Source: Candidatus Altimarinota bacterium
Lineage (GTDB): Bacteria > Patescibacteriota > Gracilibacteria > BD1-5 > UBA6164
Length of the DNA stretch: 51,179 nucleotides
Assembly: GCA_020631575.1 (NCBI GenBank)
Contig: JAHDGX010000002.1
Span: forward strand, 1-51,179
Reading direction: 5' to 3'
Program-made: the position numbers and the translations under genes
Shown: positions 1 through 51,179 of the stretch, piece by piece
How positions within the stretch are numbered: the stretch's first letter is position 1
How the letters are laid out: the number at the start of each line of letters is the position of its first letter
The notes under the pieces: model-generated
Database searches by the model: none
Seen by the model: the letters and a program-made list of their open reading frames with translations, nothing else
Told to the model about the DNA's origin: nothing

Positions 1-128
1 CCTGAACCTGTAAAAAGAGTTGTAGGATCGTTTTCAGGAAGAAGTGAAGCAGATGGGACGATAGCATGTCCTTTAGATTCAAAGTATTTAAGATATTTCT
101 CTCGAAGTTGTGCTGAAGTATATTGCAT
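1..128 (-). CDS. alaS: alanine--tRNA ligase, N-terminal fragment (continues beyond the window edge)
   Basis: Minus-strand ATG at 126-128. Translation [43 protein letters not shown] matches the conserved AlaRS N-terminus (F..KGH..V.S.SL.P..DPTLLFT). Confidence 0.85.
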
Positions 129-311
129 AATTTTTATGTATTGAGTATAGGAGTTTTATTATAAAGAAATAGTAGGTATTTCAAGGTATAATTTACATAT
201 ATCTTAATTTATGAAACAATATAAAATTCTGTCAATATATATATATCGTCAAGAGGCTTAAAATATGTTATTTTTAAATAGATATTTTATTTTGCAAGCT
301 CTATAGCAATC

Positions 312-3300
312 ATGAACACGGGTCCTGAAATAGACATGTCACGACTTGAGAATTCTGAAACTGAAGCAAGTATTAGAGACGAAACAAAAGCATTGCTCCA
401 GGAAGCAATGTCTATTGTTGAAATGTCCCAAGGAACTGAAAAAGAAGAGGATTTTAAAAGAGAGTATGCTGAACTTGCTGAAGAATATAATACTCGTTTT
501 GAAGATGGAATTATAGATTCAAGTGACCTTCATGCCCTCAAGCAAGAACTAGCAGAAGTTCAGGAATGAAGAGAAATATCGTTAGTCGAACATTACATGC
601 TTGATCATATAAAAGCAACGAATGAATGAATATTGAGTGGGGATGAAAGTGTATTAGATGAAAATCTTACATGGTATGCTGATGTATTTAGTTCAGATAC
701 TTTATTTAGCCCTGCAAAAATTTGAGCAAGAGCATATATTACTTCAGGTGAATGACTCAGTGATGATAGAATGGTACACTATCATGGTAGAATAACCGAA
801 CTCCAAAATAGTAATGAATCAAAGTATACAAAATTATTTCAACTTTCTCAAATCATCTATGATGTATCAATGGAATGAAACATGTGAGGTGGTATGATGG
901 AATCAGCTCATAATAACGCAACTCGAGAGCTCATTAAACAAGTAATTGGAAACTCTGAGCAAAATTTAGCCGTATGATATACTCAAGAAAGATGATATTA
1001 CACTGTTGAATGATCAAATATTGATACTTCAAATGACATGGAGGTAGGAACATACCTTTGCTCGCTCAATAAATCATGAAAACTTACAAAAGAAAACCTA
1101 CTTACACCTAATGGTCCATTTTCTCCGAATGATCTTTTTGATCTCATAAATAAATTTGAAAGCTGAGTATTTTGAGGTCCAGAAGTTCAAGGACTGTTTA
1201 TATGATATCTTGATGGTTTTGAAGATAACATGAATGCAATTGCAGAAAATTATCTGGCAAATGAACAAAACTGAGCTCACATTATAGCATTTTTAAATGC
1301 CCAAGAAACTTCTGGTAATGATCATCCTCTTGTTAATGAAAATAATATTTGAGATATATTTACTGCCACTGAGGATACTGATATCAGTTCCCTAGAAAAC
1401 GAACAATTACGACAAGTTCTTCTTCAAGAAAGAAGAATGATAGCAGCTCAAGCACTAATAAATGAGATTCTTTGAATATATGAGTGAGGTCCAGAGATTA
1501 GAAATGAACTTACAATGATTATCGAAGGTTCTGCGAGATGAGAACATAGTATGTTCGGTTTTACAAGGGTAAACGAAATAATATCAGAGTATAATGCAAG
1601 TGTATGAGACAATGAAAAACAATTTACTCTCATCGAGTGAGACCTTAAAGATACTATTGATAGAACTATATCATCATTTGATGAGGCTCATATGGCTGCA
1701 CAAAGCTATATGTCTACCCTCACGGAATTAGAAAATATAAAGGCCCAGGGAGAAGAGAAAGCTGAAGAACTTCAATCTTTACAAGCTGAACTCATACAGG
1801 CTGTAAACCAAGTTCCTATCGATCAAGCTAAAGTAGAAGAATTACAGGAACAAGTGCGAGCACTTAGGTTTGCTAGTTTTTATACAGAGATGCAAGCGTC
1901 CCAAGTAGAAGCAGAAGTTGAAGCTCAAAGAAGAAAATCTGAAGAAAGTACACATGAGGTTGAGAGAGTTGTGAGTGAATTTGACAGATACTCTACATTA
2001 TTTCGTAGAGAAAGTATAGATGAGGTATCAAAGTCACAAGAATCATTTAATTTATTAATCTCATCTGTACGTTCATCATCTGATATTACATATCTGTATA
2101 ATAATCATTCTGACTACTTTACCAATGTACATTTATATATGTTACATAAAGATGTTCGTTCTGATTTAGATGTAATTAGATGATTCCCTAATCTTCTAAG
2201 AAAAGAAGACTTACACTCAATAGACTCATGATTCTATCAAGAAAGTGAGCATATCTGATACCTCATTGAAGAAGCAGTTGAACATAGCCAATGAATGGCA
2301 AGCAAAATACAGTTTATACTTCTAAGGAATTACGAAGCAAATAGTGAAGATGTAGCTGCAAGTATTAGTCAAATACAATGGGTGCTTCAATACTCTAATT
2401 TAACAATGCAACAAAAGGAATATGTAAGAAATAATATCCCTACTGTGCTTATCAGGGCTGATGAAGAAAATGCACTTCAAATACCAGATAGACCAGAAAG
2501 AATTTCAACAATAAGTCTTGAAGAATTTAGTATACTATCTGTGAAATTAGAAGATTCTCAAACATTGACACTATCTGAGAGAAAGGACTTTGATATATAT
2601 ATTGGTAAGTACGGATTGCATCAAAATAAAAGCTCCGTTATAAATTTTATTTCTCAATGATATTTTGATTGAGCATCTGAAATACAGAGACTTGTAAATA
2701 GTGATTTTATTTCAAAACTAAGTGATAGGCATGAATCATCAGAATATTATCAAGTAGCTCTAAATAGTAACTTAGCAAACATAGTATACTTAAATCAAAG
2801 GTGTAGGAATGATTATTTAAGCCTACAAATAATCATTGAAAAATCCAACAATGAAGAAGAGCTAGTAAAATATTTACAATATACAGAAATTGGGAATGCT
2901 TGAGATTTTATACTGGTATTTAACTGACTAACAAGAAAACTATGATCAGAGGCAGCTGCAAGAAATGTAATCGGAAGTATGCCACGATTTTATAGTTCTA
3001 TCCAATCATTATATGAAAGTGAGTCAACCAACGAAGAAGATAAGCAAACGATGTGAAAGATACTCGAAATATATGCTCTTATAAAAGAGGGGTATATACT
3101 ATGAAGTGAAAATATGGAACGAGCATTAAACCAGTGACATCATGAGAGGCTCGTGATTAGATGATGAGAAAATATTCTATCAGAAATGCTATGAAGAAAT
3201 GTAAATGAGCGTGAAAAAAGTATAATAAAAGGTATATTAACCGTAGACGAGCCTAGTAGTCTAGACCTAAGAAACATCATAAGTATCTTCTGAGAAAGTG

Positions 3301-4433
3301 ATGAATGAGAAGCCCAAGCTAAAGAATTCTTAGAAAGAATAGCTAGTATGAGACTAGACGAAATATTTGCTGAAGTGGATAGGCTCCTTCTGGAGATACA
3401 ACCTGCTGAATCAAATACTGAAGAGTTTAAAAATTATTTTTCGAATGGAGCTCTAGACAGAGATGTATTTATAGCTTCATTAAATCAGTATATAAGTGAT
3501 ACTACTCTAGAAAAAACTGATAATGAAAATCAGAAAGAATATGAGTTAAGGGTCCGAAATGCATTTATAAGTCAATTTTGACTTTCTCAAGAACAAGCTA
3601 AAAATATTTCAAGAATATTAGAGTTAGAAAGTAATGCGGTTAACTGGAGTATACTTTTATCAAATAGTGAAACAGCAGCTCGTTGAGAAAGAGTTGATTA
3701 TCAAGCTGAACGTAGTAAGCGTCGAAGTAATGGAACTCTATATTTAACTCCATGAGAAAGAGGGTGAAGTGAAAGATTTAACTATGAAACCTGAGAATTA
3801 GAGCCAAACCCCAACTACCAACCACCTGAGGCTCCAGAAAACGATAACTCTCAAACTCCTCTACCAACAGAAAATTGATGAGAAACACCAATTTCAAATA
3901 ATTTTGAATATAGACTCTCATGAAGTAGAGATAATCCTGTAATTGAAAGCTGAGATAGTGTTATACCTATTTCTGAGCAGGAAGCTGAGCTTATCGAAAG
4001 TAATCCTGAAGCCGCAAAAAACATTATAAATATGTATGAATTCTTTAAAGATCTTAATTTACTTTGAGTCTGGGAATACAGAGAAGAGCTTGTCACAGCT
4101 GTATGAGAAGTGAGTATAAACCTAGAGGATGATTCTCTGAGAGAAGATGAACTACTACGTTTTGGGAGAAAAATACTTATTTTGGTACAAAATGTAGAAC
4201 AAGATCAAGCACAAACAGAGTGAAGAGAAGCAAATACAATAAATACTGAGGTATCAAGCCTTGATTCTCTTAATTACCAATTATCAAGATTTAGTGGATC
4301 AAGAGAACTTTGGTGAGACGATCGATCATTCAATACCTACTGAGAAGATAGGTTTGAATCTTGGATGAGAAGTTATTGAATCATTTGAGGTATTACATTT
4401 CACACCAATAGAGTCAGAGAAATGATGAAATAA
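312..4433 (+). CDS. giant acidic hypothetical protein, 1373 aa under code 25
   Basis: Track ORFs at 312, 1692, 2295 and 3348 share one phase. I walked the frame from ATG 312 to TAA 4431-4433 and saw only TGA interruptions, no TAA/TAG. Glu/Leu-rich with coiled-coil-like stretches (AEELQSLQAELIQAV). No signal peptide, TM segment or motif I recognise. Confidence 0.75.
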
Positions 4434-4455
4434 AAAAATCCCTTTCGGGATTTTT
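4434..4455. terminator. bidirectional intrinsic terminator hairpin between convergent genes
   Basis: Stem aaaaatccc (4434-4442), loop tttc, stem gggattttt (4447-4455). It has A/T runs on both sides and fills the whole gap between the two stop codons (4431-4433 and 4456-4458). Confidence 0.7.
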
Positions 4456-7014
4456 TTATTTCTTTTGGGTATCAAGCATTTCTTCGTCTTCGCTTTCACG
4501 AATAATACTTGCTCTCACTATCTCATCTGACTTATTTTTCAGCTTCGTAAGTATCACTCATTGTGTTACTCTTGAAGTTTTCCTAACTCATTTCAGATTA
4601 AGCCGTATAGTCTGACCAGCTTTTGATATAAGGAGTATATCACTCTCTTTTCTATCCTGCTCTGTGAGAATCTTCGCAGAAACAAGTTTTCCTGTTTTTG
4701 GAGTCACAGCCATTGCTTTTACTCAAGCCCCTCATCTTTTTTGGTTCCTATATTCTTCTATATCTGAGATTTTCCCAAGACCGTTTTTCGTAACGATAAA
4801 TACAAATTTATTATCATCTCATACTACTGCAACCTCTATAACATGATCATCTTTCTTGAGAGCAATTCATTTCACACCAGCTGCAGCTCTTCCCATTGCT
4901 CGAACATCTTCTTCATGAAATTGAATAGCTTTTCCTTCACGAGTTGCAATGAAAATACTATCATGTCCCGTTGTTGTTTTTACCCATTTAAGTTCGTCCC
5001 CTTCTTTTACCCCTACTACCTTGAGACCATTTGCTCTAATATTTCGTACTTGATCCATTTCAAGCTTTTTTACGATTCACATTCGAGAAACAAAGAAGAG
5101 ATATTTGTTTTCTTCTCTTGTTATATCAAGAATAGCTGAAATTTCTTCTCCTTTTTGAAGGTTGAGAAGATTCACAATCGCTTGCCCTTTTGCAATTCTC
5201 GTTGTTTCTGGAATCTCATAAGCTGGAAGAGTAAACACGCGTCCTTGACTCGTAAAGAATAAAAGATCTGCATGATTTGTAGTTGGAACTACGAGATAGA
5301 TTTCATCATCTTCTTTTGTTGCCGTGGTGATTCATTTTCCTCCTCGTCTTTGCGTTCTAAAAGCCGAAGATTTCAGTCTTTTTACGTAATTATTTTTTGT
5401 AAGAACGATTACTACATCCTCATTTGGTATAGTATCTTTTGCGTTAAATTCCCCAACCTTTCAGGCATTTACGGCTGTTCTTCTCTCATCACCAAATGAT
5501 TCATTTATCACATCAAGCTCTCCATCAATAATCGAGATGATTCTCTCTGGTTTTGCGAGAATATCCTCAAGATCAGCGATGAGAAGAAGTTTTTCTGCGA
5601 GTTCATCTTCTACTTTCTTTCTTTCAAGACCTGCTAGTTTTTGGAGTCTCATCTCTAGAATCGCGTCAGCTTGAAGCTGTGAGAGATCAAACTGAGACAT
5701 AAGGTTTACTCTCGCTTCGTCTCTTGTTTCACTTGCTCTGATGGTCTTAATAACTTCATCAATATGATCGAGGGCTTTTTTAAGTCCCTCTAGTATATGA
5801 GCTCTCGCTGCTGCTATTTTTAGTTCATACTGTGTTCTTCTCGTTACAACCTCTTTTCTGTGGTCGATAAACTCAAGAAGCATTTCTTTGAGGTTGTAAA
5901 GCTTTGGTTGTACTCATCTATCTCCAAGAGCAATCATGTTATACCCAAAACTTGTTTGAAGCTGAGTAAGCTTATAGAGTTGGTTAAGAACCTTCTTAGG
6001 AAAAGAATCTTTTTTGAGTTCTACGATCACTCTCACTCCATCATTGTTACTCGATTCATCACGAATATCTGAGATCCCAACTATTTTTTTATCTCTCACA
6101 AGATCAGCCATCTTTTCAATAAAAGTAGCCTTATTCATTCCGTATGGGACCTCTGAGATATGGATAAATTTTTTCCCTTTCTTTCCTTCTTCAATATTTG
6201 CCACTCATCTTACTACAACTGATCCTCGACCAGTAGAGTATGCTGTAAGAAGCGCTTCTTTATCGTAGACAATACCTCCTGTTGGAAAGTCTGGACCTTT
6301 GATAAATTCCATTAAATCCTCTACCGTTGTTTCTCCGACACTTGGATGGAGTAGTAAAAATTTTACAGCAGCAATAAGTTCTCCAAGATTATGAGGAGGA
6401 ATATTTGTAGCCATACCTACCGCAATACCCATAACTCAACTCATAAGAAGATTTGGAATGCGTGCCGGCATAACTGATGGCTCCTGACGAGTCGTATCAA
6501 AGTTATCTCTGAAGTCTACGGTTTCTTTTTCGATATCGCTGAGCATTTGCTCTGCAATCTTTGTCATTTTCGCTTCCGTATATCTGTAGGCTGCAGCTCC
6601 ATCACCATCCATAGAACCAAAGTTCCCTTGCCCATCTACGAGAGGGTATCTGAGGGAGAAATCCTGAGCCATACGAACCATTGCTTCATACACAGAGCTG
6701 TCACCATGTGGATGGTACTTACCGAGCACATCCCCGACAACAGTAGCAGATTTCCTATACTTCGCGCTTGGTCTGAGTCCCTGTTCATGCATAGAGTAGA
6801 GTATACGTCTATGAACTGGTTTAAAACCATCTCTTATATCTGGAAGAGCACGCGATACAATAACACTCATCGCATATTCCATATAACAGCTTTCCATCTC
6901 ATCTGAGATACTTCTTGCACTATCTCCGTCATAACTTACTCCTGTATCTATTGGGAGTGCTAGTTCATTGTTTTCTTCATTATCTTCTCCAGGTACATTT
7001 TCATTTTCGCTCAT
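4456..7014 (-). CDS. gyrA: DNA gyrase subunit A, 852 aa
   Basis: Five track fragments (7014, 6432, 6204, 5883, 5058) share one phase. Motifs: [40 protein letters not shown]. Stop is TAA at 4456-4458 after an acidic tail ([14 protein letters not shown]). Confidence 0.95.
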
Positions 7015-7132
7015 GTATTTTTAGCTAAAAAATAAAGTCGTGAACATCACGAAATATACCTAAAATATACTGAATATAGAGCGATAATCAAGGAAAATAC
7101 ACAGAAAGAATGGTAAAATAGTGTAAAGTAGT

Positions 7133-7161
7133 TTGACATTTTATTTATTTTAAATATAAAT
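7133..7161 (+). promoter_or_regulatory. sigma70-like promoter candidate
   Basis: TTGACA at 7133-7138, a 16-nt AT-rich spacer, then TATAAA at 7155-7160. This lies about 28 nt upstream of the GTG start at 7189. Confidence 0.35.
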
Positions 7162-7188
7162 ATTTTAATTACTTATTAAGATGTTAAT

Positions 7189-7761
7189 GTGAAAAGTACC
7201 CTTACTTGATTGTCTGCTGCCTTAGCTATCCAAGCATGAGCAGCTTATGCAGATAATCAATCACCAAAAATATTAGAACTTCCTGAGTTTTGTGGAGCAA
7301 CACAAATAGGAGTTCAAACCATTGTAAATTGCGCTCAAGAATCTGATTTACCAAAACTTGATTATGAAGCTACTTGAGATATATCAGCCCACGTAACTTG
7401 AGATACTGTAGACATGATTCTTCAATGAATGCCATTTTTTATTCAAGATTGAGATGCTATAATGCTCGATGCTGATTGAAACGGTACTAACGATACTGAA
7501 ATTGGAATTCAAGATTGAGAAGCTTACATAAAAACCAACTGATCATATGGCACCATTAATGAGCAATTTGACTGTATAGCATCTACAGGATTTGATTGAA
7601 GGACACTAGTATGTAAAGCTTGAGTACAAGTTCCTCTCTACCCATATAACTGTATTACAGGCTTGAATGATCAATGAACTCTCATTCTAGGTGGTAATTC
7701 GACTGAAGTATTTAAAGAAGAAAATTATTCCTTGTGCATAGATGAGTCAGAATCCTTATAA
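7189..7761 (+). CDS. small secreted protein, 190 aa, Cys-containing, Asp/Gly-rich
   Basis: GTG is the only start after the in-frame TAA at 7177-7179. N-terminus (M)KSTLTGLSAALAIQAGAAYA looks like a signal peptide. Frame is open to TAA 7759-7761 with TGA as sense. Contains a DADGNGTND Ca-binding-like stretch. Confidence 0.6.
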
Positions 7762-7777
7762 ATCATTATAAGGTACT

Positions 7778-8167
7778 ATGAATAAACTATTATGAATGCT
7801 TGCTCTGGTTTGAACTCTCTCTGGATGTGGGGAAAAAGAAGCTACAACATGATACGTACCAGTTCCAATTACTCCAGAGTGAGTAAAGCTATATGATTTC
7901 CATATAGATTGAATACGTGAATGTACTGCTGGTGAAATATGACGTATACTTGTTGTTGCTTGTAAAGGAAAGTGAAATATAGAATTACAATGAAATATAT
8001 GAAACCTTGTAAAAGAATGTGCTCCATTCTGAGGTCAGGCTAGGTTATGTGCATACGAGGGATCACTCGAAGACCTCTCAAAAGAGTACACACTTACACA
8101 GCAGAAAAATTCCTCAAGAGAAAACATAAATCCAAATTCTGAAGACTGGTGAAGATGGTGACAATAA
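7778..8167 (+). CDS. small lipoprotein, 129 aa
   Basis: N-terminus MNKLLGMLALVGTLSGC carries a lipobox (L-S-G-C). Frame is open to TAA 8165-8167 with 12 in-frame TGA. Confidence 0.65.
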
Positions 8168-8186
8168 AGAAGTGAATCTTGCCCTA

Positions 8187-8225
8187 AAATACTTTCTCCT
8201 TAGAATAAGAGAAAGTATTTTTTAA
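8187..8225 (+). terminator. intrinsic terminator
   Basis: Perfect 12-bp stem: aaatactttctc (8187-8198) pairs with gagaaagtattt (8209-8220), followed by a T run. Confidence 0.6.
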
Positions 8226-8234
8226 TACAAATAA

Positions 8235-9416
8235 ATGAAAGCAATTATCTTAGCATCTGGAGAATGATCGAGGCTCAGGCCATTAACTGACACAACTCCA
8301 AAACCATTGATTAAAATTCTTGGGAAAAGTATCATTGAGTATAACCTCGAGCTGCTCAGGGATTTTGTAGATGAGTGCATAATTATAGTACGTTATAAAT
8401 CTGAACAATTTGAGGAGCTCATTTGAGATGAATATATGGGAATGAAAGTATCTTACCACAAACAGTGAGAAAAGACTGGTACTGCTGCAGCAATAGAAGA
8501 TATAGAAGTTAACACTAATGACAAACTCCTTATCCTCTACTGAGATTCTATATACCCAAAAGGAGATATTAAAAATATCATTCTCTCACATGAATATGGT
8601 TGTCTTGTAAAAGAGGTTCAGAATCCCGAAGCGTATGGGATATTTGAGCAGAAAGATTGACTCGCTACAAGAGTCATCGAGAAACCAACACAAGACGTAT
8701 GAAACCTAGCAAATATGGGATGATTCTTCGTTTCCTGAGAGCTTATAGAACTCTGTAAGTGAGTAGAGCCTTCACAAAGATGAGAATACGAAATCACTGA
8801 TGCTATCAATACATATGTAATGAAGTATCCATTTAGACTTCATAAGCTTACGGGAGAAATACTTGATATTTGATATCCATGGAATCTTTTAGATGCAAAT
8901 AATATCTTTCTTTCAGATATAGAGGAAAGCGATATAAAGTGAAGTATTGAAGAAAATGTACATATACATGGACACATTATCCTCGAAGAGTGAGCTATCA
9001 TAAAATCAGGAACATATATAGAATGAAACTGTTATTTTGGAAAAAATACTATCATATGACCGAACGCATATGTGAGATGAAACACTTCTCTGTGAGATAA
9101 TTCTAAAATTTGATTCTCTGTTGAGGTCAAAAATAGTTATATCTGAGAAAACACTAAAATATCTCATCTCTCGTATCTCTGAGATAGTATAGTAGGAAAT
9201 AATGTGAACCTTGGTTGTGGATTCAAAGTTGCGAACCTCAGACATGATGGGAAAAATATGCGTACAATGGTAAAATGAGAACTCATAGATACAGGAAAGA
9301 GAAAACTAGGGTGTATTGTATGAGATAACACTATGGCTGGTATCAACACGCAGGTATATCCAGGTAGAGTTCTCAGTACATGAACAGCTACCATTCCATG
9401 AGAAACAGTAAAATAA
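8235..9416 (+). CDS. sugar-1-phosphate nucleotidyltransferase with C-terminal left-handed beta-helix (GlmU / archaeal-type), 393 aa
   Basis: N-terminus MKAIILASGEGSRLRPLTDTTPKPL is the GxGxRLxPLT nucleotidyltransferase signature; its second Gly is encoded by TGA 8265-8267. The C-terminal half has hexapeptide-like repeats (IGENTKISHLSYLGDSIVGNNVNLG). Confidence 0.85.
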
Positions 9417-9429
9417 CTATATAAAATAA

Positions 9430-9456
9430 AAAAGTTCGGTAAACCGAACTTTTTTA
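9430..9456 (+). terminator. intrinsic terminator
   Basis: Stem aaaagttcgg, loop taaa, stem ccgaactttt, followed by a T run. Confidence 0.6.
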
Positions 9457-9515
9457 TTGACTCTCAAAATTTCATTCATATACTCTGTAAACATTAATAA
9501 ATAATTCATGTTTAC

Positions 9516-9758
9516 ATGTTAGACGGAGTACCACAATTATGACAAAAATCATGTCCCGTAGAAGATGGAAGATTTCAATTCTTAACAAAAAAAGAGGTAG
9601 AAGTATGAGAAACCGCTAAATCTCTAAAGACTTGGGTAGAAGAAGGATTTAATATGATAGATTTCCCATTCCCTAAATGATTAGATATAGATTGTAATAC
9701 AGCTCGAGAGATATTAGCTAGAGCTTGATTGCTTAGAACAAAAAGAATAGATTCATAA
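9516..9758 (+). CDS. hypothetical small protein, 80 aa
   Basis: ATG 9516 to TAA 9756-9758 with four in-frame TGA. It is flanked by terminators on both sides. No motif recognised. Confidence 0.45.
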
Positions 9759-9788
9759 AAAGACTCAGATTAATCTGAGTCTTTTTTT
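9758..9788. terminator. intrinsic terminator hairpin
   Basis: Stem agactcaga, loop ttaa, stem tctgagtct, followed by tttttt. Confidence 0.55.
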
Positions 9789-9799
9789 AATTGATTTAC

Positions 9800-9875
9800 T
9801 GGAGCCACTAATGGGACTTGAACCCATGACCTCTCCCTTACCATGGGAACGCTCTACCAGCTGAGCTATAGTGGC
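9800..9875 (-). tRNA. tRNA-Thr (anticodon GGU), CCA encoded
   Basis: Reverse complement is GCCACTA TA GCTC AGCTGGTA GAGC G TTCCC ATGGTAA GGGAG AGGTC ATGGG TTCAAGT CCCAT TAGTGGC TCCA. It folds as a perfect 7-bp acceptor stem, a 5-bp T stem with a TTCAAGT loop, and anticodon loop A-T-GGT-A-A. Confidence 0.9.
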
Positions 9876-9883
9876 AAAAGAAA

Positions 9884-9916
9884 AAGTGCTATCTACTTCT
9901 AGATAACACTTTTTTT
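9884..9916 (-). terminator. hairpin between rpmA and tRNA-Thr (terminator or processing site)
   Basis: 10-bp stem with one mismatch (gtgctatcta / tagataacac), loop cttc, and T runs on both strands. Confidence 0.4.
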
Positions 9917-9928
9917 AGAAGTATCGTA

Positions 9929-10201
9929 TTATACTACTGATACATATGTATCCTTATATACTCTTCCATCAAATCTTTTTCTTTTCTTTTCAAAGAATTT
10001 TACTGTTCCTTCTTTTTCAGCGTAGAGAGTAAAATCAGAACCTTGTCCTACTCCTTCTGCTGGCCAATATTTGTTTCCTTTTTGTCTTAAGATGATTCCT
10101 CCAGCTGTAACTGGTTGTTCTCCAAAGACTTTTACTCATAAACGTTTGGCATTACTATCACGACCATTATTCGTGGATCATTGAGCTTTCTTGTGAGCCA
10201 T
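9929..10201 (-). CDS. rpmA: 50S ribosomal protein L27, 90 aa
   Basis: Translation MAHKKAQ[G]STNNGRDSNAKRL[G]VKVFGEQPVTAGGIILRQKGNKYWPAEGVG. Both bracketed Gly are TGA and align with the invariant KKAGGS and KRLGVK positions. Confidence 0.95.
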
Positions 10202-10237
10202 AATTGTTTTTTTATGAAATAATTATAATTTTTTATA

Positions 10238-10678
10238 CTATCTATTAGCAAATCTTGCGAAAGCTTTGTTTGCTTCAGCCATCTTATAAACATCTAGTTT
10301 CTTTTTAAATGCATTCCCTGATTCATTTGCAGCTTCAATAAGTTCAGCAGCAAGAAATTTTGAGAAATCAGCACCTTTTTTACTTCTTGCTGAAGCGATA
10401 ATCCATTTAGCAGCAAGAAATAGTTGTCTTTTAGGTTTTACCTCAGAAGGAACTTGAAATACAGATCCTCCGACTCTTTTCGCACGAACCTCAATTCGTG
10501 GCATAATGTTTTCAAGAGCTTTGAAAAAGATTCCTTCAGGATTTTTTTGTCCTTTTGCTTTAATCTCTTCAAATGTATCTTGCATAATTCTCTTAGCAAG
10601 AGCTTTTTTACCATCAAGCATAACATAGTTCGTAAATTTTACGATCATGTCAGCATTATTTTTTTCTGGTAGTGCCAT
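10238..10678 (-). CDS. rpsG: 30S ribosomal protein S7, 146 aa
   Basis: Intact ORF in the track. Motifs: KFTNYVMLDGKK, PRIEVRAKRVGGSVFQVP, KKKLDVYKMAEANKAFA. Confidence 0.95.
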   Translation of the reverse strand: MALPEKNNADMIVKFTNYVMLDGKKALAKRIMQDTFEEIKAKGQKNPEGIFFKALENIMPRIEVRAKRVGGSVFQVPSEVKPKRQLFLAAKWIIASARSKKGADFSKFLAAELIEAANESGNAFKKKLDVYKMAEANKAFARFANR

Positions 10679-10836
10679 AGTTATAATGCAATAAGCAAGT
10701 AAAATAATTTATGATAGGACATATTTTCAGTTATTGCCAAACTTACTCCTCATCATAAAAGTTTCATAGATATACTATGAAGCAAAGAGTGATGAAATCC
10801 TATACATTTCATCATCCTCGTGCCTCACAATATATA
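10679..10836 (-). promoter_or_regulatory. structured 158-nt rpsL-rpsG intercistronic spacer (possible S7 feedback site)
   Basis: Two stem-loops on the sense strand: gatgaaat-gtatagg-atttcatc and ttcatag-tatat-ctatgaa. No ORF is present. In E. coli, S7 represses translation by binding the S12-S7 intercistronic RNA. Confidence 0.3.
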
Positions 10837-11259
10837 CTAGTTTTTTGGTTTTTTCGCTCCGTAGAGTGATCTTCCTTGTTTTCTATCTTTTACTCCTTCA
10901 CAGTCGAGTACTCATCTTACTACGTGGTATTTTACCCCAGGTAAATCTTTTACCCTCCCTCCTCTAATAGCAACTACAGAGTGCTCTTGAAGATTATGTC
11001 CTTCACCACCAATATAAGCATTTACTTCGTATCCGTTAGTAAGTCTTACTTTTGCTACTTTACGTAGGGCAGAGTTAGGTTTTTTAGGAGTCATAGTTGT
11101 AACTTTTGTACAAACACCTCTTTTCATAGAACATCCTTTAGGAAGTTCAACGATTTTCCCTTTTTTAATTGAATTCTTAATAACCTGAAGTGCAGGAGAT
11201 TTAGATTTTTTTACTTTATTTTTTCTCGGTTTTTTTACGAGTTGACTAATAGTAGGCAT
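10837..11259 (-). CDS. rpsL: 30S ribosomal protein S12, 140 aa
   Basis: The track ORF stops at TGA 10912-10914. Read-through gives KYHVVR[G][24 protein letters not shown], matching the invariant YHxVRGxLD motif. The true stop is TAG at 10837-10839. Confidence 0.97.
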
Positions 11260-11286
11260 TTTTTAAGTAATTGATAAATAAAAATA

Positions 11287-11679
11287 TTAACGTTTTGACC
11301 AAGATGGAGATTTTCTCGCTTTCTTGAGTCCTGGTTTCTTTCTTTCAACTTTTCTTGCATCTCTTGTAAGATGTCCAGCTGCTTTAAGAACGGTTCTGTT
11401 TCCAGGATCTTTTTCTGCAAGTGCTCTTGATAATCCGTGAGCAATAGCAGCAGCTTGAGAGCTTTCACCTGATCATTGTACTTCTACTGTAAAGTAGGTT
11501 TTATCATCAAGTTTGCAAAGTTTTAGTGGAGCGAAGATAGTTTCAAAAAGATCCTTTCTTGCTACGTATTCTCCAAGAGGACGACCGTTAATAGTAGAGT
11601 CACCTTTCCCTTCAAATAGTTTTACTTGAGCCGAAGCTGTTTTCTTTTTCCCAAGTGAATATGTATAGGTTTGAGCCAT
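11287..11679 (-). CDS. rpsI: 30S ribosomal protein S9, 130 aa
   Basis: The track fragment continues through TGA into [G][18 protein letters not shown]...[27 protein letters not shown], the typical S9 C-terminus. Confidence 0.95.
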
Positions 11680-11694
11680 GGTAAAAGTTATAAA

Positions 11695-12126
11695 TTATAT
11701 TGTTAGTGTTTCTGGTTTTTGAGCAGCAAATGTATGCTCCGTTCCTGTAAAAAGTTTTAGTCTTTTCATCATATCTGCTCTGAGTTTATTCTTTGGAAGC
11801 ATCCCGCTTACCGCAGCTTCAAGAGCTCTTGTTGGTTTTTTTACAAGAAGTTTCTCAAGAGGAGTTGAGATAAGCCCTCCAAGGTACCCTGTATGTCTAT
11901 GGTACATTTTATCAGTCATTTTGTTTCCACTTACTGCAAACTTATCTGCGTTAATAACAATGACATTATCACCGTTATCCATGTGTGAAGCAAAATCAAC
12001 TTTATTCTTTCCTCTAAGAGTCGTAGCAATAACTGTAGAGAGACGACCAAGAGTTTGCCCCTGAGCATCTATTACATACCACTTTCTCTCAGTATGAGCG
12101 AGTTGTTTTGGTGTTATAGTTTTCAT
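11695..12126 (-). CDS. rplM: 50S ribosomal protein L13, 143 aa
   Basis: Intact ORF. Motifs: RKWYVIDAQGQTLGRLST and MYHRHTGYLGGL. Confidence 0.95.
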   Translation of the reverse strand: MKTITPKQLAHTERKWYVIDAQGQTLGRLSTVIATTLRGKNKVDFASHMDNGDNVIVINADKFAVSGNKMTDKMYHRHTGYLGGLISTPLEKLLVKKPTRALEAAVSGMLPKNKLRADMMKRLKLFTGTEHTFAAQKPETLTI

Positions 12127-12155
12127 ATTCCTGAAATTTCTAGTAAATTAATATA

Positions 12156-12518
12156 TTATTTAAGACTGATTGATACAAGTTTTGCATTATCACCATCTCT
12201 ATACTTGATTGGTACAATCTTTGTAAAACCAGAAGTTTTTACTCCTTTATATTTTGGTGCAACATTTTTAAAAAGTTCTTTAGAAGACTCTTCTGTGAAA
12301 AGATATTGCATTACATATCTGATAGCGTTCATCTCATCTTTCGTATTCGCTACATTAATAAGTTTATCAATCATAGGAACAATAGATTTAGCTTTCTTCT
12401 CAGTTGTTTGCATGCTTTTATGCATAAAGAATGATGTAAGAAGATTTCTTTGCATCGCTTTTCTATGTTGAAAGCTTTTTTTGTTAAATTTGAGATGTTT
12501 TCTGACTTTATGTCTCAT
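12156..12518 (-). CDS. rplQ: 50S ribosomal protein L17, 120 aa
   Basis: Intact ORF. MRHKVRKHLKFNKKSFQHRKAMQRNL is the L17 N-terminal signature. Confidence 0.9.
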   Translation of the reverse strand: MRHKVRKHLKFNKKSFQHRKAMQRNLLTSFFMHKSMQTTEKKAKSIVPMIDKLINVANTKDEMNAIRYVMQYLFTEESSKELFKNVAPKYKGVKTSGFTKIVPIKYRDGDNAKLVSISLK

Positions 12519-12555
12519 AACTCTATATTAATTAGTAATAGTTTTTTAAATATTT

Positions 12556-13536
12556 TTAGTCGTCTCCAAGAAGTTTTAATCCTCTTTCATTGAGAGATGC
12601 TCTAATTTCTGTCATTGCTTTCTTACCGAAACCTTTGATAGAAGATAGTTTTGTTTCTGTACACTTTGTAAGTTGTTCTATAGAAAGGATATTTCCATTT
12701 ATAAGAGCGTTGAGAGTTCTTGGCGAGAGTCCCATAATCTCTATTGGAGTATAACTTTCTTTTTCTAGTTCTTCTTTTACTTCTTCTTTTTCTCTATCGA
12801 GAAGATCTTTAATATCTCCTATAAATTCTCCTTCTACTTGTAGCGCTTCTTCATTTATAAGACTAAAGTAAGAAGTAAGCATATCACCAGAAAATTTAAA
12901 CACCTCTGTTGGAGTGAGTACTCCATTTGTTGTGATTTGCATTTCTACTTCGTCTAAGTTTGTAATATCTCAAACTCTTGAAGAATGGATGTCATATTTC
13001 ACTGAAACTACTGGAGAGAAGTTTGCATCTATAAGAAGTACATTTACATCTTCTTCTCTTTCTTTGAGATCCTCACTACTCATGTACCCAACTCCTTTTT
13101 CTACTCTAATTTCGATTTCTAGTTCGAGTTTATCTTGATCAATTTCTGTAATATACATGTCAGGATTCATGATTTTGATATCTGAAGGAACTGTGATATC
13201 AGCTGCTGTAACCTTTCCTGCTTTTTTCTTAGAAAGACTCACCCATTGGATTCATACGTCTTTCTTATCAATAACAAGACCTTTGAGGTTTAACATTATG
13301 TCTACAATTGAATCTTTTACTCATGGAAGTGTAGAGTACTCGTGAGAAACTCCTTTTACTTTAATACCTGTAACTTTTGTTCCTGGTATAGATGAGAGAG
13401 CTACTCTTCTCATAGAATTAGCAAGAGTAATACCGTATCCTCTTGGAAGAGGGGACATAGTAAATACAGCTGAATTATCTCCTGTAGGATTTTGAGTTAT
13501 TTTTGGAACACCAATTGTGTTGTGAAGGATGTGCAT
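12556..13536 (-). CDS. rpoA: DNA-directed RNA polymerase subunit alpha, 326 aa
   Basis: Three same-phase fragments are joined by TGA. N-terminal domain shows [21 protein letters not shown]-terminal domain shows [20 protein letters not shown]. Confidence 0.95.
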
Positions 13537-13586
13537 ATTTTTTTATTTGAAAATGTAATATAAGAAACTGCCGGCAATTGCAATTA

Positions 13587-14210
13587 CTACTTAGAGTAGA
13601 ATTCTACGATTTTCTGAATATCGATTACTTGTTCAAAGTCTTCTTTTTCTGGAAGAGCTGTAACAGTAATTTTTAGGTTTTTTACATCAACCTCTATCCA
13701 TTTAGCGCTAGAGATTTTACCTTTTGATTCTTTAGCAAATTCTTCAAGTTCTTCGAGAAGAGATTTATAAAGTGGAGACTCTTTAAGTTTTGGTCTGAGT
13801 TCAATAACATCTCCAACTTTAAGAGAAATAGAAGGTATAGAAACCTTTACTCCATTTAGATTAAAGTGAGCATGACCAACAAATTGTCTTGATTGCATTC
13901 TTGTTCTTGCAAATCCTGATCTGTATACAACATTATCAAGTCTGAGTTCAAGAAGTTTTAACATTTTTTCTCATGTAGTACCTGCAGCTCCAGATTTTTG
14001 AGCTTTTGTAAAGTATGAGAAAAATTGTTTTTCACTGAGTCCAAACATTCTTTTCGCAAGTTGTTTTTTTCTGAGCTGTGTTCCAAACTCTGAAGTTTTT
14101 CTACTTCGTAGAACACTTCTTTTTCCTTTTTCTAGATCATACTTTTCTGTTCCGAAAAGGTTGATTCCTTCTCTTCTACAGAGTTTTTTCTTAGGTCCAG
14201 TATAACGCAT
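13587..14210 (-). CDS. rpsD: 30S ribosomal protein S4, 207 aa
   Basis: Two same-phase fragments are joined by TGA. Motifs: MRYTGPKKKLCRREG and LELRLDNVVYRSGFARTRMQSRQFVGHAHF. Confidence 0.95.
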
Positions 14211-14267
14211 TTTTTCTTAATTTTAAGATACAAAAATAGAATTTTTTAGCTAATTCACAGAGAGAAA

Positions 14268-14645
14268 TTACATTCTTCTCACTTTTTTCTTTCTACAACC
14301 ATTGTGTGGAACAGGAGTTACATCAAAGATTGATCTGAGTTCAATTCCTCCTGAGAGAAGACCTCTGATTGCTTGTTCTCTTCCAACACCAATACCTTTT
14401 ATGTACACATCAACTGTTTCTAAACCATGAAGTGTTTTTGCTTTTTCAACTGCTTGTTCTGCTGTAATTTGAGCTGCATATGGAGTAGATTCTCTTGCCC
14501 CTTTAAATCCTGCAGATCACCCACTTGCCCAAGAGAGAACATTTCCATCCTCATCAGTAATACTTACAATAGTATTGTTGAATGAAGCGAGGATGTGAGC
14601 ATGTCCAATCTGAACAACTCGCTTTGTCTTTTTGCTTTTAGCCAT
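14268..14645 (-). CDS. rpsK: 30S ribosomal protein S11, 125 aa
   Basis: Missing from the track because of an internal TGA. Translation is [42 protein letters not shown][G][15 protein letters not shown]...[17 protein letters not shown]. Confidence 0.93.
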
Positions 14646-14672
14646 AATTTCTAAATATAAATATGATATAAA

Positions 14673-15041
14673 CTATTTTTTCTTCCCAGCAATAGCAACT
14701 GATTTCCCTTTTCTTGTTCTGGCATTTGTTTTTGTATTTTGCCCACGAACTGGAAGTCTCTTTTGATGTCTTATACCTCTGTAACATCTAATTTCTTGAA
14801 GTCTTTTTATGTTTCCACTTACAAGTCTTCTTAGATCACCTTCTACAATATATCCTTTAATAACGTCACGAATAAGATCGAGTTCTGTTTCTGAAAGATC
14901 ATCAATTTTTCTTGTTCTCTCAATTTTCACTTCGTCGAGAATAAGTTGAGCTGTTGTTTTCCCAATACCATATATGTATGTGAGAGCAATTTCAGCATGT
15001 TTTCCACTTGGAAGTATTACACCAGCAATTCTAGCAGCCAT
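14673..15041 (-). CDS. rpsM: 30S ribosomal protein S13, 122 aa
   Basis: Intact ORF. Motifs: [11 protein letters not shown] and [29 protein letters not shown]. Confidence 0.95.
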
Positions 15042-15069
15042 AATGCAGTAAATAAATAGTTAAATAAAA

Positions 15070-15198
15070 TTATCCTTGTCTTTGTTTATGCTTTGGATCA
15101 GTTGCGCAGATTACTCTTACACATCTTTTTCCTTTAAATCTTCGTGTCACTACTTTACAGTTTTGACAGATTTTTTTTGCAGAAGTTCTTACTTTCAT
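15070..15198 (-). CDS. rpmJ: 50S ribosomal protein L36, 42 aa
   Basis: Translation [42 protein letters not shown] shows the L36 zinc-ribbon pattern and the C-terminal KHKQRQG. Confidence 0.9.
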
Positions 15199-15227
15199 AG
15201 TTCTGTAATAAAAATTATATAAGTTTC

Positions 15228-15485
15228 CTAATTTTGTTGTGGATTGTTCCCTTTATCAGGCTGTAACCTGTAGGTTATTCTTCCTTTTCCTGGATCATAT
15301 GGTGAAAGCTCGATAGTAACTTTATCTCACTCAATGAGCTTAATATAGTTTTTTCTCATATTCCCGCTCAAGTGACCTCGAACGATCCCTCATCATAAAT
15401 CCTCTGGTAATTGAACTTCAAAAACCAGACCGGGTAGAGATTGTATTATTGTACCTTCTACCTCTATTTTATCTTCTTTTGACAT
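15228..15485 (-). CDS. infA: translation initiation factor IF-1, 85 aa
   Basis: Translation [30 protein letters not shown][GG][20 protein letters not shown][G][20 protein letters not shown] is an S1-like IF-1 fold with three TGA-encoded Gly. Confidence 0.9.
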
Positions 15486-15531
15486 GTAGTTTTAGCGTCT
15501 AAAGAGTTAAAAGCTCGCGAATCATATAGAT

Positions 15532-15557
15532 AAAAAAGACTTTTGCAAGTCTTTTTT
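15532..15557. terminator. intrinsic terminator separating the infB unit from the infA-r-protein unit
   Basis: Stem aagactt, loop ttgc, stem aagtctt, flanked by A and T runs. Confidence 0.55.
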
Positions 15558-15574
15558 ATATGTTTTTTATTAAA

Positions 15575-15970
15575 CTATGTTCTTTCCTCTATCAAAGCTT
15601 TTACACTTTCATATAATTCTGGATATTTTCCCATCATCTGCTGTATACCAAACTTTATTATCACAATTACTACAGATTGCTCATGAGCGATAATAGTTGC
15701 ATTTCTTGTTGGAGGATCTCAAAAGAATGCAATTTCTCATACAAGATCTCATTCTCATAAGACTGCTACATCTTTTGTACCTCCTCCTTGAAGCTCTTTT
15801 TGCACAAGAAGTTTTCATGAGTGCACCACGTACATAGCTTGCGGCTCATCTCATTGTTTAAATAACACATCTCCCTCAAATAAGTTTTGCGTCTGACAAA
15901 ATGCAGAAAGATTTATTTGATCTTCTTTTGATAAATCTGAAAACAGTTCTACATCTTCAAAATAATTCAT
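15575..15970 (-). CDS. cyclic-nucleotide-binding domain protein (about 131 aa); 5' end disrupted or unresolved
   Basis: The open frame reads YELFEDVELFSDLSKEDQINLSAFCQTQNLFEGDVLFKQGDEPQAMYVVHSGKLLV...LGEGDLVGEIAFFGDPPTRNATIIA, the cNMP-binding beta-barrel pattern. It has no in-frame start codon. The obvious ATG (15967-15969) is one base out of phase. Confidence 0.6.
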
Positions 15971-15989
15971 ATTACTTTTCAATTACTAC

Positions 15990-18344
15990 TTTATACACTT
16001 CCAGAGTATCTTTCATTTCAATATCTGTTACTCAAACAAGTTTGATACCACACTCTTTTACCTCTTCGATCTTATTCACTTCTTCAACTCACTGTTTGAG
16101 GGACTCTATTTTTCACTTTCCAATGACCTTATCTCATCTGATAACTCTTACAAGAGCGTTGTTTTCAATAGTCTGATCTTCTGCTGCAACCTGCAGTCCT
16201 ACAATCATGAACTTTTTAGAAGTAAAGAAGATTCCTCCTACTCTTGCTTCACATAGTGGTACTTCTACCTCTTTCGGGTCAAGCATCCCTGTCACTATTT
16301 TTTCTATCTTTTCTGTAATATGATAGATGATCTTGCTTTCTATATATTCTACTCCTGAATCTTCTAGAGCCGATTTTGCGTTTGGCCCAACTGAAACACC
16401 AAATCATACAAGAACTGCTGAGCTTCCTCCACACATAAGTACATCACCTTCTGTAACATTTCCGACCCCAGAGTGAATAATCGTTACAGAAGTTTCATCT
16501 GTTGAGAGTTTCAAGAGAGCATTCTTTATTGCTTCAAGACTCCCGTTTGTATCAGCCTTGAGAACAACTTTAAGATGTTTCAAATTTCCTGATTTAATCT
16601 TAGACATGAGAATATCCAACTGTGATGATTTGAGTTGTTTCTGGTTTGAGAGGTACTCAGCATATTCTGCAGCTTTTACCCTTGCAGCATCGACACTATT
16701 CATAACTTGAAGTATGTCTCATCCTCATACAACTTTATCAAGCCCCACAATAAGTGCTGGCTGTCCTGGAGTTACAAATTTTACAGATTTTCCTGTATAG
16801 TCTTTGAGTACTTTGATTTTTCCATATGAATTTCCACATACTACAGAAGCACCTTTTTCTATTGTTCCTGTATTCACAAGAACTGTTGCAACAGGCCCAA
16901 GTTTTGTGTCTAAGTGTGATTCTATAATAGTAGCAACACCATTTCTATCTGGATTTGCAGTGAGAGCTTGCATTTCTGCCATGAGGAGAATAATCTCTAA
17001 TAATTCCTCTATACCAAAACCGGTGTGAGCAGAAACAGGAACCATAGGAGTCTCTCCACCCCAGTCTTCAGGAGTGAGTCCGTGTTCTGCAAGTTTTCCT
17101 TTTACATGATCTGGATTTGCTCCTTCTTTATCCATTTTATTAATAGCAACTACCACTGGAATACCTGCTTCTTTCGCGTGTGAGATTGATTCTATAGTTT
17201 GAGGTTTTACTCATTCATCAGCAGCTACTACAAGAATAGCAATATCCGTAGATTTAGCCCCTCTCGAACGCATGATGGTAAATGCCTCATGACCCGGAGT
17301 GTCGAGAAATGTAATCTTCTTTCAATTATGCTCAGCTTGATACGCACCAATACTTTGAGTTATTCCCCCAGCTTCTCCAGCAGCTACTTGTTCTTTTCTA
17401 ATATGATCAAGAAGTGAAGTCTTCCCATGATCAACATGCCCCATGATAGAAACAACAGGAGCTCTCTCCACAAGTTTTGAGCTATCATCCTCCACAAGTA
17501 AATCTTTTATATTCCCAGTAGCTATTTCGCTTGCTGCAATACCATCTGAAGTGTCTCTTTGAAGTTTCACTTCAAAAGCCTCAGCAATGAGTGAAGCAGT
17601 GTCAAAATCTATTTGTGAATTAATGGTCATCATCATACCATTTTTCATAAACTCAGCTATAAGTTTTGGAAGAGGAGTTCCTATTTTTTCAGAAAACTCT
17701 TTGAGTGACAAAAACTCTCAGACTACAACTGTTTCACCAGTCTTTGCAGTAAGGTTTTGTTCTATGTCCTCTATATTTTTTTCTTCTTTCTTCTTATGTT
17801 TTATCTTATTAGATCTCGTAAAACCATCGTCTTCATAGTTATTTTTATACTTACCTTTTTTTCCTCCTGAGAAAAACTTACCTTTTTTTCCTCCATCTCT
17901 TTCAGCGTTTGGAGTAAAACTCTTTCCTGGCTTCGGAGCATTTTTTGTAAAGCCTGGTTTGAATTTTGGTGCAGATGGAGTAGATGCCTCTGATGGCTTT
18001 GCTTCACTTGATGAACGAAAGCTAGATTCTTGATGAGCATTCTTATTCCCAAGAGAATCATCTGCTCTACGAACAACTGTAAATCATGATTTTTTCGGAA
18101 CGCTCGTATCAAGAGTATCATTGAGTGTTGTTTCTGAATTCTGAGTTTGAGACTCTATAGTCTTTTCTCCATCAGCATCTGCTTGCTCTAAAGTCTGCTC
18201 AGACTTAAGTTCTACTTTTTTTATTACTGGCTTTTTAGCCCGCACTATAATTTTTTTCTTTATTACTGGCTTTTTCTTATCAGAAGAACTACCATCACTA
18301 GAGGATGATATATTTGCGTAATAATCGTCAACGTTTGCTACCAT
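15990..18344 (-). CDS. infB: translation initiation factor IF-2, 784 aa as written; the 3' end appears frameshifted
   Basis: Fragments ending at 18344, 17711, 17156 and 16703 share one phase. G-domain: [14 protein letters not shown] walked the C-terminal domain codon by codon to ECGIKLVGVTDI. As written the frame ends [14 protein letters not shown] at 15990-15992. The conserved ending [18 protein letters not shown] (15971-15973) lies in the +1 phase. Confidence 0.9.
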
Positions 18345-18496
18345 AAATGTCTGTGATTTTTCTGAGGGAAAATAAAATGTTAATGCGAATCTTAAGCCTT
18401 TTTTACTCTATGTCAAAAAATTATAAAAACTTGTAAAAAGCAAAAATAGGATTACCCTCTAGACTATAAAATACTCCTTTAAAGTTTGAAAGAAAC

Positions 18497-18985
18497 ATGG
18501 AAGATGCAATTCAGGCACTCAGCCAAAATTTTTTTGAAAAACTCTGAGCAGATTTTTCAGACCTAAAAATCGAAAAACAAGCCGAAAATGTTTTTAAGAT
18601 ATCTCTCAAAAGTGAAGACTCACACCTTATTATTTGACCACACGGGAAAAATCTAGAAACTATTTCCCATATTCTCAAGCTTCTCATATCTAAAATCTCA
18701 GAGTGATATGTAAATATTCATGTAGAAGTAAACGATTATCTTGAGAAAAAAGATGAAAAACTTCTTGGTTTCATTGCTTCAAAGATTGAATATGTAAAAA
18801 AATCAGGAAAAGAAATAGTTCTCCCGTTTTTTACAGCTTATGAACGTAAGAAAGTTCACTCATACGTTTCAGAAAATTGAGGAAATGTATTCACGCAAAG
18901 TATGGGTGAATGAAAAGAGAGAAGAATACATCTGTGCAGAAAAGATGAAAAAATGACCATCGATATAGACGGTGACGATATATAA
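18497..18985 (+). CDS. Jag/KhpB-like KH + R3H RNA-binding protein, 162 aa
   Basis: The KH-like segment is LII[G]PHGKNLETISHILKLLI. The R3H-like segment is FTAYERKKVHSYVSEN[G]GNVFTQSMGE[G]KERRIHL. Confidence 0.75.
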
Positions 18986-19003
18986 AAATAGTTTTCAAAA
19001 GCC

Positions 19004-20164
19004 ATGAAATATAAAAATGTTATACATCTGATAGCAGGAGCTATCATATGTGGATTACTCTATAGTTTTTACACTATAAACCACCTCAATTACCTAAACC
19101 ACCGAAAAATTCAGGCTCAGATAATAAACCACCCTGAAGGCTTACCAAAAGCAGAAGTAGCGAAACTTGGGAGTTTTTGATTTACAAATATCACAGCTGA
19201 TCTTTATTGGCTCCAGACAATACAATATATTTGATGAAATGTCATAGGAGAAGAGTATAAAAAATATTTGGGAGTCATGATGAACCTGATTACAGATCTT
19301 AATCCCTACTTTGAAAGTCCATATATCATAGGACAACTCCTCCTGCCATCAACATCTTGATCAGCTGATATTATCAAAACACCCGAGGAACTTAAAAATG
19401 TAAAAGAAGGAGAAGCTCTCTGACTCAAGGGAGTATCAAAATTTTGTGATATTCAAAAAGTAGATGCAATAATAGAAGAAACTAATCTGTGAAAAGTTAT
19501 CTCAGAAGAAAAATACGCTGATCCTTGTAAAAGCTACAAGATTCCTTACTACCTGGCATACATATATTTTTTCTACCTCAAAGACTCGATACAAGCTGCC
19601 AATTATTACAAAGTAGTAAGTGCTCAGAGCGATGCTCCGCAGTGAGCAAAAGTACTTGCAGCCATCATGCAATGAAAGGGATGAGAAAGAAAGAAGTCAG
19701 TATTTATGTTTCTCTCACTGGCTGAAAATACTGGATGAAGTGGAGAGGCATGCAGTTTCATGAGTTCTAAACTTCGAGATTTATATACCCAAATAGATCA
19801 AAACGGCCTTCCTATTACATGAAAGCTTATAAGAGATATAGAACTGAGTGCAAATCAAATACTCCCAAAACTCACTCAAGAGAATGAAAGTGATATACTT
19901 GATGATACTAAATGTAGTAACTATCTAGCTAAAGCTATTAGGGAACTTAATCTTCTCTATATTGAAAATGCAGACGCATTATATGTTCAAGATAATCCAG
20001 ATAAAGTTTCAGCTCTAAATATGCAAACTCTCTTTGACGCGTGATATATAAACTTTATTCCAACAGACTATCAGCAATATGAAGATGAATGATATGGAAT
20101 CACCTATACATATGATGAAGAGCTTGGTCGCTTTGATTATTGAATGGCCAATTATGAAAATTAA
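19004..20164 (+). CDS. membrane-anchored hypothetical protein, 386 aa
   Basis: ATG 19004 to TAA 20162-20164 with many in-frame TGA. It has a single N-terminal TM segment (HLIAGAIICGLLYSFY) and no recognised motif. Confidence 0.65.
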
Positions 20165-20188
20165 AAAGAAGAGCTTATGCTCTTCTTT
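20165..20188. terminator. bidirectional intrinsic terminator between convergent genes
   Basis: Stem aaagaagagc, loop ttat, stem gctcttcttt. It lies between the stop codons at 20162-20164 and 20190-20192. Confidence 0.65.
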
Positions 20189-20189
20189 T

Positions 20190-21155
20190 TTATAATCATA
20201 CAATTTCTTTCATTTTTTTATATTTGTTACTATGAAGTTCCAAGGCTCTTTGGTTTCACCTGTTGAGCTCTGCCTCTACTAGATCATAATTCTCCATATA
20301 CATAGCATACTTATCCCTTGCAAGTTTAAAATACTCGAGCAGTATTTCTAAAAGTTTAAGCTTCGCGTGACCATATCCATATCATCCTGCCTCATATAAT
20401 TTTCGTACTTCCTGGAGAGTAGTCTCATCTGCAAAAAACTTCATGAGTGCAAATACATTACACGAATCAGGATCTTTTGGATCATCTAGCCCCTCGCTTC
20501 AAGTGACAATAGACATAATCTTCTTTTTAAGAAGTTTCTCATCATCAAAAACCCCTATGAAGTTATCATAACTTTTACTCATCTTTCTCCCATCTGTTCA
20601 TGGAATCAATTCTCACTCTTTACTAATATATGGTTCCGGGATCGTAAAAAAATCTACTGCGTATGTTTTATTGAAATTTGCTGCTATATCACGAGTAAAC
20701 TCAAGATGTTGTTTTTGATCCTTCCCAACAGGAACCAAATCTACATCATACCCAATGATATCAGCAGCCATAAGGATAGGGTAGTTAAATGTAGCCATAT
20801 TAATATCACTATTTTTATTTTGACTATCTTTAAAACTATGAGCTCTAAGCATGAGGCTATAGGGTGTCACGCTTGATAGAATCCAAGTAATATCATTGAT
20901 ATAGGTCATCTTTGACTGCTCAAATATCATAAATGGTCTATCTTCTGGCATAAGTGCAAGCAGTTCGGCTGCAAGCCTATGTTTGTTTCGCTTCATTGTC
21001 TCAGCATCATGCACTGAAGTGAGGGAGTGAAAATCTGGAAGAAATAAAAATGATTCATGTCATTTTGTTTGCTCTGTAAATGGTTTATACATTCCAAGAT
21101 AATTTCATAAATGCATCCCATTTCCAGTTGGTTTCACTCAAGTAAGTACTCTCAT
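20190..21155 (-). CDS. trpS: tryptophan--tRNA ligase, 321 aa
   Basis: The N-terminus MRVLT[G][19 protein letters not shown] carries the class I HIGH-type signature. The sequence continues through the track fragment, and KMSKS is present ([10 protein letters not shown]). Confidence 0.92.
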
Positions 21156-21271
21156 ATTGCTCTATTAATGTATTATTATTGCTAACATTATATATAAATA
21201 ATCTGCAATACAATTTACATTCTTTATATTTTTTCTATCATATTTTTATTATACTCTCTTCATCCATTCTC

Positions 21272-22306
21272 ATGAATTTTGTAAAAAATTATTTTTCAAC
21301 TCTTGCATTCCTCGCTATTTGATATGTATTTTATAGGCAAAATGAAACTTTTCTTAACTTCTCATATGGAGGAACAAGTCTAAGTTTCATAGATATTTCT
21401 GTTCAATATCATAATATCTTTTATGCTATTCTTATTGCTTATACTATCTTACTTATACCATTTTATATTATATATCCTCACAGATCAAAAGCGCGGCTTG
21501 CTATAAGATATATATGGGAAATTATAAAATGATGAGAAAATTACTGACAAAAGCACAAAACAGCTCTCCTAGCATGGATAGTGAAGTTATTTTTTGCTCC
21601 TCTTATGATAGTCTGGATCACACAACATGTTTTTAATCTTTGAAACTCGCTCTACTATAGTTATCAAGGCATTTCACTCTTTTCTACAGATTTTCTTCTC
21701 TTCTTTAATAGCTATTTTTTCACTCTTGCCTTTACTGCTATTCTCTTTTTTGATGTCTTATTGTTTACTCTCTGATATCTTTTAGAATCTCCGGCTTTTA
21801 AAAATACTATTAAATCTGTAGAGCCAACCATCTTAGGATGGTTTGTAGTACTTATATGCTATCCTCCATTTAATACACATCTTACTGAGATGATTTGATG
21901 GTATTCAACGGATTTTCCTCAGTTTATAAATCCCTATATTCATGTAAGCCTCAATATAGTAATTCTCATCCTCATGGGAATCTATGCTTGGGCATCTATC
22001 GCGCTTGGACTTAAAGCAAGTAATCTCACGAATAGATGAATCATATCAAGAGGTCCATATAAATACGTACGACATCCAGCCTACATATGTAAGAATCTTG
22101 CTTGGTTTATAGGAGCTCTTCCTCTACTATGGGTTGCTATCACAACTGACGACTTACTCTTAAGTAGTGTGCTCATAGGGACTCTGTGATGGGCTTTCGT
22201 GTACTATATGAGATCAATGACTGAAGAAGCGCATCTCTCCCTTGATCCAGAATATGTAGCTTATAAGAAACAAGTTCCTTATAAATTTATACCAAAAGTA
22301 TGGTAA
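21272..22306 (+). CDS. polytopic membrane methyltransferase, ICMT/PEMT superfamily, 344 aa
   Basis: Whole frame walked with no TAA/TAG. Multiple TM segments are present. The C-terminal motif NR[G]IISRGPYKYVRHPAYICKNLAW...EEAHL is typical of isoprenylcysteine carboxyl / phospholipid methyltransferases. Confidence 0.75.
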
Positions 22307-22310
22307 ATAA

Positions 22311-22336
22311 AAAAGAAGACTCGAGAGTCTTCTTTT
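22311..22336. terminator. bidirectional intrinsic terminator
   Basis: Stem aaaagaagact, loop cgag, stem agtcttctttt. It lies between convergent stop codons at 22304-22306 and 22349-22351. Confidence 0.65.
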
Positions 22337-22348
22337 TTATAAATATAC

Positions 22349-25300
22349 TTACCGTGCAACCTTTTGAGTTTCTAGATATTCTGATTTAAACTTCCCAACG
22401 AGTGGAGCAGTATCAGATAATAGTTTCGAACCAAAACTTACAATTGTACCTGGAGATAGTTGAGTTCATGTTTTCTCAATAAAGTATCTGTTATCAACAA
22501 GATTATCGATATCTCATGAGAGAGATCCATATACTACAAGTTGTTTTTCAGACTCGTCGGAGATAATATATCCTCCTCAAGCTGATGTAGGTATAGCAAT
22601 ATATGTTCCATCGAGTCTATCAACATCAGAAGCAATATTAATATTTCCTCCTTTCACTACAAATGCTACATTTCTATTTCCACTTACAATATCTTGCGTT
22701 AGATTCAGATCTCATCACTCTACGATATACGTTGTAGATTCCGTAAGTGTTGGGAGTGAACCAAGAGTGATGTTTTTCCCTTTAATAACAAATACATTTT
22801 TGAATCCATTATAGTTATCAAACTTATCATATCCACTTACAGTAGTGGTAGTAGGAGCCGTTTCAGTTGTAACTGAAGTTACATCATCTGTATACTCTGT
22901 TTTTTCATCTGCAACATCACTGATTACTACCATGTCTGTATTGTTCTCAGAATAACTTGATATTCATCCCGTACTTACTGAGGTCCCAACAAAGTTTTTG
23001 TTATCAGTATATCCTGAGATTCCTTGAGTAATCTTACTCACATCACCAGAAGTGTTAGATTTCACATATGAAGTTCCTCAACCAATTGTTACCACTGCAG
23101 GTTTTGCAACTCTCACATTAAGGTCTGCTGCAAAATATGCATTATATAGTTCCTCAATAGATCCATTATTATCAATATCATCTTTGATAGATGTAGTAAT
23201 TTTTGCTGATCCATAACTTTGTCCTGCTGGGATAGCGTTTTTATTTGAGATAAACTCTGGGTATACATACCTTGCAGTATCAGAAATAACTTGGTTATCA
23301 CTTACAGCTTTGTATACTCCATCACTTGTATCTTTTACTATGAAAAGTTTATTATATCCATAGAGCATTCTATTTTGCAAGTCAATACAAATTTCGTTTC
23401 CTGAAGCTTTATTTACAGAGTTATCACCATCAGTCTTTTTTACGCATAGTTTATCAAATGAATAATCATACTCTGATGTATTTTCGATGTATGGCCAAGC
23501 AGGTACTTTTGAAAGTACATTTTGATTGTGTCCAACTATGATGTCTTTCTCTGGTCCGAATTTGATTTCCCCACCTCTTGGAGTTGTAGAAATCTTAGGA
23601 TCAGGATTTCCAGATGAACTCCCCCCTGAACTTGAGCTCGTTGGCAATTTACATGTTGCACTACAAGCAAATCCTGGTTTACCATTGTCAGTTCCCATAT
23701 CACACTGTTCTCCTCTTTCTGGCTGCACAATACCATCACCACAAATAGGGTTTGTCTGGATTTGACATCTATCTTCTGTAATCCATTTATTGCTTCCTGA
23801 TGTTCCAATCTCATCTACCGAAAAAGTAGAGTCGACTGTTTTCTTTACGTAACACCTTGGGAATGGATCGCTACAAGAAAACTGCGCTGTTCTTGCCCCT
23901 GTAGTTTCTCTAATAAGAGCAGCACCAGTTTTTGGAGTAAGATATATATCGTCTCCTGTAGTTGCATCTGTTCCACATTTCATTGCGATTGATTGCACTC
24001 TATTATTTCCCCAACATGTATATGAGTTTCCAGGATTATCTATGATATCTGTACATCTCGCGGGTGATCAACTACTTGATGAAGATGATGAACTCGTTGG
24101 TGGAGTAACGTTAAGTGTTCTTTCACAGGTATTTGATGTAATAGTATCATTTACAAAACATTTAGCTGTATAAGTACCAATTGTACTCAGTGTTACTGTG
24201 CCAGTATTTTGGTTCAGAGTATTTACAATATTTCCTGCAGCATCTCTTACCTCAATTTTGTACGTACTTACATTAGTACCAGTACAAGTAAGTGTAGAAG
24301 TGAGAGTGCTTACGCTACTTGTTGGTGAAGCTGTAAGAGTGTTACATACAGCTACTACACCATTCTCAATGGTAATTGTTTCAATATCATGATCATCTTC
24401 ATCTCATCCGTCGTTACAACCTGCTGTAAGATCATTATCAACAAGGTTTGTTGTTTCACCATTTCCTCCTCTTACTCCATTTCCATTTGTATTATCTGGA
24501 TCACTATCACAGTCATCTCAGTCATCTCTGCTAATCTCAGCAAAGTTTGAAATACTTGCTGGGGCATTATCATCGATAGTAAATGTTATATCTAGATCAA
24601 CTGGCACTCCATTTGCTGGAAGGCTTGCTATAGTTCTCACTGCTGTAGAGCCTGATTGAGTCCAATTAGAATCATTAAGCGTAAGACCTGTAGGAATATA
24701 ATCTGTAATCTCTATGTTAGCTGCATCTATAGTACCTTGATTTACTACTCTTACTGTAAATGTTACGCTATCTCCTGTATTGAATGGTCCAGTAGATTTC
24801 AAAGTTTTTCTCAGAGCAAGATCATAAGCTGGTGTAATAACAGTAATTGTTTCAATATCATGATCATCTTCATCTCATCCGTCGTTACAACCTGCTGTAA
24901 GATCATTATCAACAAGGTTTGTTGTTTCACCATTTCCTCCTCTTACTCCATTTCCATTTGTATTATCTGGATCACTATCACAGTCATCTCAGTCATCTCT
25001 GCTAATCTCAGCAAAGTTTGAAATACTTGCTGGGGCATTATCATCGATAGTAAATGTTATATCTAGATCAACTGGCACTCCATTTGCTGGAAGGCTTGCT
25101 ATAGTTCTCACTGCTGTAGAGCCTGATTGAGTCCAATCAGAATCATTAAGCGTAAGACCTGTAGGAATATAATCTGTAATCTCAATATTAGAGGCATCTA
25201 TATTTCCTTGATTTACTACGGTTACTGTGAAAGTTACATCATCACCTTTAGTAAATGGTCATGCTGATTTGAGGGTCTTAATAAGTGCAAGATCATACAC

Positions 25301-26446
25301 CGGATCTGTTATAATAATTTCTTCAATATCATGGTCATCTTCATCTCCTCCATCAGTACAACCAGGCAATATTGCGTTATCAACAAGATTTGTTGTTTCA
25401 CCGTTTCACCCTCTGACTCCATTTCCATTTATATTGTCTGGATCACTATCACAATCATCCCCATCATCTCTGCTAATTTCAGCAAAATTCTGAATCACTC
25501 AAGTTGCGTCTGAATCAATAGTAAATGTAATAGGTAAACTTGTAGAAGAATCAGCAGCTAGAAATGGTATTACTCTAGTTGCTTTGTCTCACGATTGAAC
25601 CCATCAGCCATCAATAAGAGTAAGTCCATTTGGGATATAGTCTGTAATCTCTATATTATTCGCAGGAACATTTCATTGGTTTACAACGGTTATTGAGAAA
25701 GTAATATTTTCACCTGCTATAAATGGAGCCGCAGAATTTTGAGCCAAGGTTTTAAATAATGCAAGATCATATCTACTTTCAACACCACAAGTACTACTAC
25801 ATCCGTCACCTCCAACCGAATTACCATCATCACATGTTTCACCTTGATCCGTTTCTAATATCCCATCACCACAATATCGTAGCTCAATATTAAAACACTC
25901 ATTTTCATGAATCTCATAATCTTCAACTTTATAGTGTGGGTAAGTCTTTGTACTATGTGACCAAGCTCATGAATTGAAATTGTATTGGGTATAATTTTTC
26001 ACTCTAGTATTGGAACCATTTTGAGTAATTTTACCATGTTTAATGTTATACACAAACTGTAAATTTCTTTTTGAATTGTCTGTCGGTTTATGGAAAAAAC
26101 ACTGGGCACCAAATGCTACTACCCTAGTGTTATTTCCAGGGGCAACTTCGCTTTTTCTTTGCCAAGCATCAGAAGTTGTACATCATGAAACAAGGCTTGC
26201 ATCAGATCTCCAAAAAGATATCTTTGAAGTAGTAAGAGCTATATATCTATCTTCATCACTCCACATATCATCTATAAGATACCTATCAATTGTTTGTCAA
26301 TTTATATAGTATGATTTCTCTCTTAGTGCTCATGTACACTGGGCATCTCATAGCTTAGAAGATATTTCTTCTACAATTGCTGCCTGAGAGACAGAGGGGA
26401 TAAAAAATATACTTACTAGTATACTAAAGAGTACTATTCTTCTCAT
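22349..26446 (-). CDS. giant secreted repeat protein / putative adhesin, 1365 aa
   Basis: Track fragments ending at 22933, 23998 and 24802, plus the ATG at 26444-26446, share one phase. Signal peptide: [22 protein letters not shown]. There are two Myxococcus-type Cys-rich repeats ([29 protein letters not shown] and [21 protein letters not shown]...CSATC). Three 157-aa DUF11-like repeats follow (YDLAL.KT...VTFTV.VVNQG...[13 protein letters not shown]), each ending in an acidic [12 protein letters not shown]...DEDDHD module. The stop is TAA at 22349-22351. Confidence 0.85.
24380..25792 (-). repeat. 3 x 471-bp in-frame tandem repeat inside the adhesin gene
   Basis: The anchor tcaatatcat recurs at 24381, 24852 and 25323, a period of 471 nt (157 codons). 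Copies 1 and 2 are identical for about 286 nt (24381-24666 versus 24852-25137) and then diverge. Copy 3 is clearly diverged. Confidence 0.9.
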
Positions 26447-26604
26447 AATTCAGAGTTAGGAATATAATTTACATCTTGTACTGGTGGAAAAACCTGCTCA
26501 TCTTGAGTTGGTTCTTGCTCTGTAACAATTTCTGTATTTGTTTGTGATGTACATGATACTAAGATCATTAGTCATAATGCACATGCTGTTTTTCTCTTAA
26601 ACAT
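26434..26604 (-). CDS. 56-aa lipobox peptide with a Thr/Glu/Asp/Gln-rich tail
   Basis: Translation is MFKRKTACAL[G][42 protein letters not shown][G]EE. The lipobox is L-V-S-C. The start is 35 nt after the ATP-grasp gene stop, and the 3' end overlaps the adhesin start by 13 nt. Confidence 0.55.
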
Positions 26605-26639
26605 AATATATTAAATTTATAAAAATTAAAAAGTCAAAT

Positions 26640-27776
26640 TTAAATGTATTTTTTAAACATTTCTCACCACCATGATAGAATCATTCACGTAATGTCCTCT
26701 TCATCTTGTCATCGAAACATCATACTTCAGCCAAGACAGTTTATCTCGAGAAATCGGTATTCCCCATTCGGCAATTCTACAAACTCTATGACTCATACTT
26801 CTATATTATTAGCTTTGAGTATATAATTTGCTGTTTCATTCATCTTTTTGGTTACTCCTTTTTTGTCATGAACACTCCAGGATACTTTCATATTCCTTCA
26901 TGTCGTCATAGTAGCCATTTTAGACATTTCGTCTTTAGTATTATGATTTTTTTTCTTTTTTACAGAATGTAGGTCATAAGAATTACTTTCAAACGTATAA
27001 TAGAGACGGGTCTCTTCTTTTATGTCGTAAAAATCAACGAAGTATAAATCTGGGTCAAACTCAGATATTTTAGATATGTATTTTAGAAACATATATTCTA
27101 ACATCTGATCATCTCACACATACTTTTCAGTATCTACGAGAGTAATGTGCTTTCCATTATCTGTATGGCTAGATTTTTTTAGTAACATGAATTTCTCTCC
27201 CGTTACATCAAGCCATAACTTAAAAAGTTGCTGTATACTATAGGTATTTCTGCTATACATAAGTGGAAGCATAAAATTTCAAATTAACTCACTCCTTAAT
27301 TCATAGATATTTGTAATATGTGCTGTTTTTTCTTGTTTTAGGTTTTTTAAGTCCTTGTTTGGATATATAAGCCTAGGAAAATTCTCATTAATTACTGAAA
27401 CCTTATCCCATAGTACCCAAAAGGGATTTGTGAAAGAGTTTCTACTCGTACAAAAGTAGGTGTTTTTCTCCGAAATCTTAATCCACTGTTTATCAAAAAG
27501 CCATAAGTCTTCATTTAAGATAACCATGTTATTTTTATACACCCAATTAATTTTATTTGGTGGTATATCATAATCTTCCCAAACCTTTTTTATAAACATC
27601 CAAGCCTCCAAAATCAGACTATTATAGGTCGTATTCTCAGTCCGAACATCGACCCTATAATACTTGTCTTTTATGAGGTCATTGATATCTCATTTATTTT
27701 GAATATCGCTTATACTATCCATAAAGAACATGTAGTCTTTTTGTGATATTGCAGACAGGATGTAATAAAATTTCAT
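26640..27776 (-). CDS. ATP-grasp-like protein, 378 aa
   Basis: Track fragments ending at 27611 and 27104 share one phase, extended to ATG 27774-27776 and TAA 26640-26642. The C-terminal half reads EKFMLLKKSSHTDNGKHITLV...VIEFVELPNGEYRFLEINCLG[G]SMMF, which resembles the ATP-grasp fold (ExN Mg-binding motif). The Trp/Tyr-rich N-terminal half is unrecognised. Confidence 0.6.
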
Positions 27777-27807
27777 ACTCTAAATCTCTTTTTGATAAAT
27801 CTGGTAA

Positions 27808-30800
27808 CTATTCCTCTCCATCATCTGGATCTGAAGGGGTTTCTTCTGATCATGTTCCAACCTCTTCTGATCCCGTACCTTCTGAACCTGTATCGTTAGG
27901 ATCTGTTTCTGTTCCAGTTCCTTCTGTCCCAGTTCCTTCCGTTCCAGTTCCTTCCGTTCCAGTTCCTTCCGTTCCAGTTCCTTCTGTCCCAGTTCCTTCC
28001 GTTCCAGTTCCTTCCGTTCCAGTTCCTTCCGTTCCAGTTCCTTCTGTCCCAGTTCCTTCACTTCCGGTTGAGTCGTTTTCCGATCCAGTTCATGCTGGCT
28101 CTGGCTCTGGAAGAGTTGTAATATCAGGATTTTTAACATCCGTTACGAGGTCACTCGATGTGTCATGAAACTGTGAAGTACAGAGTGCTCCAAGTACACC
28201 ACATGGAAGACCGTTTCTAAGGAAGTTATATCCTTCAGCTAATATTGGTGGAGCTCAGTTGAGTAATACAACTTTTTCTGATGGTCCACATCTAATAAGT
28301 CCTTGATCGTCTGCCATTCTAAGACCTCACTCAGTGTTTGTCGTAACAACTCCAAGATATCTATATGAGCTAAGTGTAAGAGCTTGTTGCCCTAGGTCTG
28401 AATTCATTCTCTCTTCAGCAGTAGCAAATTCTTGCATATCACTCACTTCTCCTGTCGTGGCATTATATATAGCGATTGTATATTTCCCTGTTTCTGGACT
28501 AATTCCTCACATAATAAATGTATTTTCTGACCTGTCTCATGTTTCTGCATGTTTTAGACCAAAAGAGATATCATCCATTGCCAAAAAGCTTGCTTCATTT
28601 TCACTCATAATTTCAGCATATTTATCTGGGTTTTCTCTTCTCACCTCATCCATAGCTCCTGAGAGCGTTTTAGCAGAAATATCTACTTCGGAATCAGTTG
28701 CAGCTTCAGCTTGAGCATCGTGATATGCAGTATAGTCAACAACACCCTGATTATCAGTATAATCAGAAATATCTGCAAGAGAATCTTTATACTCTCTGAG
28801 TTCTGTATACCATGATTCTTCCGTAAGACCTCCTGTTTGAGAATTTATATCGTAAATCCTATCAATAAGAGACCTACTTGCCTCAAGACTCATATTTCCT
28901 GACATGATTTCTCCCGAAAGTCATTCTCTATTTGCTCCTGAAGCAGAAAGTTCAAACCATCTTGATGTTACTGTCTCACTTCCTGTTAGTCTTGTTCCTT
29001 GATATACAGCCTCCGATGTTGATGAGCCATCAAAACTTACTAGTGCTCCCGTGTGGTCTGCAGTAAAACGCTCAGTGGTAATTGTTTGATAATCATTCAC
29101 AAAAGTTCTGTGAATATCTTTATGTATTCTTGGTCTTCCTCTAAGCCCATTATTAATCTCCCCTCTTACACCTGCTTGATCCACAACATCAGCATCAGGA
29201 TATCAAACTGATACACCAAGTATAGCTCCTAGGGCATTCATACCTGTATCCAATCCCCCCCTTACATTTGCGAGCTTAATAAGTTCTCCTATCTCAGCTG
29301 CTTTAGCAATATATGATGCATGGATAGTAGTTATTAGGTTGACCGTATTTGAATTTATGTCCAATTGTTCACCTGGTTGATCAGCAAATATATCACTACT
29401 CATTTTAATTACTGATATGAGCATATCTCCTGTAACTTGTGTAGATTCTAAATGTGATCCAGTATCACCAAAGTATGATAGTGCTTCTCTTAACTCTAGA
29501 ACTTGGGCTGCGTTCATGTTTCTCATTGATTCAATAAGTTCTCTCACTCATTGAGTGTCAGCTTCTATCATCTCTACAAGTTCTGTGTTTGCTCCACCAT
29601 TTGTAAGTTCATTTATATAAGCATCCAGTTCAGATTTCTGTGCAGCTTCGAGAGCTGCTTGAGCTTGACTTATCGCTTGTTGGTTTTGGTCTGCGGCATC
29701 TGTAGCAGCTACTGCTTCAGCTGTCTGTGCATTTACAATTCATCTTGCTTCTAAAACTGCTGTATCTGCAGCTTCATCATTTGTATTTGCTGTATCTTGT
29801 GCAGTAATAGCCAAATCAAGAGCTGTCTGAGCATCTGCTGCTGCTTTTCTTGCCGTATCTACTGCTGCTTGAGCTTGAGCTACTGCTGTATCTGCAGCTT
29901 CATCATTTGTATTTGCTGTATCTTGTGCAGTAATAGCCAAATCAAGAGCTGTCTGAGCATCTGCTGCTGCTTTTCTTGCCGTATCTACTGCTGCTTGAGC
30001 TTGAGCTACTGCTGTATCTGCAGCTTCATCATTTGTATTTGCTGTATCTTGTGCAGTAATAGCCAAATCAAGAGCTGTCTGAGCTGTAGATGCTCAAGAT
30101 TCTGAAGTTTTAAGAGCCACATATGCCTCAGCATGAGCAACTAAATCAACTGCAACACTCCCGTCAGAGTTTAATTTTCAAGTTACATAGTTTATAAGAT
30201 CTTGATTCGAGTCAAAATTTAATGCATCTAGATCAATAGCAGCATCTACTGTATTTCCCCAATTTGCTCATGAATAATTGATGGCTAATTTTCAATTTGA
30301 ACGTATGAATAATGGGTCAGATGCAACAATATTCCATGAACCAATTTGATCAGAAATCGCTTGCAAAAGTGCCTGTCTATTTCTGGCAGTTACAAGTGAG
30401 GCTTCAGGATCAGATAAATCTGACAAATAGTCATCAGAGTATCCAAATGCATCAAAAGCTGCTTGTGCTGTTGATTCGTTCATTCTTGCTTGAGAAGCAA
30501 TGGTTCTTGCTTGAAGAAGCTGCGTATTCGCTGAATCAAGAGCTTCTTGAGCCTGTGTAGCTTGAGTTGTTGCAAAAGTTAATGCTGCTTCTCGTACTGC
30601 AAATCTCTCATCGGCTGCTCCATCAACAGATTCCGCTCTTGCAAGTTCTGCATTTGCTGAATCAAGAGCTTCTTGAGCCTGTGTAGCTTGAGTTGTTGCA
30701 AAAGTTAATGCTGCTTCTCGTACTGCAAATCTCTCATCGGCTGCTCCATCAACAGATTCCGCTCTTGCAAGTTCTGCATTTGCTGAATCAAGAGCTTCTT

Positions 30801-31668
30801 GAGTTTCAGTCGCTCTTTTAGTAGCCGTATCTAGATCTCTTACAGCTTGTCCTGCCTCAAACGTTTCTCTCGCAGCTGCAACTCTTAGTGATTCATCTGA
30901 TCATTCTACAGCTTCTAACTTAGCTGCCGTATCATTCAAAGCACCTTGAGCTTCAGCAGTTTGAGCTGCAAGAGCTTCTGCTGCTTCGCTTTGTTTGTAT
31001 TCGTTGAATGCACTCGTTGAGCTTGATCCAATGGAACCTCTCGTTCCATTAGTATTATATCATAGGGCTGTAAGAGCGAGTTGAACAGCTACTCTCTCAT
31101 CTAAACTGAGAGCTTTTACCTCATCTATAGTGGCATATCCTGAAAGAAGTTCTTTTGCCTGCGATACTTCGAGTTCTCTTGCCTCTCTAGCTGCTTGAGC
31201 TTCAGCTATTTTATCTTTTAATACTGAGTTAGTCATTTGGATTAGGAGAGAGATTCTTCCTTGGTCAATTACACCTCCGTCATAATCACTCATTATTTCT
31301 TTGAGAACTCTTTTTGTACCATTTCAGATTCTACCATCTACCGTAATAGTTGATTTATCAGAAGCTTTCAAAAAGAGATTCATGATGAATTGAACAGTTT
31401 TTTGCTCTTTCATTGTTGGATTGTCTTTAGCGCTATCTGGAGTAACATCTCCAAGTTCAGCAGCAATTTCTCCAGCAATAGAAAGCTCTCACTCCATTTT
31501 AGCTAGAATAGCTTCCTGAGCTTCGGGAATACTGCTAAGAGCCTCAATGTCTGACATACTGATTTCTTTATCAGCAATTGCAGTATCTACAGCAGGAGTA
31601 TCCATTCCTTGGTAGTTCGCTACGGTAAGCATAAACAGTGTTCTATAGTTTCGTAGTAGTGTAAACAT
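27808..31668 (-). CDS. giant Ala-rich coiled-coil protein with PG-binding-like motif and (EGTGT)n tail, 1286 aa
   Basis: Six track fragments (31293, 30483, 30066, 29547, 29184, 28905) share one phase. The first ATG is at 31666-31668 and the stop is TAG at 27808-27810. The N-terminal TVDGRI[G]NGTKRVLKEI resembles the PG_binding DGxxGxxTxxAV motif. It has two families of 42-aa repeats, a globular region of about 450 aa with no motif I recognise, and a C-terminal GTEGTGTEGTGT tract. Confidence 0.8.
27905..28072 (-). repeat. 15-nt (5-codon) tandem repeat encoding (EGTGT)n with a 60-nt higher-order unit
   Basis: The unit gttccagttccttcc alternates with the gtcccagttccttct variant at every fourth unit. 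Only the Gly/Thr phase is continuous with the upstream 3.7-kb ORF. Confidence 0.9.
29757..30083 (-). repeat. 126-nt (42-codon) tandem repeat, about 2.6 copies
   Basis: The anchor gctgtatctgca recurs at 29759, 29885 and 30011. The repeat encodes AQTALDLAITAQDTANTNDEAADTAVAQAQAAVDTARKAAAD. Confidence 0.9.
30531..30803 (-). repeat. second 126-nt (42-codon) tandem repeat, about 2.2 copies
   Basis: The anchor ctgaatcaagagcttcttgag recurs at 30531, 30657 and 30783. The repeat encodes EALDSANAELARAESVDGAADERFAVREAALTFATTQATQAQ. Confidence 0.9.
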
Positions 31669-31803
31669 AATATATGTTTTATAAAGTAATGTATTTGTGT
31701 TTGCGAAACAATTTACCTATTTATACTACCATACTTAAAAACAAAGATGCAAAAATAATAACTTGACGATAAATATATTTTAAGTTAGTAAAAGTAAACT
31801 ATC

Positions 31804-31837
31804 AAAAAACCTCTTTCATCACCGAAAGAGGTTTTTT
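31804..31837 (-). terminator. intrinsic terminator after the LPETG protein gene
   Basis: 13-bp stem: aaaaacctctttc pairs with gaaagaggttttt, with a 6-nt loop and flanking T/A runs. Confidence 0.65.
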
Positions 31838-31851
31838 ATATCAATATATTA

Positions 31852-32535
31852 TTATCTATTTCTAAATTTTAGAAATCCGAATCCTAGCATAAGAGCTACA
31901 AATGCAAGAAGTAAATGTTCAGCTCCGGTTTCTGGAAGTCTTGGAGGTTGTGGTACTGATGGTGGAACTTCTCCTGCTCCTGAAGTGTATAGTACACACT
32001 CTCTATGTTGTAGCGTATCAGTAGATGGAGCTCCATCTGCTTCAATGTTATGTACTGCGATATCATATACTATCATCCCAACGTTTCCTCCGGCAGCAAC
32101 TGGGTTATTTGTGAGTTGGTAGGCACTTCCTACTGTAGATTCAATCCATTTTACACTACTACCTGCAGAAAGGACGTTTCAAAGTGACTCATCACTATAT
32201 AAGGCATCTAGATCTGAAGTGTATGTCCAAAAATCTACACTATCGCTTGCTGTAACTTCTGTCCATGAAGCTCCTCCGAGTGATACAATTCTTGGCATTT
32301 CTTGTTCTTCTTTGAATAATACCTGATCTGTTGTTCCATCATTATTCCAGATATCATCAAGAAGTCCTTTATTATCTCCTTGAGATACAGCTCCTCAAGT
32401 AAAACATTGATCACAACTATTTGCAGCGTAAACAGAGTCAGCACTACATGTTACTTCTTCATACGCAGCGTATGTGCTTGTTGTCATATAAGCAAGCATA
32501 ATCCCTGCTGCTATGATTTTTGAAAATGATTTCAT
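31852..32535 (-). CDS. LPXTG-type sortase-anchored surface protein, 227 aa
   Basis: Signal peptide: MKSFSKIIAAGIMLAYMTTSTYA. The C-terminus is PPRLPETGAEHLLLAFVALMLGFGFLKFRNR, i.e. LPETG, a hydrophobic segment and a basic tail. Confidence 0.8.
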
Positions 32536-32633
32536 AAACTTAAAGACTTAATAATATATTATAACGAGGATATATTACGAGAGAGTCGGCTTTCTGTCAA
32601 TAAAAAATGAGCATTCTGGAAAGGGAAGAATAT

Positions 32634-33797
32634 TTACTTTTTTATTATTTTATTTACAAATAATTGTTGAAATATCGCAAAGAGTGTCGATATTCCCCAG
32701 TAGAGTCATACCCCAGCAATCAAAGTAAATGTAAATATTCATACCATAACTGGCATACCATAAAGCATAAATTTATTCATCATTTCTGGATCTGGCATCA
32801 TGGAGCTATAATCGTCAGCTCACTTCTTTTTCTCAAGAACTACATCATTTTTTTCTGGGATTGGTCTTCCTGCAAGAGAGAGTTTCACTTGTATATATTG
32901 AATAAGAGCAACCGTAAGGGCTAACGCGAGTCACGCAAGTCAACCTGATTGCAATAAGTCCATACCGAAAAAATCATAATCTATTTGAGAAATATGAAAA
33001 TCTGAGAGGAAGTTATAAAGATAAAATTCGTTTTTAAGTGATGTAATATTCATAATAATATTATAAATCACAATGAGGATAGGCATTTGAATGATTAAGA
33101 ATCCACATGAACCCATAGGATTTACACCTTCGTCTTTATAAAGCTTCATGAGATCCATACCCATAGCTTGTTGATTTCCTTTATGTTTTTCTTGAAGTTT
33201 CTTAATTTTTGGCTGAATAGCCTGCATCTTTCTTTGTGAAACCATCATCTTGTGTTGTGGAAAAAGCAAGAGAATACGAATGAGTATCGTTATTGCTACT
33301 ATTGCCATGCCTAGAGAGTTTCCAAAAAATGCTATGAGGTAAGAAAGGAGGTTGTATAGTGGAGCATAAAACAGAGCAATAAACACTTTTCCTATAGTTC
33401 CCCTATATTTTACTTCTACTGGCTCAATAAACTGCTTGTCTTCGTAATTAAATGAAAAAACATAGTCTCAAGGTTGAGTGAATAAATCATACTGAGGGGC
33501 AAGAGATAGATTATATGTACCCAAAGCCTCTAACTCAACATCTTCACATATTTCTTTTGGGAGAGATATCTGGTCTCCTGACGATCTGATATCTAGATTC
33601 TCACAGGTATTAAAGCTCATTGTATCTGTAGTAGAATTTTCAATCTGGATATCAATTCCTGCTGGAACCTTATAAGATGATTTAGCAACCTGAAACTGTA
33701 TTCCTGAGAGTGTTTGCTTTTCCTGATTTCCAGAAAAATAAGAAAACAAAAGAAAGAATATTGCCGTAAATAAGAGTATATCTATGTATTTTTTCAT
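32634..33797 (-). CDS. yidC: membrane protein insertase YidC, 387 aa
   Basis: Two same-phase fragments are extended codon by codon to TAA 32634-32636. Motifs: ILIRILLLFPQHKMMVSQRKMQAIQPKIKKLQEKHKGN and GVNPMGSCGFLIIQMPI. Confidence 0.9.
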
Positions 33798-34129
33798 AAT
33801 TTTTTATCAAAGAGGTAACGAATTTCATTTTGAATTTTATCCAAATTTTCTGGGAGTCATGTAAGCTTTGTTTGTTTTTTCACGACACATACTACATCTC
33901 AGTAATGCTTATGAATATAGGGCTGTGATACATCATAAAATAACCTTCTGTATGAATTTCTTACTACATTTGTTGGAACTGATTTCCCACCTATAACAAT
34001 AGCAAAACGACTATATCAGAGTTTATTAGGAAACACATTAAAAACAATACTATAAGAAAAAAAAGGTTTTCCTTTATGCAAAACCTTTTTTACTTCACGT
34101 TCCTTTAGCCTGTATTTTTTTGCAAGCAT
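33782..34129 (-). CDS. rnpA: ribonuclease P protein component, 115 aa
   Basis: Translation begins MLAKKYRLKEREVKKVLHKGKPFFSYSIVFNVFPNKL[G]YSRFAIVI[G]GKSVPTNVVRNSYRRL. Its 3' end overlaps the yidC start by 16 nt, and it sits in the rpmH-rnpA-yidC order. Confidence 0.8.
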
Positions 34130-34141
34130 GAAAATGATTTT

Positions 34142-34384
34142 TTATTTTCTTTTTACGTAATTCCCTTTCCCATCAAAAGGAGATTTTTTAGCAGTACCAC
34201 CAGCGATGATATGCATTTTAGATTTCCCGTTAATTTCTTGGTATCTTTTTGGATAACTTACAGTAAGTGCGTGTCTCCCTTTTCTTCTTCTGTTTTTCAG
34301 TACTTTTCTTCCTGAAGCAGTTGAGCTTCTCTTTAGGAATCCATGTACTCTCAGTCTCTTTCTTTTCTTAAGTTTTCAAAGCAT
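34142..34384 (-). CDS. rpmH: 50S ribosomal protein L34 with a C-terminal extension of about 37 aa, 80 aa total
   Basis: The sequence ML[G][39 protein letters not shown] is canonical L34. The frame then stays open through [38 protein letters not shown] to TAA 34142-34144. Confidence 0.8.
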
Positions 34385-34465
34385 AATCTATGAATATTTT
34401 GAATAAATTTTTGTAAGCCGGTGCATCTTATTGGAAAAAGCATTTTTGTCAAAAAAATATTTTAA

Positions 34466-36526
34466 TTATTGCCAAAATCACTCACACCCTTCTCTAGAAT
34501 TTGAAAATGGTCAATTAAGCCCAATAAATCCTGTCGTTATTGGTGTGTCATTCACAACACCAGAAGAAATGTCATTTCACCATGACGTAATGCTTCCATC
34601 TGGTTTTAATGCATGGTAACTTCATTTCGCAGAATAAATATTAATATATCCTGTATCAGTCGGTTCTCAAAGTCCTCCCATTGTATCACTTCACCAAGAT
34701 GCAATACTTCCATCTGCTTTCATTGCTGCGAATCAATGTTCTTGGGCATAAAACTTAACATATCAGTTATCAGTTGGCTCTCAGTCAGCCTGAGTTCACC
34801 ATGATGAAATAGAACCATCAGCTTTTACTGCCATCATTCCTCAATACGTAGAAAGTGCTTTTACATACCCTCCATCTGTAGGAGCATCATCTCGTAATGT
34901 AGCATTTGCTGAATATATCCATAGGGTTCCATCTGCTCGAATTCCAATAAATCAGAAAAAACCTCATATAAGATCTACGAATGTATCTGTTGGAAACTCA
35001 TCTCAGTAATAATACAGCTGTCACCATATATGAATAGTTCCATCATCTCTTAGAGCTCAAAAGGTATTCCCCGTACCTACTACCTTAGTAAATCATGATC
35101 CATATGAGGTAACGAAATTTCCATTTGGATCTAATATTCTTCCTCCATAAGTCGTGTTTCCCCATACATGAATACTCCCATCAGATTTTAAGGCTCAAAA
35201 GGCTCATCTAAAATTTGAAAATATTTCTACATATCAACTATCCGTAGGAGTGTTCAAATTCCCCCATCATGTATCTCACCACGACACAACTCTACCATCA
35301 GAATTAAGAGCCGTAAAGGCTCTTGCTGTTGCTACTACAGAAGTATAGCCACTATCTGTAGGTCCTCATACTCATCATCTTGCTGGGTCTCACCAGGTAG
35401 TAATAGATCCATCTGACTTCAGAGCTGCAAACGCTCACTGTGTTCATGAAACAGTAATATAACCATTATCTGTTGGGGCTCCTGTGACCTCATTATCCCC
35501 ATCTGATCACCATACTGTCATGGATCCATCTGGCTTAAGAGCAACAAAGTTTGCATATATTGTAAAAAGTTGAACATACCCGTTATCGCTAGGGGCTCCT
35601 ACTCCTCCATAAGTATCACTTCCCCATGATTCTATACTTCCATCTGTTTTTAACCCTGCTAGGGCTCTACTATTTCCATATGCATTATTTGCTGCAGATT
35701 CTATTGTATAATACGCATTTGAATCACCACAACTATACTGACCTATTGTTAAAGGTAGACTTGGTAGTGTAGGTCAATTATTTTGTATCCCTCATGGACA
35801 TCTCCCATCCTTATTTACATCGAAACACTGAAAAGCGTTATCTACCACTCTCCATCATTTTCATTTTCTCACTATAAGATCTCATAACTCAGAAAATGTA
35901 GCTCAAGTTCCCGTAACGTAATCTTCTCATGATAAATAAGAGGAGAGAACATAAGTATTTCCTATATCTGTAAGCTCAAGAGTATTTGAAGTAAACGCTA
36001 AATCTTCAAGTGGTAGATTTGTAGCTTGCTGGGTCATAATACCTAAAGATGTCCCAAATGTCCGAGGATACCTATCTTGATTATCTGAATGTACTGAAGG
36101 AAGCAGAGCTAGGCTACTCATTTCTTCTTCCATGAATGCCATAAACTGAAAGGTTTTTTTATTAGATCATAAAAAATAACTATAGTACGTATCATCTTTC
36201 GGGTCCTTAGTATTTTCATCCATTCATATAGTTTCTAGTACATCTTTTCCTATTTTTCCCTGAAATCATACGATTACTCAACTTGAAGTGATAGTAATAC
36301 TGTTATCTGGGAGAGGAAGTTTCTTTGAAGTTGCATATTGTTGAAAGGTTTCAACTGCCTTAGTGAGAGTTGCTATTCTTTTTGTATCCCTCGCTCACAC
36401 AAGATATCAGGTATAAGAAACAAAACCAATTGTTGAGATAATTCCAACAATTGTGATAACAACGATAAGCTCTACAAGTGTAAAAGCTCATTTTTTAGAA
36501 CCGTGAAAACGAAGAATATTATGCAT
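34466..36526 (-). CDS. type IV prepilin-like N-terminus fused to about 10 RCC1-like beta-propeller repeats, 686 aa
   Basis: The N-terminus MHNILRFHGSKK[G]AFTLVELIVVITIVGIIS is a class III (prepilin) signal. The C-terminal 450 aa carry about 10 repeats of the form ALK.DGSI..WG...GG.....P.D.GY. The start, track fragment 36142 and stop TAA 34466-34468 are all in phase. Confidence 0.8.
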
Positions 36527-36528
36527 AA

Positions 36529-36570
36529 AAAAACCTTATAAATAAATCTGCTTATTTATAAGGTTTTTTT
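36529..36570 (-). terminator. intrinsic terminator after pyrH
   Basis: 16-bp stem: aaaaccttataaataa pairs with ttatttataaggtttt, with loop atctgc. Confidence 0.6.
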
Positions 36571-36616
36571 AATAATATCATATTCTTTCTATATTGACTT
36601 TAGCTCTGTGTTTTGT

Positions 36617-37309
36617 TTATACTATCTTTGTTCCAAGCCCAGAACCCATAAGTAAATCAATAATATTTTGAGTATCTCACAATTTTGTAACAAAAATCGG
36701 CAGATTATTATCCCTTGCCATGATAATCGCTGTCTGATCTAATACTTTTAAGTTTTGAGAGATAAAGTCGTTGTAGTGTAATGTATCATATCTTTGAGCA
36801 TCCGGATGTACTTTCGGATCGCTATCATATACTCCATCCACTTGCGTGAGTTTGATCATCACGTCACAGTGAAGCTCTAAGGCCCTGAGTACCCCTGTAG
36901 TATCTGTTGTAAAAAATGGAGTTCCTCAACCTGAGCTTGCAATGACTATTTTATCTTCTTCTATGTAATTTCTTGCCCTCATTGCAGAATATTTTTCTAA
37001 AAACTCAACATGTAGCGCATCCATAACTACAGCCTGTATACTAAGCTTTGCAAGAAAATTTTTGAGCGTCACGGCATTAAAGACCGTAGAAAGCATACTC
37101 ATATTATGAGAATCTGCCGCATCTACTCATGATGCAATAAGCTTTGATCCTCTATAAATATTTCCTCCACCTAATACGATAACAAGCTCGTATCACTGAG
37201 CTTTAATATCTTGGATCATTTTCGCAACTGCCTGAGCTTTTTCTGGATGTATAGACTGTCCATCCTGACTCAGTGACTCACCTGAAATTTTTAAAAGTAC
37301 TCTTTTCAT
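36617..37309 (-). CDS. pyrH: UMP kinase, 230 aa
   Basis: Motifs: MKRVLLKISGESL, VIVLGGGNIYRG, ASS[GG]GTPFFTTDTTGVLRALEL and VDGVYDSDP. Confidence 0.92.
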
Positions 37310-37316
37310 ATATCTT

Positions 37317-38297
37317 TTACGAATTAACTATATCCTTCATGAGATCATCTACAATCTCAAGAGATGGAAATTCTCTCTCTTTCAGCTCCTGATTTTTATC
37401 AGAAATATTTTCACTTGTTACATCTACCCCTGTCTCAAGCTCATATATACCATAAAACCCATGAGTGAAATCTACATAGTGTCTCTCGTATACATACTTC
37501 TCACCATCAAGACGTATCACATTAAACTTAATTCATTTCTCTTTTACGATATCTCTACATGTATTCCAATAATACCATACATTCATTCTTTCTCACAAAT
37601 AATCTGTCAAAGTCTCACAGCTAATTTCTGGAAGAATCTCTTTTTTTACTTCAAAGCCTTTAATTTGCGTATAGGTGAAACTCTCTTCTCAGAGCATAAG
37701 AGGTTCTCCGTACTTGGACGAAGTAGGGAGGTCTATAGAAATCGTGTTATCTTCTGGTCCAACAAGTGTTGACTCGCTTCCAATTGTTTCTTTATTATTT
37801 TCGTCTAACACATTCAACACAATCTTTGTTTCTGAAATTTCTTTCCCAGCCCAAGCTCTAAATATATATTCGTTTTGACCAAAATCTAAGACCTGATTTT
37901 TTGATGAAGCAATATATTTAAATGTAGTATCTCCCGACTTAAATGCCTGGAGAGTATAATCATCATCTGGATATTTCGATGTTGGATTTGTAAATAAAAC
38001 CTGTATTTTATCTACCTGAATATTCGTAGTTCCGGAAATAATCACTTCTCCACTCGTAAGCTCCCTCTCAGAAATACTATCAAAAACGAGGTACGCTAAA
38101 GTATCTTGCGGCATAATTTGGATAAGAGAATTTGATTGCTGAGATTTTTTGTCTTCCGAAGCATCAGGCTGCGTGTCGTCTTGCTGAGAAACAGTATCTC
38201 CTAGAAGATCTTTTTTCGCTGCATCTATTTCTCCTCTGGATTGACCACATGAAGTAAGAACAAGGGTAAGGAGCATGATTCATAATATTTTTTTCAT
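37317..38297 (-). CDS. lipoprotein, hypothetical, 326 aa
   Basis: The N-terminus MKKIL[G]IMLLTLVLTSC carries a lipobox. Two same-phase fragments are joined through TGA. No motif recognised. Confidence 0.7.
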
Positions 38298-38354
38298 AAT
38301 AATATATTTATGAAATACGTACTCATATTATAAGTAGAGCAAATCTAAAAGCAA

Positions 38355-38386
38355 AGAAAAAGCAGGGATGATATTTTCCCTGCTTT
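38355..38386 (-). terminator. intrinsic terminator after rnj
   Basis: Stem agcaggga, loop tgatattt, stem tccctgct, with a T run on the minus strand. Confidence 0.55.
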
Positions 38387-38393
38387 ATTCTGG

Positions 38394-40397
38394 TTATACT
38401 TCCGTTACGATTGGAATAATCATTGGTTGTCTATCTATTCTCTTGAGAAGAAAATTTTCCATATCTGTTCTAATAATCTTTAAAAGATCCTTTTCCTCCA
38501 TATCTGGAACATCTTTTATAGTATTTTCATATGTTTCTCTCGCTTTTTTGATAATGATTCTATGTATATAGCGAACTTCTTCTACATAAACAAGCCCTCT
38601 TGTTTCAAGCTTCACATGACCAATAATTGCTTTTGATTTTTTATCGACCTTGTACTGCAGTACCATCACTCCAGAGTTCATCATTTGTTCTCTCGCTTGG
38701 AGTACATGTGATCCCATAAGTCCCATACCATTACCATCTACAAGATATTCTTGAAGTGGCACTTTGATCTTTGATCGAAATACTGAGCCATTTGGAGCAA
38801 AATCTATAATATTCCCATTATCGAGAAGGAGAACATTTGATTGCTTTACACCTACTGACATCGCAGTTTCCGCGTGACGAGTTCTGAAGTACAAATCACC
38901 ATATATTGGCATAAAATACTTTGGCTTGAAGAGTCTTACGAAGATCTTTTGTTCTTCTTGATACCCATGACCCGAAGTATGTACTGGCCTGTCAGACTTT
39001 GTAATAATCTTTACTCCATACTTGATAAGTTTATTAATTACAAGACTTACTGATCTCTCATTTCCAGGAACAACAGAGCTTGAAAACACGACCGTATCAC
39101 CAGCTTGAATCGTAATTGATGGATGTTTTCCTTCTGACATTCGAGAAAGAGCAGAGTATTCTTCTCCCTGCGATCCTGTTGTTATGATGATTTGTTTCTC
39201 AGCTGGTACTCCATTTGTGTTTTTTGGAGTGAGCTTTTTAATAGTTCCAGGTTTTGTTTTCACATATCCGAGTTTTTGAGCGATAGCTACATTTTCAGTC
39301 ATAGATCGACCTGAAAGATAGATATATTTATCATATTTTTCTGCTGTATCTACGAGCTGCTGAACTCTTGATATCCAAGAGGAAAATGCTGCAATAATAA
39401 GTCTTCCACCGGTATGCTCTGAAACTATTTTTTCAAGCTCATCACCAACTTCTTTCTCGCTCATCGAAAATCCCTTTGTGGTAGATCCTGTAGAATCAGA
39501 AAGAAGCATAGTAATACCTCTATTTCAAATTTCTTCATACCTCTCAAAATCAGCAGGAGCATCAAGTCTTGGAGTATGGTCAATCTTAAAATCTCACGTA
39601 TGTACAAATTTCGCTCCACCTGGAGTTTCTATGTATAAACCAGCACAATCTGGAATAGAGTGATTTACTGAGAAAAATTCAACATCAAATTGCCCTATTT
39701 TTGTTTTATTTTCTACGGAGGCATCAATCTCTACAAATGTCGCATGTGGCATAAGCCCAGCCTCTGAGATAGCTTTTTTAATAAGTCAAATGGTAAGTTT
39801 AGTACCGTATAAAGTTGGCATATCAAGAACTGGAAGCACATCTTTGAGACATCCAATATGATCCAAATGCGCGTGGGTAATCAAAAACCCTTTAATGTTT
39901 TTTGTATATTTTTTGAGAAATGATACATCAGGCACACTATAATCAGCCCCATACATATCTGGCTCAGCAAACTGTATTCCACAATCAATGAGGATAATAT
40001 CATCTCAGTATTGTACCATAGACATATTTTTTGCCCCTATTTCATTATTTCAACCAATAGGAATATATCTCGTATATCCTTCTCTTAGTGCTGGAAGGAA
40101 AAACTTCGTATCTGGAAAATCTAAAGTTCTTTTTCCATACTTATGAGTTTTCCTATCTGCTGAGGAAGAACTTCACTGTGTCTTTTGTCATGTTTGACGT
40201 CTTGCCTGGTTTTGTCACTGAGACATTTTTGAAGCTCTTTGCGTATCACGAGAAGGTACATGAGCAGATTTTTTCTGCGCTGATGGCTTTTTTGCTTCAT
40301 CTTTTTTTTCTACTTTCGGCTCTGGTTTATGTGATCAAGCCGAAGTAGGGTTAATATCGCGAACCTCCATATCGAGTTCGTCTAAGAAATCTTTCAT
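38394..40397 (-). CDS. rnj: ribonuclease J (metallo-beta-lactamase / beta-CASP), 667 aa, with a basic low-complexity N-terminal extension
   Basis: ATG 40395-40397 is in phase with the 371-aa track fragment. Motifs: LITHAHLDHIG (HxHxDH), FSVNHSIPD, HT[G]DFKID and HTSGHGYQEE. Confidence 0.9.
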
Positions 40398-40631
40398 GTA
40401 TAATAGTTATACAAATAAAATATATTGAAAACTTTTTTATAGTCAGTTAGAATAGAATTCTGCAAGAAAACTAACACTACAACTTATAAAGTTTAGAAGT
40501 CATCCATAGTCTCTTTTAGAAACAACTATGAGCATAAAAATGCATATAACTTAATAGACTCTACAAATTACTCTCGGAAAATATTGAAATTCTCGACATG
40601 CTAATATGCCTTTTCTTATAATATATCATTA

Positions 40632-41540
40632 TTATATATCATCCTGTAGGTATTGCAAAAAGTTTTTTACGTCTACTGGTATTTTTGTGATATCCCAGTA
40701 ATAATTCTCTATAAGCTCAGTAGAATAGTCTTGTCATGTAAACTGATTTTTTTGAAAAACATAGTCTCACATAAAATTATACTTTTGCTTGAGCCTGAGG
40801 CTTCCTTGTGTCTTCTTTCTAAAGTCCTCGTTGTGTAGTACATAGTATAGATATGTTTCTGCAAAGTCTTCATACTGGTTCGTCATCGCGTAACCTGATA
40901 CAAAATCAGCCTGTACACTTCAAGGAGCGATCGTAGTAACGGAGTCCCAAGATATACCATAAAATTTACTACTTATATCTCAAAAAGCATTCCCAGGAAG
41001 AGAATAAATATCATAGTAATGAGCGAACTCATGAATGAGCACAGAGAGAAACTCACTATCCGTAAGTTTTTCAACACCATACATATGTATGTTTCATCAT
41101 TTCATCCTTCCTCTAGTCTCATGTGAGTTTCTATATAAATACACTCACAGATTTTGTATATGGGAAAGAATATCTTTTTTATAAAGAAACACCTCAACTA
41201 TTGGAACGTATGAGTATTCTATACTCTCTCTGAGTTTTGTTGGAATATACCTGAGAGATACTTTTCTTTTTTGGGCTCGAGAATACTTCTGACTGTATGA
41301 CTCATAGATAAGTTTTTTTATAGCAGCATCAACATCGTCTTGGGTTGTTCCAGTAAAACTTGCAAACTCCTCCTCTCCCGCAGGAAAACTATGAGAGTGT
41401 CAGTGTCACGAAAGTGTTGGTTCTAGATATTGTTCCTGATAATATGTGTCAGGAAAAAAAATCTCCTTTCACACAAAAAGTAAAAGTGTAAAAAGGAGGG
41501 TATAGGTCGTGACCAATAATATTTTACGTGATTTTCCCAT
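40632..41540 (-). CDS. membrane-anchored HExxH zinc-metallopeptidase-like protein, 302 aa
   Basis: N-terminal anchor: MGKSRKILLVTTYTLLFTLLLFV. LSVLIHEFAHYYD is the HExxH motif, with YEDFAETY downstream. Start, motif and stop were checked to be in one phase. Confidence 0.7.
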
Positions 41541-41549
41541 ACATATAGA

Positions 41550-41963
41550 TTATCAGCCTATGGAGAACATAACTTCTATAACGATTCTCACAATTCAAGA
41601 AGCTAATAAAAGTCCTAAAAACCCTAGCATCGACCACTTTACAATATCTTTTCATTTTTTAATTTTTTCATCTTCTCATACTGATATAGTCATCATGAGA
41701 GCACCATACACTATCGCTCATACTGCAAGAAGCCCCAGAAGCATAGAGAGTTGATTTGTCCAATATACCACTTTATTTTTTACCCCTCACTCTATAAGAC
41801 CATCTCAAGGATTCACAAGTGTAGAGTCTCATAAGCAGCCATCAAGTTCATAACCAATATCTCATCCATTATATTCACAATCTGCATGAATATGAGGACT
41901 GAAAATACTCAAAATACTTACTAAGACAGTAAGACTTACAAGAAGTGAAAATATTTTTTTCAT
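41550..41963 (-). CDS. VirB2/TrbC-like small membrane protein (pilin-like paralog A), 137 aa
   Basis: Walked codon by codon. It has a signal peptide (MKKIFSLLVSLTVLVSILSIFSPHIHA), then TM1 (LSMLLGLLAVGAIVYGALMM), a charged loop (SVGEDEKIKKGKD) and TM2 (MLGFLGLLLASGIV). Confidence 0.7.
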
Positions 41964-41971
41964 GATAAAAT

Positions 41972-42355
41972 TTATAATATATTAATTCCTGCAATAAATC
42001 GTACAAGAGCCCAAGCTGCAGCTACTGCAAATATCCCAATCGCTGCATAAATAAAACTGTTAAATGCTTTTTTGAGTTCTTCTGGATTTCAGCGAGCCAT
42101 AAGAAGTCTTCATCAGATGTATATGAACATACCAATAGCAAGAAGTGCCATAAGATTAAATATACTATCTTTTATAAATTCTAATATTACGTCGAGAAGT
42201 CTCTCTTCTGTTTCTCATGAAGTGATAACGCTCGTAGATCCAGCAGGAGTGATCTGACTTTTAAGGTCTTCTGATGATCTTGGGTCGAGGGCTTGAGTGA
42301 TGTTACTCAGGCTCATGTAGAGAGCTGTAATAGTTACGAAAATACATGCTTTCAT
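41972..42355 (-). CDS. VirB2/TrbC-like small membrane protein (paralog B), 127 aa
   Basis: Walked codon by codon. It has a signal peptide, then TM1 (LMALLAIGMFIYI), a charged loop (ARGNPEELKKAFN) and TM2 (AAIGIFAVAAAWALV). Its start codon overlaps the paralog C stop (TAATG). Confidence 0.7.
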
Positions 42356-42705
42356 TATATTCTAAAATTATTAAGTATTCCTATAATTGACCAAGCCGTA
42401 ACAGAGAGAAACACTCATACAAGTGCCCAAGTTATGATAGTCTTTGCTTTTTTTGTTTTTTCCTCTTCCCCACTTGAGATGATGTACATAATTCATCCTA
42501 TCATCACGGCAATAACTGCAAGTACTGCAACATACTGGATCATGAGTCATATAATTCAACCAATAATCCCATAGATTCCATCTTCTCCTGTTCCAGAAGC
42601 AGCGTCACAGCCAGGAAGTCAAGCGCAGCCAATATCTGGAGCGGCTCCATAAGCTGTTGCCGATAAGAGAAAAAATATAGTAGCTATAATAATTTTCATA
42701 AACAT
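42355..42705 (-). CDS. VirB2/TrbC-like small membrane protein (paralog C), 116 aa
   Basis: Signal peptide: MFMKIIIATIFFLLSATAYGA. It then has TM1 (IIGLMIQYVAVLAVIAVMI), a charged loop (SSGEEEKTKKAKT) and TM2 (ALVGVFLSVTAWSII). Confidence 0.7.
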
Positions 42706-42707
42706 TC

Positions 42708-43112
42708 TTAGTAAAGTAAGAGAGCAAAGAGTCGAACAATAACTCAAGCAGAAAGCGCAACAGCAAGAGCAATAATACCAGACATAAATATAGATTTTCA
42801 CTTAGAGAGAAATTCATCCTGACCATGATAGATAATCATATATCCTGCACCTATCGTCATGATAAATACAGCAAAAGCACCAAATACAATTATTAGTTTC
42901 TCAAGTACTGTCAGGAGTACGTTTTGAACTGTTTCTCAGGCTCAGTCTCATATAAGACTCGTATTACCAGGAGTAAACGTTCCAACATGAATCTTAAAAG
43001 TCTCATCTTTTATATCTCCACTAGATTCCCCATCAGAGAATATATAAGGACTATAAAGTGATGAGATTAGTACAGTGAAAAAGAGAAATACACTCGAAAA
43101 TAAGCTTTTCAT
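42708..43112 (-). CDS. VirB2/TrbC-like small membrane protein (paralog D), 134 aa
   Basis: Walked codon by codon. Signal peptide: MKSLFSSVFLFFTVLISSLYS. It then has TM1 (LIIVFGAFAVFIMTIGAGYMI), a charged loop (HGQDEFLSKGKS) and TM2 (SGIIALAVALSAGVIV). The Leu-rich track ORF 42605-42826 is in a different phase. Confidence 0.7.
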
Positions 43113-43217
43113 GATTGTGGGGGTGGAAAATAACTAAAAAAATAATAACTATTATTTTTCAAAAGACAAAAAAATATTATCCTTGGAGTAGAAATTAACT
43201 TTGCCTTACTTAAAAGT

Positions 43218-44354
43218 ATGAAAATTGCCATTCTCCATGAAATGCTGATAAAGAAATGAGGTGCTGAGAAAGTAGTCTCTGAGCTTATAAATATTTTTCC
43301 TAAGGCTGATCTTTTCACACTCATATATGATGAAAAAAAAGTCTGAAATATATTTCCAAAAAATACTATAGCTCCTGAATGTTTCAAGCTTCTCAGTCAA
43401 AAGGTCTATAACATTACAAAGAGGCAGCGTCTCTGCCTCCCATTTATGGCCCGCTCAGTTGAAGCCCTGGATTTTTCATCGTATGATAGAGTAATTGTCA
43501 GCTCAAGCTGATTTGCTCATGGCCTAAAAACAGTAAAAGACACAAAAACAATCATATATTATCACGCTCCTGCAAGGTATATGTGGGACTGGGCACATGA
43601 ATATAGACGTGACATCAACATGCTCAGGTGAATTCGATGATTTCTCTATGGAAGATTTATGAAAAATCTCAGAATATGGGATTATAACGCATCTACTCGT
43701 AATGATACTTTGCTGGCCAATAGCGCTACAACTCAAAAAAGAATATATAAATACTTTAGAAGAGAAAGCGATATTGTGTTTCCTCCTATTGAAACTCAAA
43801 GATTCTCACAAACTCTGAGTAATTACTCTCCAAAAGAAATATTTTTCTCAAAGCCCTACTACATAATATTATCAGCCCTGACAGAGTTTAAAAAAATAGA
43901 TATTGCAGTAGAGGCTTTTGCAAAAATACCTGAAGTGAACCTCCTCATAATCTGAGAGGGAGAATACAGAAAAACTCTTGAAGAGCTCAGCTGAAATGCT
44001 GCTAATATACGCTTTAGTTGAGCGCAATACTGAGATGATCTCGTACATCTCGTACAAAACTCGCTGGGACTTATATTTCCTGGGGAAGAAGATTTTGGTA
44101 TTGTTCCTATAGAGATTATGGCTGCAGGAAAGCCTGTTTTTGCCCTAAATAAGTGAGGTCTTACAGAGACTGTTATAGCCTGAAAAACTGGTGATTTTTT
44201 TCACAACGAGGACTGAAGTGATTTCATACAAGAGTTTCAAGTCTTTCACAAAAATAATACTAAAAATCAGTACTCTCCAAAAGACTGTTACACGCAAGCT
44301 GTGAAATATGATACATGAATATTCAAAAAGAAAATTCAAAAACACATAAAATAA
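43218..44354 (+). CDS. GT4-family glycosyltransferase, 378 aa
   Basis: In phase with track ORF 43659-43955. The motif GEEDFGIVPIEIMAAGKPVFALNK[GG]LTETV is the retaining GT-B (E..G...lEAmA.G.PV) signature. Confidence 0.8.
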
Positions 44355-44426
44355 ATCACTCATCTCTTCTTTGACTTGGAGGGATTTTTATGTATATTAA
44401 AAAAAATATTTTTCTTTCGTATATAT

Positions 44427-45767
44427 ATGAAAATTCTTGCTCCTATTTTGTTCTTCCTCTTGCCACTCCACGCATTTATTATAACAGTACTTAAGTGTAA
44501 ATATTCAGTTGATACCAACATCCTGAGGTTCTGGAAAGAAATTATGCTTTCAATCATGTGAATCATCATTCTCTATCAAGTCTACAGATCAGGGTCATCT
44601 CTGAGAAAACTCTACAAAAACAATACGCTTCTCTGGCTCATCAGTATCTTTATTGCTTGCTGCTGAGTATATATGTACTTCCCGTTTTTTGAACTTAAAG
44701 CAGCCTCAGTACTTGGGTTTCGTTATGATGCCTTCTTCTTTATTGCAATGATCGTATGACTTTATAGTGGCCTTATGTGAGAACTTCGTTCGCTTGTAAA
44801 AGTCCTATTTATATCAACTTTTTGAATCCTCATAATATTTCTCCCATGGTATCTTTTCGGAGATATTTCATCTCTCGCTGTAAAGTTTGGATACTCAGCT
44901 GAAGTATCAACCTATACTGCCAATAGTTGTATCAGTTTTGCCCAAAACGTAGATGGACAACATAGGTTTCAATGAACATTTGGATGACCAATTCGTTTCT
45001 CTGTATTCCTAACTATAGTGGGATCTCTCTTCGCGGGATGGCTTCTCTCATCGACACGCTTTACAAGAAAACAACAATACCTACTCGCTACTTGATTTGC
45101 AACTCTTATTCTTCCTGCTATATTCTTCTCGTATTCTAAAACATCTATTCTCTGAGCCCTCTTTGCAGCGTGAATATTTGTACTACTTGCGTACAAATAC
45201 ATACACAAAAAGAAAATAACTCGGCAATTTTATACCTACATGGCTGCTGGATTTACGACCCCCATCATTCTGGTTGCTCTCTTCAAGTGGGAATTATTCC
45301 TGCATTTATGAGCAGTACTCAATAGACTCGAAAATCTTTGAAAATCTGTGGAAATGTTCTTCTATAATCCATACTGATATGGCTTATGAATAGCTGGCCC
45401 AGCAAGTCAGATAGGAAACTCCATTGAGTCCGCTTGATCATGGCAGGTTGCAACTGCAACGGTTCTTAGAGTTCATAAGTTTCTTCCTGAAAACTGGTAC
45501 GTGCAAATAGCTCTTGAAATGTGAATCATAGGTATAAGTCTTTTTATGAGCCTGATTATTCTCATCGGATATAGACTGATACATCTCATTAAAAACAAGC
45601 GTGATTACATGAGCGTCTGAATTGCAACCGCATACTTCGCACTCTGTTTTATGGCTCTCTTCACGCACGCATTTGAAGAAGCTGCTACCAGTTATATACT
45701 CTTTTTCATTATTGGTATCGTACTTGCTGAAAGCATGAAAATAGAGCAAACAAAAGCAAAAAACTAG
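44427..45767 (+). CDS. Wzy_C / O-antigen-ligase-family polytopic membrane protein, 446 aa
   Basis: About 10 TM segments are present. The motif RVHKFLPENWYVQIALEM[G]II[G] resembles the conserved (H/N)N.yLq.l.e.GiiG loop of the O-antigen ligase / Wzy_C family. An alternative TTG start lies at 44376. Confidence 0.7.
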
Positions 45768-45768
45768 T

Positions 45769-47451
45769 ATGACCTACAAAATATCATATACATTCATTGT
45801 GGGGTTAATATGTATCCTAGGATCTCTCTATACAAGCTTCTTTTTTCATCTTAATGATATTATAAAAGTAGCAGATAGTTTTGCCTATTTTCAGATGAGT
45901 CACTTTCTTCAAAGCCTTTCTATAGAATGATTTTGAAATGGGTGGTTTGGATTTCTCTACTCCCTTCCTATTGCTGCAGTAAACTACGTTATTCACTCTG
46001 AAGTACTCGCAGCAAGAATCGTTAATATAATTCTTCTTAATATTTCAGCGCTCTTACTCTGGAAGGTATCAAGAAAAATTCTCTCCCAAAACTGGTCATA
46101 TATTGTGCTCATACTCTTTTTTATACACCCCACACTTCTCCATTTCCGAATTCATATACTGTCTGAAAATATATATATTCCTCTCTTTTTATCACTCTTT
46201 CTTTCGGTTATTATTTTTATAGAAAATATTCATTCTTATAAGAAGAGTGTCTCACAGACTATACTCATTGCGTGTCTTATCTGACTCATGTATCTTACCA
46301 GAGCAGAGGCATTTATATATATTGGTTCTATTGGAATAATCGCTTTATCTCTTATGATCAAGTGATCCATAGATATAAAGAAATTTCTCTCTCTCGGAGT
46401 TGTATTTTTTATAACATTTTTCTTGTTCATATCTCCATATTTGTTTTTTCTTCACTCTCTCACATGAGAATGGTGACTCACAAATAAATGAGCCTCAAAT
46501 CTCCGGCAAGCAGAACTCAGAGGGCAAGAGCAAATGGATGATAGTTGATTTGAAAGAGCTGTAGCAGAGCTCACAAGTGATAATAAACATCTCATTGCTG
46601 GTTTTGCAGGATGAATGCCATATAGTAAGCCTAGTATTGAGTGATCCCTTAAAAACTTTATATTAAAAGATCCTACATGATTTATTGATAGGATTCTCTG
46701 AAATCAAAAAAAACTATACACCACAAATTTTTCAGAGCTCTTTCTTGGTAAATCCCCTCAACTCTATCATTCAAATGACACAAGGTTCTCGCACCTGGGC
46801 TTTTTAGTAATAGTTCTTATTCCTATCTTCATATTTTTGCATGGTTTGCGAGAGCTTTATAAAAAACAAAAAAAATACTTTGGAATACTACTAAGTTTCT
46901 TTATTCCAGCATGTTTATTTTTCACACTCTTCTTTACGCTCAATAGATACTTTTTGATATTCATACCTTTTCTCATACTCATTTTTTGTTATGGAGCCAG
47001 CCAGCGAAATTCATTTAAATACACGAGTATTCTCAGCTGAGTAAGTATGATCTGTTATATTTCTCTCTTACTTCTTTCTACCTTTGTGTACTACAATACT
47101 GAATCACCAAAAGATAGTTATTATGAGCTCAAAAAAGAGGCTGGAGTATGGCTTTTTCAAAACATAGAAAATCCTCAAGAGTTGAAAATTATGGAACGAT
47201 TTCCTATCGTGACCTATTATTCTGATTCTAAAATACGCTACATTACCCCCTATACTTCCAATATAGAAGATATTTATGAATATGGCTTACACAATGATAT
47301 TGATATTCTCATTGCCGACAGTATGGACTTTCAAACCTATAGGCCAGAACTCAGTTATATCCTCTCTAAGACTCCAGATAACTTTAAACTGCTCAAAGAA
47401 TTTACAAACAGTAAAGAGCAGAAAGTTATTTTGTACAAACTCAAAAAATAA
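45769..47451 (+). CDS. GT-C-type (ArnT/PMT-like) membrane glycosyltransferase, 560 aa
   Basis: The ATG follows the previous stop by 1 nt. The frame is in phase with track ORFs 46837 and 47047. It has a multi-TM N-terminal two-thirds and a soluble C-terminal domain. The functional assignment rests on architecture only. Confidence 0.55.
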
Positions 47452-47480
47452 TATACTGATAAGTATATTATTTTTTATAT
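47450..47480 (+). terminator. weak AT-rich hairpin / terminator
   Basis: Stem aatatact, loop gata, stem agtatatt, followed by attttttat. Confidence 0.35.
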
Positions 47481-47487
47481 TATTTCT

Positions 47488-49545
47488 ATGTTACAAAAAC
47501 TTGTAAGTCTCGTTTTAGTCTTCCTGATTCCACTGAGTATAATTCACTCTGCTTTTTGAGACGATTCTCGCTCTTATATGTTAGAAAATATGTGAGAATA
47601 TAAAACATATGCTCTGGAAATGTGAGAGATGATTCCAAGTCTCGATGATAAGACTCTTGAGAGAGTTTCTCTTAAACTCTCTCAGATAGAATCTGATGAT
47701 GCGAAGCTTAATACCTTTGTAGAATATCTAGAACTCCTTATCTCAGATTCGCAGATACAAACAGTAGAAACAGTAAAGCAAGATCTAGGCCTCACTGAAA
47801 GCGAAAAAAGAAAGCTGGCAAGAGAAATAAAGAATATTGAATGAGACATGAAAAAAGAACTCAGTGAGTTTTTGGATGCTACCATATCATCATGGAACAC
47901 ACTCAGTAGATATGAAGAAAATGGTGACCTAAAAGCAAAACTTCAATATGCTGTTGAGAATCTCATAAAATTTGATGCTGAACTAAATATTTCAGAATAT
48001 ACCAATCAAGTACAAGTGTTTGACCAAAGTTTTGATGCTCAAATAGATGGATCATATACTACTGAGTTTTGGGGACAAAAAATAGATCTATCATGAGAAA
48101 GTAGTATAAACCTTATATCAAAATGAGGAGCGATATATTTGCGACTCAAAAATACTCAGCTCTCAAGCACAAACGAAGAAGTAGAGTTAGAACTCACTCC
48201 TCTTTTAGAAAAGCTCAATGAACTCTGAGAAAATAATACATATCTCTCATTTACTGATATAGACAGTGCAGAGATTATCTGATACCTTGAGAGTTTTAAC
48301 GGAAGTAGTTTAGAAAAAGAAATTGATGAAATATTCTCACAAGCACTTTTTGAAGCATATGCCAAAAATGAAGATGGATATCTCCTCAGACCAACAAAAC
48401 ATTTTTGTGATATGTGAAAAAAAATTACCAGAGTATTTGATCCATTTGGAGGGAAACTCTGTAGCGAGAAACAGTATGAAGATATGCTAGAAGATTTTTA
48501 CAAGTCGCAAACACAGATGGTTCTCTCACTTTGACTTGAAACAAAACTTTCGATTACAAACGCTCAAAGTATAGACGCATACGAAAAAATAAAAATCGAT
48601 TTTATTTGGAAAAATGCTTCTCTCAAAAACATGTCAATGACTATTTATGATGCTGCTGATCCTAGTATTTCATATTTAGATGTAAACTATACTCCTCAAA
48701 AATCACTTACTATAGTCTCAGATGTTCCTTGAGATCTCGAGCTCGATATGACTATGATATTTAACAGAGATGAATCCGTAAAATCTATGGACATGTCAAT
48801 GAAGCTAGAAGAAACGGTAACAGTAACAGCTCTCTATGACAATGATGCATTAGAAGCGAGCTTAGTATCAATAGATGATGATTTAGAAGTGACCTGCTCT
48901 ATAGCTTGAGATTTGGATAGCTCATATACTGATCTCACAGCAAAATGTATTCTCAGTGGGAAAGACGTAGAAAGAGAACTCACAAACGGTCAAGATTCTG
49001 TTCAAATAGACTCAGAGCTATATTTCAATGGAAGATCTCAAAAAAATGATTTGAGTTTTATGCTAGACGCGCAGCTGGATGAAGAGAACTATATTATCAT
49101 AGACATCACAAATACAGGAACTCGAAAAACAAGTTCACAAAAAAATATATCTGCTCCAACTAATACTGTAGATTATTTAGAATTCCTATGAAGTATAGAA
49201 ACGACAAATACTATCAATTATGATGCAGGTTACGAATATACATACGAAGAATATGATACTCATACTGAGTCATGTACCATCTATGATAATGGTGATAAAA
49301 ATTGTAGTAAATACTACAATGACAGGTCTGAAACATGTAACTACACAGCTGAAACTGACACAGAAACTTGTAGTACCTATGAATACGGCTATAGTATAGA
49401 AAACTATGAGTTTGATGATCACACTACCACATGTTATAGTTATGATGATGGAACATCTACTTGCTATGAGTATTATGATACTAAGACTCGGACTTGTAAC
49501 ATTAGTATAGAGAAAGAAATCAGCTGTAGTGAACGTGAATACTAG
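47488..49545 (+). CDS. secreted hypothetical protein with a C-terminal Cys/Tyr/Thr-rich module, 685 aa
   Basis: ATG 47488 and track ORFs 47629, 47848 and 48913 share one phase, ending at TAG 49543-49545. Signal peptide: MLQKLVSLVLVFLIPLSIIHSA. The last 100 aa or so carry 10 Cys spaced about 7-13 residues apart among Tyr/Thr/Asp/Glu. Confidence 0.75.
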
Positions 49546-50305
49546 AAAAATTCTTATCACCTATGCGCTTCCCAAAGAAGGGAAAGTTGCAAAGTCTTTT
49601 TTCGCGAATTATAAAAGTTCTCACCGTTTTGAGTTTCTAGAGCTCGGTATGTGAACACACAACACTCTACTAACACTCACTCAAAAGTTATCTGAGACAA
49701 AATATGATTTTGTGGTGAACTACGGAGTATGTTGATATACAGAGGAAAAAGAAGCTTGTATTCAGATAGCCCGAAGTGTGTATAGCCCGTCAGAAAAAGA
49801 ACTTACTATTCCTTTATTCTTCAAATTCGCTCCTCTCGCTTCATGTTTGTGTAGCGATAGACCAGTATATGATCCAAATACTCTTTGAGACCTCAAATAC
49901 GTTGATATGGAGAGTTATGGAGTAGAAAAGGTCTGTGAGCATTTTCGTATTCCTCGAATAATACTGAAAGTACCAATAGACAAGCTGTGAGAACAAACAC
50001 AGAATTTTGACAGAGAAGCTGCGTGTAAAACTATGGAAGAAAATCTCAATTTTCACGTGCTCACTCAGGGGATTAAAAAATATCTCGATTCTTTACAAGA
50101 GTCTCCAGAACTAGAAAAGTATAAAGATTTTTTCTGATTTACAGTCAGTGAGAATATAATATTTGAAAAATACTACCACGCTTATAGTTCTCTCTCTGAG
50201 AGAGATTTTGATGTATTTTATACTACAAATAAGAATCTCACTAAAGTGAAATTCCTAGAATTTTTGCGAGAAGAAATTAACTCTCTGAGAAATCTCATAT
50301 GATAA
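49529..50305 (+). CDS. nucleoside phosphorylase/nucleosidase-superfamily-like protein, 258 aa
   Basis: GTG start at 49529 or 49535, after the in-frame TAG at 49508. KILITYALPKE...DFVVNYGVC[G]YTEE...YVDMESYGVEKVC resembles the PNP_UDP_1 fold. It overlaps the upstream gene by 17 nt and the downstream gene by 7 nt. Confidence 0.5.
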
Positions 50306-51179
50306 TATATATAGAAAAGAGAGCAAAAAACTATCCCCAAGCTCAAGAAATAATATCTACATTTACGTCATCAGATATCGTAGAAATATCTCACTATAAA
50401 AATGTATTTGATAAAAATACAAGCTGACTGAAGGAGAAAAAAGCTCTTATAGTAGCAAAACTCGAGAGTCCTGCTATTACGGAGGCTCCAGCTTGATACG
50501 GTCATACAAAGCATGCTTATTTCTTTAAGACCTCTCTCAACTGTATTTACGATTGTAGTTACTGTTTTCTCAAATGAGCATTTAAAACTGAACATATGGT
50601 ATGCTTTGTAAACTATGATGATATCAAGTCTCAAATATCCAGACATATTCAAGAGCTTCAAAAAGAAAAACTCTCAGGAGACATCTGGATGTACTCAAGT
50701 GACTATAGTGACATACAGTGAATGGACTGATTTTCAAATTTTAATCAGGAATTTATAGAATTCTTCGAAGGATTTTCTGGAGTCAAAATGGAAATACGTA
50801 CAAAGTCATGAAATATCCAGAGCTTACTCAAGTTATGATATGCCCCGAAAAATACAGAAGTAGCATTTTCGCTTAACCCTCAAGAGCTTATTGATAAATA
50901 TGAAACTGGTACAGCGAGTCTCAAGCAAAGAATAACATCTATAAACACGCTCCTAGAAGCCTGATGGAAGGTAGGAATTCGCTTACTCCCTCTTTTGCCT
51001 GTAAAATGATATCAAAAGGTATATAAAAACTTCTTTTTGCAGCTGTCTCAAGAAATAGATATGAGCGCTATATATTCCAGCTTTGCCTCTGGGCTCTTAT
51101 TTACAAAGCGTGACTACAAAGTTATGCTCAAAAAATACCCTGACCTTGATATTCTGCACTATCTTTCTCTTGAGGAAGA
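50299..51179 (+). CDS. radical SAM protein, spore-photoproduct-lyase-like family (3' end outside the window)
   Basis: SLNCIYDCSYCFLK[G]AF carries the CxxxCxxC cluster in an SPL-like context. The frame is open to the window edge. Confidence 0.6.

Follow-up and report, generated by a model that had tools for sequence, protein, structure and literature searches.

NCBI translation table 25, in which UGA is read as glycine, has been known since 2013; it is recognised by Codetta, by gTranslate and by Prodigal (option -g 25), and public databases hold hundreds of genomes that use it. The glycine identity elements of the tRNA(UCA) are G1:C72, C2:G71, G3:C70 and U73, and for the related reassignment of table 4 the loss of release factor 2 (RF2) is the accepted enabling step. 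The first demonstration of UGA as glycine is said to be that of Campbell et al. in 2013, in the Absconditabacteria (SR1), and in the same year Rinke et al. reportedly described table 25 in Gracilibacteria/BD1-5. The use of this code in Gracilibacteria/BD1-5 has also been reported by Hanke et al. 2014 (PMC4032931) and Sieber et al. 2019 (PMC6851277), and it is for this clade that table 25 was defined and proteomically validated (PMC4032931, PMC8629427); in BD1-5, peptides unique to the Gly reading numbered 97, against 3 for Trp (PMC4032931). The Absconditabacteria form a sister lineage inside the same recoded clade, the GTDB class JAEDAM01 (gTranslate preprint 10.64898/2026.05.24.727570), and for them the reading of CGA/CGG as Trp is predicted additionally (Shulgina & Eddy 2021, PMC8629427).

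The DNA analysed here, called the window, is one stretch of 51,179 nt with a low GC content (33–37%), in which 43 genes were found at a coding density of ~91% when TGA was read as sense. We take it to be a chromosomal fragment of an uncultured member of the Gracilibacteria (BD1-5), in the Candidate Phyla Radiation (CPR). The best matches of its GyrA, with 92% identity, are MAGs of Candidatus Gracilibacteria, the label carried by most of the top matches between 70 and 92% identity. TGA as sense is required at the loci of all 15 nearest relatives (15/15); it is not required in relatives with at most 58% GyrA identity (Peribacteria, Peregrinibacteria and other CPR). Judged by this single marker and by the NCBI labels, the window falls in the recoded clade (BD1-5/Absconditabacterales), probably as a distinct species of the same lineage as its nearest representative (92% in GyrA). 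With the Gracilibacteria/BD1-5 it shares in-frame UGA, aligned to Gly, in almost every gene, stops restricted to UAA and UAG, low GC (~35%), dense gene packing and large repeat-rich surface proteins, and over the 51 kb from which it is known we found no substantial difference. The features referred to below are collected in Table 1. Several giant repeat-rich proteins of the window have no Pfam match.

Table 1. Features of the window, with coordinates, strand and in-frame TGA codons
Feature	Coordinates	Strand	Remarks
1373-aa protein, no Pfam match	312..4433	+	53 TGA, the window maximum; TGA makes up 63% of its Gly codons
gyrA, 852 aa	4456..7014	-	12 in-frame TGA, e.g. 6436-6438
Sugar-phosphate nucleotidyltransferase + hexapeptide-repeat protein	8235..9416	+	24 TGA
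tRNA-Thr(GGU)	9800..9875	-	Sole tRNA in the window (ARAGORN)
rpmA (L27)	9929..10201	-	2 TGA: KKAQ[TGA]S, KRL[TGA]VK
Ribosomal/RNA-polymerase gene cluster	10238..15198	-	Order L36, S13, S11, S4, RpoA, L17, L13, S9, S12, S7
rpsL (S12)	10837..11259	-	TGA 10912-10914 in YHVVR[TGA]VLD; E. coli YHTVRGALD
infB (IF2)	15972..18344	-	11 TGA
Tryptophanyl-tRNA synthetase (class I W/Y family; trpS)	20190..21155	-	9 TGA
1365-aa secreted protein, three DUF11 repeats	22349..26446	-	Repeats of ~157 aa, 471-bp period, 24372-25810
rpmH (L34), rnpA, yidC cluster	32634..34384	-	In-frame TGA 1, 4 and 6, respectively
686-aa protein, N-terminal pilin-type methylation motif + RCC1-like blades	34466..36526	-	43 TGA
pyrH (UMP kinase)	36617..37309	-	4 TGA, 2 on Gly of E. 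coli
RNase J (rnj)	38394..40397	-	9 TGA; full length solely with TGA read-through

It is practically certain, in our judgement, that the window uses translation table 25 with UGA as Gly, as a preliminary description had proposed for its whole length, and all the tests that could be run on the window favour Gly over Trp, stop or selenocysteine. The effect on the open reading frames is seen in their union coverage (ORFs of at least 100 aa), which rises from 39% with TGA as a stop (table 11) to 94% with TGA as sense, while the ORFs of at least 300 aa go from 2 to 26. By the same measure of coverage, control readings through TAG gave 55%, those through TAA 62%, and shuffled sequence 10–20%, so the pattern obtained with TGA as sense is far above the chance expectation. 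In-frame TGA was found in 38 of the 43 genes, which bears out the claim that a standard-code ORF track misses or fragments most of them. The total is ~395 codons, or 25 per 1000, about one third of the glycine codons of the window. No gene ends in TGA, the terminators being TAA in 34 and TAG in 9, and neither of these two triplets occurs in frame inside any of the 43. It had been stated that every conserved gene is interrupted only by TGA; the freedom from internal TAA and TAG holds, but S7, L13, L17, S13 and L36 are without any TGA. UGA is an ordinary glycine codon here, with UAA and UAG as the only terminators.

The identity of the residue was assessed by comparison with nine conserved E. 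coli orthologues, taking BLAST matches only on the strand of the true gene. Among the 36 TGA sites obtained, 20 face Gly and none faces Trp (binomial P = 6e-13), and protein homology persists beyond each TGA. The fraction of codons aligned to a Gly of E. coli was 56% for TGA, 64% for GGA, 79% for GGT and 78% for GGG; the ~40% of TGA sites that face other residues lie in variable columns, where GGA behaves likewise. Both TGA sites of L27 correspond to Gly in E. coli (KKAGGS, KRLGVK), as do 5 of the 11 in infB, for example AADE[TGA]VKPQT against AADDGVMPQT, and in the nucleotidyltransferase the motif G-x-G-x-R-L has its second Gly encoded by the TGA at 8265-8267. When GyrA was aligned with 63 TGA-free relatives that use the standard code, 6 of its 12 TGA columns were invariant Gly (63/63) and 9 were Gly in the majority; pooling all residues in these columns, Gly accounts for 544 of 756 and Trp for 1. 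Conversely, at the 28 invariant-Gly columns of GyrA the window has GGN in 22 and TGA in the other 6. If only GGN is counted, glycine makes up 5.0% of the residues in the proteins of the window; if TGA is counted as well, 7.6%. The eight codons cited in the preliminary description are all real, its quoted peptide contexts are exact and E. coli has Gly at each, although it slipped in places on the strand: TGA belongs to minus-strand genes, and so appears as TCA on the plus strand, at 10912-14 (S12), 6436-38 (GyrA), 24518-20, 24989-91 and 34577-79, it is read on the plus strand at 8265-67, and the GGG at 25460-62 and the GGA at 35159-61 are on the minus strand.

A further line of evidence comes from exchanges of TGA with GGN, both within the window and between it and its relatives. 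In the DUF11 repeats, with codon pairing read from the protein alignment, there are 8 columns with TGA in one copy; in 6 of them the partner in another copy is GGN, and in none is it TGG. A TGA/TGG pairing appeared in the third repeat when a fixed 471-nt register was imposed, and it was discarded as a misalignment, being gone in the protein alignment. The series TGA, TGA, GGG described earlier for one codon of the three 471-bp copies was found again at 24518-20, 24989-91 and 25460-62, the third copy being far more diverged, with indels (2.4 copies at 89% according to TRF). In the RCC1-like blades the W-G dipeptide is written TGG-TGA in 7 and TGG-GGA in 2 (35621-23 and 35159-61); the exchange itself had been correctly described, but the blade count had been given as 8 and 1. 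Finally, an orthologous-codon table was built with 8 independently assembled Gracilibacteria relatives, using true genes only. The partners of the TGA codons of the window (n = 358) were TGA in 163 cases, GGA in 71, GGT in 28 and GGG in 22, and the twelve commonest partners in these 8 relatives do not include TGG. In this lineage, then, UGA and GGN behave as synonymous codons.

Several alternatives to plain table 25 were considered. The one that survives best accepts UGA as Gly and adds a further reassignment, either CGA/CGG to Trp, as in the Absconditabacteria (SR1), or CGG to Trp, as predicted for some Gracilibacteria (PMC8629427). Codon rarity is a precondition for the reassignment of CGA/CGG (PMC8629427), and in the window CGG is indeed rare (9 codons, 5.7 per 10,000) and CGA uncommon (47). 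However, the single CGG of GyrA lies on a column that is Arg in 62 of 63 sequences, and of its five CGA codons two lie on columns that are Arg in 63/63 and none on a Trp column; against E. coli, CGA corresponds to Arg in 5 of 9 cases and CGG once to Arg and once to Gln, with no Trp. We consider this extension very unlikely. In the small sample that the window offers (47 CGA, 9 CGG) there is no sign of it. The window and the Absconditabacteria share UGA as Gly, and they differ in that CGA/CGG fall here on Arg columns and the best-matching genomes are labelled Gracilibacteria. Apart from UGA, every codon open to checking has its standard meaning, CGA/CGG as Arg and UGG as Trp among them.

It is less probable still, to the point of being hardly credible, that the window uses genetic code 4, in which UGA is Trp and which occurs in Mycoplasmatales and several endosymbionts of insects. 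The ORF structure would be identical to that of table 25, and a GC content such as that of the window is typical of code-4 lineages; with table 4 systems (Mycoplasmatales, Hodgkinia, Zinderia, Nasuia, Stammera) the window shares the passage of UGA from stop to sense and a small low-GC genome. The difference lies in the amino acid, Trp there and Gly here, the TGA columns of the window being essentially without Trp (0/36 and 1/756 in the comparisons above). We also scored ten amino-acid substitutions for TGA by the summed Pfam bits of NTP_transferase and Hexapep: Gly gave the highest value (186), Trp the lowest (127.5) and the other eight 133–171. Moreover, the Trp content of the proteins, 0.7% via TGG only, would reach an implausible 3.3%; TGA–TGG pairing is missing from the paralogous repeats, as is TGG from the commonest orthologue partners; and the nearest relatives are Gracilibacteria.

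The standard code 11 can be set aside as having a negligible probability. Under it the TGAs would be real stops, to be accounted for by pseudogenes, sequencing or assembly errors, programmed read-through or selenocysteine; apart from being the default assumption, it has in its favour only that the five short genes without TGA read normally in table 11. Against it stand the ~395 in-frame TGA, as against no in-frame TAA or TAG, in the 43 genes, and the fact that gyrA, infB, rpoA, rpsL and rpsD, all essential and single-copy, would be broken. The TGA positions are, furthermore, kept or swapped with GGN in the eight independently assembled relatives, and they fall on invariant Gly, with homology running on after each one. 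As regards selenocysteine, which would call for only a few UGA, at Cys/Sec sites in selenoprotein families, no TGA faces Cys in either the E. coli orthologues or the GyrA relatives, and the codons are spread over 38 genes at the density given above. Of equally negligible probability is that the window belongs to a phage or other mobile element with stop-codon recoding and not to a cellular chromosome, for although recoded phages exist and the giant repeat-rich proteins lack Pfam matches, genes for 12 ribosomal proteins are present in the window together with rpoA, infA, infB, gyrA, trpS, pyrH, rnpA, yidC and rnj, and there is synteny between the window and chromosomal contigs (up to 325 kb) from MAGs of Gracilibacteria.

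With UGA as glycine, the mechanism may be drawn from what is described in the clade. A dedicated tRNA-Gly, bearing the anticodon UCA and glycine identity elements, would read UGA, and RF2 (prfB), which otherwise terminates at UGA, would have been lost. A search with ARAGORN over the window and the loci of the 15 recoded relatives returned no tRNA with a UCA anticodon, and no release-factor domain was found among the proteins of the window, which represents ~4% of a genome of ~1.3 Mb. In the literature, prfB went undetected in all BD1-5 genomes available in 2019 (PMC6851277), and a tRNA-Gly(UCA) is expected, with RF2 present only in non-recoded 'Gracilibacteria' (PMC8629427).

The table 25 code found here is already known, and its importance in this case is practical and not conceptual. 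Because TGA is glycine, the genes of the window need to be called with table 25: an annotation with table 11 truncates or fragments the 38 genes mentioned, and one with table 4 would place Trp at ~395 glycine positions. The recoding serves also as a taxonomic flag and assigns the fragment, within the Candidate Phyla Radiation, to the BD1-5/Absconditabacterales clade.

The distribution of TGA among genes is uneven. The ribosomal/RNA-polymerase cluster is TGA-poor: counted with L27, IF1 and L34, it has a TGA share of 9% among its Gly codons, whereas the share in the rest of the genes is 36% (Fisher P = 4e-12). It is possible, though we put it forward only tentatively, that UGA is a second-class Gly codon, which is decoded slowly or whose meaning is blurred in part by near-cognate reading or residual termination, and that for this reason it has been purged from highly expressed genes. 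If this were true, the window would capture an ongoing, expression-dependent codon capture and not a finished reassignment. An ordinary codon-usage bias, combined with a stronger retention of ancestral GGN in conserved genes, fits the data equally well. Usage varies also among relatives: the close relative L013 has 2 TGA in gyrA, and its sisters have 12–43. A reversion of L013 to the standard code was considered and rejected, its ORF coverage rising from 66% under table 11 to 99% once TGA counts as sense.

Reading UGA as a sense codon transformed the ORF structure of the window. Taking the union of ORFs of at least 100 aa, coverage rose from 39% in the standard table 11 (longest ORF 376 aa, 2 ORFs of at least 300 aa) to 94% (1383 aa and 26 ORFs). 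The controls with TAG or TAA as sense reached 55% and 62% (longest ORF 376 and 414 aa, 2 ORFs of at least 300 aa in each), and shuffled sequence with TGA as sense gave 10-20% (134-249 aa, none of at least 300 aa); the pattern of in-frame TGA is beyond chance. The gene set called with table 25 comprised 43 genes at a coding density of ~91%, terminated by TAA (34) or TAG (9) exclusively, and 38 of the 43 carried in-frame TGA. There were ~395 TGA codons, that is, 25 per 1000 and one third of the Gly codons. Counting them raised the Gly content from the 5.0% given by GGN to 7.6%, while under TGA = Trp the Trp content would be 3.3%, against 0.7% from TGG only.

The identity of the residue was examined by alignment with nine E. 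coli K-12 orthologues (GyrA, IF2, RpoA, PyrH, S4, S9, S11, S12, and L27). TGA was opposite Gly at 20 of 36 sites (binomial P = 6e-13, background Gly 8.4%) and opposite Trp at none, a Gly match of 56%, within the range of the window's Gly codons GGA (64%), GGT (79%), and GGG (78%). A GyrA scan of species-representative genomes gave 80 loci, and the window was aligned with 63 relatives free of in-frame TGA. Of its 12 TGA columns, six were Gly in 63/63 and nine had a Gly majority; the pooled residues were Gly in 544/756 and Trp in 1/756. At the 28 invariant-Gly columns the window used GGN (22) or TGA (6) and nothing else, and in the per-codon tabulation every codon besides TGA kept its standard meaning. 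When the nucleotidyltransferase, with 24 TGA, was translated ten ways and scored against Pfam, Gly ranked top (NTP_transferase 119.7 bits, Hexapep 66.6 bits) and Trp bottom (95.1 and 32.4 bits). Within the window, the three DUF11 repeat copies had TGA in some copy at 8 columns of the protein alignment, with a GGN partner in 6 and TGG in none. Among eight recoded relatives, the codons orthologous to window TGA were mainly TGA (163), GGA (71), GGT (28), and GGG (22; n = 358). UGA is thus a sense codon meaning Gly, and UAA and UAG terminate. The claim of table 25 in the preliminary description was borne out by ORF structure, both alignments, and Pfam scores; small slips aside, its observation and interpretation were both right.

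Judging by the clade literature, a tRNA-Gly(UCA) would decode UGA, and the genome would have lost release factor 2. The expected tRNA and its identity elements were described by Shulgina & Eddy (PMC8629427), who also noted that 'Gracilibacteria' lacking it have RF2 and are not recoded; in BD1-5 genomes prfA was found and prfB in none (Sieber et al., PMC6851277). Proteomics validated Gly in BD1-5, with 97 unique peptides for the Gly translation versus 3 for Trp (Hanke et al., PMC4032931). The only tRNA gene in the 51-kb window was tRNA-Thr(GGU), and the tRNA search detected no tRNA(UCA) there or in the loci of 15 recoded relatives. CGA and CGG are also predicted to be Trp in Absconditabacteria, and CGG in some Gracilibacteria (PMC8629427), whereas in the window, where both are rare (47 and 9 codons), they fell at Arg columns of GyrA: the CGG column was 62/63 Arg and two CGA codons lay at 63/63 Arg columns. 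Against E. coli, CGA was opposite Arg at 5 of 9 sites and Trp at none. Within the limits of this small sample, the code is plain table 25.

The sole mildly unexpected finding was the uneven use of TGA. In the ribosomal-protein, RpoA, and IF1 genes (9929-15485 and 34142-34384) TGA made up 13/142 Gly codons (9%), against 383/1061 (36%) in all other genes, a fourfold depletion (Fisher P = 4e-12); highly expressed genes strongly avoid TGA. Every conserved gene had been described as interrupted by TGA, which does not hold for S7, L13, L17, S13, and L36, with none. In some poorly conserved proteins TGA exceeded 60% of Gly codons. A Gracilibacteria relative at 81% GyrA identity (L013, JAMIGJ010000014.1, GC 36.5%) had 2 in-frame TGA in gyrA (10001-12499) versus 12-43 in its sisters, so TGA usage varies widely within the clade; that locus still required TGA as sense (coverage 66% in table 11, 99% otherwise).

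The top GyrA matches, at 92% identity, were the Candidatus Gracilibacteria MAGs JAJOLH010000046 and JAHDCR010000001, and close relatives kept the order gyrA, nucleotidyltransferase, L27, S7, S12 ... IF2. TGA as sense was required in 15/15 nearest loci (coverage 9-66% in table 11 versus at least 85%), and relatives with GyrA identity of 58% or less (Peribacteria, Peregrinibacteria, other CPR) were normal in table 11. The gene content is cellular, with 12 ribosomal protein genes, rpoA, infA, infB, trpS, pyrH, rnj, rnpA, and yidC. The translation cluster has an unusual order, with L27 and not fusA-tufA after S12-S7, common to four of the relatives (L007, L008, L011, and L013). Knowledge of the recoding goes back to 2013; it has its own NCBI table, standard tools cope with it, and table-25 genomes number hundreds (gTranslate preprint, 10.64898/2026.05.24.727570); in practice, annotation of the window must use table 25.

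All coordinates cited in the preliminary description proved correct. It had left the strand unstated; the plus strand reads TCA at most of these sites because most genes are on the minus strand. The RCC1-like blades were reported as eight TGG-TGA and one TGG-GGA; both forms occur, as seven and two. The codons of the 471-bp repeats were as described, the third copy being strongly diverged.

Coordinates of codons, genes, and repeats in the window
Feature	Position	Strand	Description
Acidic protein, 1373 aa	312-4433	plus	No Pfam match; 53 TGA, window maximum
GyrA TGA	6436-38	minus	NLLMS[TGA], then 10 protein letters not shown
Nucleotidyltransferase TGA	8265-67	plus	Inside G-x-G-x-R-L motif
Translation cluster	9800-18344	minus	IF2, cNMP-binding protein, IF1, L36, S13, S11, S4, RpoA, L17, L13, S9, S12, S7, L27, tRNA-Thr
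L27	9929-10201	minus	KKAQ[TGA]S and KRL[TGA]VK; E. coli KKAGGS and KRLGVK
S12 TGA	10912-14	minus	YHVVR[TGA]VLD
Paralogous repeat codons	24518-20, 24989-91, 25460-62	minus	TGA, TGA, GGG
Protein, 1286 aa	27808-31668	minus	Alanine-rich; no Pfam match
15-bp repeat in 1286-aa protein	27907-28059		Ten copies, encoding (TGTEG)n
126-bp tandem repeats in 1286-aa protein	29756-30084, 30526-30803		Two near-perfect sets, 100% and 99% identity
Secreted protein, 227 aa	31852-32535	minus	C-terminal LPETG, hydrophobic stretch, basic tail (…PPRLPETGAEHLLLAFVALMLGFGFLKFRNR)
Protein, 686 aa	34466-36526	minus	~Ten RCC1-like beta-propeller blades; 43 TGA
RCC1-like blade codons	34577-79, 35159-61	minus	TGA, GGA
Putative zinc metallopeptidase	40632-41540		Peptidase_Mx1; adjoins T4SS_pilin pair
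Two adjoining small membrane proteins	41550-42355	minus	T4SS_pilin match (PF18895, TrbC/VirB2-like)
Glycosyltransferase block	43218-51179	plus	GT4-family glycosyltransferase, Wzy_C/O-antigen-ligase-like protein, PMT_2-family glycosyltransferase

At its N terminus the 686-aa protein has KK[TGA]AFTLVELIVV, a type IV pilin-like motif for prokaryotic N-methylation, and it looks like a pilin-anchored propeller. By analogy with the hypervariable surface protein of a closed BD1-5 genome (PMC6851277), the 1286-aa protein may be of that kind. The end of the 227-aa protein, in which no Pfam domain was found, reads as a classical sortase sorting signal. Homologues of the 1373-aa protein in close relatives were 23-39% identical beside an adjoining GyrA at >90%, and it is therefore evolving very fast. 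The glycosyltransferase block likely serves cell-envelope glycosylation; after it comes a spore-photoproduct-lyase-like radical SAM gene extending beyond the window end.

Follow-up and report, generated by a model that had tools for sequence, protein, structure and literature searches.

A conserved operon of a code-25 Gracilibacteria-type bacterium pairs a tailed giant protein with an unclassified ATP-grasp ligase and suggests a protein-tail modification system

Here we have combined sequence, structure and synteny comparisons to analyse a four-gene block in a 51,179-nt stretch of DNA (the window). Our results show that the four genes, A to D, form a conserved operon of a code-25 Gracilibacteria-type bacterium, in which a giant protein with a Thr/Glu/Gly-rich tail (A) is followed by an ATP-grasp-fold protein (B), a small anchored peptide (C) and a large secreted protein (D) (Table 1). 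We propose that B acts in the cytoplasm, where it would modify the tail of A and perhaps also C, a reading to which we give about an even chance.

Table 1. Position of the genes and signals of the block in the window
Feature	Position	Strand	Description
Promoter-like site TTGATA-17-TAAAAT	31777..31805	-	consensus scan, 10/12 matches; pattern match only
LPETG neighbour	31852..32535	-	227-aa secreted protein; LPETG + TM + RNR sortase signal; possibly associated
Upstream boundary hairpin	31804..31837	-	dG -18.4 kcal/mol, z -5.4; equally stable shuffles 0/200 (RNA fold)
Gene A	27808..31668	-	1286 aa; acidic (pI 4.15), Ala-rich giant protein
Tail of A	27808..28140	-	~110 aa, disordered-looking; 29 T, 29 G, 21 E
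Gene B	26640..27776	-	378-aa predicted ATP-grasp ligase, unclassified family
Gene C	26434..26604	-	56 aa; lipobox (LVSC) signal; stop overlaps start of D
Gene D	22349..26446	-	1365-aa secreted protein; signal peptide, DUF11 and Cys-rich repeats
Downstream boundary hairpin	22311..22336	-	dG -15.7 kcal/mol, z -6.5; equally stable shuffles 0/200 (RNA fold)

Read with code 25, in which UGA stands for Gly, the region resolves into four minus-strand ORFs with the coordinates originally predicted, and with translation table 11 it is fragmented into short ORFs. The sense reading of UGA was verified by the presence of TGA at invariant Gly positions in GyrA and in the HIGH and KMSKS regions of TrpRS; TGA makes up 281 of the 851 Gly codons, and the TGA positions of B align with Gly in its homologues. 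The close packing described before was reproduced with UGA as a sense codon, with gaps of 31 nt between A and B and 35 nt between B and C, and a 13-nt overlap of C and D (ATGAGAAGAATAG). Both bounding hairpins, also part of the original prediction, are real, and each is flanked by A and T runs; the upstream one is the terminator of the preceding LPETG-protein gene, which it divides from A, and the downstream one is common to a convergent ICMT-like gene. The predicted lack of an internal terminator was likewise borne out: a scan returned no terminator-like site at any junction of A-B-C-D, and the two intergenic spacers (A/B and B/C) gave no RNA structure on folding. The promoter-like site lies directly after the upstream hairpin, about 110 nt upstream of the start of A, and the consensus scan detected no enrichment of such sites in the region. 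Because of the tight spacing, the unstructured junctions and the bounding hairpins, the block looks like a single operon.

The arrangement is also kept in related genomes, so that the synteny check put forward with the original prediction holds. In a comparison set of about 11 loci, several of them closely related, the order B-C-D recurs in each of the eight other, independent loci that could be read on the downstream side, and a large gene lies upstream of B wherever that side is readable. The flanking genes differ from locus to locus (ICMT-like plus TrpRS, TrpRS alone, Cmk, YkuD-like or, as judged by eye, a calpain-like protease), and in L006/L007 the A-B pair is duplicated in tandem as a unit.

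The ATP-grasp-like nature predicted for B was confirmed at the level of the three-domain fold. The AF2 model (pLDDT 79, pTM 0.79) gave 414 Foldseek matches in the PDB at E<=1e-3, of which the best 50 are all ATP-grasp-fold structures; the list is headed by graspetide macrocyclases (AMdnB, 5e-9) with TM-scores of about 0.45-0.52, the highest TM-scores belong to Ddl structures (0.52), and RimK and ArgX are among the fold matches. Across the 39 members compared from this small family (58 clusters), five residues hardly vary: the ATP-binding Lys K200, E255, E331, E344 and N346. Of these, E331 and the E344-x-N346 stretch fall on the D/E...ExN Mg-binding motif of AMdnB and MdnC, and over the E...ExN motif the family profile matches AMdnB (E=0.006) and MdnC (E=0.007). 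As modelled, B is an ATP-grasp-fold protein with intact Mg/ATP residues. It reaches no Pfam or NCBIfam family cut-off: Pfam returned nothing even at E<=10 except an unrelated Rab5-bind match, and the MvdC/MdnC-type models TIGR04185 (E=6e-4, C-terminal 60 residues only) and TIGR04187 scored 19 against 425 bits and 11 against 350 bits. Neither the Pfam families of Ddl (PF07478/PF01820) and RimK (PF08443) nor any NCBIfam Ddl or RimK model matched B; a weak Dala_Dala_lig_C match (0.0095) appeared in one of the 39 family members, and TupA-like PF14305 matched neither B nor any of its 39 relatives. The top relatives of B in sequence and fold are peptide-modifying ATP-grasp maturases, with a similarity that is remote and does not separate graspetide ligases from Ddl, RimK and ArgX. 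That B might be a housekeeping Ddl or RimK orthologue, a concern raised with the original prediction, was rejected, since B belongs to no such Pfam or NCBIfam family and its best weak matches are RiPP-type maturases. With an ATP-grasp fold and an identity other than Ddl or RimK, enzymatic modification of neighbouring products by B is therefore plausible.

Protein A is an Ala-rich giant, as had been claimed, with 14.9% Ala over its 1286 residues (23-32% in residues 200-700) and two sets of near-perfect 42-aa repeats; the sole hint of coiled-coil character is a weak SMC match (E=0.028). The peptidoglycan-binding-like motif once attributed to it corresponds to a PG_binding_1 (PF01471) match below the gathering score (13 bits, cut-off 23; E=0.12) and finds no support. 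No Pfam family matched A, and a PDB sequence search with residues 81-235 returned nothing related. Since A carries neither a signal peptide nor a hydrophobic or TM segment in this window (signal peptide and TM segment are likewise absent from its L006 counterpart), its label as a surface component is unsupported. It also has no sortase signal, the T[LD]P..TG of its tail having no TM segment behind it.

What is conserved in A is only the Thr/Glu/Gly-rich C-terminal tail, and the body shows no homology to the positional counterparts in other loci. The tail, in which a 15-nt period recurs 10.2 times, contains (GTEGTG)n repeats and a TDPNDTG motif and ends in ...DDGEE. Since many proteins carry acidic tails of low complexity, that of A could be a linker. 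The same tail architecture was found upstream of B in L004, L006, L015, L016, L018 and L019, and acidic Thr-rich tails precede B in the distant loci L020, L022 and L023; a tail before B persists where the identity of B is 18-26% and the genome GC content is 24% and 57%. In L012 the A-like gene follows B rather than preceding it, and in L021 the 89 nt of sequence upstream of B hold no tailed ORF.

In each of the eight other loci whose sequence continues downstream of B, the position of C is occupied by a small anchored peptide. In the window its N-terminus, MFKRK-TACALGLMI-LVSC, fits on pattern inspection the bacterial lipoprotein pattern of a basic n-region, a short h-region and a lipobox ([LVI][ASTVI][GAS]C); its counterparts have a lipobox-like SC or GC in L001, L016, L018 and L019, and an uncleaved TM-like anchor instead in L004, L006, L015 and L023. 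This N-terminal anchor and a C-terminal motif, ...FPPxxxxNYIxxxELGEE, are the conserved features of C. The original description as a Thr/Glu-rich lipobox peptide fits the C of the window; the lipobox part stands, but the Thr/Glu richness is absent from the homologues.

Our comparison of the two proteins' C-termini showed that A and C end alike. Both end in ...GEE in four loci, and their terminal residues co-vary by lineage (A/C: GEE/GEE, GER/GER, PSQSEE/PSQSDE, DTPSF/DVPTF). The observed score was reached by one to three of the 720 permutations of six distinct types and, over nine loci, by at most 1e-4 of random permutations, and the match includes L023, where C and D do not overlap. L001 departs from this pattern: there the tail of A (PEETPE/PEPKPE...GDAT) ends differently from C. 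In most loci the overlapping start codon of D also constrains the last residues of C. As the terminal residue differs among lineages (E, R, K, L or F), it is unlikely that a Glu is strictly needed at the C-terminus.

The adhesin-like character predicted for D is well founded, its three DUF11 stretches (PF01345, 1.7e-39; TIGR01451, 1.8e-31) and its Cys-rich repeats scoring above cut-off (TIGR02232, 1.1e-11, 44 bits against 20.8; DUF4215, PF13948, 27.4 bits against 27). A hydrophobic N-terminus (KD 2.1) with the signal peptide is followed by a conserved N-domain, the DUF4215/TIGR02232 repeats, the three DUF11 modules and, over about 480 aa, a C-terminal domain that is likewise conserved; the N- and C-domains are 61% and 34% identical to those of the L001 counterpart, and the gene contains a 471-nt repeat in 2.4 copies. 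D has no LPXTG or TM anchor. The only LPXTG signal of the window is that of the 227-aa neighbour (LPXTG_anchor, E=0.025), whose orthologues lie between yidC and A in L001 and L004.

How should these four genes be read together? The original prediction saw all four products as a cell-surface or host-attachment apparatus, with A as a peptidoglycan-bound coiled-coil fibre and D as an adhesin; the two would lie outside the cell, and B would cross-link or modify them. Of this, the secretion of D and the plausibility of modification by B stand, and further points agree with it: C is a lipoprotein or anchored peptide, the sortase-anchored LPETG protein is a conserved neighbour, giant DUF11 proteins have been proposed as attachment factors in the related predator Vampirococcus (PMC8080830), and A, with its perfect internal repeats and rapid divergence, suits a protein under selection at the surface. 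However, the surface role of A and its peptidoglycan motif are unsupported, for the reasons given above, and an ATP-grasp enzyme cannot function extracellularly, so that any cross-linking of exported components must precede export; we consider this apparatus unlikely and its role in host attachment speculative. A looser envelope theme would make B a ligase of small molecules or envelope precursors which, like Ddl, D-Asp ligases or TupA-like enzymes, joins an amino acid to a precursor of the wall or of a glycan. The TM-scores of the Ddl structures, the single Dala_Dala_lig_C match, the envelope proteins nearby and the existence of ATP-grasp enzymes that decorate surface polymers (the TupA-like family, CfmP; PMC13419641) are in its favour, yet the sequence searches with B gave nothing significant for Ddl, RimK or TupA, and this proposal, which seems to us quite improbable, leaves unexplained the strict adjacency of a tailed protein across deep divergence, the co-duplication of A and B and the co-variation of the A and C ends.

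Two further readings uncouple parts of the block. B and C could constitute a small graspetide-type RiPP cluster with C as the precursor and A and D as unrelated neighbours, given that C adjoins an ATP-grasp gene whose nearest relatives are graspetide maturases, that the C of the window is Thr/Glu-rich and that graspetide clusters are known in CPR bacteria (PMC8939145). But C starts with a Sec/lipobox signal or a TM anchor in place of a leader, its Thr/Glu richness is not kept, it overlaps D translationally, no peptidase or exporter is found in the cluster, and the CPR graspetide loci described are built differently (small precursors, TPR and 'cluster 23' proteins; PMC8939145), which leaves this reading with little chance of being correct. 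The least credible, in our judgement, is that the gene order is mere inherited synteny near rnpA-yidC among functionally uncoupled genes: in L001, L004 and L017 synteny extends to rpmH-rnpA-yidC and further housekeeping neighbours, but the genes flanking D vary while A-B-C-D stays intact, and these varied flanks, the C/D overlap, the short unstructured spacers, the A-B duplication and the deep persistence of the arrangement argue for selection on it.

In the tail-modification reading that we prefer, the core would be the gene pair in which a giant, fast-evolving, acidic A devoid of a signal peptide is directly followed by the ligase B. As A has no export signal and B needs ATP, only in the cytoplasm could A, B and pre-export C all come together. 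There B would activate carboxylates within or at the end of the A tail, recognising its substrate by the extreme C-terminal motif, and would modify the tail by one of two chemistries. Side chains of Thr and Glu/Asp could be cross-linked through ester or amide bonds, the reaction of graspetide macrocyclases, or amino acids could be attached to Glu or to the carboxylate of the C-terminus, as RimK, TTL/TTLL and LysX do. C bears the same end motif and could be modified as well; because mature C is extracytoplasmic, any action of B on it would have to precede export. Translation of D is coupled to that of C, and as D itself lacks an anchor, C may hold it at the membrane. A more specific proposal, which we regard as tentative and rather doubtful, is that B founds a new class of protein-tail-modifying ATP-grasp enzymes, which would use a short, lineage-specific end motif on A and on the lipopeptide C and furnish the (ETGTEx)n tail with multiple Thr-Glu cross-links or with branches of amino acids.

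Several known systems resemble parts of this scheme. The graspetide synthetases (MdnB/MdnC, AMdnB, PsnB, CdnC and ThfB) share the ATP-grasp fold with B and are its best fold and profile matches; the ligase gene lies next to that of its substrate, a ribosomal polypeptide with a high content of Thr/Ser and Asp/Glu in which the core motif is often repeated, and ThfB cyclises or cross-links whole proteins in vitro (PMC12291112). B differs in a larger, unrelated N-terminal region of about 190 aa and falls far under the family cut-offs, its cluster lacks a protease and an exporter, the candidate recognition element is the extreme C-terminal motif, and the putative substrate is not a short leader-core peptide but the end of a >1000-aa protein, a C-terminal tail with conserved Thr/Glu repeats. 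RimK on ribosomal protein S6, TTL/TTLL on tubulin and LysX/ArgX on LysW are ATP-grasp ligases acting on acidic disordered C-terminal ends, as proposed for B. S6 ends in ...EE, detyrosinated alpha-tubulin in ...GEE and LysW in ...GE. B has no sequence-level match to these families, and the terminal residue of A and C varies.

Other comparisons concern the lineage and its surface. The CPR graspetide clusters of Yanofskybacteria and Giovannonibacteria (branches 1 and 2 of Makarova et al. 2022, whose text does not mention Gracilibacteria; PMC8939145) are ATP-grasp-centred with predicted Thr/Asp-containing substrates and resemble the B locus in this, but their small precursors, whose leader carries a Phhx(1,2)h motif, and their TPR, 'cluster 23', SPASM or peptidase genes are all absent here. 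[quoted passage not shown] D is like the giant DUF11 proteins of Absconditabacteria/Gracilibacteria (>1300 aa, code-25 lineage, DUF11 repeats, signal peptide), for which a role in host recognition and attachment has been proposed in Vampirococcus lugosii; that study lists single giant proteins and reports no conserved operon in which they stand beside a tailed partner, an anchored peptide and an ATP-grasp ligase (PMC8080830).

What would this mean for the organism? If the more specific proposal of a new enzyme class is right, chemistry of the graspetide or tubulin-code type would act on full-size structural proteins of an episymbiotic CPR bacterium, and a cytoplasmic scaffold might be coupled to a membrane-anchored surface adhesin, with A being cytoplasmic or non-classically exported. 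The operon suggests an undescribed protein-tail modification system in an uncultivated lineage.

Our results show that the four minus-strand genes at 22349-31668 constitute a real conserved operon, transcribed from A, which codes for a giant tailed protein, through B (a probable ATP-grasp ligase) and C (a short, putatively anchored peptide) to D (a predicted secreted repeat protein). With a table-11-type bacterial code only short ORFs are found in this block; once UGA is taken as sense, the coding capacity of the window increases about five-fold and four long minus-strand ORFs coincide with those of the original prediction. Since in-frame TGA occupies invariant Gly positions in GyrA (LLxxG-xxGIAVGM) and lies in the HIGH and KMSKS regions of the TrpRS in the window, and since TGA and GGN alternate at the same columns in the B homologues, the code was assigned as code 25, in which UGA is read as Gly. 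TGA accounts for 281 of the 851 Gly codons, and one D homologue is labelled "Candidatus Gracilibacteria bacterium" by NCBI. The packing of the genes was also borne out: the A-B and B-C spacers measure 31 and 35 nt and showed no structure by RNA folding, C and D overlap by 13 nt (ATGAGAAGAATAG), a terminator scan found no site at the A/B, B/C or C/D junctions, and no shuffled sequence was as stable as either of the hairpins that bound the block. A promoter-like TTGATA-17-TAAAAT, a consensus match only, lies just past the upstream hairpin. Rfam and tRNA scans found nothing inside the block, their sole find being a tRNA-Thr outside it.

Features of the operon in the window
Feature	Position	Strand	Description
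Gene A	27808-31668	-	1286 aa; ORF with UGA as sense
Gene B	26640-27776	-	378 aa; ORF with UGA as sense
Gene C	26434-26604	-	56 aa; ORF with UGA as sense
Gene D	22349-26446	-	1365 aa; ORF with UGA as sense
Tandem repeat 1 in A	29756-30084		126-nt unit, 2.6 copies, 100% identity
Tandem repeat 2 in A	30526-30803		126-nt unit, 2.2 copies, 99% identity; differs from repeat 1
Upstream hairpin	31804-31837	-	fold -18.4 kcal/mol, z -5.4; A and T runs on either side
Downstream hairpin	22311-22336	-	fold -15.7 kcal/mol, z -6.5; A and T runs on either side

The contigs carrying B homologues (L-numbers) were fetched and retranslated with code 25. The expectation that the block would recur in related genomes held: B is followed by a small anchored peptide and a D homologue in L001, L004, L006/L007, L015, L016, L018, L019 and the distant L023, the genes beyond D vary from locus to locus, and a large gene precedes B wherever the upstream sequence is readable, except in L021, where only 89 nt of upstream sequence are available, and in L012, where an A-like gene lies downstream of B. 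In L006/L007 the A-B pair is tandemly duplicated, giving A-B-A'-B'-C-D. In L012, B (1548-2528) lies behind dnaJ and tandem repeats of about 26 nt with stops in all frames, and the ORF behind B has an N-terminus (MIHVIKQINKNF...) similar to those of A in L001 and L004. In L004 the insertion of a transposase-like gene (2195-3250, minus strand, 351 aa, weak Pfam HTH_38) separates the LPXTG-protein gene from the A region; alongside it are a further gene, of 519 aa, and a 140-aa ORF duplicating the 3' end of A, including its ...GER terminus.

C-terminal ends of A and C, and genes beyond D, by locus
Locus	A end	C end	Beyond D
Window	...DGEE	...LGEE	ICMT-like + TrpRS
L019	GEE	GEE	
L016	GEE	GEE	ICMT-like + Cmk
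L018	GEE	GEE	
L004	GER	GER	TrpRS
L015	GEL	GEK	calpain-like protease (by eye)
L006	PSQSEE	PSQSDE	
L007			YkuD-like protein
L023	DTPSF	DVPTF	
L001	GDAT	GEK	ICMT-like + Cmk

B is probably an active ATP-grasp ligase of an unclassified family, as judged from sequence and from an AlphaFold model (13 homologues in the alignment; pLDDT 79, pTM 0.79). The best 50 listed Foldseek matches to this model in the PDB are all ATP-grasp-fold proteins, headed by the graspetide macrocyclase AMdnB (5e-9) and then CdnC, MdnC and PsnB; Ddl, PruB, ArgX and RimK are interleaved among them. TM-scores across these matches are about 0.45-0.52, and the modelled fold likeness cannot separate ATP-grasp subfamilies. B matched no Pfam family, its family members gave only stray sub-threshold Pfam matches, and the sole NCBIfam match was the MvdC RiPP-maturase model (19 bits, E=6e-4, cut-off 425). 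An alignment of 39 members showed complete or almost complete invariance at K200, E255, R257, K273, E331, E344 and N346, and its profile matched AMdnB (0.006), MdnC (0.007) and MdnB (0.057) across the Mg-binding D/E...ExN motif. B appears closest, remotely, to peptide-modifying maturases. The ATP-grasp-like enzyme predicted beside the giant proteins is supported by the fold matches and conserved residues, and a housekeeping ligase, which would have refuted the original prediction, is not what was found: with Pfam families unmatched and peptide maturases nearest, B is by sequence not a Ddl or RimK orthologue. A defence-system or phage origin was rejected, since PADLOC and PHROGs returned no match for B or the D C-terminal domain.

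The B family is small: 1.84 billion cluster representatives, searched exhaustively by profile, yielded 58 relatives. It comprises two paralogous clades; B2, 28% identical to B, lies behind the second giant protein in L006/L007 and directly behind B in L022. A custom degenerate DNA pattern found six loci among metagenome contigs, with B present in L009 and L012 only, and zero loci in a viral collection. The B-alignment scan of representative genomes, whose back-translated patterns likely miss TGA-encoded Gly, had as its sole match L008 (Treponemataceae), which was discarded as a graspetide-type ATP-grasp locus unrelated to the operon; there (9251-10508, horse faeces MAG) an MdnC-like ATP-grasp in two ORFs precedes a 69-aa Asp/Thr/Ser-rich peptide, in what looks like an ordinary graspetide cluster.

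A is acidic (pI 4.15) and rich in Ala (14.9%). The proposal that it is a surface protein binding peptidoglycan could not be demonstrated: no hydrophobic segment was found, hence no Sec signal was seen, PG_binding_1 scored 13 bits against a cut-off of 23, and PDB sequence searches with the N- and C-terminal regions gave nothing supporting such binding. Its body contains two arrays of 126-nt repeats (99-100% identity), which indicate an apparently very recent expansion and fast evolution. Homology of this body to its positional counterparts was rejected because tblastn, blastp and hhalign align the low-complexity tail only; by the same methods the A proteins of L001, L006-A1, L019 and L004 are mutually related, the A of the window falling outside that set save for its tail. 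A second giant acidic protein of 1373 aa (312-4433, plus strand) adjoins gyrA, without an obvious signal peptide, a nearby B-like ligase or a Thr/Glu repeat tail.

At the sequence level, the tail is the conserved part of A, and the body is not conserved. The last 110 residues in the window include 29 T, 29 G and 21 E, with a 15-nt repeat present ten times, and A tails share a layout of a KPEP-type linker, (ETGTEx)n or (GTEGTG)n, T[LID]P[GNE][DNE]TG, (GTGSENE)n and a short terminal motif. The T[LID]P[GNE][DNE]TG element (TLPGDTG, TDPNDTG) lies about 30-45 residues from the A end in the window (27808-28140), L001, L015, L016, L018, L019 and L022; it loosely resembles LPXTG, but is one residue longer and has no TM segment after it. 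Acidic Thr-rich tails also precede B relatives of 18-26% identity in L020 (57% GC; ...EDTAEDTPEDTAEDTPEETEENTI), L022 (24% GC; ...PTEGEETTSETLPGDTGPGGTIGPGGDE) and L023 ((NQDKPx)n...STEGGGGTEDTIDDQPDTPSF).

The ends of A and C co-vary, the single mismatch being L001, where a truncated A-like ORF has a GER end. When six distinct types were permuted, 1-3 of the 720 pairings reached the within-locus match score; with nine loci, the fraction of random permutations doing so was 1e-4 or less. As an independent signal the GE[EKR] end of C was rejected, being partly due to the overlap with the D start ATG-AGA-AGA, and in most loci this start (MRR or MRK) also constrains the C end. It was retained as evidence because the A end, which overlaps no gene, matches it, and because the L023 ends match with C and D non-overlapping. 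The simplest reading of these sequences would be a protein-level constraint common to both ends.

The original interpretation of the block is supported in part: the conserved operon and its non-housekeeping ATP-grasp bear it out, a surface location of A is not demonstrable, and a role in attachment is conjectural. D has a hydrophobic signal peptide, three DUF11 modules (1.7e-39), Cys-rich DUF4215/TIGR02232 repeats and 30 cysteines, and neither LPXTG nor a TM anchor was found in it; it is predicted to be a secreted repeat protein, and proteins of this type have been proposed to act in attachment in Vampirococcus (PMC8080830), where giant DUF11-type proteins occur. An AF2 model of its conserved C-terminal domain, on homologue P0075 and nine relatives, was poor (pLDDT 50), and Foldseek gave no match at E<=1e-3 and a few insignificant beta-helix hits. 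The sequence of C shows a K/R n-region together with an LVSC lipobox. Among the neighbours, a 227-aa secreted protein (31852-32535, minus strand) carries an LPETG + TM + RNR sortase signal; its counterparts in L001 and L004, 41-47% identical, are likewise placed between yidC and A. No sortase gene was found within the window, and a likeness of the L023 D-like N-terminus to this family was discarded as too weak (E=0.004-0.45). In a 686-aa protein (34466-36526, minus strand), the N-terminal methylation motif of type IV pilins (N_methyl, 2.1e-5) is followed by RCC1-like beta-propeller repeats; for a pilin or pseudopilin, such a protein with a propeller as its head would be unusually large. A 685-aa secreted protein (47488-49545, plus strand) ends in a Cys/Tyr/Thr/Glu-rich repeat of about 110 residues (...TCxxYEYG..., ...TCYSYDDGTSTCYEYYD...); its gene lies behind a run of others resembling, by eye, glycosyltransferase and O-antigen-ligase-like genes.

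What could the module do? A shows no signal for export, B depends on ATP, and C is an exported peptide; a single reader could therefore encounter both ends in the cytoplasm alone. No conserved enzyme other than B is present in the operon. We propose that B would recognise the terminal motif and then modify the Thr/Glu tail, either through side-chain ester or amide links in the style of graspetide ligases, or through the addition of residues to carboxylates, in the manner of RimK, TTL and LysX. The anchorless D may be held at the membrane by C, to which it is translationally coupled. The acidic tails could instead be passive linkers. On the reading that B modifies the tails, we class the module with ATP-grasp systems modifying proteins or peptides. 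One graspetide ligase cross-links whole proteins in vitro (PMC12291112). CPR graspetide loci (PMC8939145) have small precursors and accessory genes unlike this operon, and a TupA-like ATP-grasp required for fimbrial modification (PMC13419641), which belongs to another family, sets a precedent in concept. In the papers covered on Gracilibacteria and Absconditabacteria, giant DUF11 proteins are mentioned, and neither this operon nor any ATP-grasp.

The pairing of tail and ligase and the co-variation of the A and C ends are new here, and put a specific enzyme-substrate hypothesis in place of a vague "modified surface apparatus". The uncultivated Gracilibacteria and Absconditabacteria live as episymbionts or predators, and most of their genes lack an assigned function. 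In this module an orphan ATP-grasp family is joined to a conserved Thr/Glu tail whose end motif co-varies; the two are concrete candidates for an enzyme and its substrate, can be tested without culturing the organism, and could yield a practical tool in the form of a protein ligase or cross-linker directed by a tag. Should B indeed modify the tails, graspetide, RimK or TTL-type chemistry would extend to giant structural proteins, and the module would be an entry point into how CPR bacteria build their envelope or cytoskeleton.

Follow-up and report, generated by a model that had tools for sequence, protein, structure and literature searches.

A candidate wall-bound surface fibril protein with a length-variable coiled-coil stalk in code-25 Gracilibacteria

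The locus considered here raises two questions: is a reading frame that holds three tandem arrays and many in-frame TGA codons a genuine gene and, if so, what would its product do for the cell? With their tiny genomes, the uncultured Gracilibacteria and related lineages live as epibionts or predators, a biology that is thought to rely on an elaborate and largely unannotated surface. We analysed a stretch of DNA of 51,179 nucleotides (hereafter, the window) together with orthologous loci. The reading of the protein that we favour, with moderate confidence, is that of a structural fibril of the cell envelope, bound to the wall of a monoderm Gracilibacteria cell that uses genetic code 25.

The gene is a single frame (Table 1), read from 31668 to 27808, in which neither TAA nor TAG interrupts the 1286 sense codons. 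As the initial annotation had proposed, this is one frame under code 25; it is closed by TAG. In-frame TGA is present in all long ORFs of the window, so that the codon is a sense codon window-wide. When GyrA is aligned to a solved GyrA, TGA falls opposite Gly in 8 of 12 columns and opposite Trp in none of the 12, which indicates code 25. We conclude that the gene is genuine and comes from a Gracilibacteria genome of marine, alga-associated origin in which TGA is read as glycine. Most members of the family exist in public protein databases as pieces of 40-220 residues or carry Trp in place of Gly, and it is through such fragmentation of code-25 genes that families of this kind escape routine annotation.

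Table 1. Coordinates of the gene, of the segments and arrays of its product, and of neighbouring features in the window.
Feature	Coordinates	Strand	Remarks
Whole ORF	27808..31668	-	1286 codons, 18 TGA (Gly, code 25); TAG stop at 27808-27810
Leader, aa 1-20	31609..31668	-	MFTLLRNYRTLFMLTVANYQ; nearly invariant; basic n-region, 8-residue hydrophobic run
Module 1, divergent PG_binding_1-like, aa 89-146	31231..31404	-	contains TVDGRIGNGTKRVL; aligns to L006 PG_binding_1
Module 2, PG_binding_1-like, aa 186-235	30964..31113	-	sub-threshold Pfam match
Stalk 1, coiled coil, aa 236-425	30394..30963	-	Ala 26%; strong heptad periodicity; 6-16% identity to orthologues
Array A	30526..30803	-	126 nt (42 aa, 6 heptads) x 2.2; 99% matches; within stalk 1
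Small non-coiled insert, aa 426-520	30109..30393	-	conserved; common to L001 and L006, absent in L002 and L004
Stalk 2, coiled coil, aa 521-675	29644..30108	-	Ala 34%; heptad periodicity
Array B	29756..30084	-	126 nt (42 aa, 6 heptads) x 2.6; 100% matches; within stalk 2
Conserved C-terminal domain, aa 676-1165	28174..29643	-	~490 residues; mixed alpha/beta; family-defining
Most conserved core, aa 1090-1165	28174..28401	-	SSYRYLGVV, ADDQGLIRCG, GYNF, GLPCGVLGALC
Acidic disordered tail, aa 1166-1286	27811..28173	-	Thr/Gly/Glu-rich; net charge -30
Array C	27907..28059	-	15 nt (EGTGT) x 10.2; 60-nt higher-order period x 2.5
Upstream partner, 227-aa secreted protein	31852..32535	-	C-terminal LPETG, hydrophobic segment, basic tail
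Upstream block, kept in three loci	31669..31772	-	candidate promoter
378-aa gene	26640..27776	-	window-only; 31 nt downstream of the target gene, no terminator between
Downstream partner, 1365-aa secreted DUF11/CLIPPER-repeat giant	22349..26446	-	syntenic

Tandem Repeats Finder called all three of the in-frame families that had been described at the outset, including about ten copies of EGTGT in the protein, and their independence also holds, as the 42-residue units of arrays A and B share no significant similarity. Neither the duplications of 126 nt nor the (EGTGT)n tail occurs outside the window, and orthologues of other species are without these arrays. Between 86 and 94% of the gene's words are present in short-read contigs from three runs described as 'algae metagenome', but these independently assembled contigs are interrupted at all three arrays. 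One contig from one run carries one 126-nt unit of array A fewer, and array B has a variant unit in the contigs in which 4 mostly synonymous changes replace the window letters at 29806-29821. Because the contigs break at the arrays and show variant units, the copy numbers and the 100% identity between copies rest on the assembly. One might go further and read these breaks, the lost unit and the variant units as signs that the gene is itself an artefact or pseudogene made from collapsed or expanded repeats or, alternatively, that it is a tail or tape-measure gene of a prophage. We regard either version as highly improbable. The frame is intact, the array units are multiples of 3 nt (and the 42-residue units multiples of 7 codons), and contig depth within the arrays is two to five times that of the flanks (2.2-3.7x for array B), as expected of real repeats. 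Intact orthologues also occupy the same locus in five other contigs and, with respect to a phage origin, the window protein matches no PHROG family, and neither phage genomes nor viral contigs yielded a relative.

The orthologues lie at five other loci on Gracilibacteria-type code-25 contigs (L001, L002, L004/L005 and L006), at the same chromosomal position. Wherever flanks are present the gene order is yidC, a small LPXTG protein, the target gene, the DUF11/CLIPPER giant, an ICMT-like gene and trpS. This constancy across loci is that of a core gene that has been inherited vertically, with secreted surface proteins encoded on either side; the target gene is single-copy. A distant homologue, P0011, comes from a standard-code source, and neither tblastn against phage genomes nor the metagenome and viral contigs that were scanned yielded further relatives. 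Searches of Pfam, NCBIfam, PHROG and PDB with the window protein returned only sub-threshold PG_binding_1 matches and coiled-coil noise (SMC, SipB). As judged from sequence comparison, the protein belongs to a small, conserved and previously undescribed family, so far unnamed.

Identity between orthologues is distributed very unevenly, at 85-90% in the leader, 74-96% in the C-terminal core and 6-21% in the stalks, which also vary strongly in length. Conserved ends with diverged stalks are the pattern expected for a spacer between two functional ends. The Ala-rich coiled coil that had been predicted for this protein is borne out by an Ala content of 26-34% in the stalks (15% in the whole protein) and by a sharp periodicity of hydrophobicity at 3.5 residues, where the power is 57 in stalk 1 and 76 in stalk 2 versus 3.4 and 0.6, respectively, at 3.6 residues. 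Gly and Pro are few in both stalks, with long helix-permissive stretches. Each duplicated unit measures exactly six heptads, and hence the register is kept; the 42-residue duplications would in this way extend the stalk with its heptad register unbroken. At 0.15 nm per residue, the stalk is estimated to span ~50 nm here and ~25 nm in the short orthologues.

At the N-terminal end of this presumed spacer, TVDGRIGNGTKRVL had been called PG-binding-like by the initial annotation, its conserved Gly being encoded by TGA. The latter is correct: the signature D-G-x-x-G-x-x-T takes the form DGRIGNGT at aa 111-118, and codon 115 (Gly115) is TGA. The former needs qualification, as Pfam makes no such call there, but the assignment is upheld by transitive homology, in that the PG_binding_1 domain of L006 falls exactly on aa 89-134 of the window protein (BLASTP, E = 3e-7). 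PG_binding_1 (PF01471) scores 36.3 bits in L006 and 32.9 bits in P0011, in both cases above the Pfam gathering cut-off of 23 bits, and P0011 also has matches to endolysin wall-binding PHROGs. In the N-domain of the window protein the match reaches 17.9 bits (E = 0.0035; aa 190-220), below this cut-off, and E = 0.12 when the full protein is searched; a sub-threshold match recurs in each of the three N-domains that were scanned (window, L002 and L001), with a best E of 6.8e-5. Profile comparison gave no significant similarity between modules 1 and 2, and that of the window N-domain with the N-half of P0011 (hhalign) was collinear and suggestive, yet not significant. An AF2 model of an orthologue proxy is helical, with pLDDT 62-77 over module 1 and 85-94 over module 2, and Foldseek returned no PG-binding structure with the N-domain proxy model. 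The D-G-x-x-G-x-x-T signature is shared with the PG_binding_1 modules of endolysins, autolysins and Zn D-Ala-D-Ala carboxypeptidase, to which homology runs via L006 and P0011. In contrast to those proteins, the window copies are too divergent to reach the Pfam cut-off, and what accompanies them is a coiled coil and an uncharacterised domain, with no recognisable hydrolase. It is plausible that one or two of these divergent modules hold the protein non-covalently to peptidoglycan.

How such a protein would be exported had been raised as a question, in view of the absence of a classical signal peptide. That absence is real. The uncharged/hydrophobic run of the leader is 8 residues long versus 15-20 in the genome's own signal peptides, its best 12-residue Kyte-Doolittle mean is 0.9 versus 2.0-3.1, and a Kyte-Doolittle scan finds neither a transmembrane segment nor a Sec-like hydrophobic core in the window protein. 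The n-region is basic (R6, R9), as in Sec-type signal peptides, and forms part of the motif MFTLxRNxR that orthologues share; no second occurrence of this motif was found in ~130 kb of related sequence searched. In L006 the same n-region (MFTLxxNxR) is followed by a hydrophobic core of 12-13 residues and an NSA|D site, so that this leader looks like a normal signal peptide; the window leader is homologous to it and shorter. The export question is therefore answered in part: the leader is related to one that resembles a signal peptide, but its own hydrophobic core falls short. The leader of P0011 is without any hydrophobic core. Judged by eye, T-V-A|N, with a cut after residue 17 (T-V-A being residues 15-17), fits the -3/-1 small-residue rule. 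Export would most likely proceed via Sec, with an atypical leader composed of the conserved motif and a short hydrophobic core. The shortness of that core, the highly acidic character of the whole protein (net charge -129) and a weak SMC-like coiled-coil match (E = 0.028) could also be taken to indicate a cytoplasmic scaffold, of cytoskeletal, division or chromosome-organising type, whose similarity to wall-binding modules is fortuitous. We consider this very unlikely, given that the SMC match amounts to 12 bits against a cut-off of 567, that PG_binding_1 passes the threshold in two members of the family and aligns to the window sequence, that the L006 leader is signal-peptide-like and that both conserved neighbours are secreted surface proteins.

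The opposite end of the protein is the least familiar. The initial annotation had delimited a globular region of about 450 residues with no recognised motif, and it was right as to the motif, since the C-terminal domain finds no match in Pfam, NCBIfam, PHROG or PDB sequence searches. Its extent was underestimated, the domain being larger and accompanied by a second, small conserved region, namely the insert between the stalks (Table 1). Foldseek comparison of orthologue proxy models with PDB and BFVD gave nothing at E < 0.01; these models derive from orthologues rather than from the window protein and are of low AF2 confidence, with a pLDDT of 53.5 in the C-domain model and 62.7 in the N-domain model. 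Residues that are invariant even when P0011 is included comprise C1127, C1156, C1163, Q1122, D1120, R1117, R1126, E1131, Y1147 and N1148, among others, and no His is invariant in the C-domain alignment. The polypeptide ends in DDGEE, without the LPXTG motif, hydrophobic segment and basic tail of an M-protein-type anchor.

The invariant polar and Cys residues are clustered within 75 residues, and the protein might also be a secreted or host-delivered effector that targets peptidoglycan, with its modules docking on the host wall, its C-domain acting as an enzyme or toxin of new fold through those Cys, Asp, Glu and Arg residues that are invariant, and a dedicated export system recognising its leader. 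Such an idea would accommodate the lack of a classical signal peptide, the presence of T4SS-pilin genes in the window and the typical occurrence of PG_binding_1 modules in wall hydrolases and endolysins (the P0011 module matches endolysin PHROGs). It would also suit the epibiotic predators found among the relatives of this lineage (PMC8080830). However, the C-domain matches no hydrolase or toxin family or fold and has no invariant His, no conserved immunity-like gene adjoins the target, which is a single-copy syntenic core gene as opposed to a polymorphic cassette, and a coiled-coil spacer of 350 residues is unusual in enzymes. We therefore think an effector unlikely, albeit deserving of more weight than the scaffold.

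We instead infer a surface fibril, located and oriented such that the two-segment alpha-helical coiled-coil stalk would project outward from its N-terminal attachment in the wall. The far end would display the conserved ~490-residue head with its Cys-containing core, together with the acidic flexible tail. This head probably contacts a conserved partner, which may be another envelope protein (for example, the LPXTG protein encoded in synteny, or the DUF11 giant) or the surface of a host cell. A close parallel in layout is with the M and M-like proteins of streptococci, which likewise have conserved ends, a motif in the leader (YSIRK-G/S in the M-protein signal peptide, MFTLxRNxR here) and a long hypervariable heptad stalk whose length is changed by in-frame tandem repeats; their genes, too, adjoin those of other wall-attached surface proteins. 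The polarity is different, however: the anchor of M proteins is C-terminal and covalent, attached by sortase at an LPXTG signal, whereas the window protein has neither LPXTG nor YSIRK, its predicted wall-binding modules are N-terminal and non-covalent, and its C-terminus carries a conserved globular head, matching no known fold, and then the acidic tail. The wall-remodelling factors PcsB and EnvC share the general extracytoplasmic layout, in which an extended coiled coil leads into a conserved C-terminal domain that acts at the peptidoglycan layer. The window protein, however, contains neither CHAP nor LytM, its gene is not in an FtsEX context, and it differs in its atypical leader and in a stalk of much greater variability.

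A further comparison comes from the sister lineage Vampirococcus, which bears a fibrous coat of 20-100 nm ascribed to surface proteins of large size, DUF11 proteins among them (PMC8080830). Vampirococcus lugosii belongs to the same clade (Absconditabacteria/Gracilibacteria; code 25, monoderm, elaborate surface), and the target gene adjoins a DUF11-repeat giant of the type proposed to form that coat (PMC8080830). In contrast to the V. lugosii giants, no Pfam domain of adhesion type is present in the window protein, whose only recognisable module is PG_binding_1-like. With its predicted wall anchor, length-variable stalk and uncharacterised head, the family is a concrete candidate for a component of the fibrous coat seen by EM in the sister lineage, and it offers a handle on attachment in Gracilibacteria and relatives.

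Finally, the immediate surroundings of the gene hold two features of interest. The sole match of the downstream 378-aa protein is a weak one, over its last 60 residues, to ATP-grasp peptide maturases (NCBIfam MvdC, E = 6e-4, 19 bits versus a cut-off of 425), and it has no Pfam or PDB match; this gene is possibly linked functionally to the target. This allows a bolder scheme in three parts, in which MFTLxRNxR would be a dedicated targeting signal with a role like that of YSIRK-G/S or for a non-Sec route, the C-terminal core with its three Cys would serve as a new kind of module, either for covalent or metal-dependent attachment or for binding to a host, and the window-only ATP-grasp-like enzyme would post-translationally cross-link or extend the Thr/Glu-containing (EGTGT)n tail, which is likewise window-only. 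The last step is modelled on graspetide, RimK and TTLL enzymes, the difference here being that the substrate is a surface protein. Jointly, the three parts would amount to a new principle of envelope assembly in code-25 CPR bacteria, which we put forward as a long shot. On the other side of the gene, the upstream block may act as a promoter: it contains TTGCAT (31747-31752), a spacing of 18 nt and TGgTAGTAT (-10 at 31723-31728), followed by a leader of ~50 nt. Beyond this block, the end of the upstream gene is marked by a hairpin and T-run at 31804-31832.

The Ala-rich coiled-coil protein described in the initial annotation is real, and largely as it was described there. The claim of a single long ORF is borne out, since the minus-strand frame is unbroken over its whole length (table), whereas plus-strand translation at the locus meets stops throughout. 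TGA is present in all long ORFs of the window, and in GyrA, aligned to a solved GyrA, 8 of the 12 TGA columns fall opposite Gly and none opposite Trp. The window must therefore use code 25 (TGA = Gly), the code of Gracilibacteria and Absconditabacteria. A TGA had also been placed at the conserved Gly of TVDGRIGNGTKRVL, a PG-binding-like motif in the N-terminus, and codon 115 is indeed TGA. We consider this protein to be a narrowly distributed new form of peptidoglycan-anchored coiled-coil surface fibre, with an uncharacterised head and an unusual leader.

Coordinates of the gene, its domains and repeats, and neighbouring features (nt, window; aa, protein)
Feature	Position	Description
Target gene	31668 to 27808 (-)	1286 codons, TAG stop; 18 in-frame TGA, no TAA or TAG
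Leader	aa 1-20	85-90% identity among orthologues
N-domain	aa 21-235	41-60% identity
Stalk 1	aa 236-425	Only 6-21% identity
Small conserved insert	aa 426-520	Common to L001 and L006, missing in L002 and L004
Stalk 2	aa 521-675	Only 6-21% identity
C-domain (head)	aa 676-1165	32-70% identity overall, 74-96% in the last 75 residues
Tail		Acidic, unconserved
Array A (stalk 1)	30526-30803	126 nt x 2.2
Array B (stalk 2)	29756-30084	126 nt x 2.6
Array C (EGTGT tail)	27907-28059	15 nt x 10.2, higher-order unit 60 nt
378-aa gene	26640-27776 (-)	31 nt 3' of target, no terminator between
DUF11/CLIPPER giant	22349-26446 (-)	
471-nt tandem repeat	24372-25494	x 2.4, 89% matches; duplicates a DUF11 module of the giant
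Upstream block	31669-31772 (-)	About 100 nt before the target ATG
227-aa secreted protein	31852-32535 (-)	C-terminal LPETG, hydrophobic segment, basic tail
686-aa type IV pilin-like protein	34466-36526 (-)	N-terminal methylation motif, then RCC1-like repeats
Four tandem small genes	41550-43112 (-)	Each with signal peptide and two hydrophobic segments
1373-aa ORF	312-4433 (+)	53 in-frame TGA; large orphan protein
P0011	L003, 1410-4538	1068 aa

The family is rare and narrowly distributed. A word-indexed search of 5.8 billion proteins returned one fragment (P0001), and HMMER, run exhaustively over 1.84 billion representatives, returned 15 proteins. Most of these are either 38-220-residue pieces, left where TGA in a code-25 gene was taken for a stop, or full-length but with Trp at the TGA sites. 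The database members (P0002-P0024) are mostly miscalled in one of these two ways (code 4/11 calling on code-25 contigs), which makes the family invisible to routine annotation. Code-25 re-translation of contigs gave full-length orthologues at L001 (1227 aa) and L006 (1178 aa), both on JGI metagenome contigs, L002 (966 aa, a Candidatus Gracilibacteria MAG) and L004/L005 (974 aa, JGI 'BBAY' samples). The order yidC, ~227-aa LPXTG protein, target, DUF11/CLIPPER giant, ICMT-like membrane protein, trpS is shared by the window, L002, L004/L005 and L006, the L001 contig covering only the target and the downstream giant; the target thus sits between two genes for secreted surface proteins. The 227-aa protein falls just below the NCBIfam LPXTG cut-off (15.2 vs 15.9 bits) and is strictly syntenic at the three other loci with upstream flank. 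The block before the target ATG, kept in the window, L001 and L002, comprises a promoter-like pair (TTGCAT ... TGgTAGTAT) and a conserved leader segment, in which the window has a 10-nt deletion. The distant homologue P0011 lies on a 49% GC contig where TGA is stop; it has clear PG-binding modules and the same Cys3 C-terminal core, lacks the Ala-rich stalk and starts with faint similarity (MKILRNQ...). The start called for it lies 78 nt upstream, where it overlaps the gene before it, and is probably incorrect.

The initial PG-binding-like call is supported by relatives: the PG_binding_1 domain of the L006 orthologue (36.3 bits, cut-off 23) aligns over the motif at window aa 89-134 (BLASTP, E = 3e-7), whereas Pfam matches the window protein itself only below threshold, at aa 190-220. 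The three N-domains scanned, those of the window protein, L002 and L001, all show this sub-threshold match. P0011 has PG_binding_1 at 32.9 bits and a second module matching endolysin wall-binding PHROGs, and together with L006 gives decisive support for the predicted PG_binding_1 modules in the target. Profile-profile comparisons of the N-terminal modules, taken alone, were not significant; the AF2 proxy model for the N-domain came out helical, with no match among solved structures. A host-directed effector aimed at peptidoglycan, the foremost of the alternatives, would also make use of such modules, but we prefer a fibril bound to the cell's own wall. The window leader has a basic n-region and a hydrophobic run of 8 residues only, and its 12-residue Kyte-Doolittle mean is 0.9, whereas the signal peptides of 15 other window proteins reach 2.0-3.1. 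A cytoplasmic scaffold, ranked second, might be expected to have so weak a leader; the L006 orthologue, however, begins with the same MFTLxxNxR motif and then has a hydrophobic core of 12-13 residues and, as a plausible cleavage site, NSA|D, from which we infer that the window leader is a diverged, motif-bearing signal peptide. Synonymous changes point to selection on the leader peptide. Since the P0011 leader lacks a hydrophobic core, export by a non-Sec route is possible.

The protein is most economically read as a coiled-coil surface fibril bound to the wall, in which an N-terminal anchor would bind peptidoglycan non-covalently and the coiled coil would act as a spacer of variable length, presenting a distal conserved head with an acidic brush. 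Stalk hydrophobicity has a sharp 3.5-residue period, and stalk length varies between species by more than 300 residues. Gram-positive coiled-coil fibrils work in a similar way, but the target is not one of them, having no LPXTG or YSIRK motif and the opposite polarity. A 20-100 nm fibrous coat seen by electron microscopy in Vampirococcus, a sister lineage, and ascribed to large surface proteins (PMC8080830) is compatible context rather than evidence. The head has no sequence match in Pfam, NCBIfam, PHROG or PDB, and an AF2 model of P0001, a fragment of an orthologue (built from 12 sequences; mixed alpha/beta, pLDDT only 53.5) matched nothing in PDB or BFVD. Residues invariant across the family, P0011 included, cluster at aa 1090-1163 (C1127, C1156, C1163, Q1122, D1120, R1117, R1126, E1131, Y1147 and N1148). 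There is no His among them, which argues against a classical Cys-His peptidase without thereby defining a function.

The three arrays noted initially were recovered exactly by Tandem Repeats Finder, and encode two 42-residue units and about ten EGTGT repeats. Each 42-residue unit is exactly six heptads, such that duplication lengthens the stalk with its register undisturbed. None of the arrays occurs in the orthologues examined (L001, L002, L004/L005, L006), and they are recent and lineage-specific. We compared them with short-read contigs from three 'algae metagenome' runs, which contain 86-94% of the gene's 31-mers; a seawater run contains the most conserved part of the gene. The algae contigs break at every array, and depth within the arrays is 2-5x the flanking depth, which genuine repeats would be expected to show. 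In one contig 30529 is joined to 30656, leaving out one 126-nt unit, and at 29806-29821 contigs carry a unit B variant in place of the window letters. There and at 30056, 30076 and 30746, all inside or bordering the 126-nt arrays, contigs from three public runs have letters other than the window's, the changes being mostly synonymous. This suggests real, slightly diverged copies, perhaps homogenised by the window assembly; the repeats are real in kind, their copy number and 100% identity between copies being those of that assembly alone. An artefact or a phage gene, the last-ranked alternative, is unlikely: no relative turned up in the phage genomes and viral contigs searched. The gene content of the window is that of an ordinary chromosome (gyrA, ribosomal protein genes, rpoA, infB, trpS, yidC, rnpA, pyrH, RNase J). 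The 471-nt repeat indicates that the neighbouring surface giant is likewise expanding via in-frame repeats.

The (EGTGT)n tail is confined to the window and co-occurs with the 378-aa gene, itself missing from all orthologous loci. That gene has no match in Pfam or PDB, and its only similarity, a weak one, is between its last 60 residues and ATP-grasp peptide maturases (MvdC family, E = 6e-4); a conceivable but unsupported idea is that this enzyme modifies the Thr/Glu tail. Elsewhere in the window, the 1373-aa ORF lacks both a signal peptide and a Pfam match. Three of the four small genes match Pfam T4SS_pilin (PF18895) above cut-off and the fourth weakly. The 686-aa pilin-like protein is an extreme local case of TGA usage: 43 of its codons (6%) are in-frame TGA, and many of these encode the Gly that recurs in its W-G motif.

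Follow-up and report, generated by a model that had tools for sequence, protein, structure and literature searches.

The locus raises the question of what a protein that starts as a type IV pilin and ends as a large beta-propeller may be, and where on the cell it would be displayed. The window analysed is an entire contig of 51 kb. A first-pass annotation of this DNA had noticed at positions 34466-36526 a giant pilin fused to a propeller, and the observation is confirmed, as the region is an ORF of 686 codons in genetic code 25 and its translation passes both prepilin and RCC1_2 models. The interpretation given at the time stands in part. The signal, the stem and a propeller of about ten blades are all found. 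The proposed +6 register of the signal is not, and the head is specifically of BLIP-II type, not classical RCC1.

Reading frame and genetic code

No long ORF is found at 34466-36526 with table 11, and this reading has been rejected. In code 25 the same interval, on the minus strand, is a complete gene of 686 codons closed by a TAA stop, and the 686 aa product starts with MHNILRFHGSKKGAFTLVELIVVITIVGIIS. Ahead of the terminal TAA there are 43 in-frame stops, every one TGA. UGA is read as glycine because the TGA codons align with Gly in homologs: in the alignment to standard-code homologs, Gly fills 49% of the cells at TGA positions, and Trp is absent from the top residues. As a benchmark in the same gene, GGN codons are opposite Gly in 55% of cells, and TGG codons opposite Trp in 74%. 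Since TGA positions match Gly, not Trp, UGA=Trp (code 4) has been discarded. The sole tRNA detected in the window is a tRNA-Thr, and no tRNA-Gly(UCA) was found there. The ORF is readable only with UGA as glycine. In its public copy (P0001) the protein is given with Trp for TGA and lacks any precomputed Pfam domain, whereas the code-25 translation passes the prepilin and RCC1_2 models; use of the wrong code may add to the under-annotation of the pilin-propeller family.

Removal of the leader would leave a mature product of 672 aa, with a mass of 71.3 kDa and a pI of 4.4. The protein is made of three parts: a pilin carrier of about 230 residues, a linker of about 20 residues and a propeller with a conserved flanking Cys pair.

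Prepilin signal and cleavage site

HMM searches for the N-methylation motif and for RCC1 and other propeller families, a check suggested in the first-pass annotation, returned PF07963, TIGR02532 and RCC1_2, all above cut-off. The scores of the two N-terminal models are 24.3 bits (cut-off 21.2) for PF07963 and 23.3 bits (cut-off 16.3) for TIGR02532, and profile matches to 16 solved type IV pilins were obtained as well; the class III prepilin signal is therefore borne out. In a six-frame scan of the 51-kb window the prepilin motif occurs once, at the propeller pilin.

The leader peptide (aa 1-14, MHNILRFHGSKKGA; 36485..36526, minus strand) is of the short hydrophilic type ending in Gly or Ala that distinguishes type IV pilins. 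It is basic, and its last residue, Ala14, is position -1, as delimited by homolog N-termini, PDB pilins and the rule that class III leaders end in Gly or Ala (PMC10191384). The hydrophobic segment that follows is F15-TLVELIVVITIVGIISTIGFV. This alpha-1N segment (aa 15-36; 36419-36484, minus strand) begins with Phe15 (+1) and has Glu19 at +5, in keeping with the 20-25 hydrophobic residues and the Glu at mature position 5 typical of pilins. Cleavage is placed after Ala14 because homologs have Ala or Gly there and mature PDB pilins begin opposite F15. In close homologs, the residue preceding the invariant FTLVEL is either Ala or Gly, and many homologs, featuring K/Q/R-A-FTLVE, have no Gly at all. 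In the profile matches to the solved pilins, residue 1 of the mature PDB chains aligns opposite F15. The predicted processing would thus yield Phe+1 and Glu+5, which is the canonical register. The atypical register described earlier, with Glu at +6, results from counting from Gly13. The count itself is correct, as Glu19 sits six residues past Gly13, but this Gly is not the cleavage-site residue, and homolog N-termini and PDB pilin alignments rule the +6 register out.

Pilin carrier and linker

The carrier (aa 15-245; 35792..36484, minus strand) is made of the alpha-1 helix and of a beta-rich globular part, and has profile matches to the 16 solved pilins. The helix (aa 15-67; 36326..36484, minus strand) is supported by PF07963 and TIGR02532. 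Residues F15, T16, L17, V18, E19 and L20 are invariant throughout the alignment of the carrier family. The carrier ends with a loop bounded by Cys234 and Cys243 (CFDVNKDGRC; 35798..35827, minus strand), in which an EF-hand-like DxNxDG motif lies between the two Cys. The loop is kept in the four closest carriers; the Pfam EF-hand_5 match to the protein is weak (E=0.058). The linker (aa 246-265, GIQNNGPTLPSLPLTIGQYS; 35732..35791, minus strand) is modelled with low confidence.

Two AlphaFold2 (AF2) models have been compared, that of P0001, in which TGA is read as Trp, and that of the code-correct homolog P0037. In the former, a helix spans residues 17-67 with pLDDT 74-86, the carrier's globular part has just 35-70, and values fall below 50 at residues 248-282, from the linker into the start of the propeller. 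In the P0037 model (overall pLDDT 82), residues 13-64 form a helix and strands come next, at 74-177, with scores of about 80-89. Helix 17-67 and the matches to solved pilins bear out the pilin stem. For the carrier, the fold searches brought up no pilin head domain as a match.

A BLIP-II-type propeller

The head (aa 266-681; 34484..35731, minus strand) is delimited by the RCC1_2 match, the BLIP-II profile, the Foldseek alignments and a Cys pair. It contains ten blades of BLIP-II type (aa 286-680), a terminal strand (667-670) and the flanking Cys266 and Cys681. The ten repeats are anchored by DG pairs at aa 295, 333, 372, 410, 449, 495, 532, 570, 605 and 643, with spacings of 35-46 residues and blades of about 38 aa. 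RCC1-like repeats had been attributed to the last 450 aa; the repeats are there, over about 395 aa. Pfam RCC1_2 (PF13540) matches with E=1.1e-11 (44.6 bits, cut-off 22), and both AF2 models show ten strand triplets, with three strands detected per repeat. The propeller is predicted with pLDDT mostly 80-94 in the P0001 model, and structure prediction, which the first-pass annotation had proposed as a further check, thus returned both the N-terminal helix and a confident propeller.

In a profile search BLIP-II was matched with E=2.7e-16 over residues 4-255 of 273, and HERC2 and UVR8 were matched more weakly. The profile search alone succeeded, as phmmer retrieved no match in the PDB with the isolated propeller. 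BLIP-II was also the best Foldseek match (E=1.6e-12). BLIP-II, UVR8, CRINKLY4 and RCC1 were all matched with probability 1.0 and E values from 1e-12 to 1e-9, at TM-scores of just 0.3-0.58. Repeat signature, profile homology and fold similarity all place the head in the RCC1/BLIP-II superfamily, from whose seven-blade plan it departs in having ten repeats. RCC1 proper, with four-strand blades of 51-68 aa, has been rejected, as the repeats are 35-46 aa long and PF25390, with a cut-off of 150 bits, reaches just 34.7; PF00415 gave no match in a Pfam scan of the protein. The earlier label "RCC1-like" is right for the superfamily. By profile and fold, the head is a short-bladed propeller of BLIP-II type, not classical RCC1.

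Of 12 pilin-propeller homologs, 10 keep the Cys pair that brackets the propeller; homologs with Sec signals have it too. The propeller is probably a single ring, closed by the terminal strand as a "velcro" and by a predicted Cys266-Cys681 disulfide. In a viral fold library, only giant-virus and phage proteins annotated as RCC1 were matched. The best of these, a Megaviridae protein aligned over 410 columns with an rmsd of 4.6, is uninformative on function.

Homologs and exchange of modules

Homologs of the same architecture form a family in Gracilibacteria, with at least 12 clusters among the best 120 matches and about 10 representatives at 50% identity. The closed Gracilibacteria genome CP042461.1 hosts three pilin-propeller paralogs in tandem and two further pilins whose heads differ. 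The hypervariable PTD-repeat gene of Sieber et al. was also considered and rejected, as it encodes a different protein.

Carrier and head have different relatives. The carrier is also found with DUF285 and fibrinogen-C heads, and is 44-51% identical to these Gracilibacteria pilins, versus just 31-39% to other proteins that combine pilin and propeller. For the head, identities of 45-47% are seen with non-pilin proteins, and the same propeller type is present on surface proteins with Sec signals. These comparisons indicate that carrier and head are separately exchangeable cassettes, which would let a lineage vary what its pilus binds.

Gene neighbourhood and signs of expression

The gene is solitary among housekeeping genes, with pyrH on one side and rpmH-rnpA-yidC on the other. 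No prepilin peptidase, PilB, PilC, PilT or second pilin is encoded within the 51-kb contig, and the 375-aa membrane protein at 21179-22306 resembles ICMT and is no prepilin peptidase. No conserved synteny was seen between the neighbours in the window and related loci, nor any with pilus genes. Two related Gracilibacteria loci (L043 and L052) encode T2SSE (PilB-like) and T2SSF (PilC-like) proteins and a T2SSE protein of about 360 aa (PilT-like), and the genes adjoin small pilins of about 205-260 aa. PilB, PilC, PilD and two PilT have been reported in CP042461, which has no PilQ, and one Gracilibacteria genome encodes 15 "GspG" proteins averaging 528 aa (PMC6851277). The search for pilus genes that the first-pass annotation proposed as a check has thus a positive outcome in relatives only, not in the 51 kb covered here.

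A terminator-like hairpin (36527..36570, minus strand), with a perfect stem of 19 bp and a U7 tract, occupies the interval from the pyrH stop to the pilin ATG. Its fold has an MFE of -22.7 kcal/mol (z=-7.2), and none of 200 shuffles is equally stable. In a wider predicted fold the A of the start codon is paired, and the sole SD-like AAGG lies inside the 3' arm. The TGA/Gly ratio of the gene is 0.44, while housekeeping genes, ribosomal ones included, range from 0 to 0.19. Codon usage and the hairpin at the ATG are soft arguments, and suggest that expression may be low.

Relation to known pilins and propellers

Modular pilins, in which a pilin module at the N-terminus precedes a domain not specific to pili, are an already catalogued class (Raynaud et al. 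2021, PMC8179133), and at least six InterPro proteins combining IPR012902 with RCC1 signatures (IPR000408 / PF13540) are listed in Dataset S1 of that study. With its carrier, linker and propeller in this order, the protein joins a known class, and prepilin plus RCC1 architectures had already been published. Among characterized members are Streptococcus sanguinis PilB and PilC, modular type IV pilins with a vWA and a lectin head, respectively (PMC8179133; Shahin et al. 2023, PMC9934059). PilC keeps Glu5, has a mass of 52.8 kDa and has been modelled at the pilus tip (PMC8179133; PMC9934059). With these pilins the propeller pilin shares a class III signal and pilin module, a short linker and a bulky binding domain not specific to pili; the S. 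sanguinis host, a monoderm without secretin, is a further likeness. It differs in the ten-repeat BLIP-II-type head, in the far larger carrier (about 230 aa), in the use of code 25 and in the location of the gene outside any pil operon.

The "GspG" proteins of CP042461 (Sieber et al. 2019, PMC6851277) are closer in plan. One of them, P0037, carries the NCBI annotation "prepilin-type cleavage/methylation domain protein" and aligns to 92% of the query at 31% identity; both proteins have the prepilin N-terminus, a carrier, the propeller of ten repeats and the Cys pair. The CP042461 proteins, however, have a carrier of another subfamily, alignable over just about 130 aa at 31-39% identity, and their genes lie in a tandem modular-pilin cluster, unlike the solitary gene between pyrH and rpmH.

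The beta-lactamase inhibitor protein II (BLIP-II) of Streptomyces exfoliatus (PDB 1jtd, 3qhy), best by profile and fold, resembles the head in its short repeats of about 38-40 aa with three strands detected, at 20-25% identity and a fold E of about 1e-12. BLIP-II has seven blades. The ten repeats found here, and a TM-score of just 0.5-0.58, would fit a wider ring. BLIP-II, an inhibitor secreted in soluble form, lacks the pilin stem present here. A beta-propeller adhesin at the pilus tip is also found in diderm type IVa pili, in the form of PilY1/PilC (PMC8179133). PilY1 is not a pilin: it rides on the PilHIJK minor-pilin complex, and the propeller it carries is of another family (IPR008707). 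A PilY1/PilC-type identity has been rejected, as no PilY1-type Pfam match was obtained and the propeller pilin has a class III signal of its own.

Role of the propeller pilin

At a probability of roughly two in three, the gene product is a modular type IV pilin from a bacterium using code 25 (Gracilibacteria-class), a low-abundance subunit that displays the propeller. The prepilin would enter the membrane via Sec, a prepilin peptidase would cut off the 14-residue leader after Ala14, and Phe15 would possibly be methylated. The PilB/PilC machinery would then extract the 71-kDa subunit into a type IV pilus through the alpha-1 helix, and the subunit would be rare, lying near the tip under a capping subunit or scattered thinly along the shaft. 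The ligand of the acidic propeller would be a protein or glycan of the host or prey, and retraction driven by PilT would draw the two cells together. The most likely role is that of a low-abundance pilus subunit displaying an adhesin; tip location and adhesion are what we infer from the architecture. In an uncultivated cell of Gracilibacteria type, the protein is probably a pilus subunit that binds the host.

The absence of pilus genes near the gene, in the 51-kb contig, would also suit a surface protein that is membrane-anchored or borne by a pseudopilus, in which the class III signal, cleaved or not, serves export and anchoring only, and the cell exposes the propeller on its surface, either carried by a very short pseudopilus or as a monomer. 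A likeness is provided by the Sulfolobus sugar-binding proteins that carry class III signals (the "bindosome"). Large prepilin-type proteins are moreover abundant, exceeding what a tip complex needs (the 15 "GspG" proteins, PMC6851277; dozens in the related loci). Such a protein is nevertheless unlikely, as the strictly conserved alpha-1N with Glu5 fits the docking of subunit to subunit in a filament (PMC10191384), PilB, PilC and PilT exist in relatives, and characterized bacterial modular pilins reside in pili. Less plausible still is an ordinary uncleaved signal anchor that resembles the prepilin motif by chance, so that no processed pilin is formed. The N_methyl scores exceed the cut-offs by a few bits only, which leaves some room for it, but FTLVEL (F15-L20) is invariant in the carrier family, the matches to 16 solved pilins begin exactly at mature residue 1 and the motif is found just once in six frames of 51 kb; this explanation is barely credible.

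The propeller could, at the other extreme, be carried by every subunit of a specialized thick pilus, of which the protein would be the major pilin. Monoderm-type cells without secretin (no PilQ) set no channel limit on subunit size, and most pilins in Gracilibacteria genomes are large. The small conserved pilins of about 205 aa by the PilB-PilC-PilT cluster of relatives are, however, better candidates for the major subunit. The TGA-rich codon profile is that of weakly expressed genes, a hairpin lies over the start, and shuffled heads and carriers in several paralogous copies are typical of accessory subunits. A major subunit is thus very improbable, and the low-abundance, propeller-displaying pilin is the reading retained.

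Gracilibacteria and Absconditabacteria live as epibionts and predators, and have been cultivated barely or not at all. For host recognition in these groups, a pilus subunit with a large, putatively protein-binding propeller would be a concrete candidate, and the exchange of carriers and heads suggests a route by which host specificity could diversify. The grafting of a binding domain onto a pilin is an established idea and prepilin plus RCC1 proteins had been catalogued, and the advance is incremental.

In a wider reading, possible but doubtful, Gracilibacteria would hold a library of few pilin carriers recombined with interchangeable heads, and the head displayed would set the host or prey to which the cell attaches. 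Some heads would then have been acquired from, or be shared with, surface proteins of other bacteria, and the propeller pilin would be a determinant of host range, by analogy with the shuffling of phage receptor-binding proteins. Like BLIP-II, the propeller might even be a very tight binder, with a protein of the host envelope as its partner. The heads that such a library would include are the ten-bladed BLIP-II-type propeller, DUF285 repeats, fibrinogen-C, Fib_succ_major and unknown folds.

Reading frame and genetic code

Under translation table 11 no long ORF is found at 34466-36526. On the minus strand 43 codons break the frame, every one of them TGA, and a TAA closes it; reading TGA as glycine yields a protein of 686 residues, the propeller pilin. 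In alignments with homologs translated by the standard code, glycine occupies 49% of the cells opposite the 43 TGA codons and 55% of those opposite GGN codons, and tryptophan 74% of those opposite TGG codons; tryptophan is absent from the common residues at TGA positions. Every gene in the window, which spans the entire contig, uses TGA as a sense codon, and the contig therefore comes from an organism using genetic code 25. The nearest relatives of the N-terminal module are all encoded by MAGs labelled Gracilibacteria or Peribacteria. P0001, the public database copy of the protein, is stored with TGA as Trp, is 94% identical to the code-25 reading and has no precomputed Pfam domains. Many homologs in the public protein collection are similarly Trp-inflated. 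An ORF of 1373 aa at 312-4433 (+), with 53 TGA codons (TGA/Gly 0.63), has no Pfam match and no obvious signal peptide.

N-terminal signal and cleavage site

The class III (prepilin) signal noticed in the first-pass annotation is borne out by matches to PF07963 (24.3 bits, cut-off 21.2) and TIGR02532 (23.3 bits, cut-off 16.3). A plain signal anchor is a very unlikely alternative reading of the N-terminus, in view of the alignment to mature pilins described below. No second prepilin-type motif was detected in a six-frame motif scan of the 51 kb. The same annotation had placed the Glu at +6, counting from Gly13; this register is wrong, as judged from homolog N-termini and from solved mature pilins. 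Many homologs start with K/Q/R-A-FTLVE, without any Gly. The column preceding the invariant FTLVEL is occupied by Ala, Gly or TGA-encoded Gly in the eleven closest carriers (N-terminal pilin modules); of 45 related genomic loci, about 20 have Ala there and about 22 have Gly. Either residue is a regular end of a class III leader (PMC10191384). Chains of solved mature pilins start at the processed Phe1, and in both single-sequence and carrier-profile searches their residue 1 aligns with F15 of the propeller pilin; the carrier profile matches 16 such pilins (best E=2.2e-7). Because homolog -1 residues and this alignment set the register, cleavage is predicted between Ala14 and Phe15, which would leave Phe at +1, Glu at +5 and a basic leader of 14 residues, a wholly ordinary arrangement.

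Predicted anatomy and propeller head

The predicted mature protein is acidic (672 aa, 71.3 kDa, pI 4.4). In the AlphaFold2 model available for P0001, built with TGA as Trp, residues 17-67 form a helix, followed by a beta-rich part that is weakly modelled up to about residue 245 and by a disordered tract at 248-282. Residues 288-670 are modelled with confidence (pLDDT mostly 80-94) as ten successive strand triplets and a single last strand, 667-670. For P0037, a correctly translated homolog of the same architecture from the closed Gracilibacteria genome CP042461.1, the model is more confident (mean pLDDT 82) and repeats this plan: residues 13-64 are helical, strands occupy 74-177, and after a helical spacer come ten triplets and a terminal strand. 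At the end of the carrier lies the loop CFDVNKDGRC (35798-35827 on the minus strand, aa 234-243), an EF-hand-like DxNxDG motif closed by two Cys and kept in the four closest carriers. The Pfam EF-hand match is weak (E=0.058); the loop may bind Ca or be D-region-like.

About ten RCC1-like repeats had been proposed at first reading. Ten are indeed counted, of 35-46 residues each, with the consensus xFxALKxDGSIxxWG…PTDxGYxxI, and Pfam RCC1_2 passes (E=1.1e-11); the nearest match is BLIP-II. The full RCC1-like-domain model stays below cut-off (34.7 bits vs 150), and classical PF00415 was not found by Pfam search. The family profile retrieves BLIP-II as top match (E=2.7e-16), spanning nearly the full BLIP-II chain, and HERC2 and UVR8 rank below, weakly. 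BLIP-II is also the top Foldseek match of both the P0001 and P0037 models (E about 1e-12, 20-25% identity), ahead of UVR8, the CRINKLY4 ectodomain and RCC1. On profile and model comparisons, the head is predicted to be a BLIP-II-type propeller. TM-scores of the two models against BLIP-II are modest (0.5-0.58), as expected if a ten-bladed ring superposes seven of its blades on the seven-bladed ring of BLIP-II.

The propeller probably forms a single closed ring. One extra strand beyond blade 10 at the chain end fits a 'velcro' closure, and the repeats are bracketed by exactly two cysteines, Cys266 just ahead of blade 1 and Cys681 five residues before the C-terminus; both features support the closed ring. 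The bracketing pair is found in 10 of 12 pilin-propeller homologs (e.g. 316/722 in P0037, 323/732 in P0081) and in homologs with Sec signals (28/436 in P0003, 35/439 in P0002). The putative disulfide clasp argues for an extracytoplasmic location of the propeller.

Carrier and head exchange

Over its N-terminal 230-250 residues the protein has 44-51% identity to pilins whose C-terminal parts are quite different. Among the heads on matching carriers are DUF285 repeats (P0078, E=6e-88) and fibrinogen-C (P0111, P0116); several others have no Pfam match. Against other pilin-propeller proteins, only some 130 residues of the carrier can be matched, at 31-39% identity. The propeller in turn shares 45-47% identity with standard-code bacterial proteins that begin with ordinary signal peptides. 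It is a very common extracellular module, often found in multiple copies within giant proteins (37,501 cluster representatives at E<=1e-3, 2,560 at E<=1e-30); the full pilin plus propeller layout is found in about ten representatives among the top 150 matches. CP042461.1 hosts three tandem pilin-propeller paralogs, as well as prepilin+Fib_succ_major and prepilin+fibrinogen-C genes. Sequence comparison thus indicates separate histories for the carrier and the head, with display stem and binding heads mixed and matched.

The concept of a propeller-bearing prepilin is already known. Dataset S1 of Raynaud et al. holds, uncommented, six singleton architectures combining IPR012902 with IPR000408 or PF13540 (PMC8179133), and P0037 is labelled by NCBI as a prepilin-type protein. 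Added here are the specific BLIP-II affinity of the head, the count of ten blades together with the conserved pair of cysteines, the switching between Ala and Gly at -1 in this lineage, and explicit evidence of carrier/head exchange.

Genomic context and pilus machinery

The gene order is RNase J, lipoprotein, PyrH, propeller pilin, rpmH-rnpA-yidC. Pilus machinery was not found among the genes of the 51-kb window, and no neighbour recurs near related pilins in the other loci compared. In two loci from related Gracilibacteria, L043 and L052, pilins of ~205-260 aa adjoin a T2SSE ATPase (E=7e-111 and 2e-116), in clusters that also hold a T2SSF platform protein and, in L043, a SpoIIE phosphatase. 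L043 encodes a second T2SSE of PilT size (~360 aa), and L052 a 359-aa Walker-A ORF, known from a motif screen only. An ORF of ~630-680 aa lies between PilB-like and PilC-like genes in L043 (11918-13948), L052 (7713-9614) and a third related locus, L003 (18440-20341); the L043 copy, the one scanned of the three, is a SpoIIE-type phosphatase, and the ORF may encode a regulator of the machinery.

PilB, PilC, PilD and two PilT, and no PilQ, have been reported in CP042461, along with 15 GspG, large proteins averaging 528 aa (PMC6851277). With the secretin absent, the obvious size objection to export of a 71-kDa subunit falls away. Two adjoining small genes in the window, 41550-41963 and 41972-42355 (-), match PF18895 T4SS_pilin (E=1.8e-7 and 4.9e-14); they encode conjugation-type (VirB2-like) pilins, of a filament system distinct from the type IV pilus.

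Proposed role

Modular pilins consist of a pilin module and a grafted domain that is not pilus-specific (PMC8179133), a definition into which the propeller pilin falls. In the sole system studied in depth, PilB and PilC are low-abundance modular adhesins, modelled at the pilus tip below a Glu5-less cap; PilC has Glu5 and a mass of 52.8 kDa (PMC9934059). By analogy, the prepilin would most likely be inserted via Sec and cut by PilD after Ala14, and the subunit would join the pilus via alpha-1; the displayed propeller could then bind a ligand on another cell, and PilT would power retraction. An anchored surface protein or a pseudopilus component is a less likely alternative.

That the propeller pilin is the major pilin is unlikely. 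A minor subunit is suggested, because small conserved pilins adjoin the machinery in relatives. Codon usage hints at the same: the TGA/Gly ratio is high, 0.44 vs 0-0.19 in the genes for ribosomal proteins, IF2, GyrA and RpoA. For three surface proteins (22349-26446, 27808-31668, 31852-32535) the TGA share of Gly codons is 0.10-0.18, and for most other window genes it is 0.43-0.67; highly expressed genes seem to disfavour TGA for Gly. A further hint is a very stable hairpin ahead of the gene (36527-36570, minus strand; MFE -22.7 kcal/mol, z=-7.2), a perfect 19-bp stem with a U7 tract that separates the pyrH stop from the pilin ATG. In a wider predicted fold, stems flank the start codon and the A of ATG is paired; the sole SD-like AAGG sits in the hairpin 3' arm. 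The hairpin is probably the pyrH terminator; with just 2 GC pairs, it escaped a consensus terminator scan.

Other surface and glycosylation genes

The three surface proteins are all encoded on the minus strand. The product of 22349-26446 is a giant putative surface protein of 1365 aa with three DUF11 repeats, DUF4215 and DUF7507. That of 27808-31668 (1286 aa, no Pfam match), also giant, combines long tandem repeats rich in Ala, Gln and Thr with a (GTE)n tract at the C-terminus. The secreted 227-aa protein of 31852-32535, without Pfam match, ends with LPETG, a hydrophobic stretch and RNR, resembling a sortase cell-wall sorting signal. A glycosylation cluster at 43218-47451 (+) encodes a GT1 glycosyltransferase, a Wzy_C (O-antigen-ligase-type) protein and a PMT_2 protein; the Wzy_C family includes pilin O-glycosyltransferases.

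Follow-up and report, generated by a model that had tools for sequence, protein, structure and literature searches.

A conserved unit of four T4SS_pilin-family paralogs and a membrane-anchored zincin in code-25 Gracilibacteria

In Gracilibacteria that translate TGA as glycine, four consecutive small genes, whose products belong to the family that Pfam names T4SS_pilin (PF18895), are closely followed by the gene for a membrane-anchored zincin of the Peptidase_Mx1 family (Mx1). The arrangement of four adjacent paralogs recurs in dozens of genomes and is therefore not due to chance. On balance these genes probably constitute a five-gene operon, in which the four pilins are building blocks of one heteromeric envelope structure and the zincin processes them; as part of this reading, and with the same degree of confidence, the pilins (A, B, C and D) are taken to be anciently diverged, non-interchangeable paralogs. 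Tandem VirB2-like pilin arrays have already been described in Patescibacteria (441 arrays of 2–11 genes, PMC12102498), and what is new here is the fixed four-paralog set with its co-operonic zincin rather than the array as such; that this set stands apart from any secretion motor had likewise not been reported. The unit bears on an active question, the VirB2-like pilus of monoderm Patescibacteria and its role in host-dependent life, a pilin array being essential in the only species tested. The lineage offers an unusually clean case, with exactly four pilin types, one conserved zincin apparently translated with them, and at least one complete genome without reported VirB4 (Table S1 of PMC12102498). 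It yields testable predictions regarding stoichiometry, processing sites and VirB4 dependence, and provides a first functional handle on the uncharacterised Peptidase_Mx1 family.

Genetic code, gene layout and conservation of the unit

Under translation table 11 the region appears as short fragments only, and genes emerge once TGA is treated as a sense codon; reading through TGA raises the residues contained in open reading frames of 100 aa or more from 7,839 to 31,244 over the window, which is the whole 51-kb contig. In-frame TGA occupies conserved Gly columns in 895 of 924 cases for RNase J, 105 of 137 for Mx1 and 163 of 193 for PyrH, and Trp columns in none of these alignments, pointing to code 25 (TGA = glycine). 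In this code the minus strand encodes A, B, C and D and then a 302-aa HEFAH protein (E, the zincin), with junctions of 2 nt (A/B), a 1-nt overlap (B/C), 8 nt (C/D) and 9 nt (D/E). The preliminary description was thus exact, given TGA as glycine, as to the four consecutive genes, their sizes, junctions and loop sequences. The unit and its borders are as follows.

43113..43217, no strand: divergent intergenic region of 105 nt between pilin A and a GT1 glycosyltransferase gene, presumed to hold the unit's promoter
42708..43112, minus strand: pilin paralog A, 134 aa (code-25 translation; positional ortholog in related loci)
42355..42705, minus strand: pilin paralog B, 116 aa (PF18895 above cut-off)
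41972..42355, minus strand: pilin paralog C, 127 aa (PF18895 above cut-off)
41550..41963, minus strand: pilin paralog D, 137 aa (PF18895 above cut-off)
40632..41540, minus strand: membrane-anchored zincin (Peptidase_Mx1), 302 aa (PF15890 above cut-off)
40398..40631, no strand: 234-nt spacer between the zincin and RNase J genes, 3' boundary of the operon
40397-38394: RNase J gene, neighbour of the zincin gene across the 234-nt spacer

The spacer between pilin A and the GT1 gene has a median length of 108 nt (39 loci). Since a promoter and terminator scan returned counts at the shuffled expectation, with promoter-like matches not above chance, the promoter of the five-gene unit is placed by position only.

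A survey of 80 species-level Gracilibacteria genomes bore out the linkage of pilin array and HExxH gene that the preliminary description had proposed to check in related MAGs: in 64 of 69 species-level loci (93%) Mx1 is immediately preceded by three or more pilins, the best-kept junction in the region. In 60 of 81 loci the pilins keep the fixed order A-B-C-D, the types being told apart by a median margin of 92 bits, and orthology and order persist across ~60 species at a conservation level similar to that of the adjacent Wzy_C-like and Mx1 genes. Such constancy of four orthologous types is more suggestive of defined roles in a structure than of antigenic variation. Median gaps within the unit are 8 (A>B), 7 (B>C), 9 (C>D) and 6 nt (D>Mx1), and that between Mx1 and RNase J is 244 nt, never 30 nt or less (61 loci); this spacing supports, at the level of sequence, operon coupling of the zincin gene to the pilins. 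RNase J follows Mx1 in 61 of 72 loci, so that part of the pilin–Mx1 linkage reflects general synteny, and the linkage is kept in two loci (L004 and L056) despite different outer neighbours. The unit is chromosomal and origin-proximal, near rpmH-rnpA-yidC. It is found in full in the complete 1.34-Mb genome GCA_004563595.2 (CP042461.1; loci L003 and L038), and further complete chromosomes carrying it are CP060226.1, OY782392.1, OZ245768.1 and OZ245922.1. One clade (L030, L040, L052) has Mx1 with intact catalytic residues and without adjacent pilins, and in distant standard-code relatives adjacent pilins are mostly absent (4 of 5 informative loci).

Features and affinities of the four small proteins

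By hydropathy, each small protein has at its N-terminus a hydrophobic, signal-like segment and, beyond it, two long helices, likewise hydrophobic, which are joined by a loop that is first acidic and then basic. Together with the α-hairpin (residues 55-91/96-134, pLDDT 78.9) in an AF2 model of a D ortholog (P0137, NCBI), this upholds the shared architecture of signal peptide, two transmembrane helices and charged loop that had been described. The features, all on the minus strand, are:

Pilin A: signal-like segment aa 1-22; helix 1 ~aa 62-95; helix 2 ~aa 106-134
42966-42998, pilin A, aa 39-49: conserved N-terminal motif F.I......PG (type-A consensus)
42795-42824, pilin A: loop GQDEFLSKGK
Pilin B: signal-like segment aa 1-21, then hairpin
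42607-42627, pilin B: conserved Cys loop CAGLPGC
42442-42474, pilin B: loop SGEEEKTKKAK
42062-42091, pilin C (signal-like segment, variable ectodomain, hairpin): loop ARGNPEELKKAF
41835-41879, pilin D (after a signal-like segment), aa 29-43: conserved Cys-Cys loop
41784-41819, pilin D: LVNPGDGLIEGG
41649-41678, pilin D: hairpin loop GEDEKIKKGK

Motifs in the ectodomains are conserved and specific to each pilin type, with Cys pairs in B and D: the B motif P..nC.GLPGC is kept across 59 orthologs, and C27 and C40 of D are invariant in 29. In C orthologs ARGNpEEFKKa is conserved. Orthologs share 39–46% identity, and paralogs 23–34%.

Checking the proteins against profiles of T4SS pilin families, as had been proposed, placed three of the four above the PF18895 gathering cut-off of 26.6 bits (B 29.4, C 52.6 and D 31.6 bits). 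A, at 17.5 bits, falls short of that cut-off but is a clear paralog, which shares 33% identity with D over 140 aa and is matched by a purpose-built family HMM. The database entry for pilin C (P0209) is annotated PF18895, NCBI names orthologs ‘pilin’, and one ortholog cluster bears both PF18895 and PF04956. These matches support membership of all four in the T4SS_pilin family, and it is in this sense that the earlier identification as T4SS pilins stands.

The part of that identification which invoked TrbC/VirB2 fared less well, since direct homology to these pilins of Gram-negative bacteria is not demonstrable. Against PF04956 (TrbC/VirB2, cut-off 27.9 bits) A scores 15.3 bits (TrbC E 0.024) and B 12.8 bits, both below the cut-off, and C and D have no match. 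Alignment by hhalign of the pilin profile to five VirB2/TrbC proteins places 61 columns in register over helix 1, loop and helix 2 with a probability of 4.3% and P 0.0095, which is not significant, although better than the hairpin control, ATP synthase c (probability 0.2%, P 0.27). Searching PDB sequences with the pilin profile retrieved designed helical proteins only, and no T4SS pilin. Foldseek comparison of the D-ortholog model with 350,542 PDB chains ranked the A. pernix conjugation pilus 8dfu first, without significance (probability 0.91, E 0.94), and neither pilin nor zincin models gave any PDB match at E ≤ 1e-3. The likeness to TrbC/VirB2 lies, besides the weak sub-threshold PF04956 matches and the in-register alignment, in the signal peptide, the α-hairpin topology and the charged inter-helix loop, whereas the mature N-terminal ectodomains are longer and type-specific here, and a C-terminal tail cleavable for cyclisation is essentially absent. 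TrbC/VirB2 maturation in RP4 employs LepB and the serine peptidase TraF; the enzyme that accompanies the pilins here belongs to the zincins and not to the S26 serine peptidases.

Another point of comparison is the Mbov_0395 pilin-like conjugal transfer protein of Mollicutes ICEs (NF045849, cut-off 40 bits), to which B, C and D align over nearly all 80 residues of the model with sub-threshold scores (31.1, 29.6 and 27.9 bits, respectively). Both are small two-helix membrane proteins, Mbov_0395 being part of a monoderm conjugation system, but the present locus is not an ICE, lies in a housekeeping context and lacks relaxase, VirB4 and integrase. The Patescibacteria arrays of Quinonero-Coronel et al. 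(2025, PMC12102498), which consist of PF18895/PF04956 genes, share the PF18895 family, tandem divergent paralogs (~25% identity there, compared with the paralog range given above), a monoderm CPR host and a chromosomal position near the origin-linked genes rpmH-rnpA-yidC. They differ in that the array there is variable, in contrast to the set of four orthologous types whose order is the same throughout the lineage here, and the Gracilibacteria unit ends in a co-operonic membrane zincin and is not near virB4, trsD, virB3 or virB6. The words zinc and metallo do not occur in PMC12102498. Type IV (PilA-type) pilin and Flp readings were discarded, as the prepilin methylation motif N_methyl (PF07963) had no match in any of the four proteins; the same library found a true N_methyl protein at 34466-36526 of the window.

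The membrane-anchored zincin

The gene 9 nt downstream of the pilins was correctly described as encoding a membrane-anchored, HExxH metallopeptidase-like protein. It matches PF15890 (Peptidase_Mx1) with 39.7 bits (E 4.8e-10, cut-off 25.6 bits) and comprises:

41469-41522, aa 7-24: N-terminal TM anchor
~aa 39-62: disordered linker
41010-41033: catalytic domain, HEFAHYYD
40857-40907: catalytic domain, DFVSGYAMTNQYEDFAE
40683-40703: catalytic domain, YYWDITK

Residues H170, E171, H174, D177, E224, D225 and E228 are invariant in 50 sequences. All 83 orthologs retain HExxHxxD and the YED-AE block, the latter in its strict pattern in 82 and as YEDMAE in one. The protein may thus be described, on the support of its sequence, as a conserved, membrane-anchored HExxH protein with intact catalytic residues and a predicted peptidase. 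An AF2 model (P0001), built from a sequence with W at TGA positions, has a pLDDT of 85 and an N-terminal TM helix, with the peptidase domain predicted to be extracellular and to be tethered by a flexible linker. The HExxH and downstream acidic motif are shared with Peptidase_Mx1, Peptidase_Mx and M90 (MtfA)-like zincins, and the model bears a weak structural resemblance to lethal-factor/MtfA-type zincins, its best PDB match being anthrax lethal factor (probability 0.91, TM 0.32, E 0.04). Profile searches matched zincin families only, finding no S26 or signal-peptidase-like serine peptidase domain and no wall-binding or substrate-binding domain. To our knowledge, no member of Peptidase_Mx1 has a known substrate. 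Against TIGR04549 (substrate import-associated zinc metallohydrolase lipoprotein), the model of SusCD-associated lipoproteins of Bacteroidota, the zincin scores 43.4 bits, with a cut-off of 75 bits; unlike these lipoproteins, it has no lipobox Cys at its N-terminus, being held by a TM helix instead, and its gene partners are pilins and not TonB-dependent importers.

Proposed assembly and processing, and the absence of secretion genes nearby

In the favoured reading, each pilin would enter the membrane via Sec and then lose its signal peptide, settling as an α-hairpin whose type-specific N-terminal ectodomain and C-terminus face outwards, with the acidic/basic loop on the inner side. All four types would come together in a single heteromeric envelope structure made of pilins, a short pilus or conduit, or the membrane platform of one, serving the cell-to-cell lifestyle of these symbionts. 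This structure would correspond to the pilin array that is essential in Saccharibacteria, as represented by the six essential pilins of Ca. Southlakia epibionticum ML1 (Wang et al. 2023, PMC10633639; for the essentiality of pilin arrays in this species see also PMC12857230). The zincin, as a single-pass membrane protein with an outward metallopeptidase domain, would be co-translated and positioned on the same outer face of the membrane, where most likely it would trim or process the pilin ectodomains during assembly; a part in pilin maturation is in this respect a conjecture. The energising machinery, VirB4 or other, would, should there be any, have its genes in another part of the genome.

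It was rightly stated that VirB4, VirB6 and VirD4 are missing from the window. None of them was found within ±8 kb in related genomes, nor was any recurrent large P-loop ATPase (80 loci), so over this range the array does stand apart from any T4SS motor gene. However, pilins lie away from virB4 in ~40% of Patescibacteria assemblies and T4SS parts are generally dispersed in Gracilibacteria (PMC12102498), so that such detachment is not surprising by itself. Neither VirB genes nor the present pilins are specifically dealt with in the papers on Gracilibacteria proteogenomics, the BD1-5 genome and Vampirococcus.

Points against the favoured reading include the lack of demonstrable homology to VirB2/TrbC, the conserved ectodomain motifs, the share of general synteny in the pilin–Mx1 linkage, the retention of Mx1 without adjacent pilins in the clade noted above, and the entry for the unit-bearing complete genome CP042461.1 (‘Presence of VirB4: No’) in Table S1 of PMC12102498. 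The retention of Mx1 also fits a possible, though distinctly less probable, role of the zincin not as a maturase but as a hydrolase that is expressed together with the pilins and acts on the envelope or on the host, either clearing proteinaceous barriers at the contact site or digesting host surface proteins for uptake. By analogy, the barrier-clearing variant may resemble VirB1-type wall hydrolases or the Saccharibacteria peptidase and lysozyme genes, which are reported to be essential and to adjoin virB4 in Se ML1 (PMC12102498). Such a role is consistent with the predicted location of the peptidase domain, with surface hydrolases tied to substrate import being the closest curated models (TIGR04549, sub-cut-off) and with the standard-code relatives. 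Moreover, the conserved ectodomain motifs suggest that the N-terminal regions are kept rather than removed, which speaks against a maturase. Conversely, the 6-nt coupling to pilin D and 93% adjacency indicate stoichiometric co-production, unusual for a general hydrolase, and the zincin lacks a recognisable wall- or substrate-binding domain; processing of the pilins by the zincin retains our preference.

The Table S1 entry speaks for a rather unlikely alternative, a membrane complex of the zincin with all four hairpin proteins that is independent of any T4SS, the VirB2-like fold having been recruited in this lineage to a new structure with no need of a VirB4 ATPase. The genome paper for CP042461.1 mentions no VirB genes, VirB6 went undetected in Gracilibacteria (PMC12102498), and a T4SS ATPase was absent within ±8 kb in 80 genomes. 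Yet the case is based on a single genome and on the HMM thresholds of PMC12102498, in whose Table S1 other genomes of the class are VirB4-positive, and scattered T4SS genes are known in this class. Still more doubtful is the bolder proposal that the VirB2-like fold has been freed from the T4SS motor, the fixed heterotetrameric pilin set being assembled and proteolytically matured by the zincin into a surface structure without VirB4; if true, conjugation-type pilins would have an additional, new route of assembly, and Peptidase_Mx1 would have its first assigned function. A reading of the small proteins as secreted toxins active on membranes, or as peptides of bacteriocin type, with the peptidase as a processing or immunity enzyme, draws on their small size, hydrophobicity and signal peptides beside a protease, but has next to no probability, and was rejected on conservation and context. 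Transporter and immunity genes are absent, and neither copy number nor sequence shows the turnover that toxin loci typically have. A fixed, universally conserved operon in a housekeeping, origin-proximal position, which evolves like its Wzy_C-like and Mx1 neighbours and contains three proteins above the cut-off of a pilin family, is a poor fit to such a function.

Genetic code and content of the unit

Under the standard bacterial code (table 11) the interval holds just short overlapping ORFs on either strand, and because the flanking RNase J-like gene is likewise fragmented, a recoded stop codon was suspected. When TGA is translated as an amino acid, ORFs of at least 100 aa across the window hold 31,244 residues instead of 7,839, recoding of TAG or TAA bringing a far smaller gain. 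Among 80 related loci, in-frame TGA falls on conserved Gly columns in RNase J (895/924), the peptidase Mx1 (105/137) and PyrH (163/193), and on Trp columns in none of the three, so that the contig (1–51179) is to be read throughout in code 25 (Gracilibacteria/SR1; TGA = Gly). Table-11 gene calls or database translations of this contig are either fragmented or carry W in place of G; in the database copies P0001 (the peptidase), P0209 (pilin C) and P0218, each TGA codon has been rendered as W. Code-25 translation reproduces exactly the gene sizes, junctions and loop sequences of the preliminary description, which had read the unit as VirB2/TrbC-like pilins followed by an HExxH peptidase; the observation stands, and its interpretation is supported in part.

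43112–42708, minus strand: gene A, pilin-like, 134 aa (code 25)
42705–42355, minus strand: gene B, pilin-like, 116 aa (code 25)
42355–41972, minus strand: gene C, pilin-like, 127 aa (code 25)
41963–41550, minus strand: gene D, pilin-like, 137 aa (code 25)
41540–40632, minus strand: gene E (Mx1), membrane-anchored peptidase with HEFAH motif, 302 aa (code 25)

A and B are 2 nt apart, B and C overlap by 1 nt, and gaps of 8 and 9 nt precede D and E, respectively.

Pilin family and the four types

Proteins B, C and D exceed the curated cut-off of the Pfam T4SS_pilin family PF18895 (29.4, 52.6 and 31.6 bits, respectively; cut-off 26.6), whereas A scores 17.5 bits and shows a weak match to TrbC/VirB2 (E 0.024). 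Even so, A is by sequence a clear paralog, sharing 33% identity with D over 140 residues and being recovered by an HMM made from the family. A Mollicutes ICE model in NCBIfam (‘pilin-like conjugal transfer protein’) gives B, C and D 28–31 bits against a cut-off of 40. Searching a collection of 5.8 billion proteins with the four type profiles yielded 227 clusters, the named ones all from Candidatus Gracilibacteria, several of them called ‘pilin’ by NCBI and one carrying both PF18895 and PF04956. For a D-type ortholog AlphaFold2 predicts (pLDDT 78.9) a signal-peptide helix and a long alpha-hairpin (residues 55–91 and 96–134), together with a short helix that lies inside a conserved Cys-Cys loop. 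Of 350,542 PDB chains, the one that this model resembles most is the conjugation pilus of Aeropyrum pernix (probability 0.91, target TM 0.62), a likeness that at E 0.94 is only suggestive. The pilin family profile found no T4SS pilins among PDB sequences, and hhalign against five verified VirB2/TrbC proteins placed 61 columns in register with P 0.0095 and a probability of just 4.3% (negative control ATP synthase subunit c, P 0.27 and 0.2%), so that by these two approaches a direct link to Gram-negative VirB2/TrbC is not demonstrable.

Type-specific HMMs recovered the order A-B-C-D at 60 of 81 loci, the best type outscoring the second-best by a median of 92 bits. Orthologs of one type share on average 39–46% identity across species, close to the values for Mx1 (40%) and the Wzy_C-like neighbour (39%), and the paralogs within the window genome only 23–34%. 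Loop sequences differ from type to type, and so do the conserved ectodomain signatures: A has F.I......PG, B has P..nC.GLPGC, C has a start resembling [LI][KR]D..P, and D has both C-x13-C and LV. Fixed order, type-specific motifs and these identities together indicate that the set of four genes is ancient and stable and that its members differ in role; it is neither the product of recent amplification nor subject to antigenic drift.

The absence of VirB4, VirB6 and VirD4 from the window, remarked upon earlier, was confirmed by a Pfam search of all its proteins, which matched no VirB4, VirD4/T4CP, VirB6 or other T4SS component. A survey that applied PF18895, PF04956 and CONJScan profiles to 3,035 Patescibacteria genomes found VirB2-like pilins in 1,948 VirB4-positive assemblies, near virB4 in 1,135 of those, and 441 tandem arrays of 2–11 pilin genes with ~25% mutual identity; in Gracilibacteria, TrsD and VirB3 homologs lie away from virB4 and VirB6 was undetected (Quinonero-Coronel et al. 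2025, PMC12102498). In Ca. Southlakia epibionticum a six-pilin array is essential (PMC10633639, PMC12857230). A tandem VirB2-like array apart from its ATPase is thus already known as a kind. The survey makes no mention of zinc or metallopeptidases. In its Table S1 the entry for presence of VirB4 reads ‘No’ for GCA_004563595.2 (CP042461.1), a complete genome, and other genomes of the same class are VirB4-positive (PMC12102498); CP042461.1 carries the full unit (L003/L038), and its genome paper does not mention VirB genes.

The zincin and its linkage to the pilins

Protein E matches Peptidase_Mx1 (PF15890) at 39.7 bits (cut-off 25.6), and more weakly the Pfam families Peptidase_Mx and M90; no mention of PF15890 or Peptidase_Mx1 was found in the literature searched. 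Residues H170, E171, H174 and D177 are invariant in 50 homologs, as are the block DFVSGY-xTN-YEDxxE and Y280/D283/T285/K286. All 83 Mx1 orthologs collected have HExxHxxD and the YED-AE block (82 by the strict pattern, one as YEDMAE). The AlphaFold2 model (pLDDT 85.2) places an N-terminal transmembrane helix (2–28) and a disordered linker (39–62) ahead of a compact catalytic domain, where pLDDT exceeds 90. In the PDB the model has one match of note, to anthrax lethal factor (probability 0.91, TM 0.32, E 0.04), which fits a divergent gluzincin without a close solved relative. Given the positive-inside rule and the MGKSRK ahead of the helix, the catalytic domain probably faces outward. The close homologs (~130) come, wherever the source is named, from Gracilibacteria, and in an exhaustive profile search the wider family grows to 755 representatives at E<=1e-10, of which 167 reach E<=1e-30.

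A species-level scan (one genome per species, GTDB; code-25 gene calls and family HMMs) returned 80 loci from 121 relatives. Four further contexts were looked up, two of them chromosomes of 1.3–1.5 Mb, each with 3–4 small genes directly upstream of the peptidase, several already annotated publicly with PF18895. At the 73 of these loci where 2.2 kb or more of upstream sequence is available, same-strand pilin genes directly precede Mx1 as four (58 loci), three (10), one (2) or none (3), and pilin genes almost never occur elsewhere in the ±8 kb flanks. Since the whole neighbourhood is syntenic across the lineage (PMT_2, Wzy_C, GT1, A B C D Mx1, RNase J, a 342-aa protein, PyrH, L34, RnpA, YidC), adjacency by itself is weak evidence of functional coupling. 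Coupling at the operon level is supported by the median gaps within the unit (A>B 8, B>C 7, C>D 9, D>Mx1 6 nt; 83–99% are <=30 nt), with that of Mx1>RNase J at 244 nt and never <=30 nt; by OZ245768.1, where the five genes stay together though the outer neighbours differ; and by the pilin>Mx1 junction, whose conservation in relatives is the best of the region (64/69 loci, against 61/72 for Mx1>RNase J, 34/58 for RNase J>next gene and 39/60 for GT1|pilins).

Exceptions fall into two clades. Three loci (L030, L040, L052) keep Mx1-RNase J and have no adjacent pilins, and two (L055, L058) have only pilin D before Mx1, then RNase J and an extra pilin after it; the members of each group are nearest relatives, which points to two evolutionary events. 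A ~955-aa secreted protein occupies the place of the four pilin genes before Mx1 in L030 (4597–7476) and L040 (4684–7551). Among six distant zincin relatives with an apparently standard code, a PF18895 pilin lies ~0.9 kb upstream in one and none in four, the sixth contig being too short to judge; the tight operon is thus specific to the code-25 lineage. The positive case (L091, GC 47%) has a single PF18895 pilin at 4673–5116 and the zincin relative at 6001–7032, and hints, alongside four distant loci without a pilin, that the association may be older than that lineage.

Possible mode of action and surroundings

The data establish for the unit a common pilin family, topology-compatible sequence features, fixed heterogeneity of four types, operon coupling to an intact zincin that presumably faces outward, and a location apart from T4SS ATPases. 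The four pilins may be inserted via Sec/YidC and lose their signal peptides, exposing type-specific ectodomains, and could co-assemble into one heteromeric pilin-based structure, with the zincin acting on the pilins, or beside them, on the outward side of the membrane. Topology and coupling make a role in pilin maturation plausible, yet it is weakened by the conservation of the ectodomain motifs, by the near absence of pilin C-terminal tails, and by the persistence of Mx1 in the clade without adjacent pilins. The main alternative is that the zincin serves an envelope- or host-directed role instead. Either reading, of a VirB4-independent array or of a zincin that matures pilins, would if verified sharply raise the importance of the unit.

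The genes downstream of E, all on its strand, encode RNase J, a lipoprotein-like protein, PyrH and a giant type IV pilin-like protein, then L34, RnpA, YidC, a protein with an LPXTG motif and several surface proteins of giant size; the GT1, Wzy_C-family and PMT_2-family genes are divergent upstream of A.

43218–47451, plus strand: GT1 glycosyltransferase, Wzy_C-family (O-antigen ligase/PglL-like) and PMT_2-family genes, adjoining the pilin array
37317–38297, minus strand: 326-aa lipoprotein-like protein, signal peptide ending LTSC, no Pfam match; between RNase J and PyrH at 41 related loci
34466–36526, minus strand: 686-aa giant type IV (pseudo)pilin with prepilin N-methylation motif GAFTLVELIVV and RCC1-repeat beta-propeller; between PyrH and L34
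31852–32535, minus strand: 227-aa secreted protein with C-terminal LPETGAEH, hydrophobic stretch and KFRNR, an LPXTG sortase-type anchor; no Pfam match
27808–31668, minus strand: 1,286-aa giant surface protein with ~45-aa tandem repeats and C-terminal (GTEGT)n tract; no Pfam match
22349–26446, minus strand: 1,365-aa giant surface protein with three DUF11/DUF7507/CARDB repeats and a DUF4215 Cys-rich module

Pilin O-oligosaccharyltransferases are among the members of the Wzy_C family, which makes glycosylation of the pilins conceivable. The LPXTG protein directly follows YidC in 26 related loci, and the position of the 1,286-aa protein is taken in CP042461.1 by a protein with PG_binding_1.
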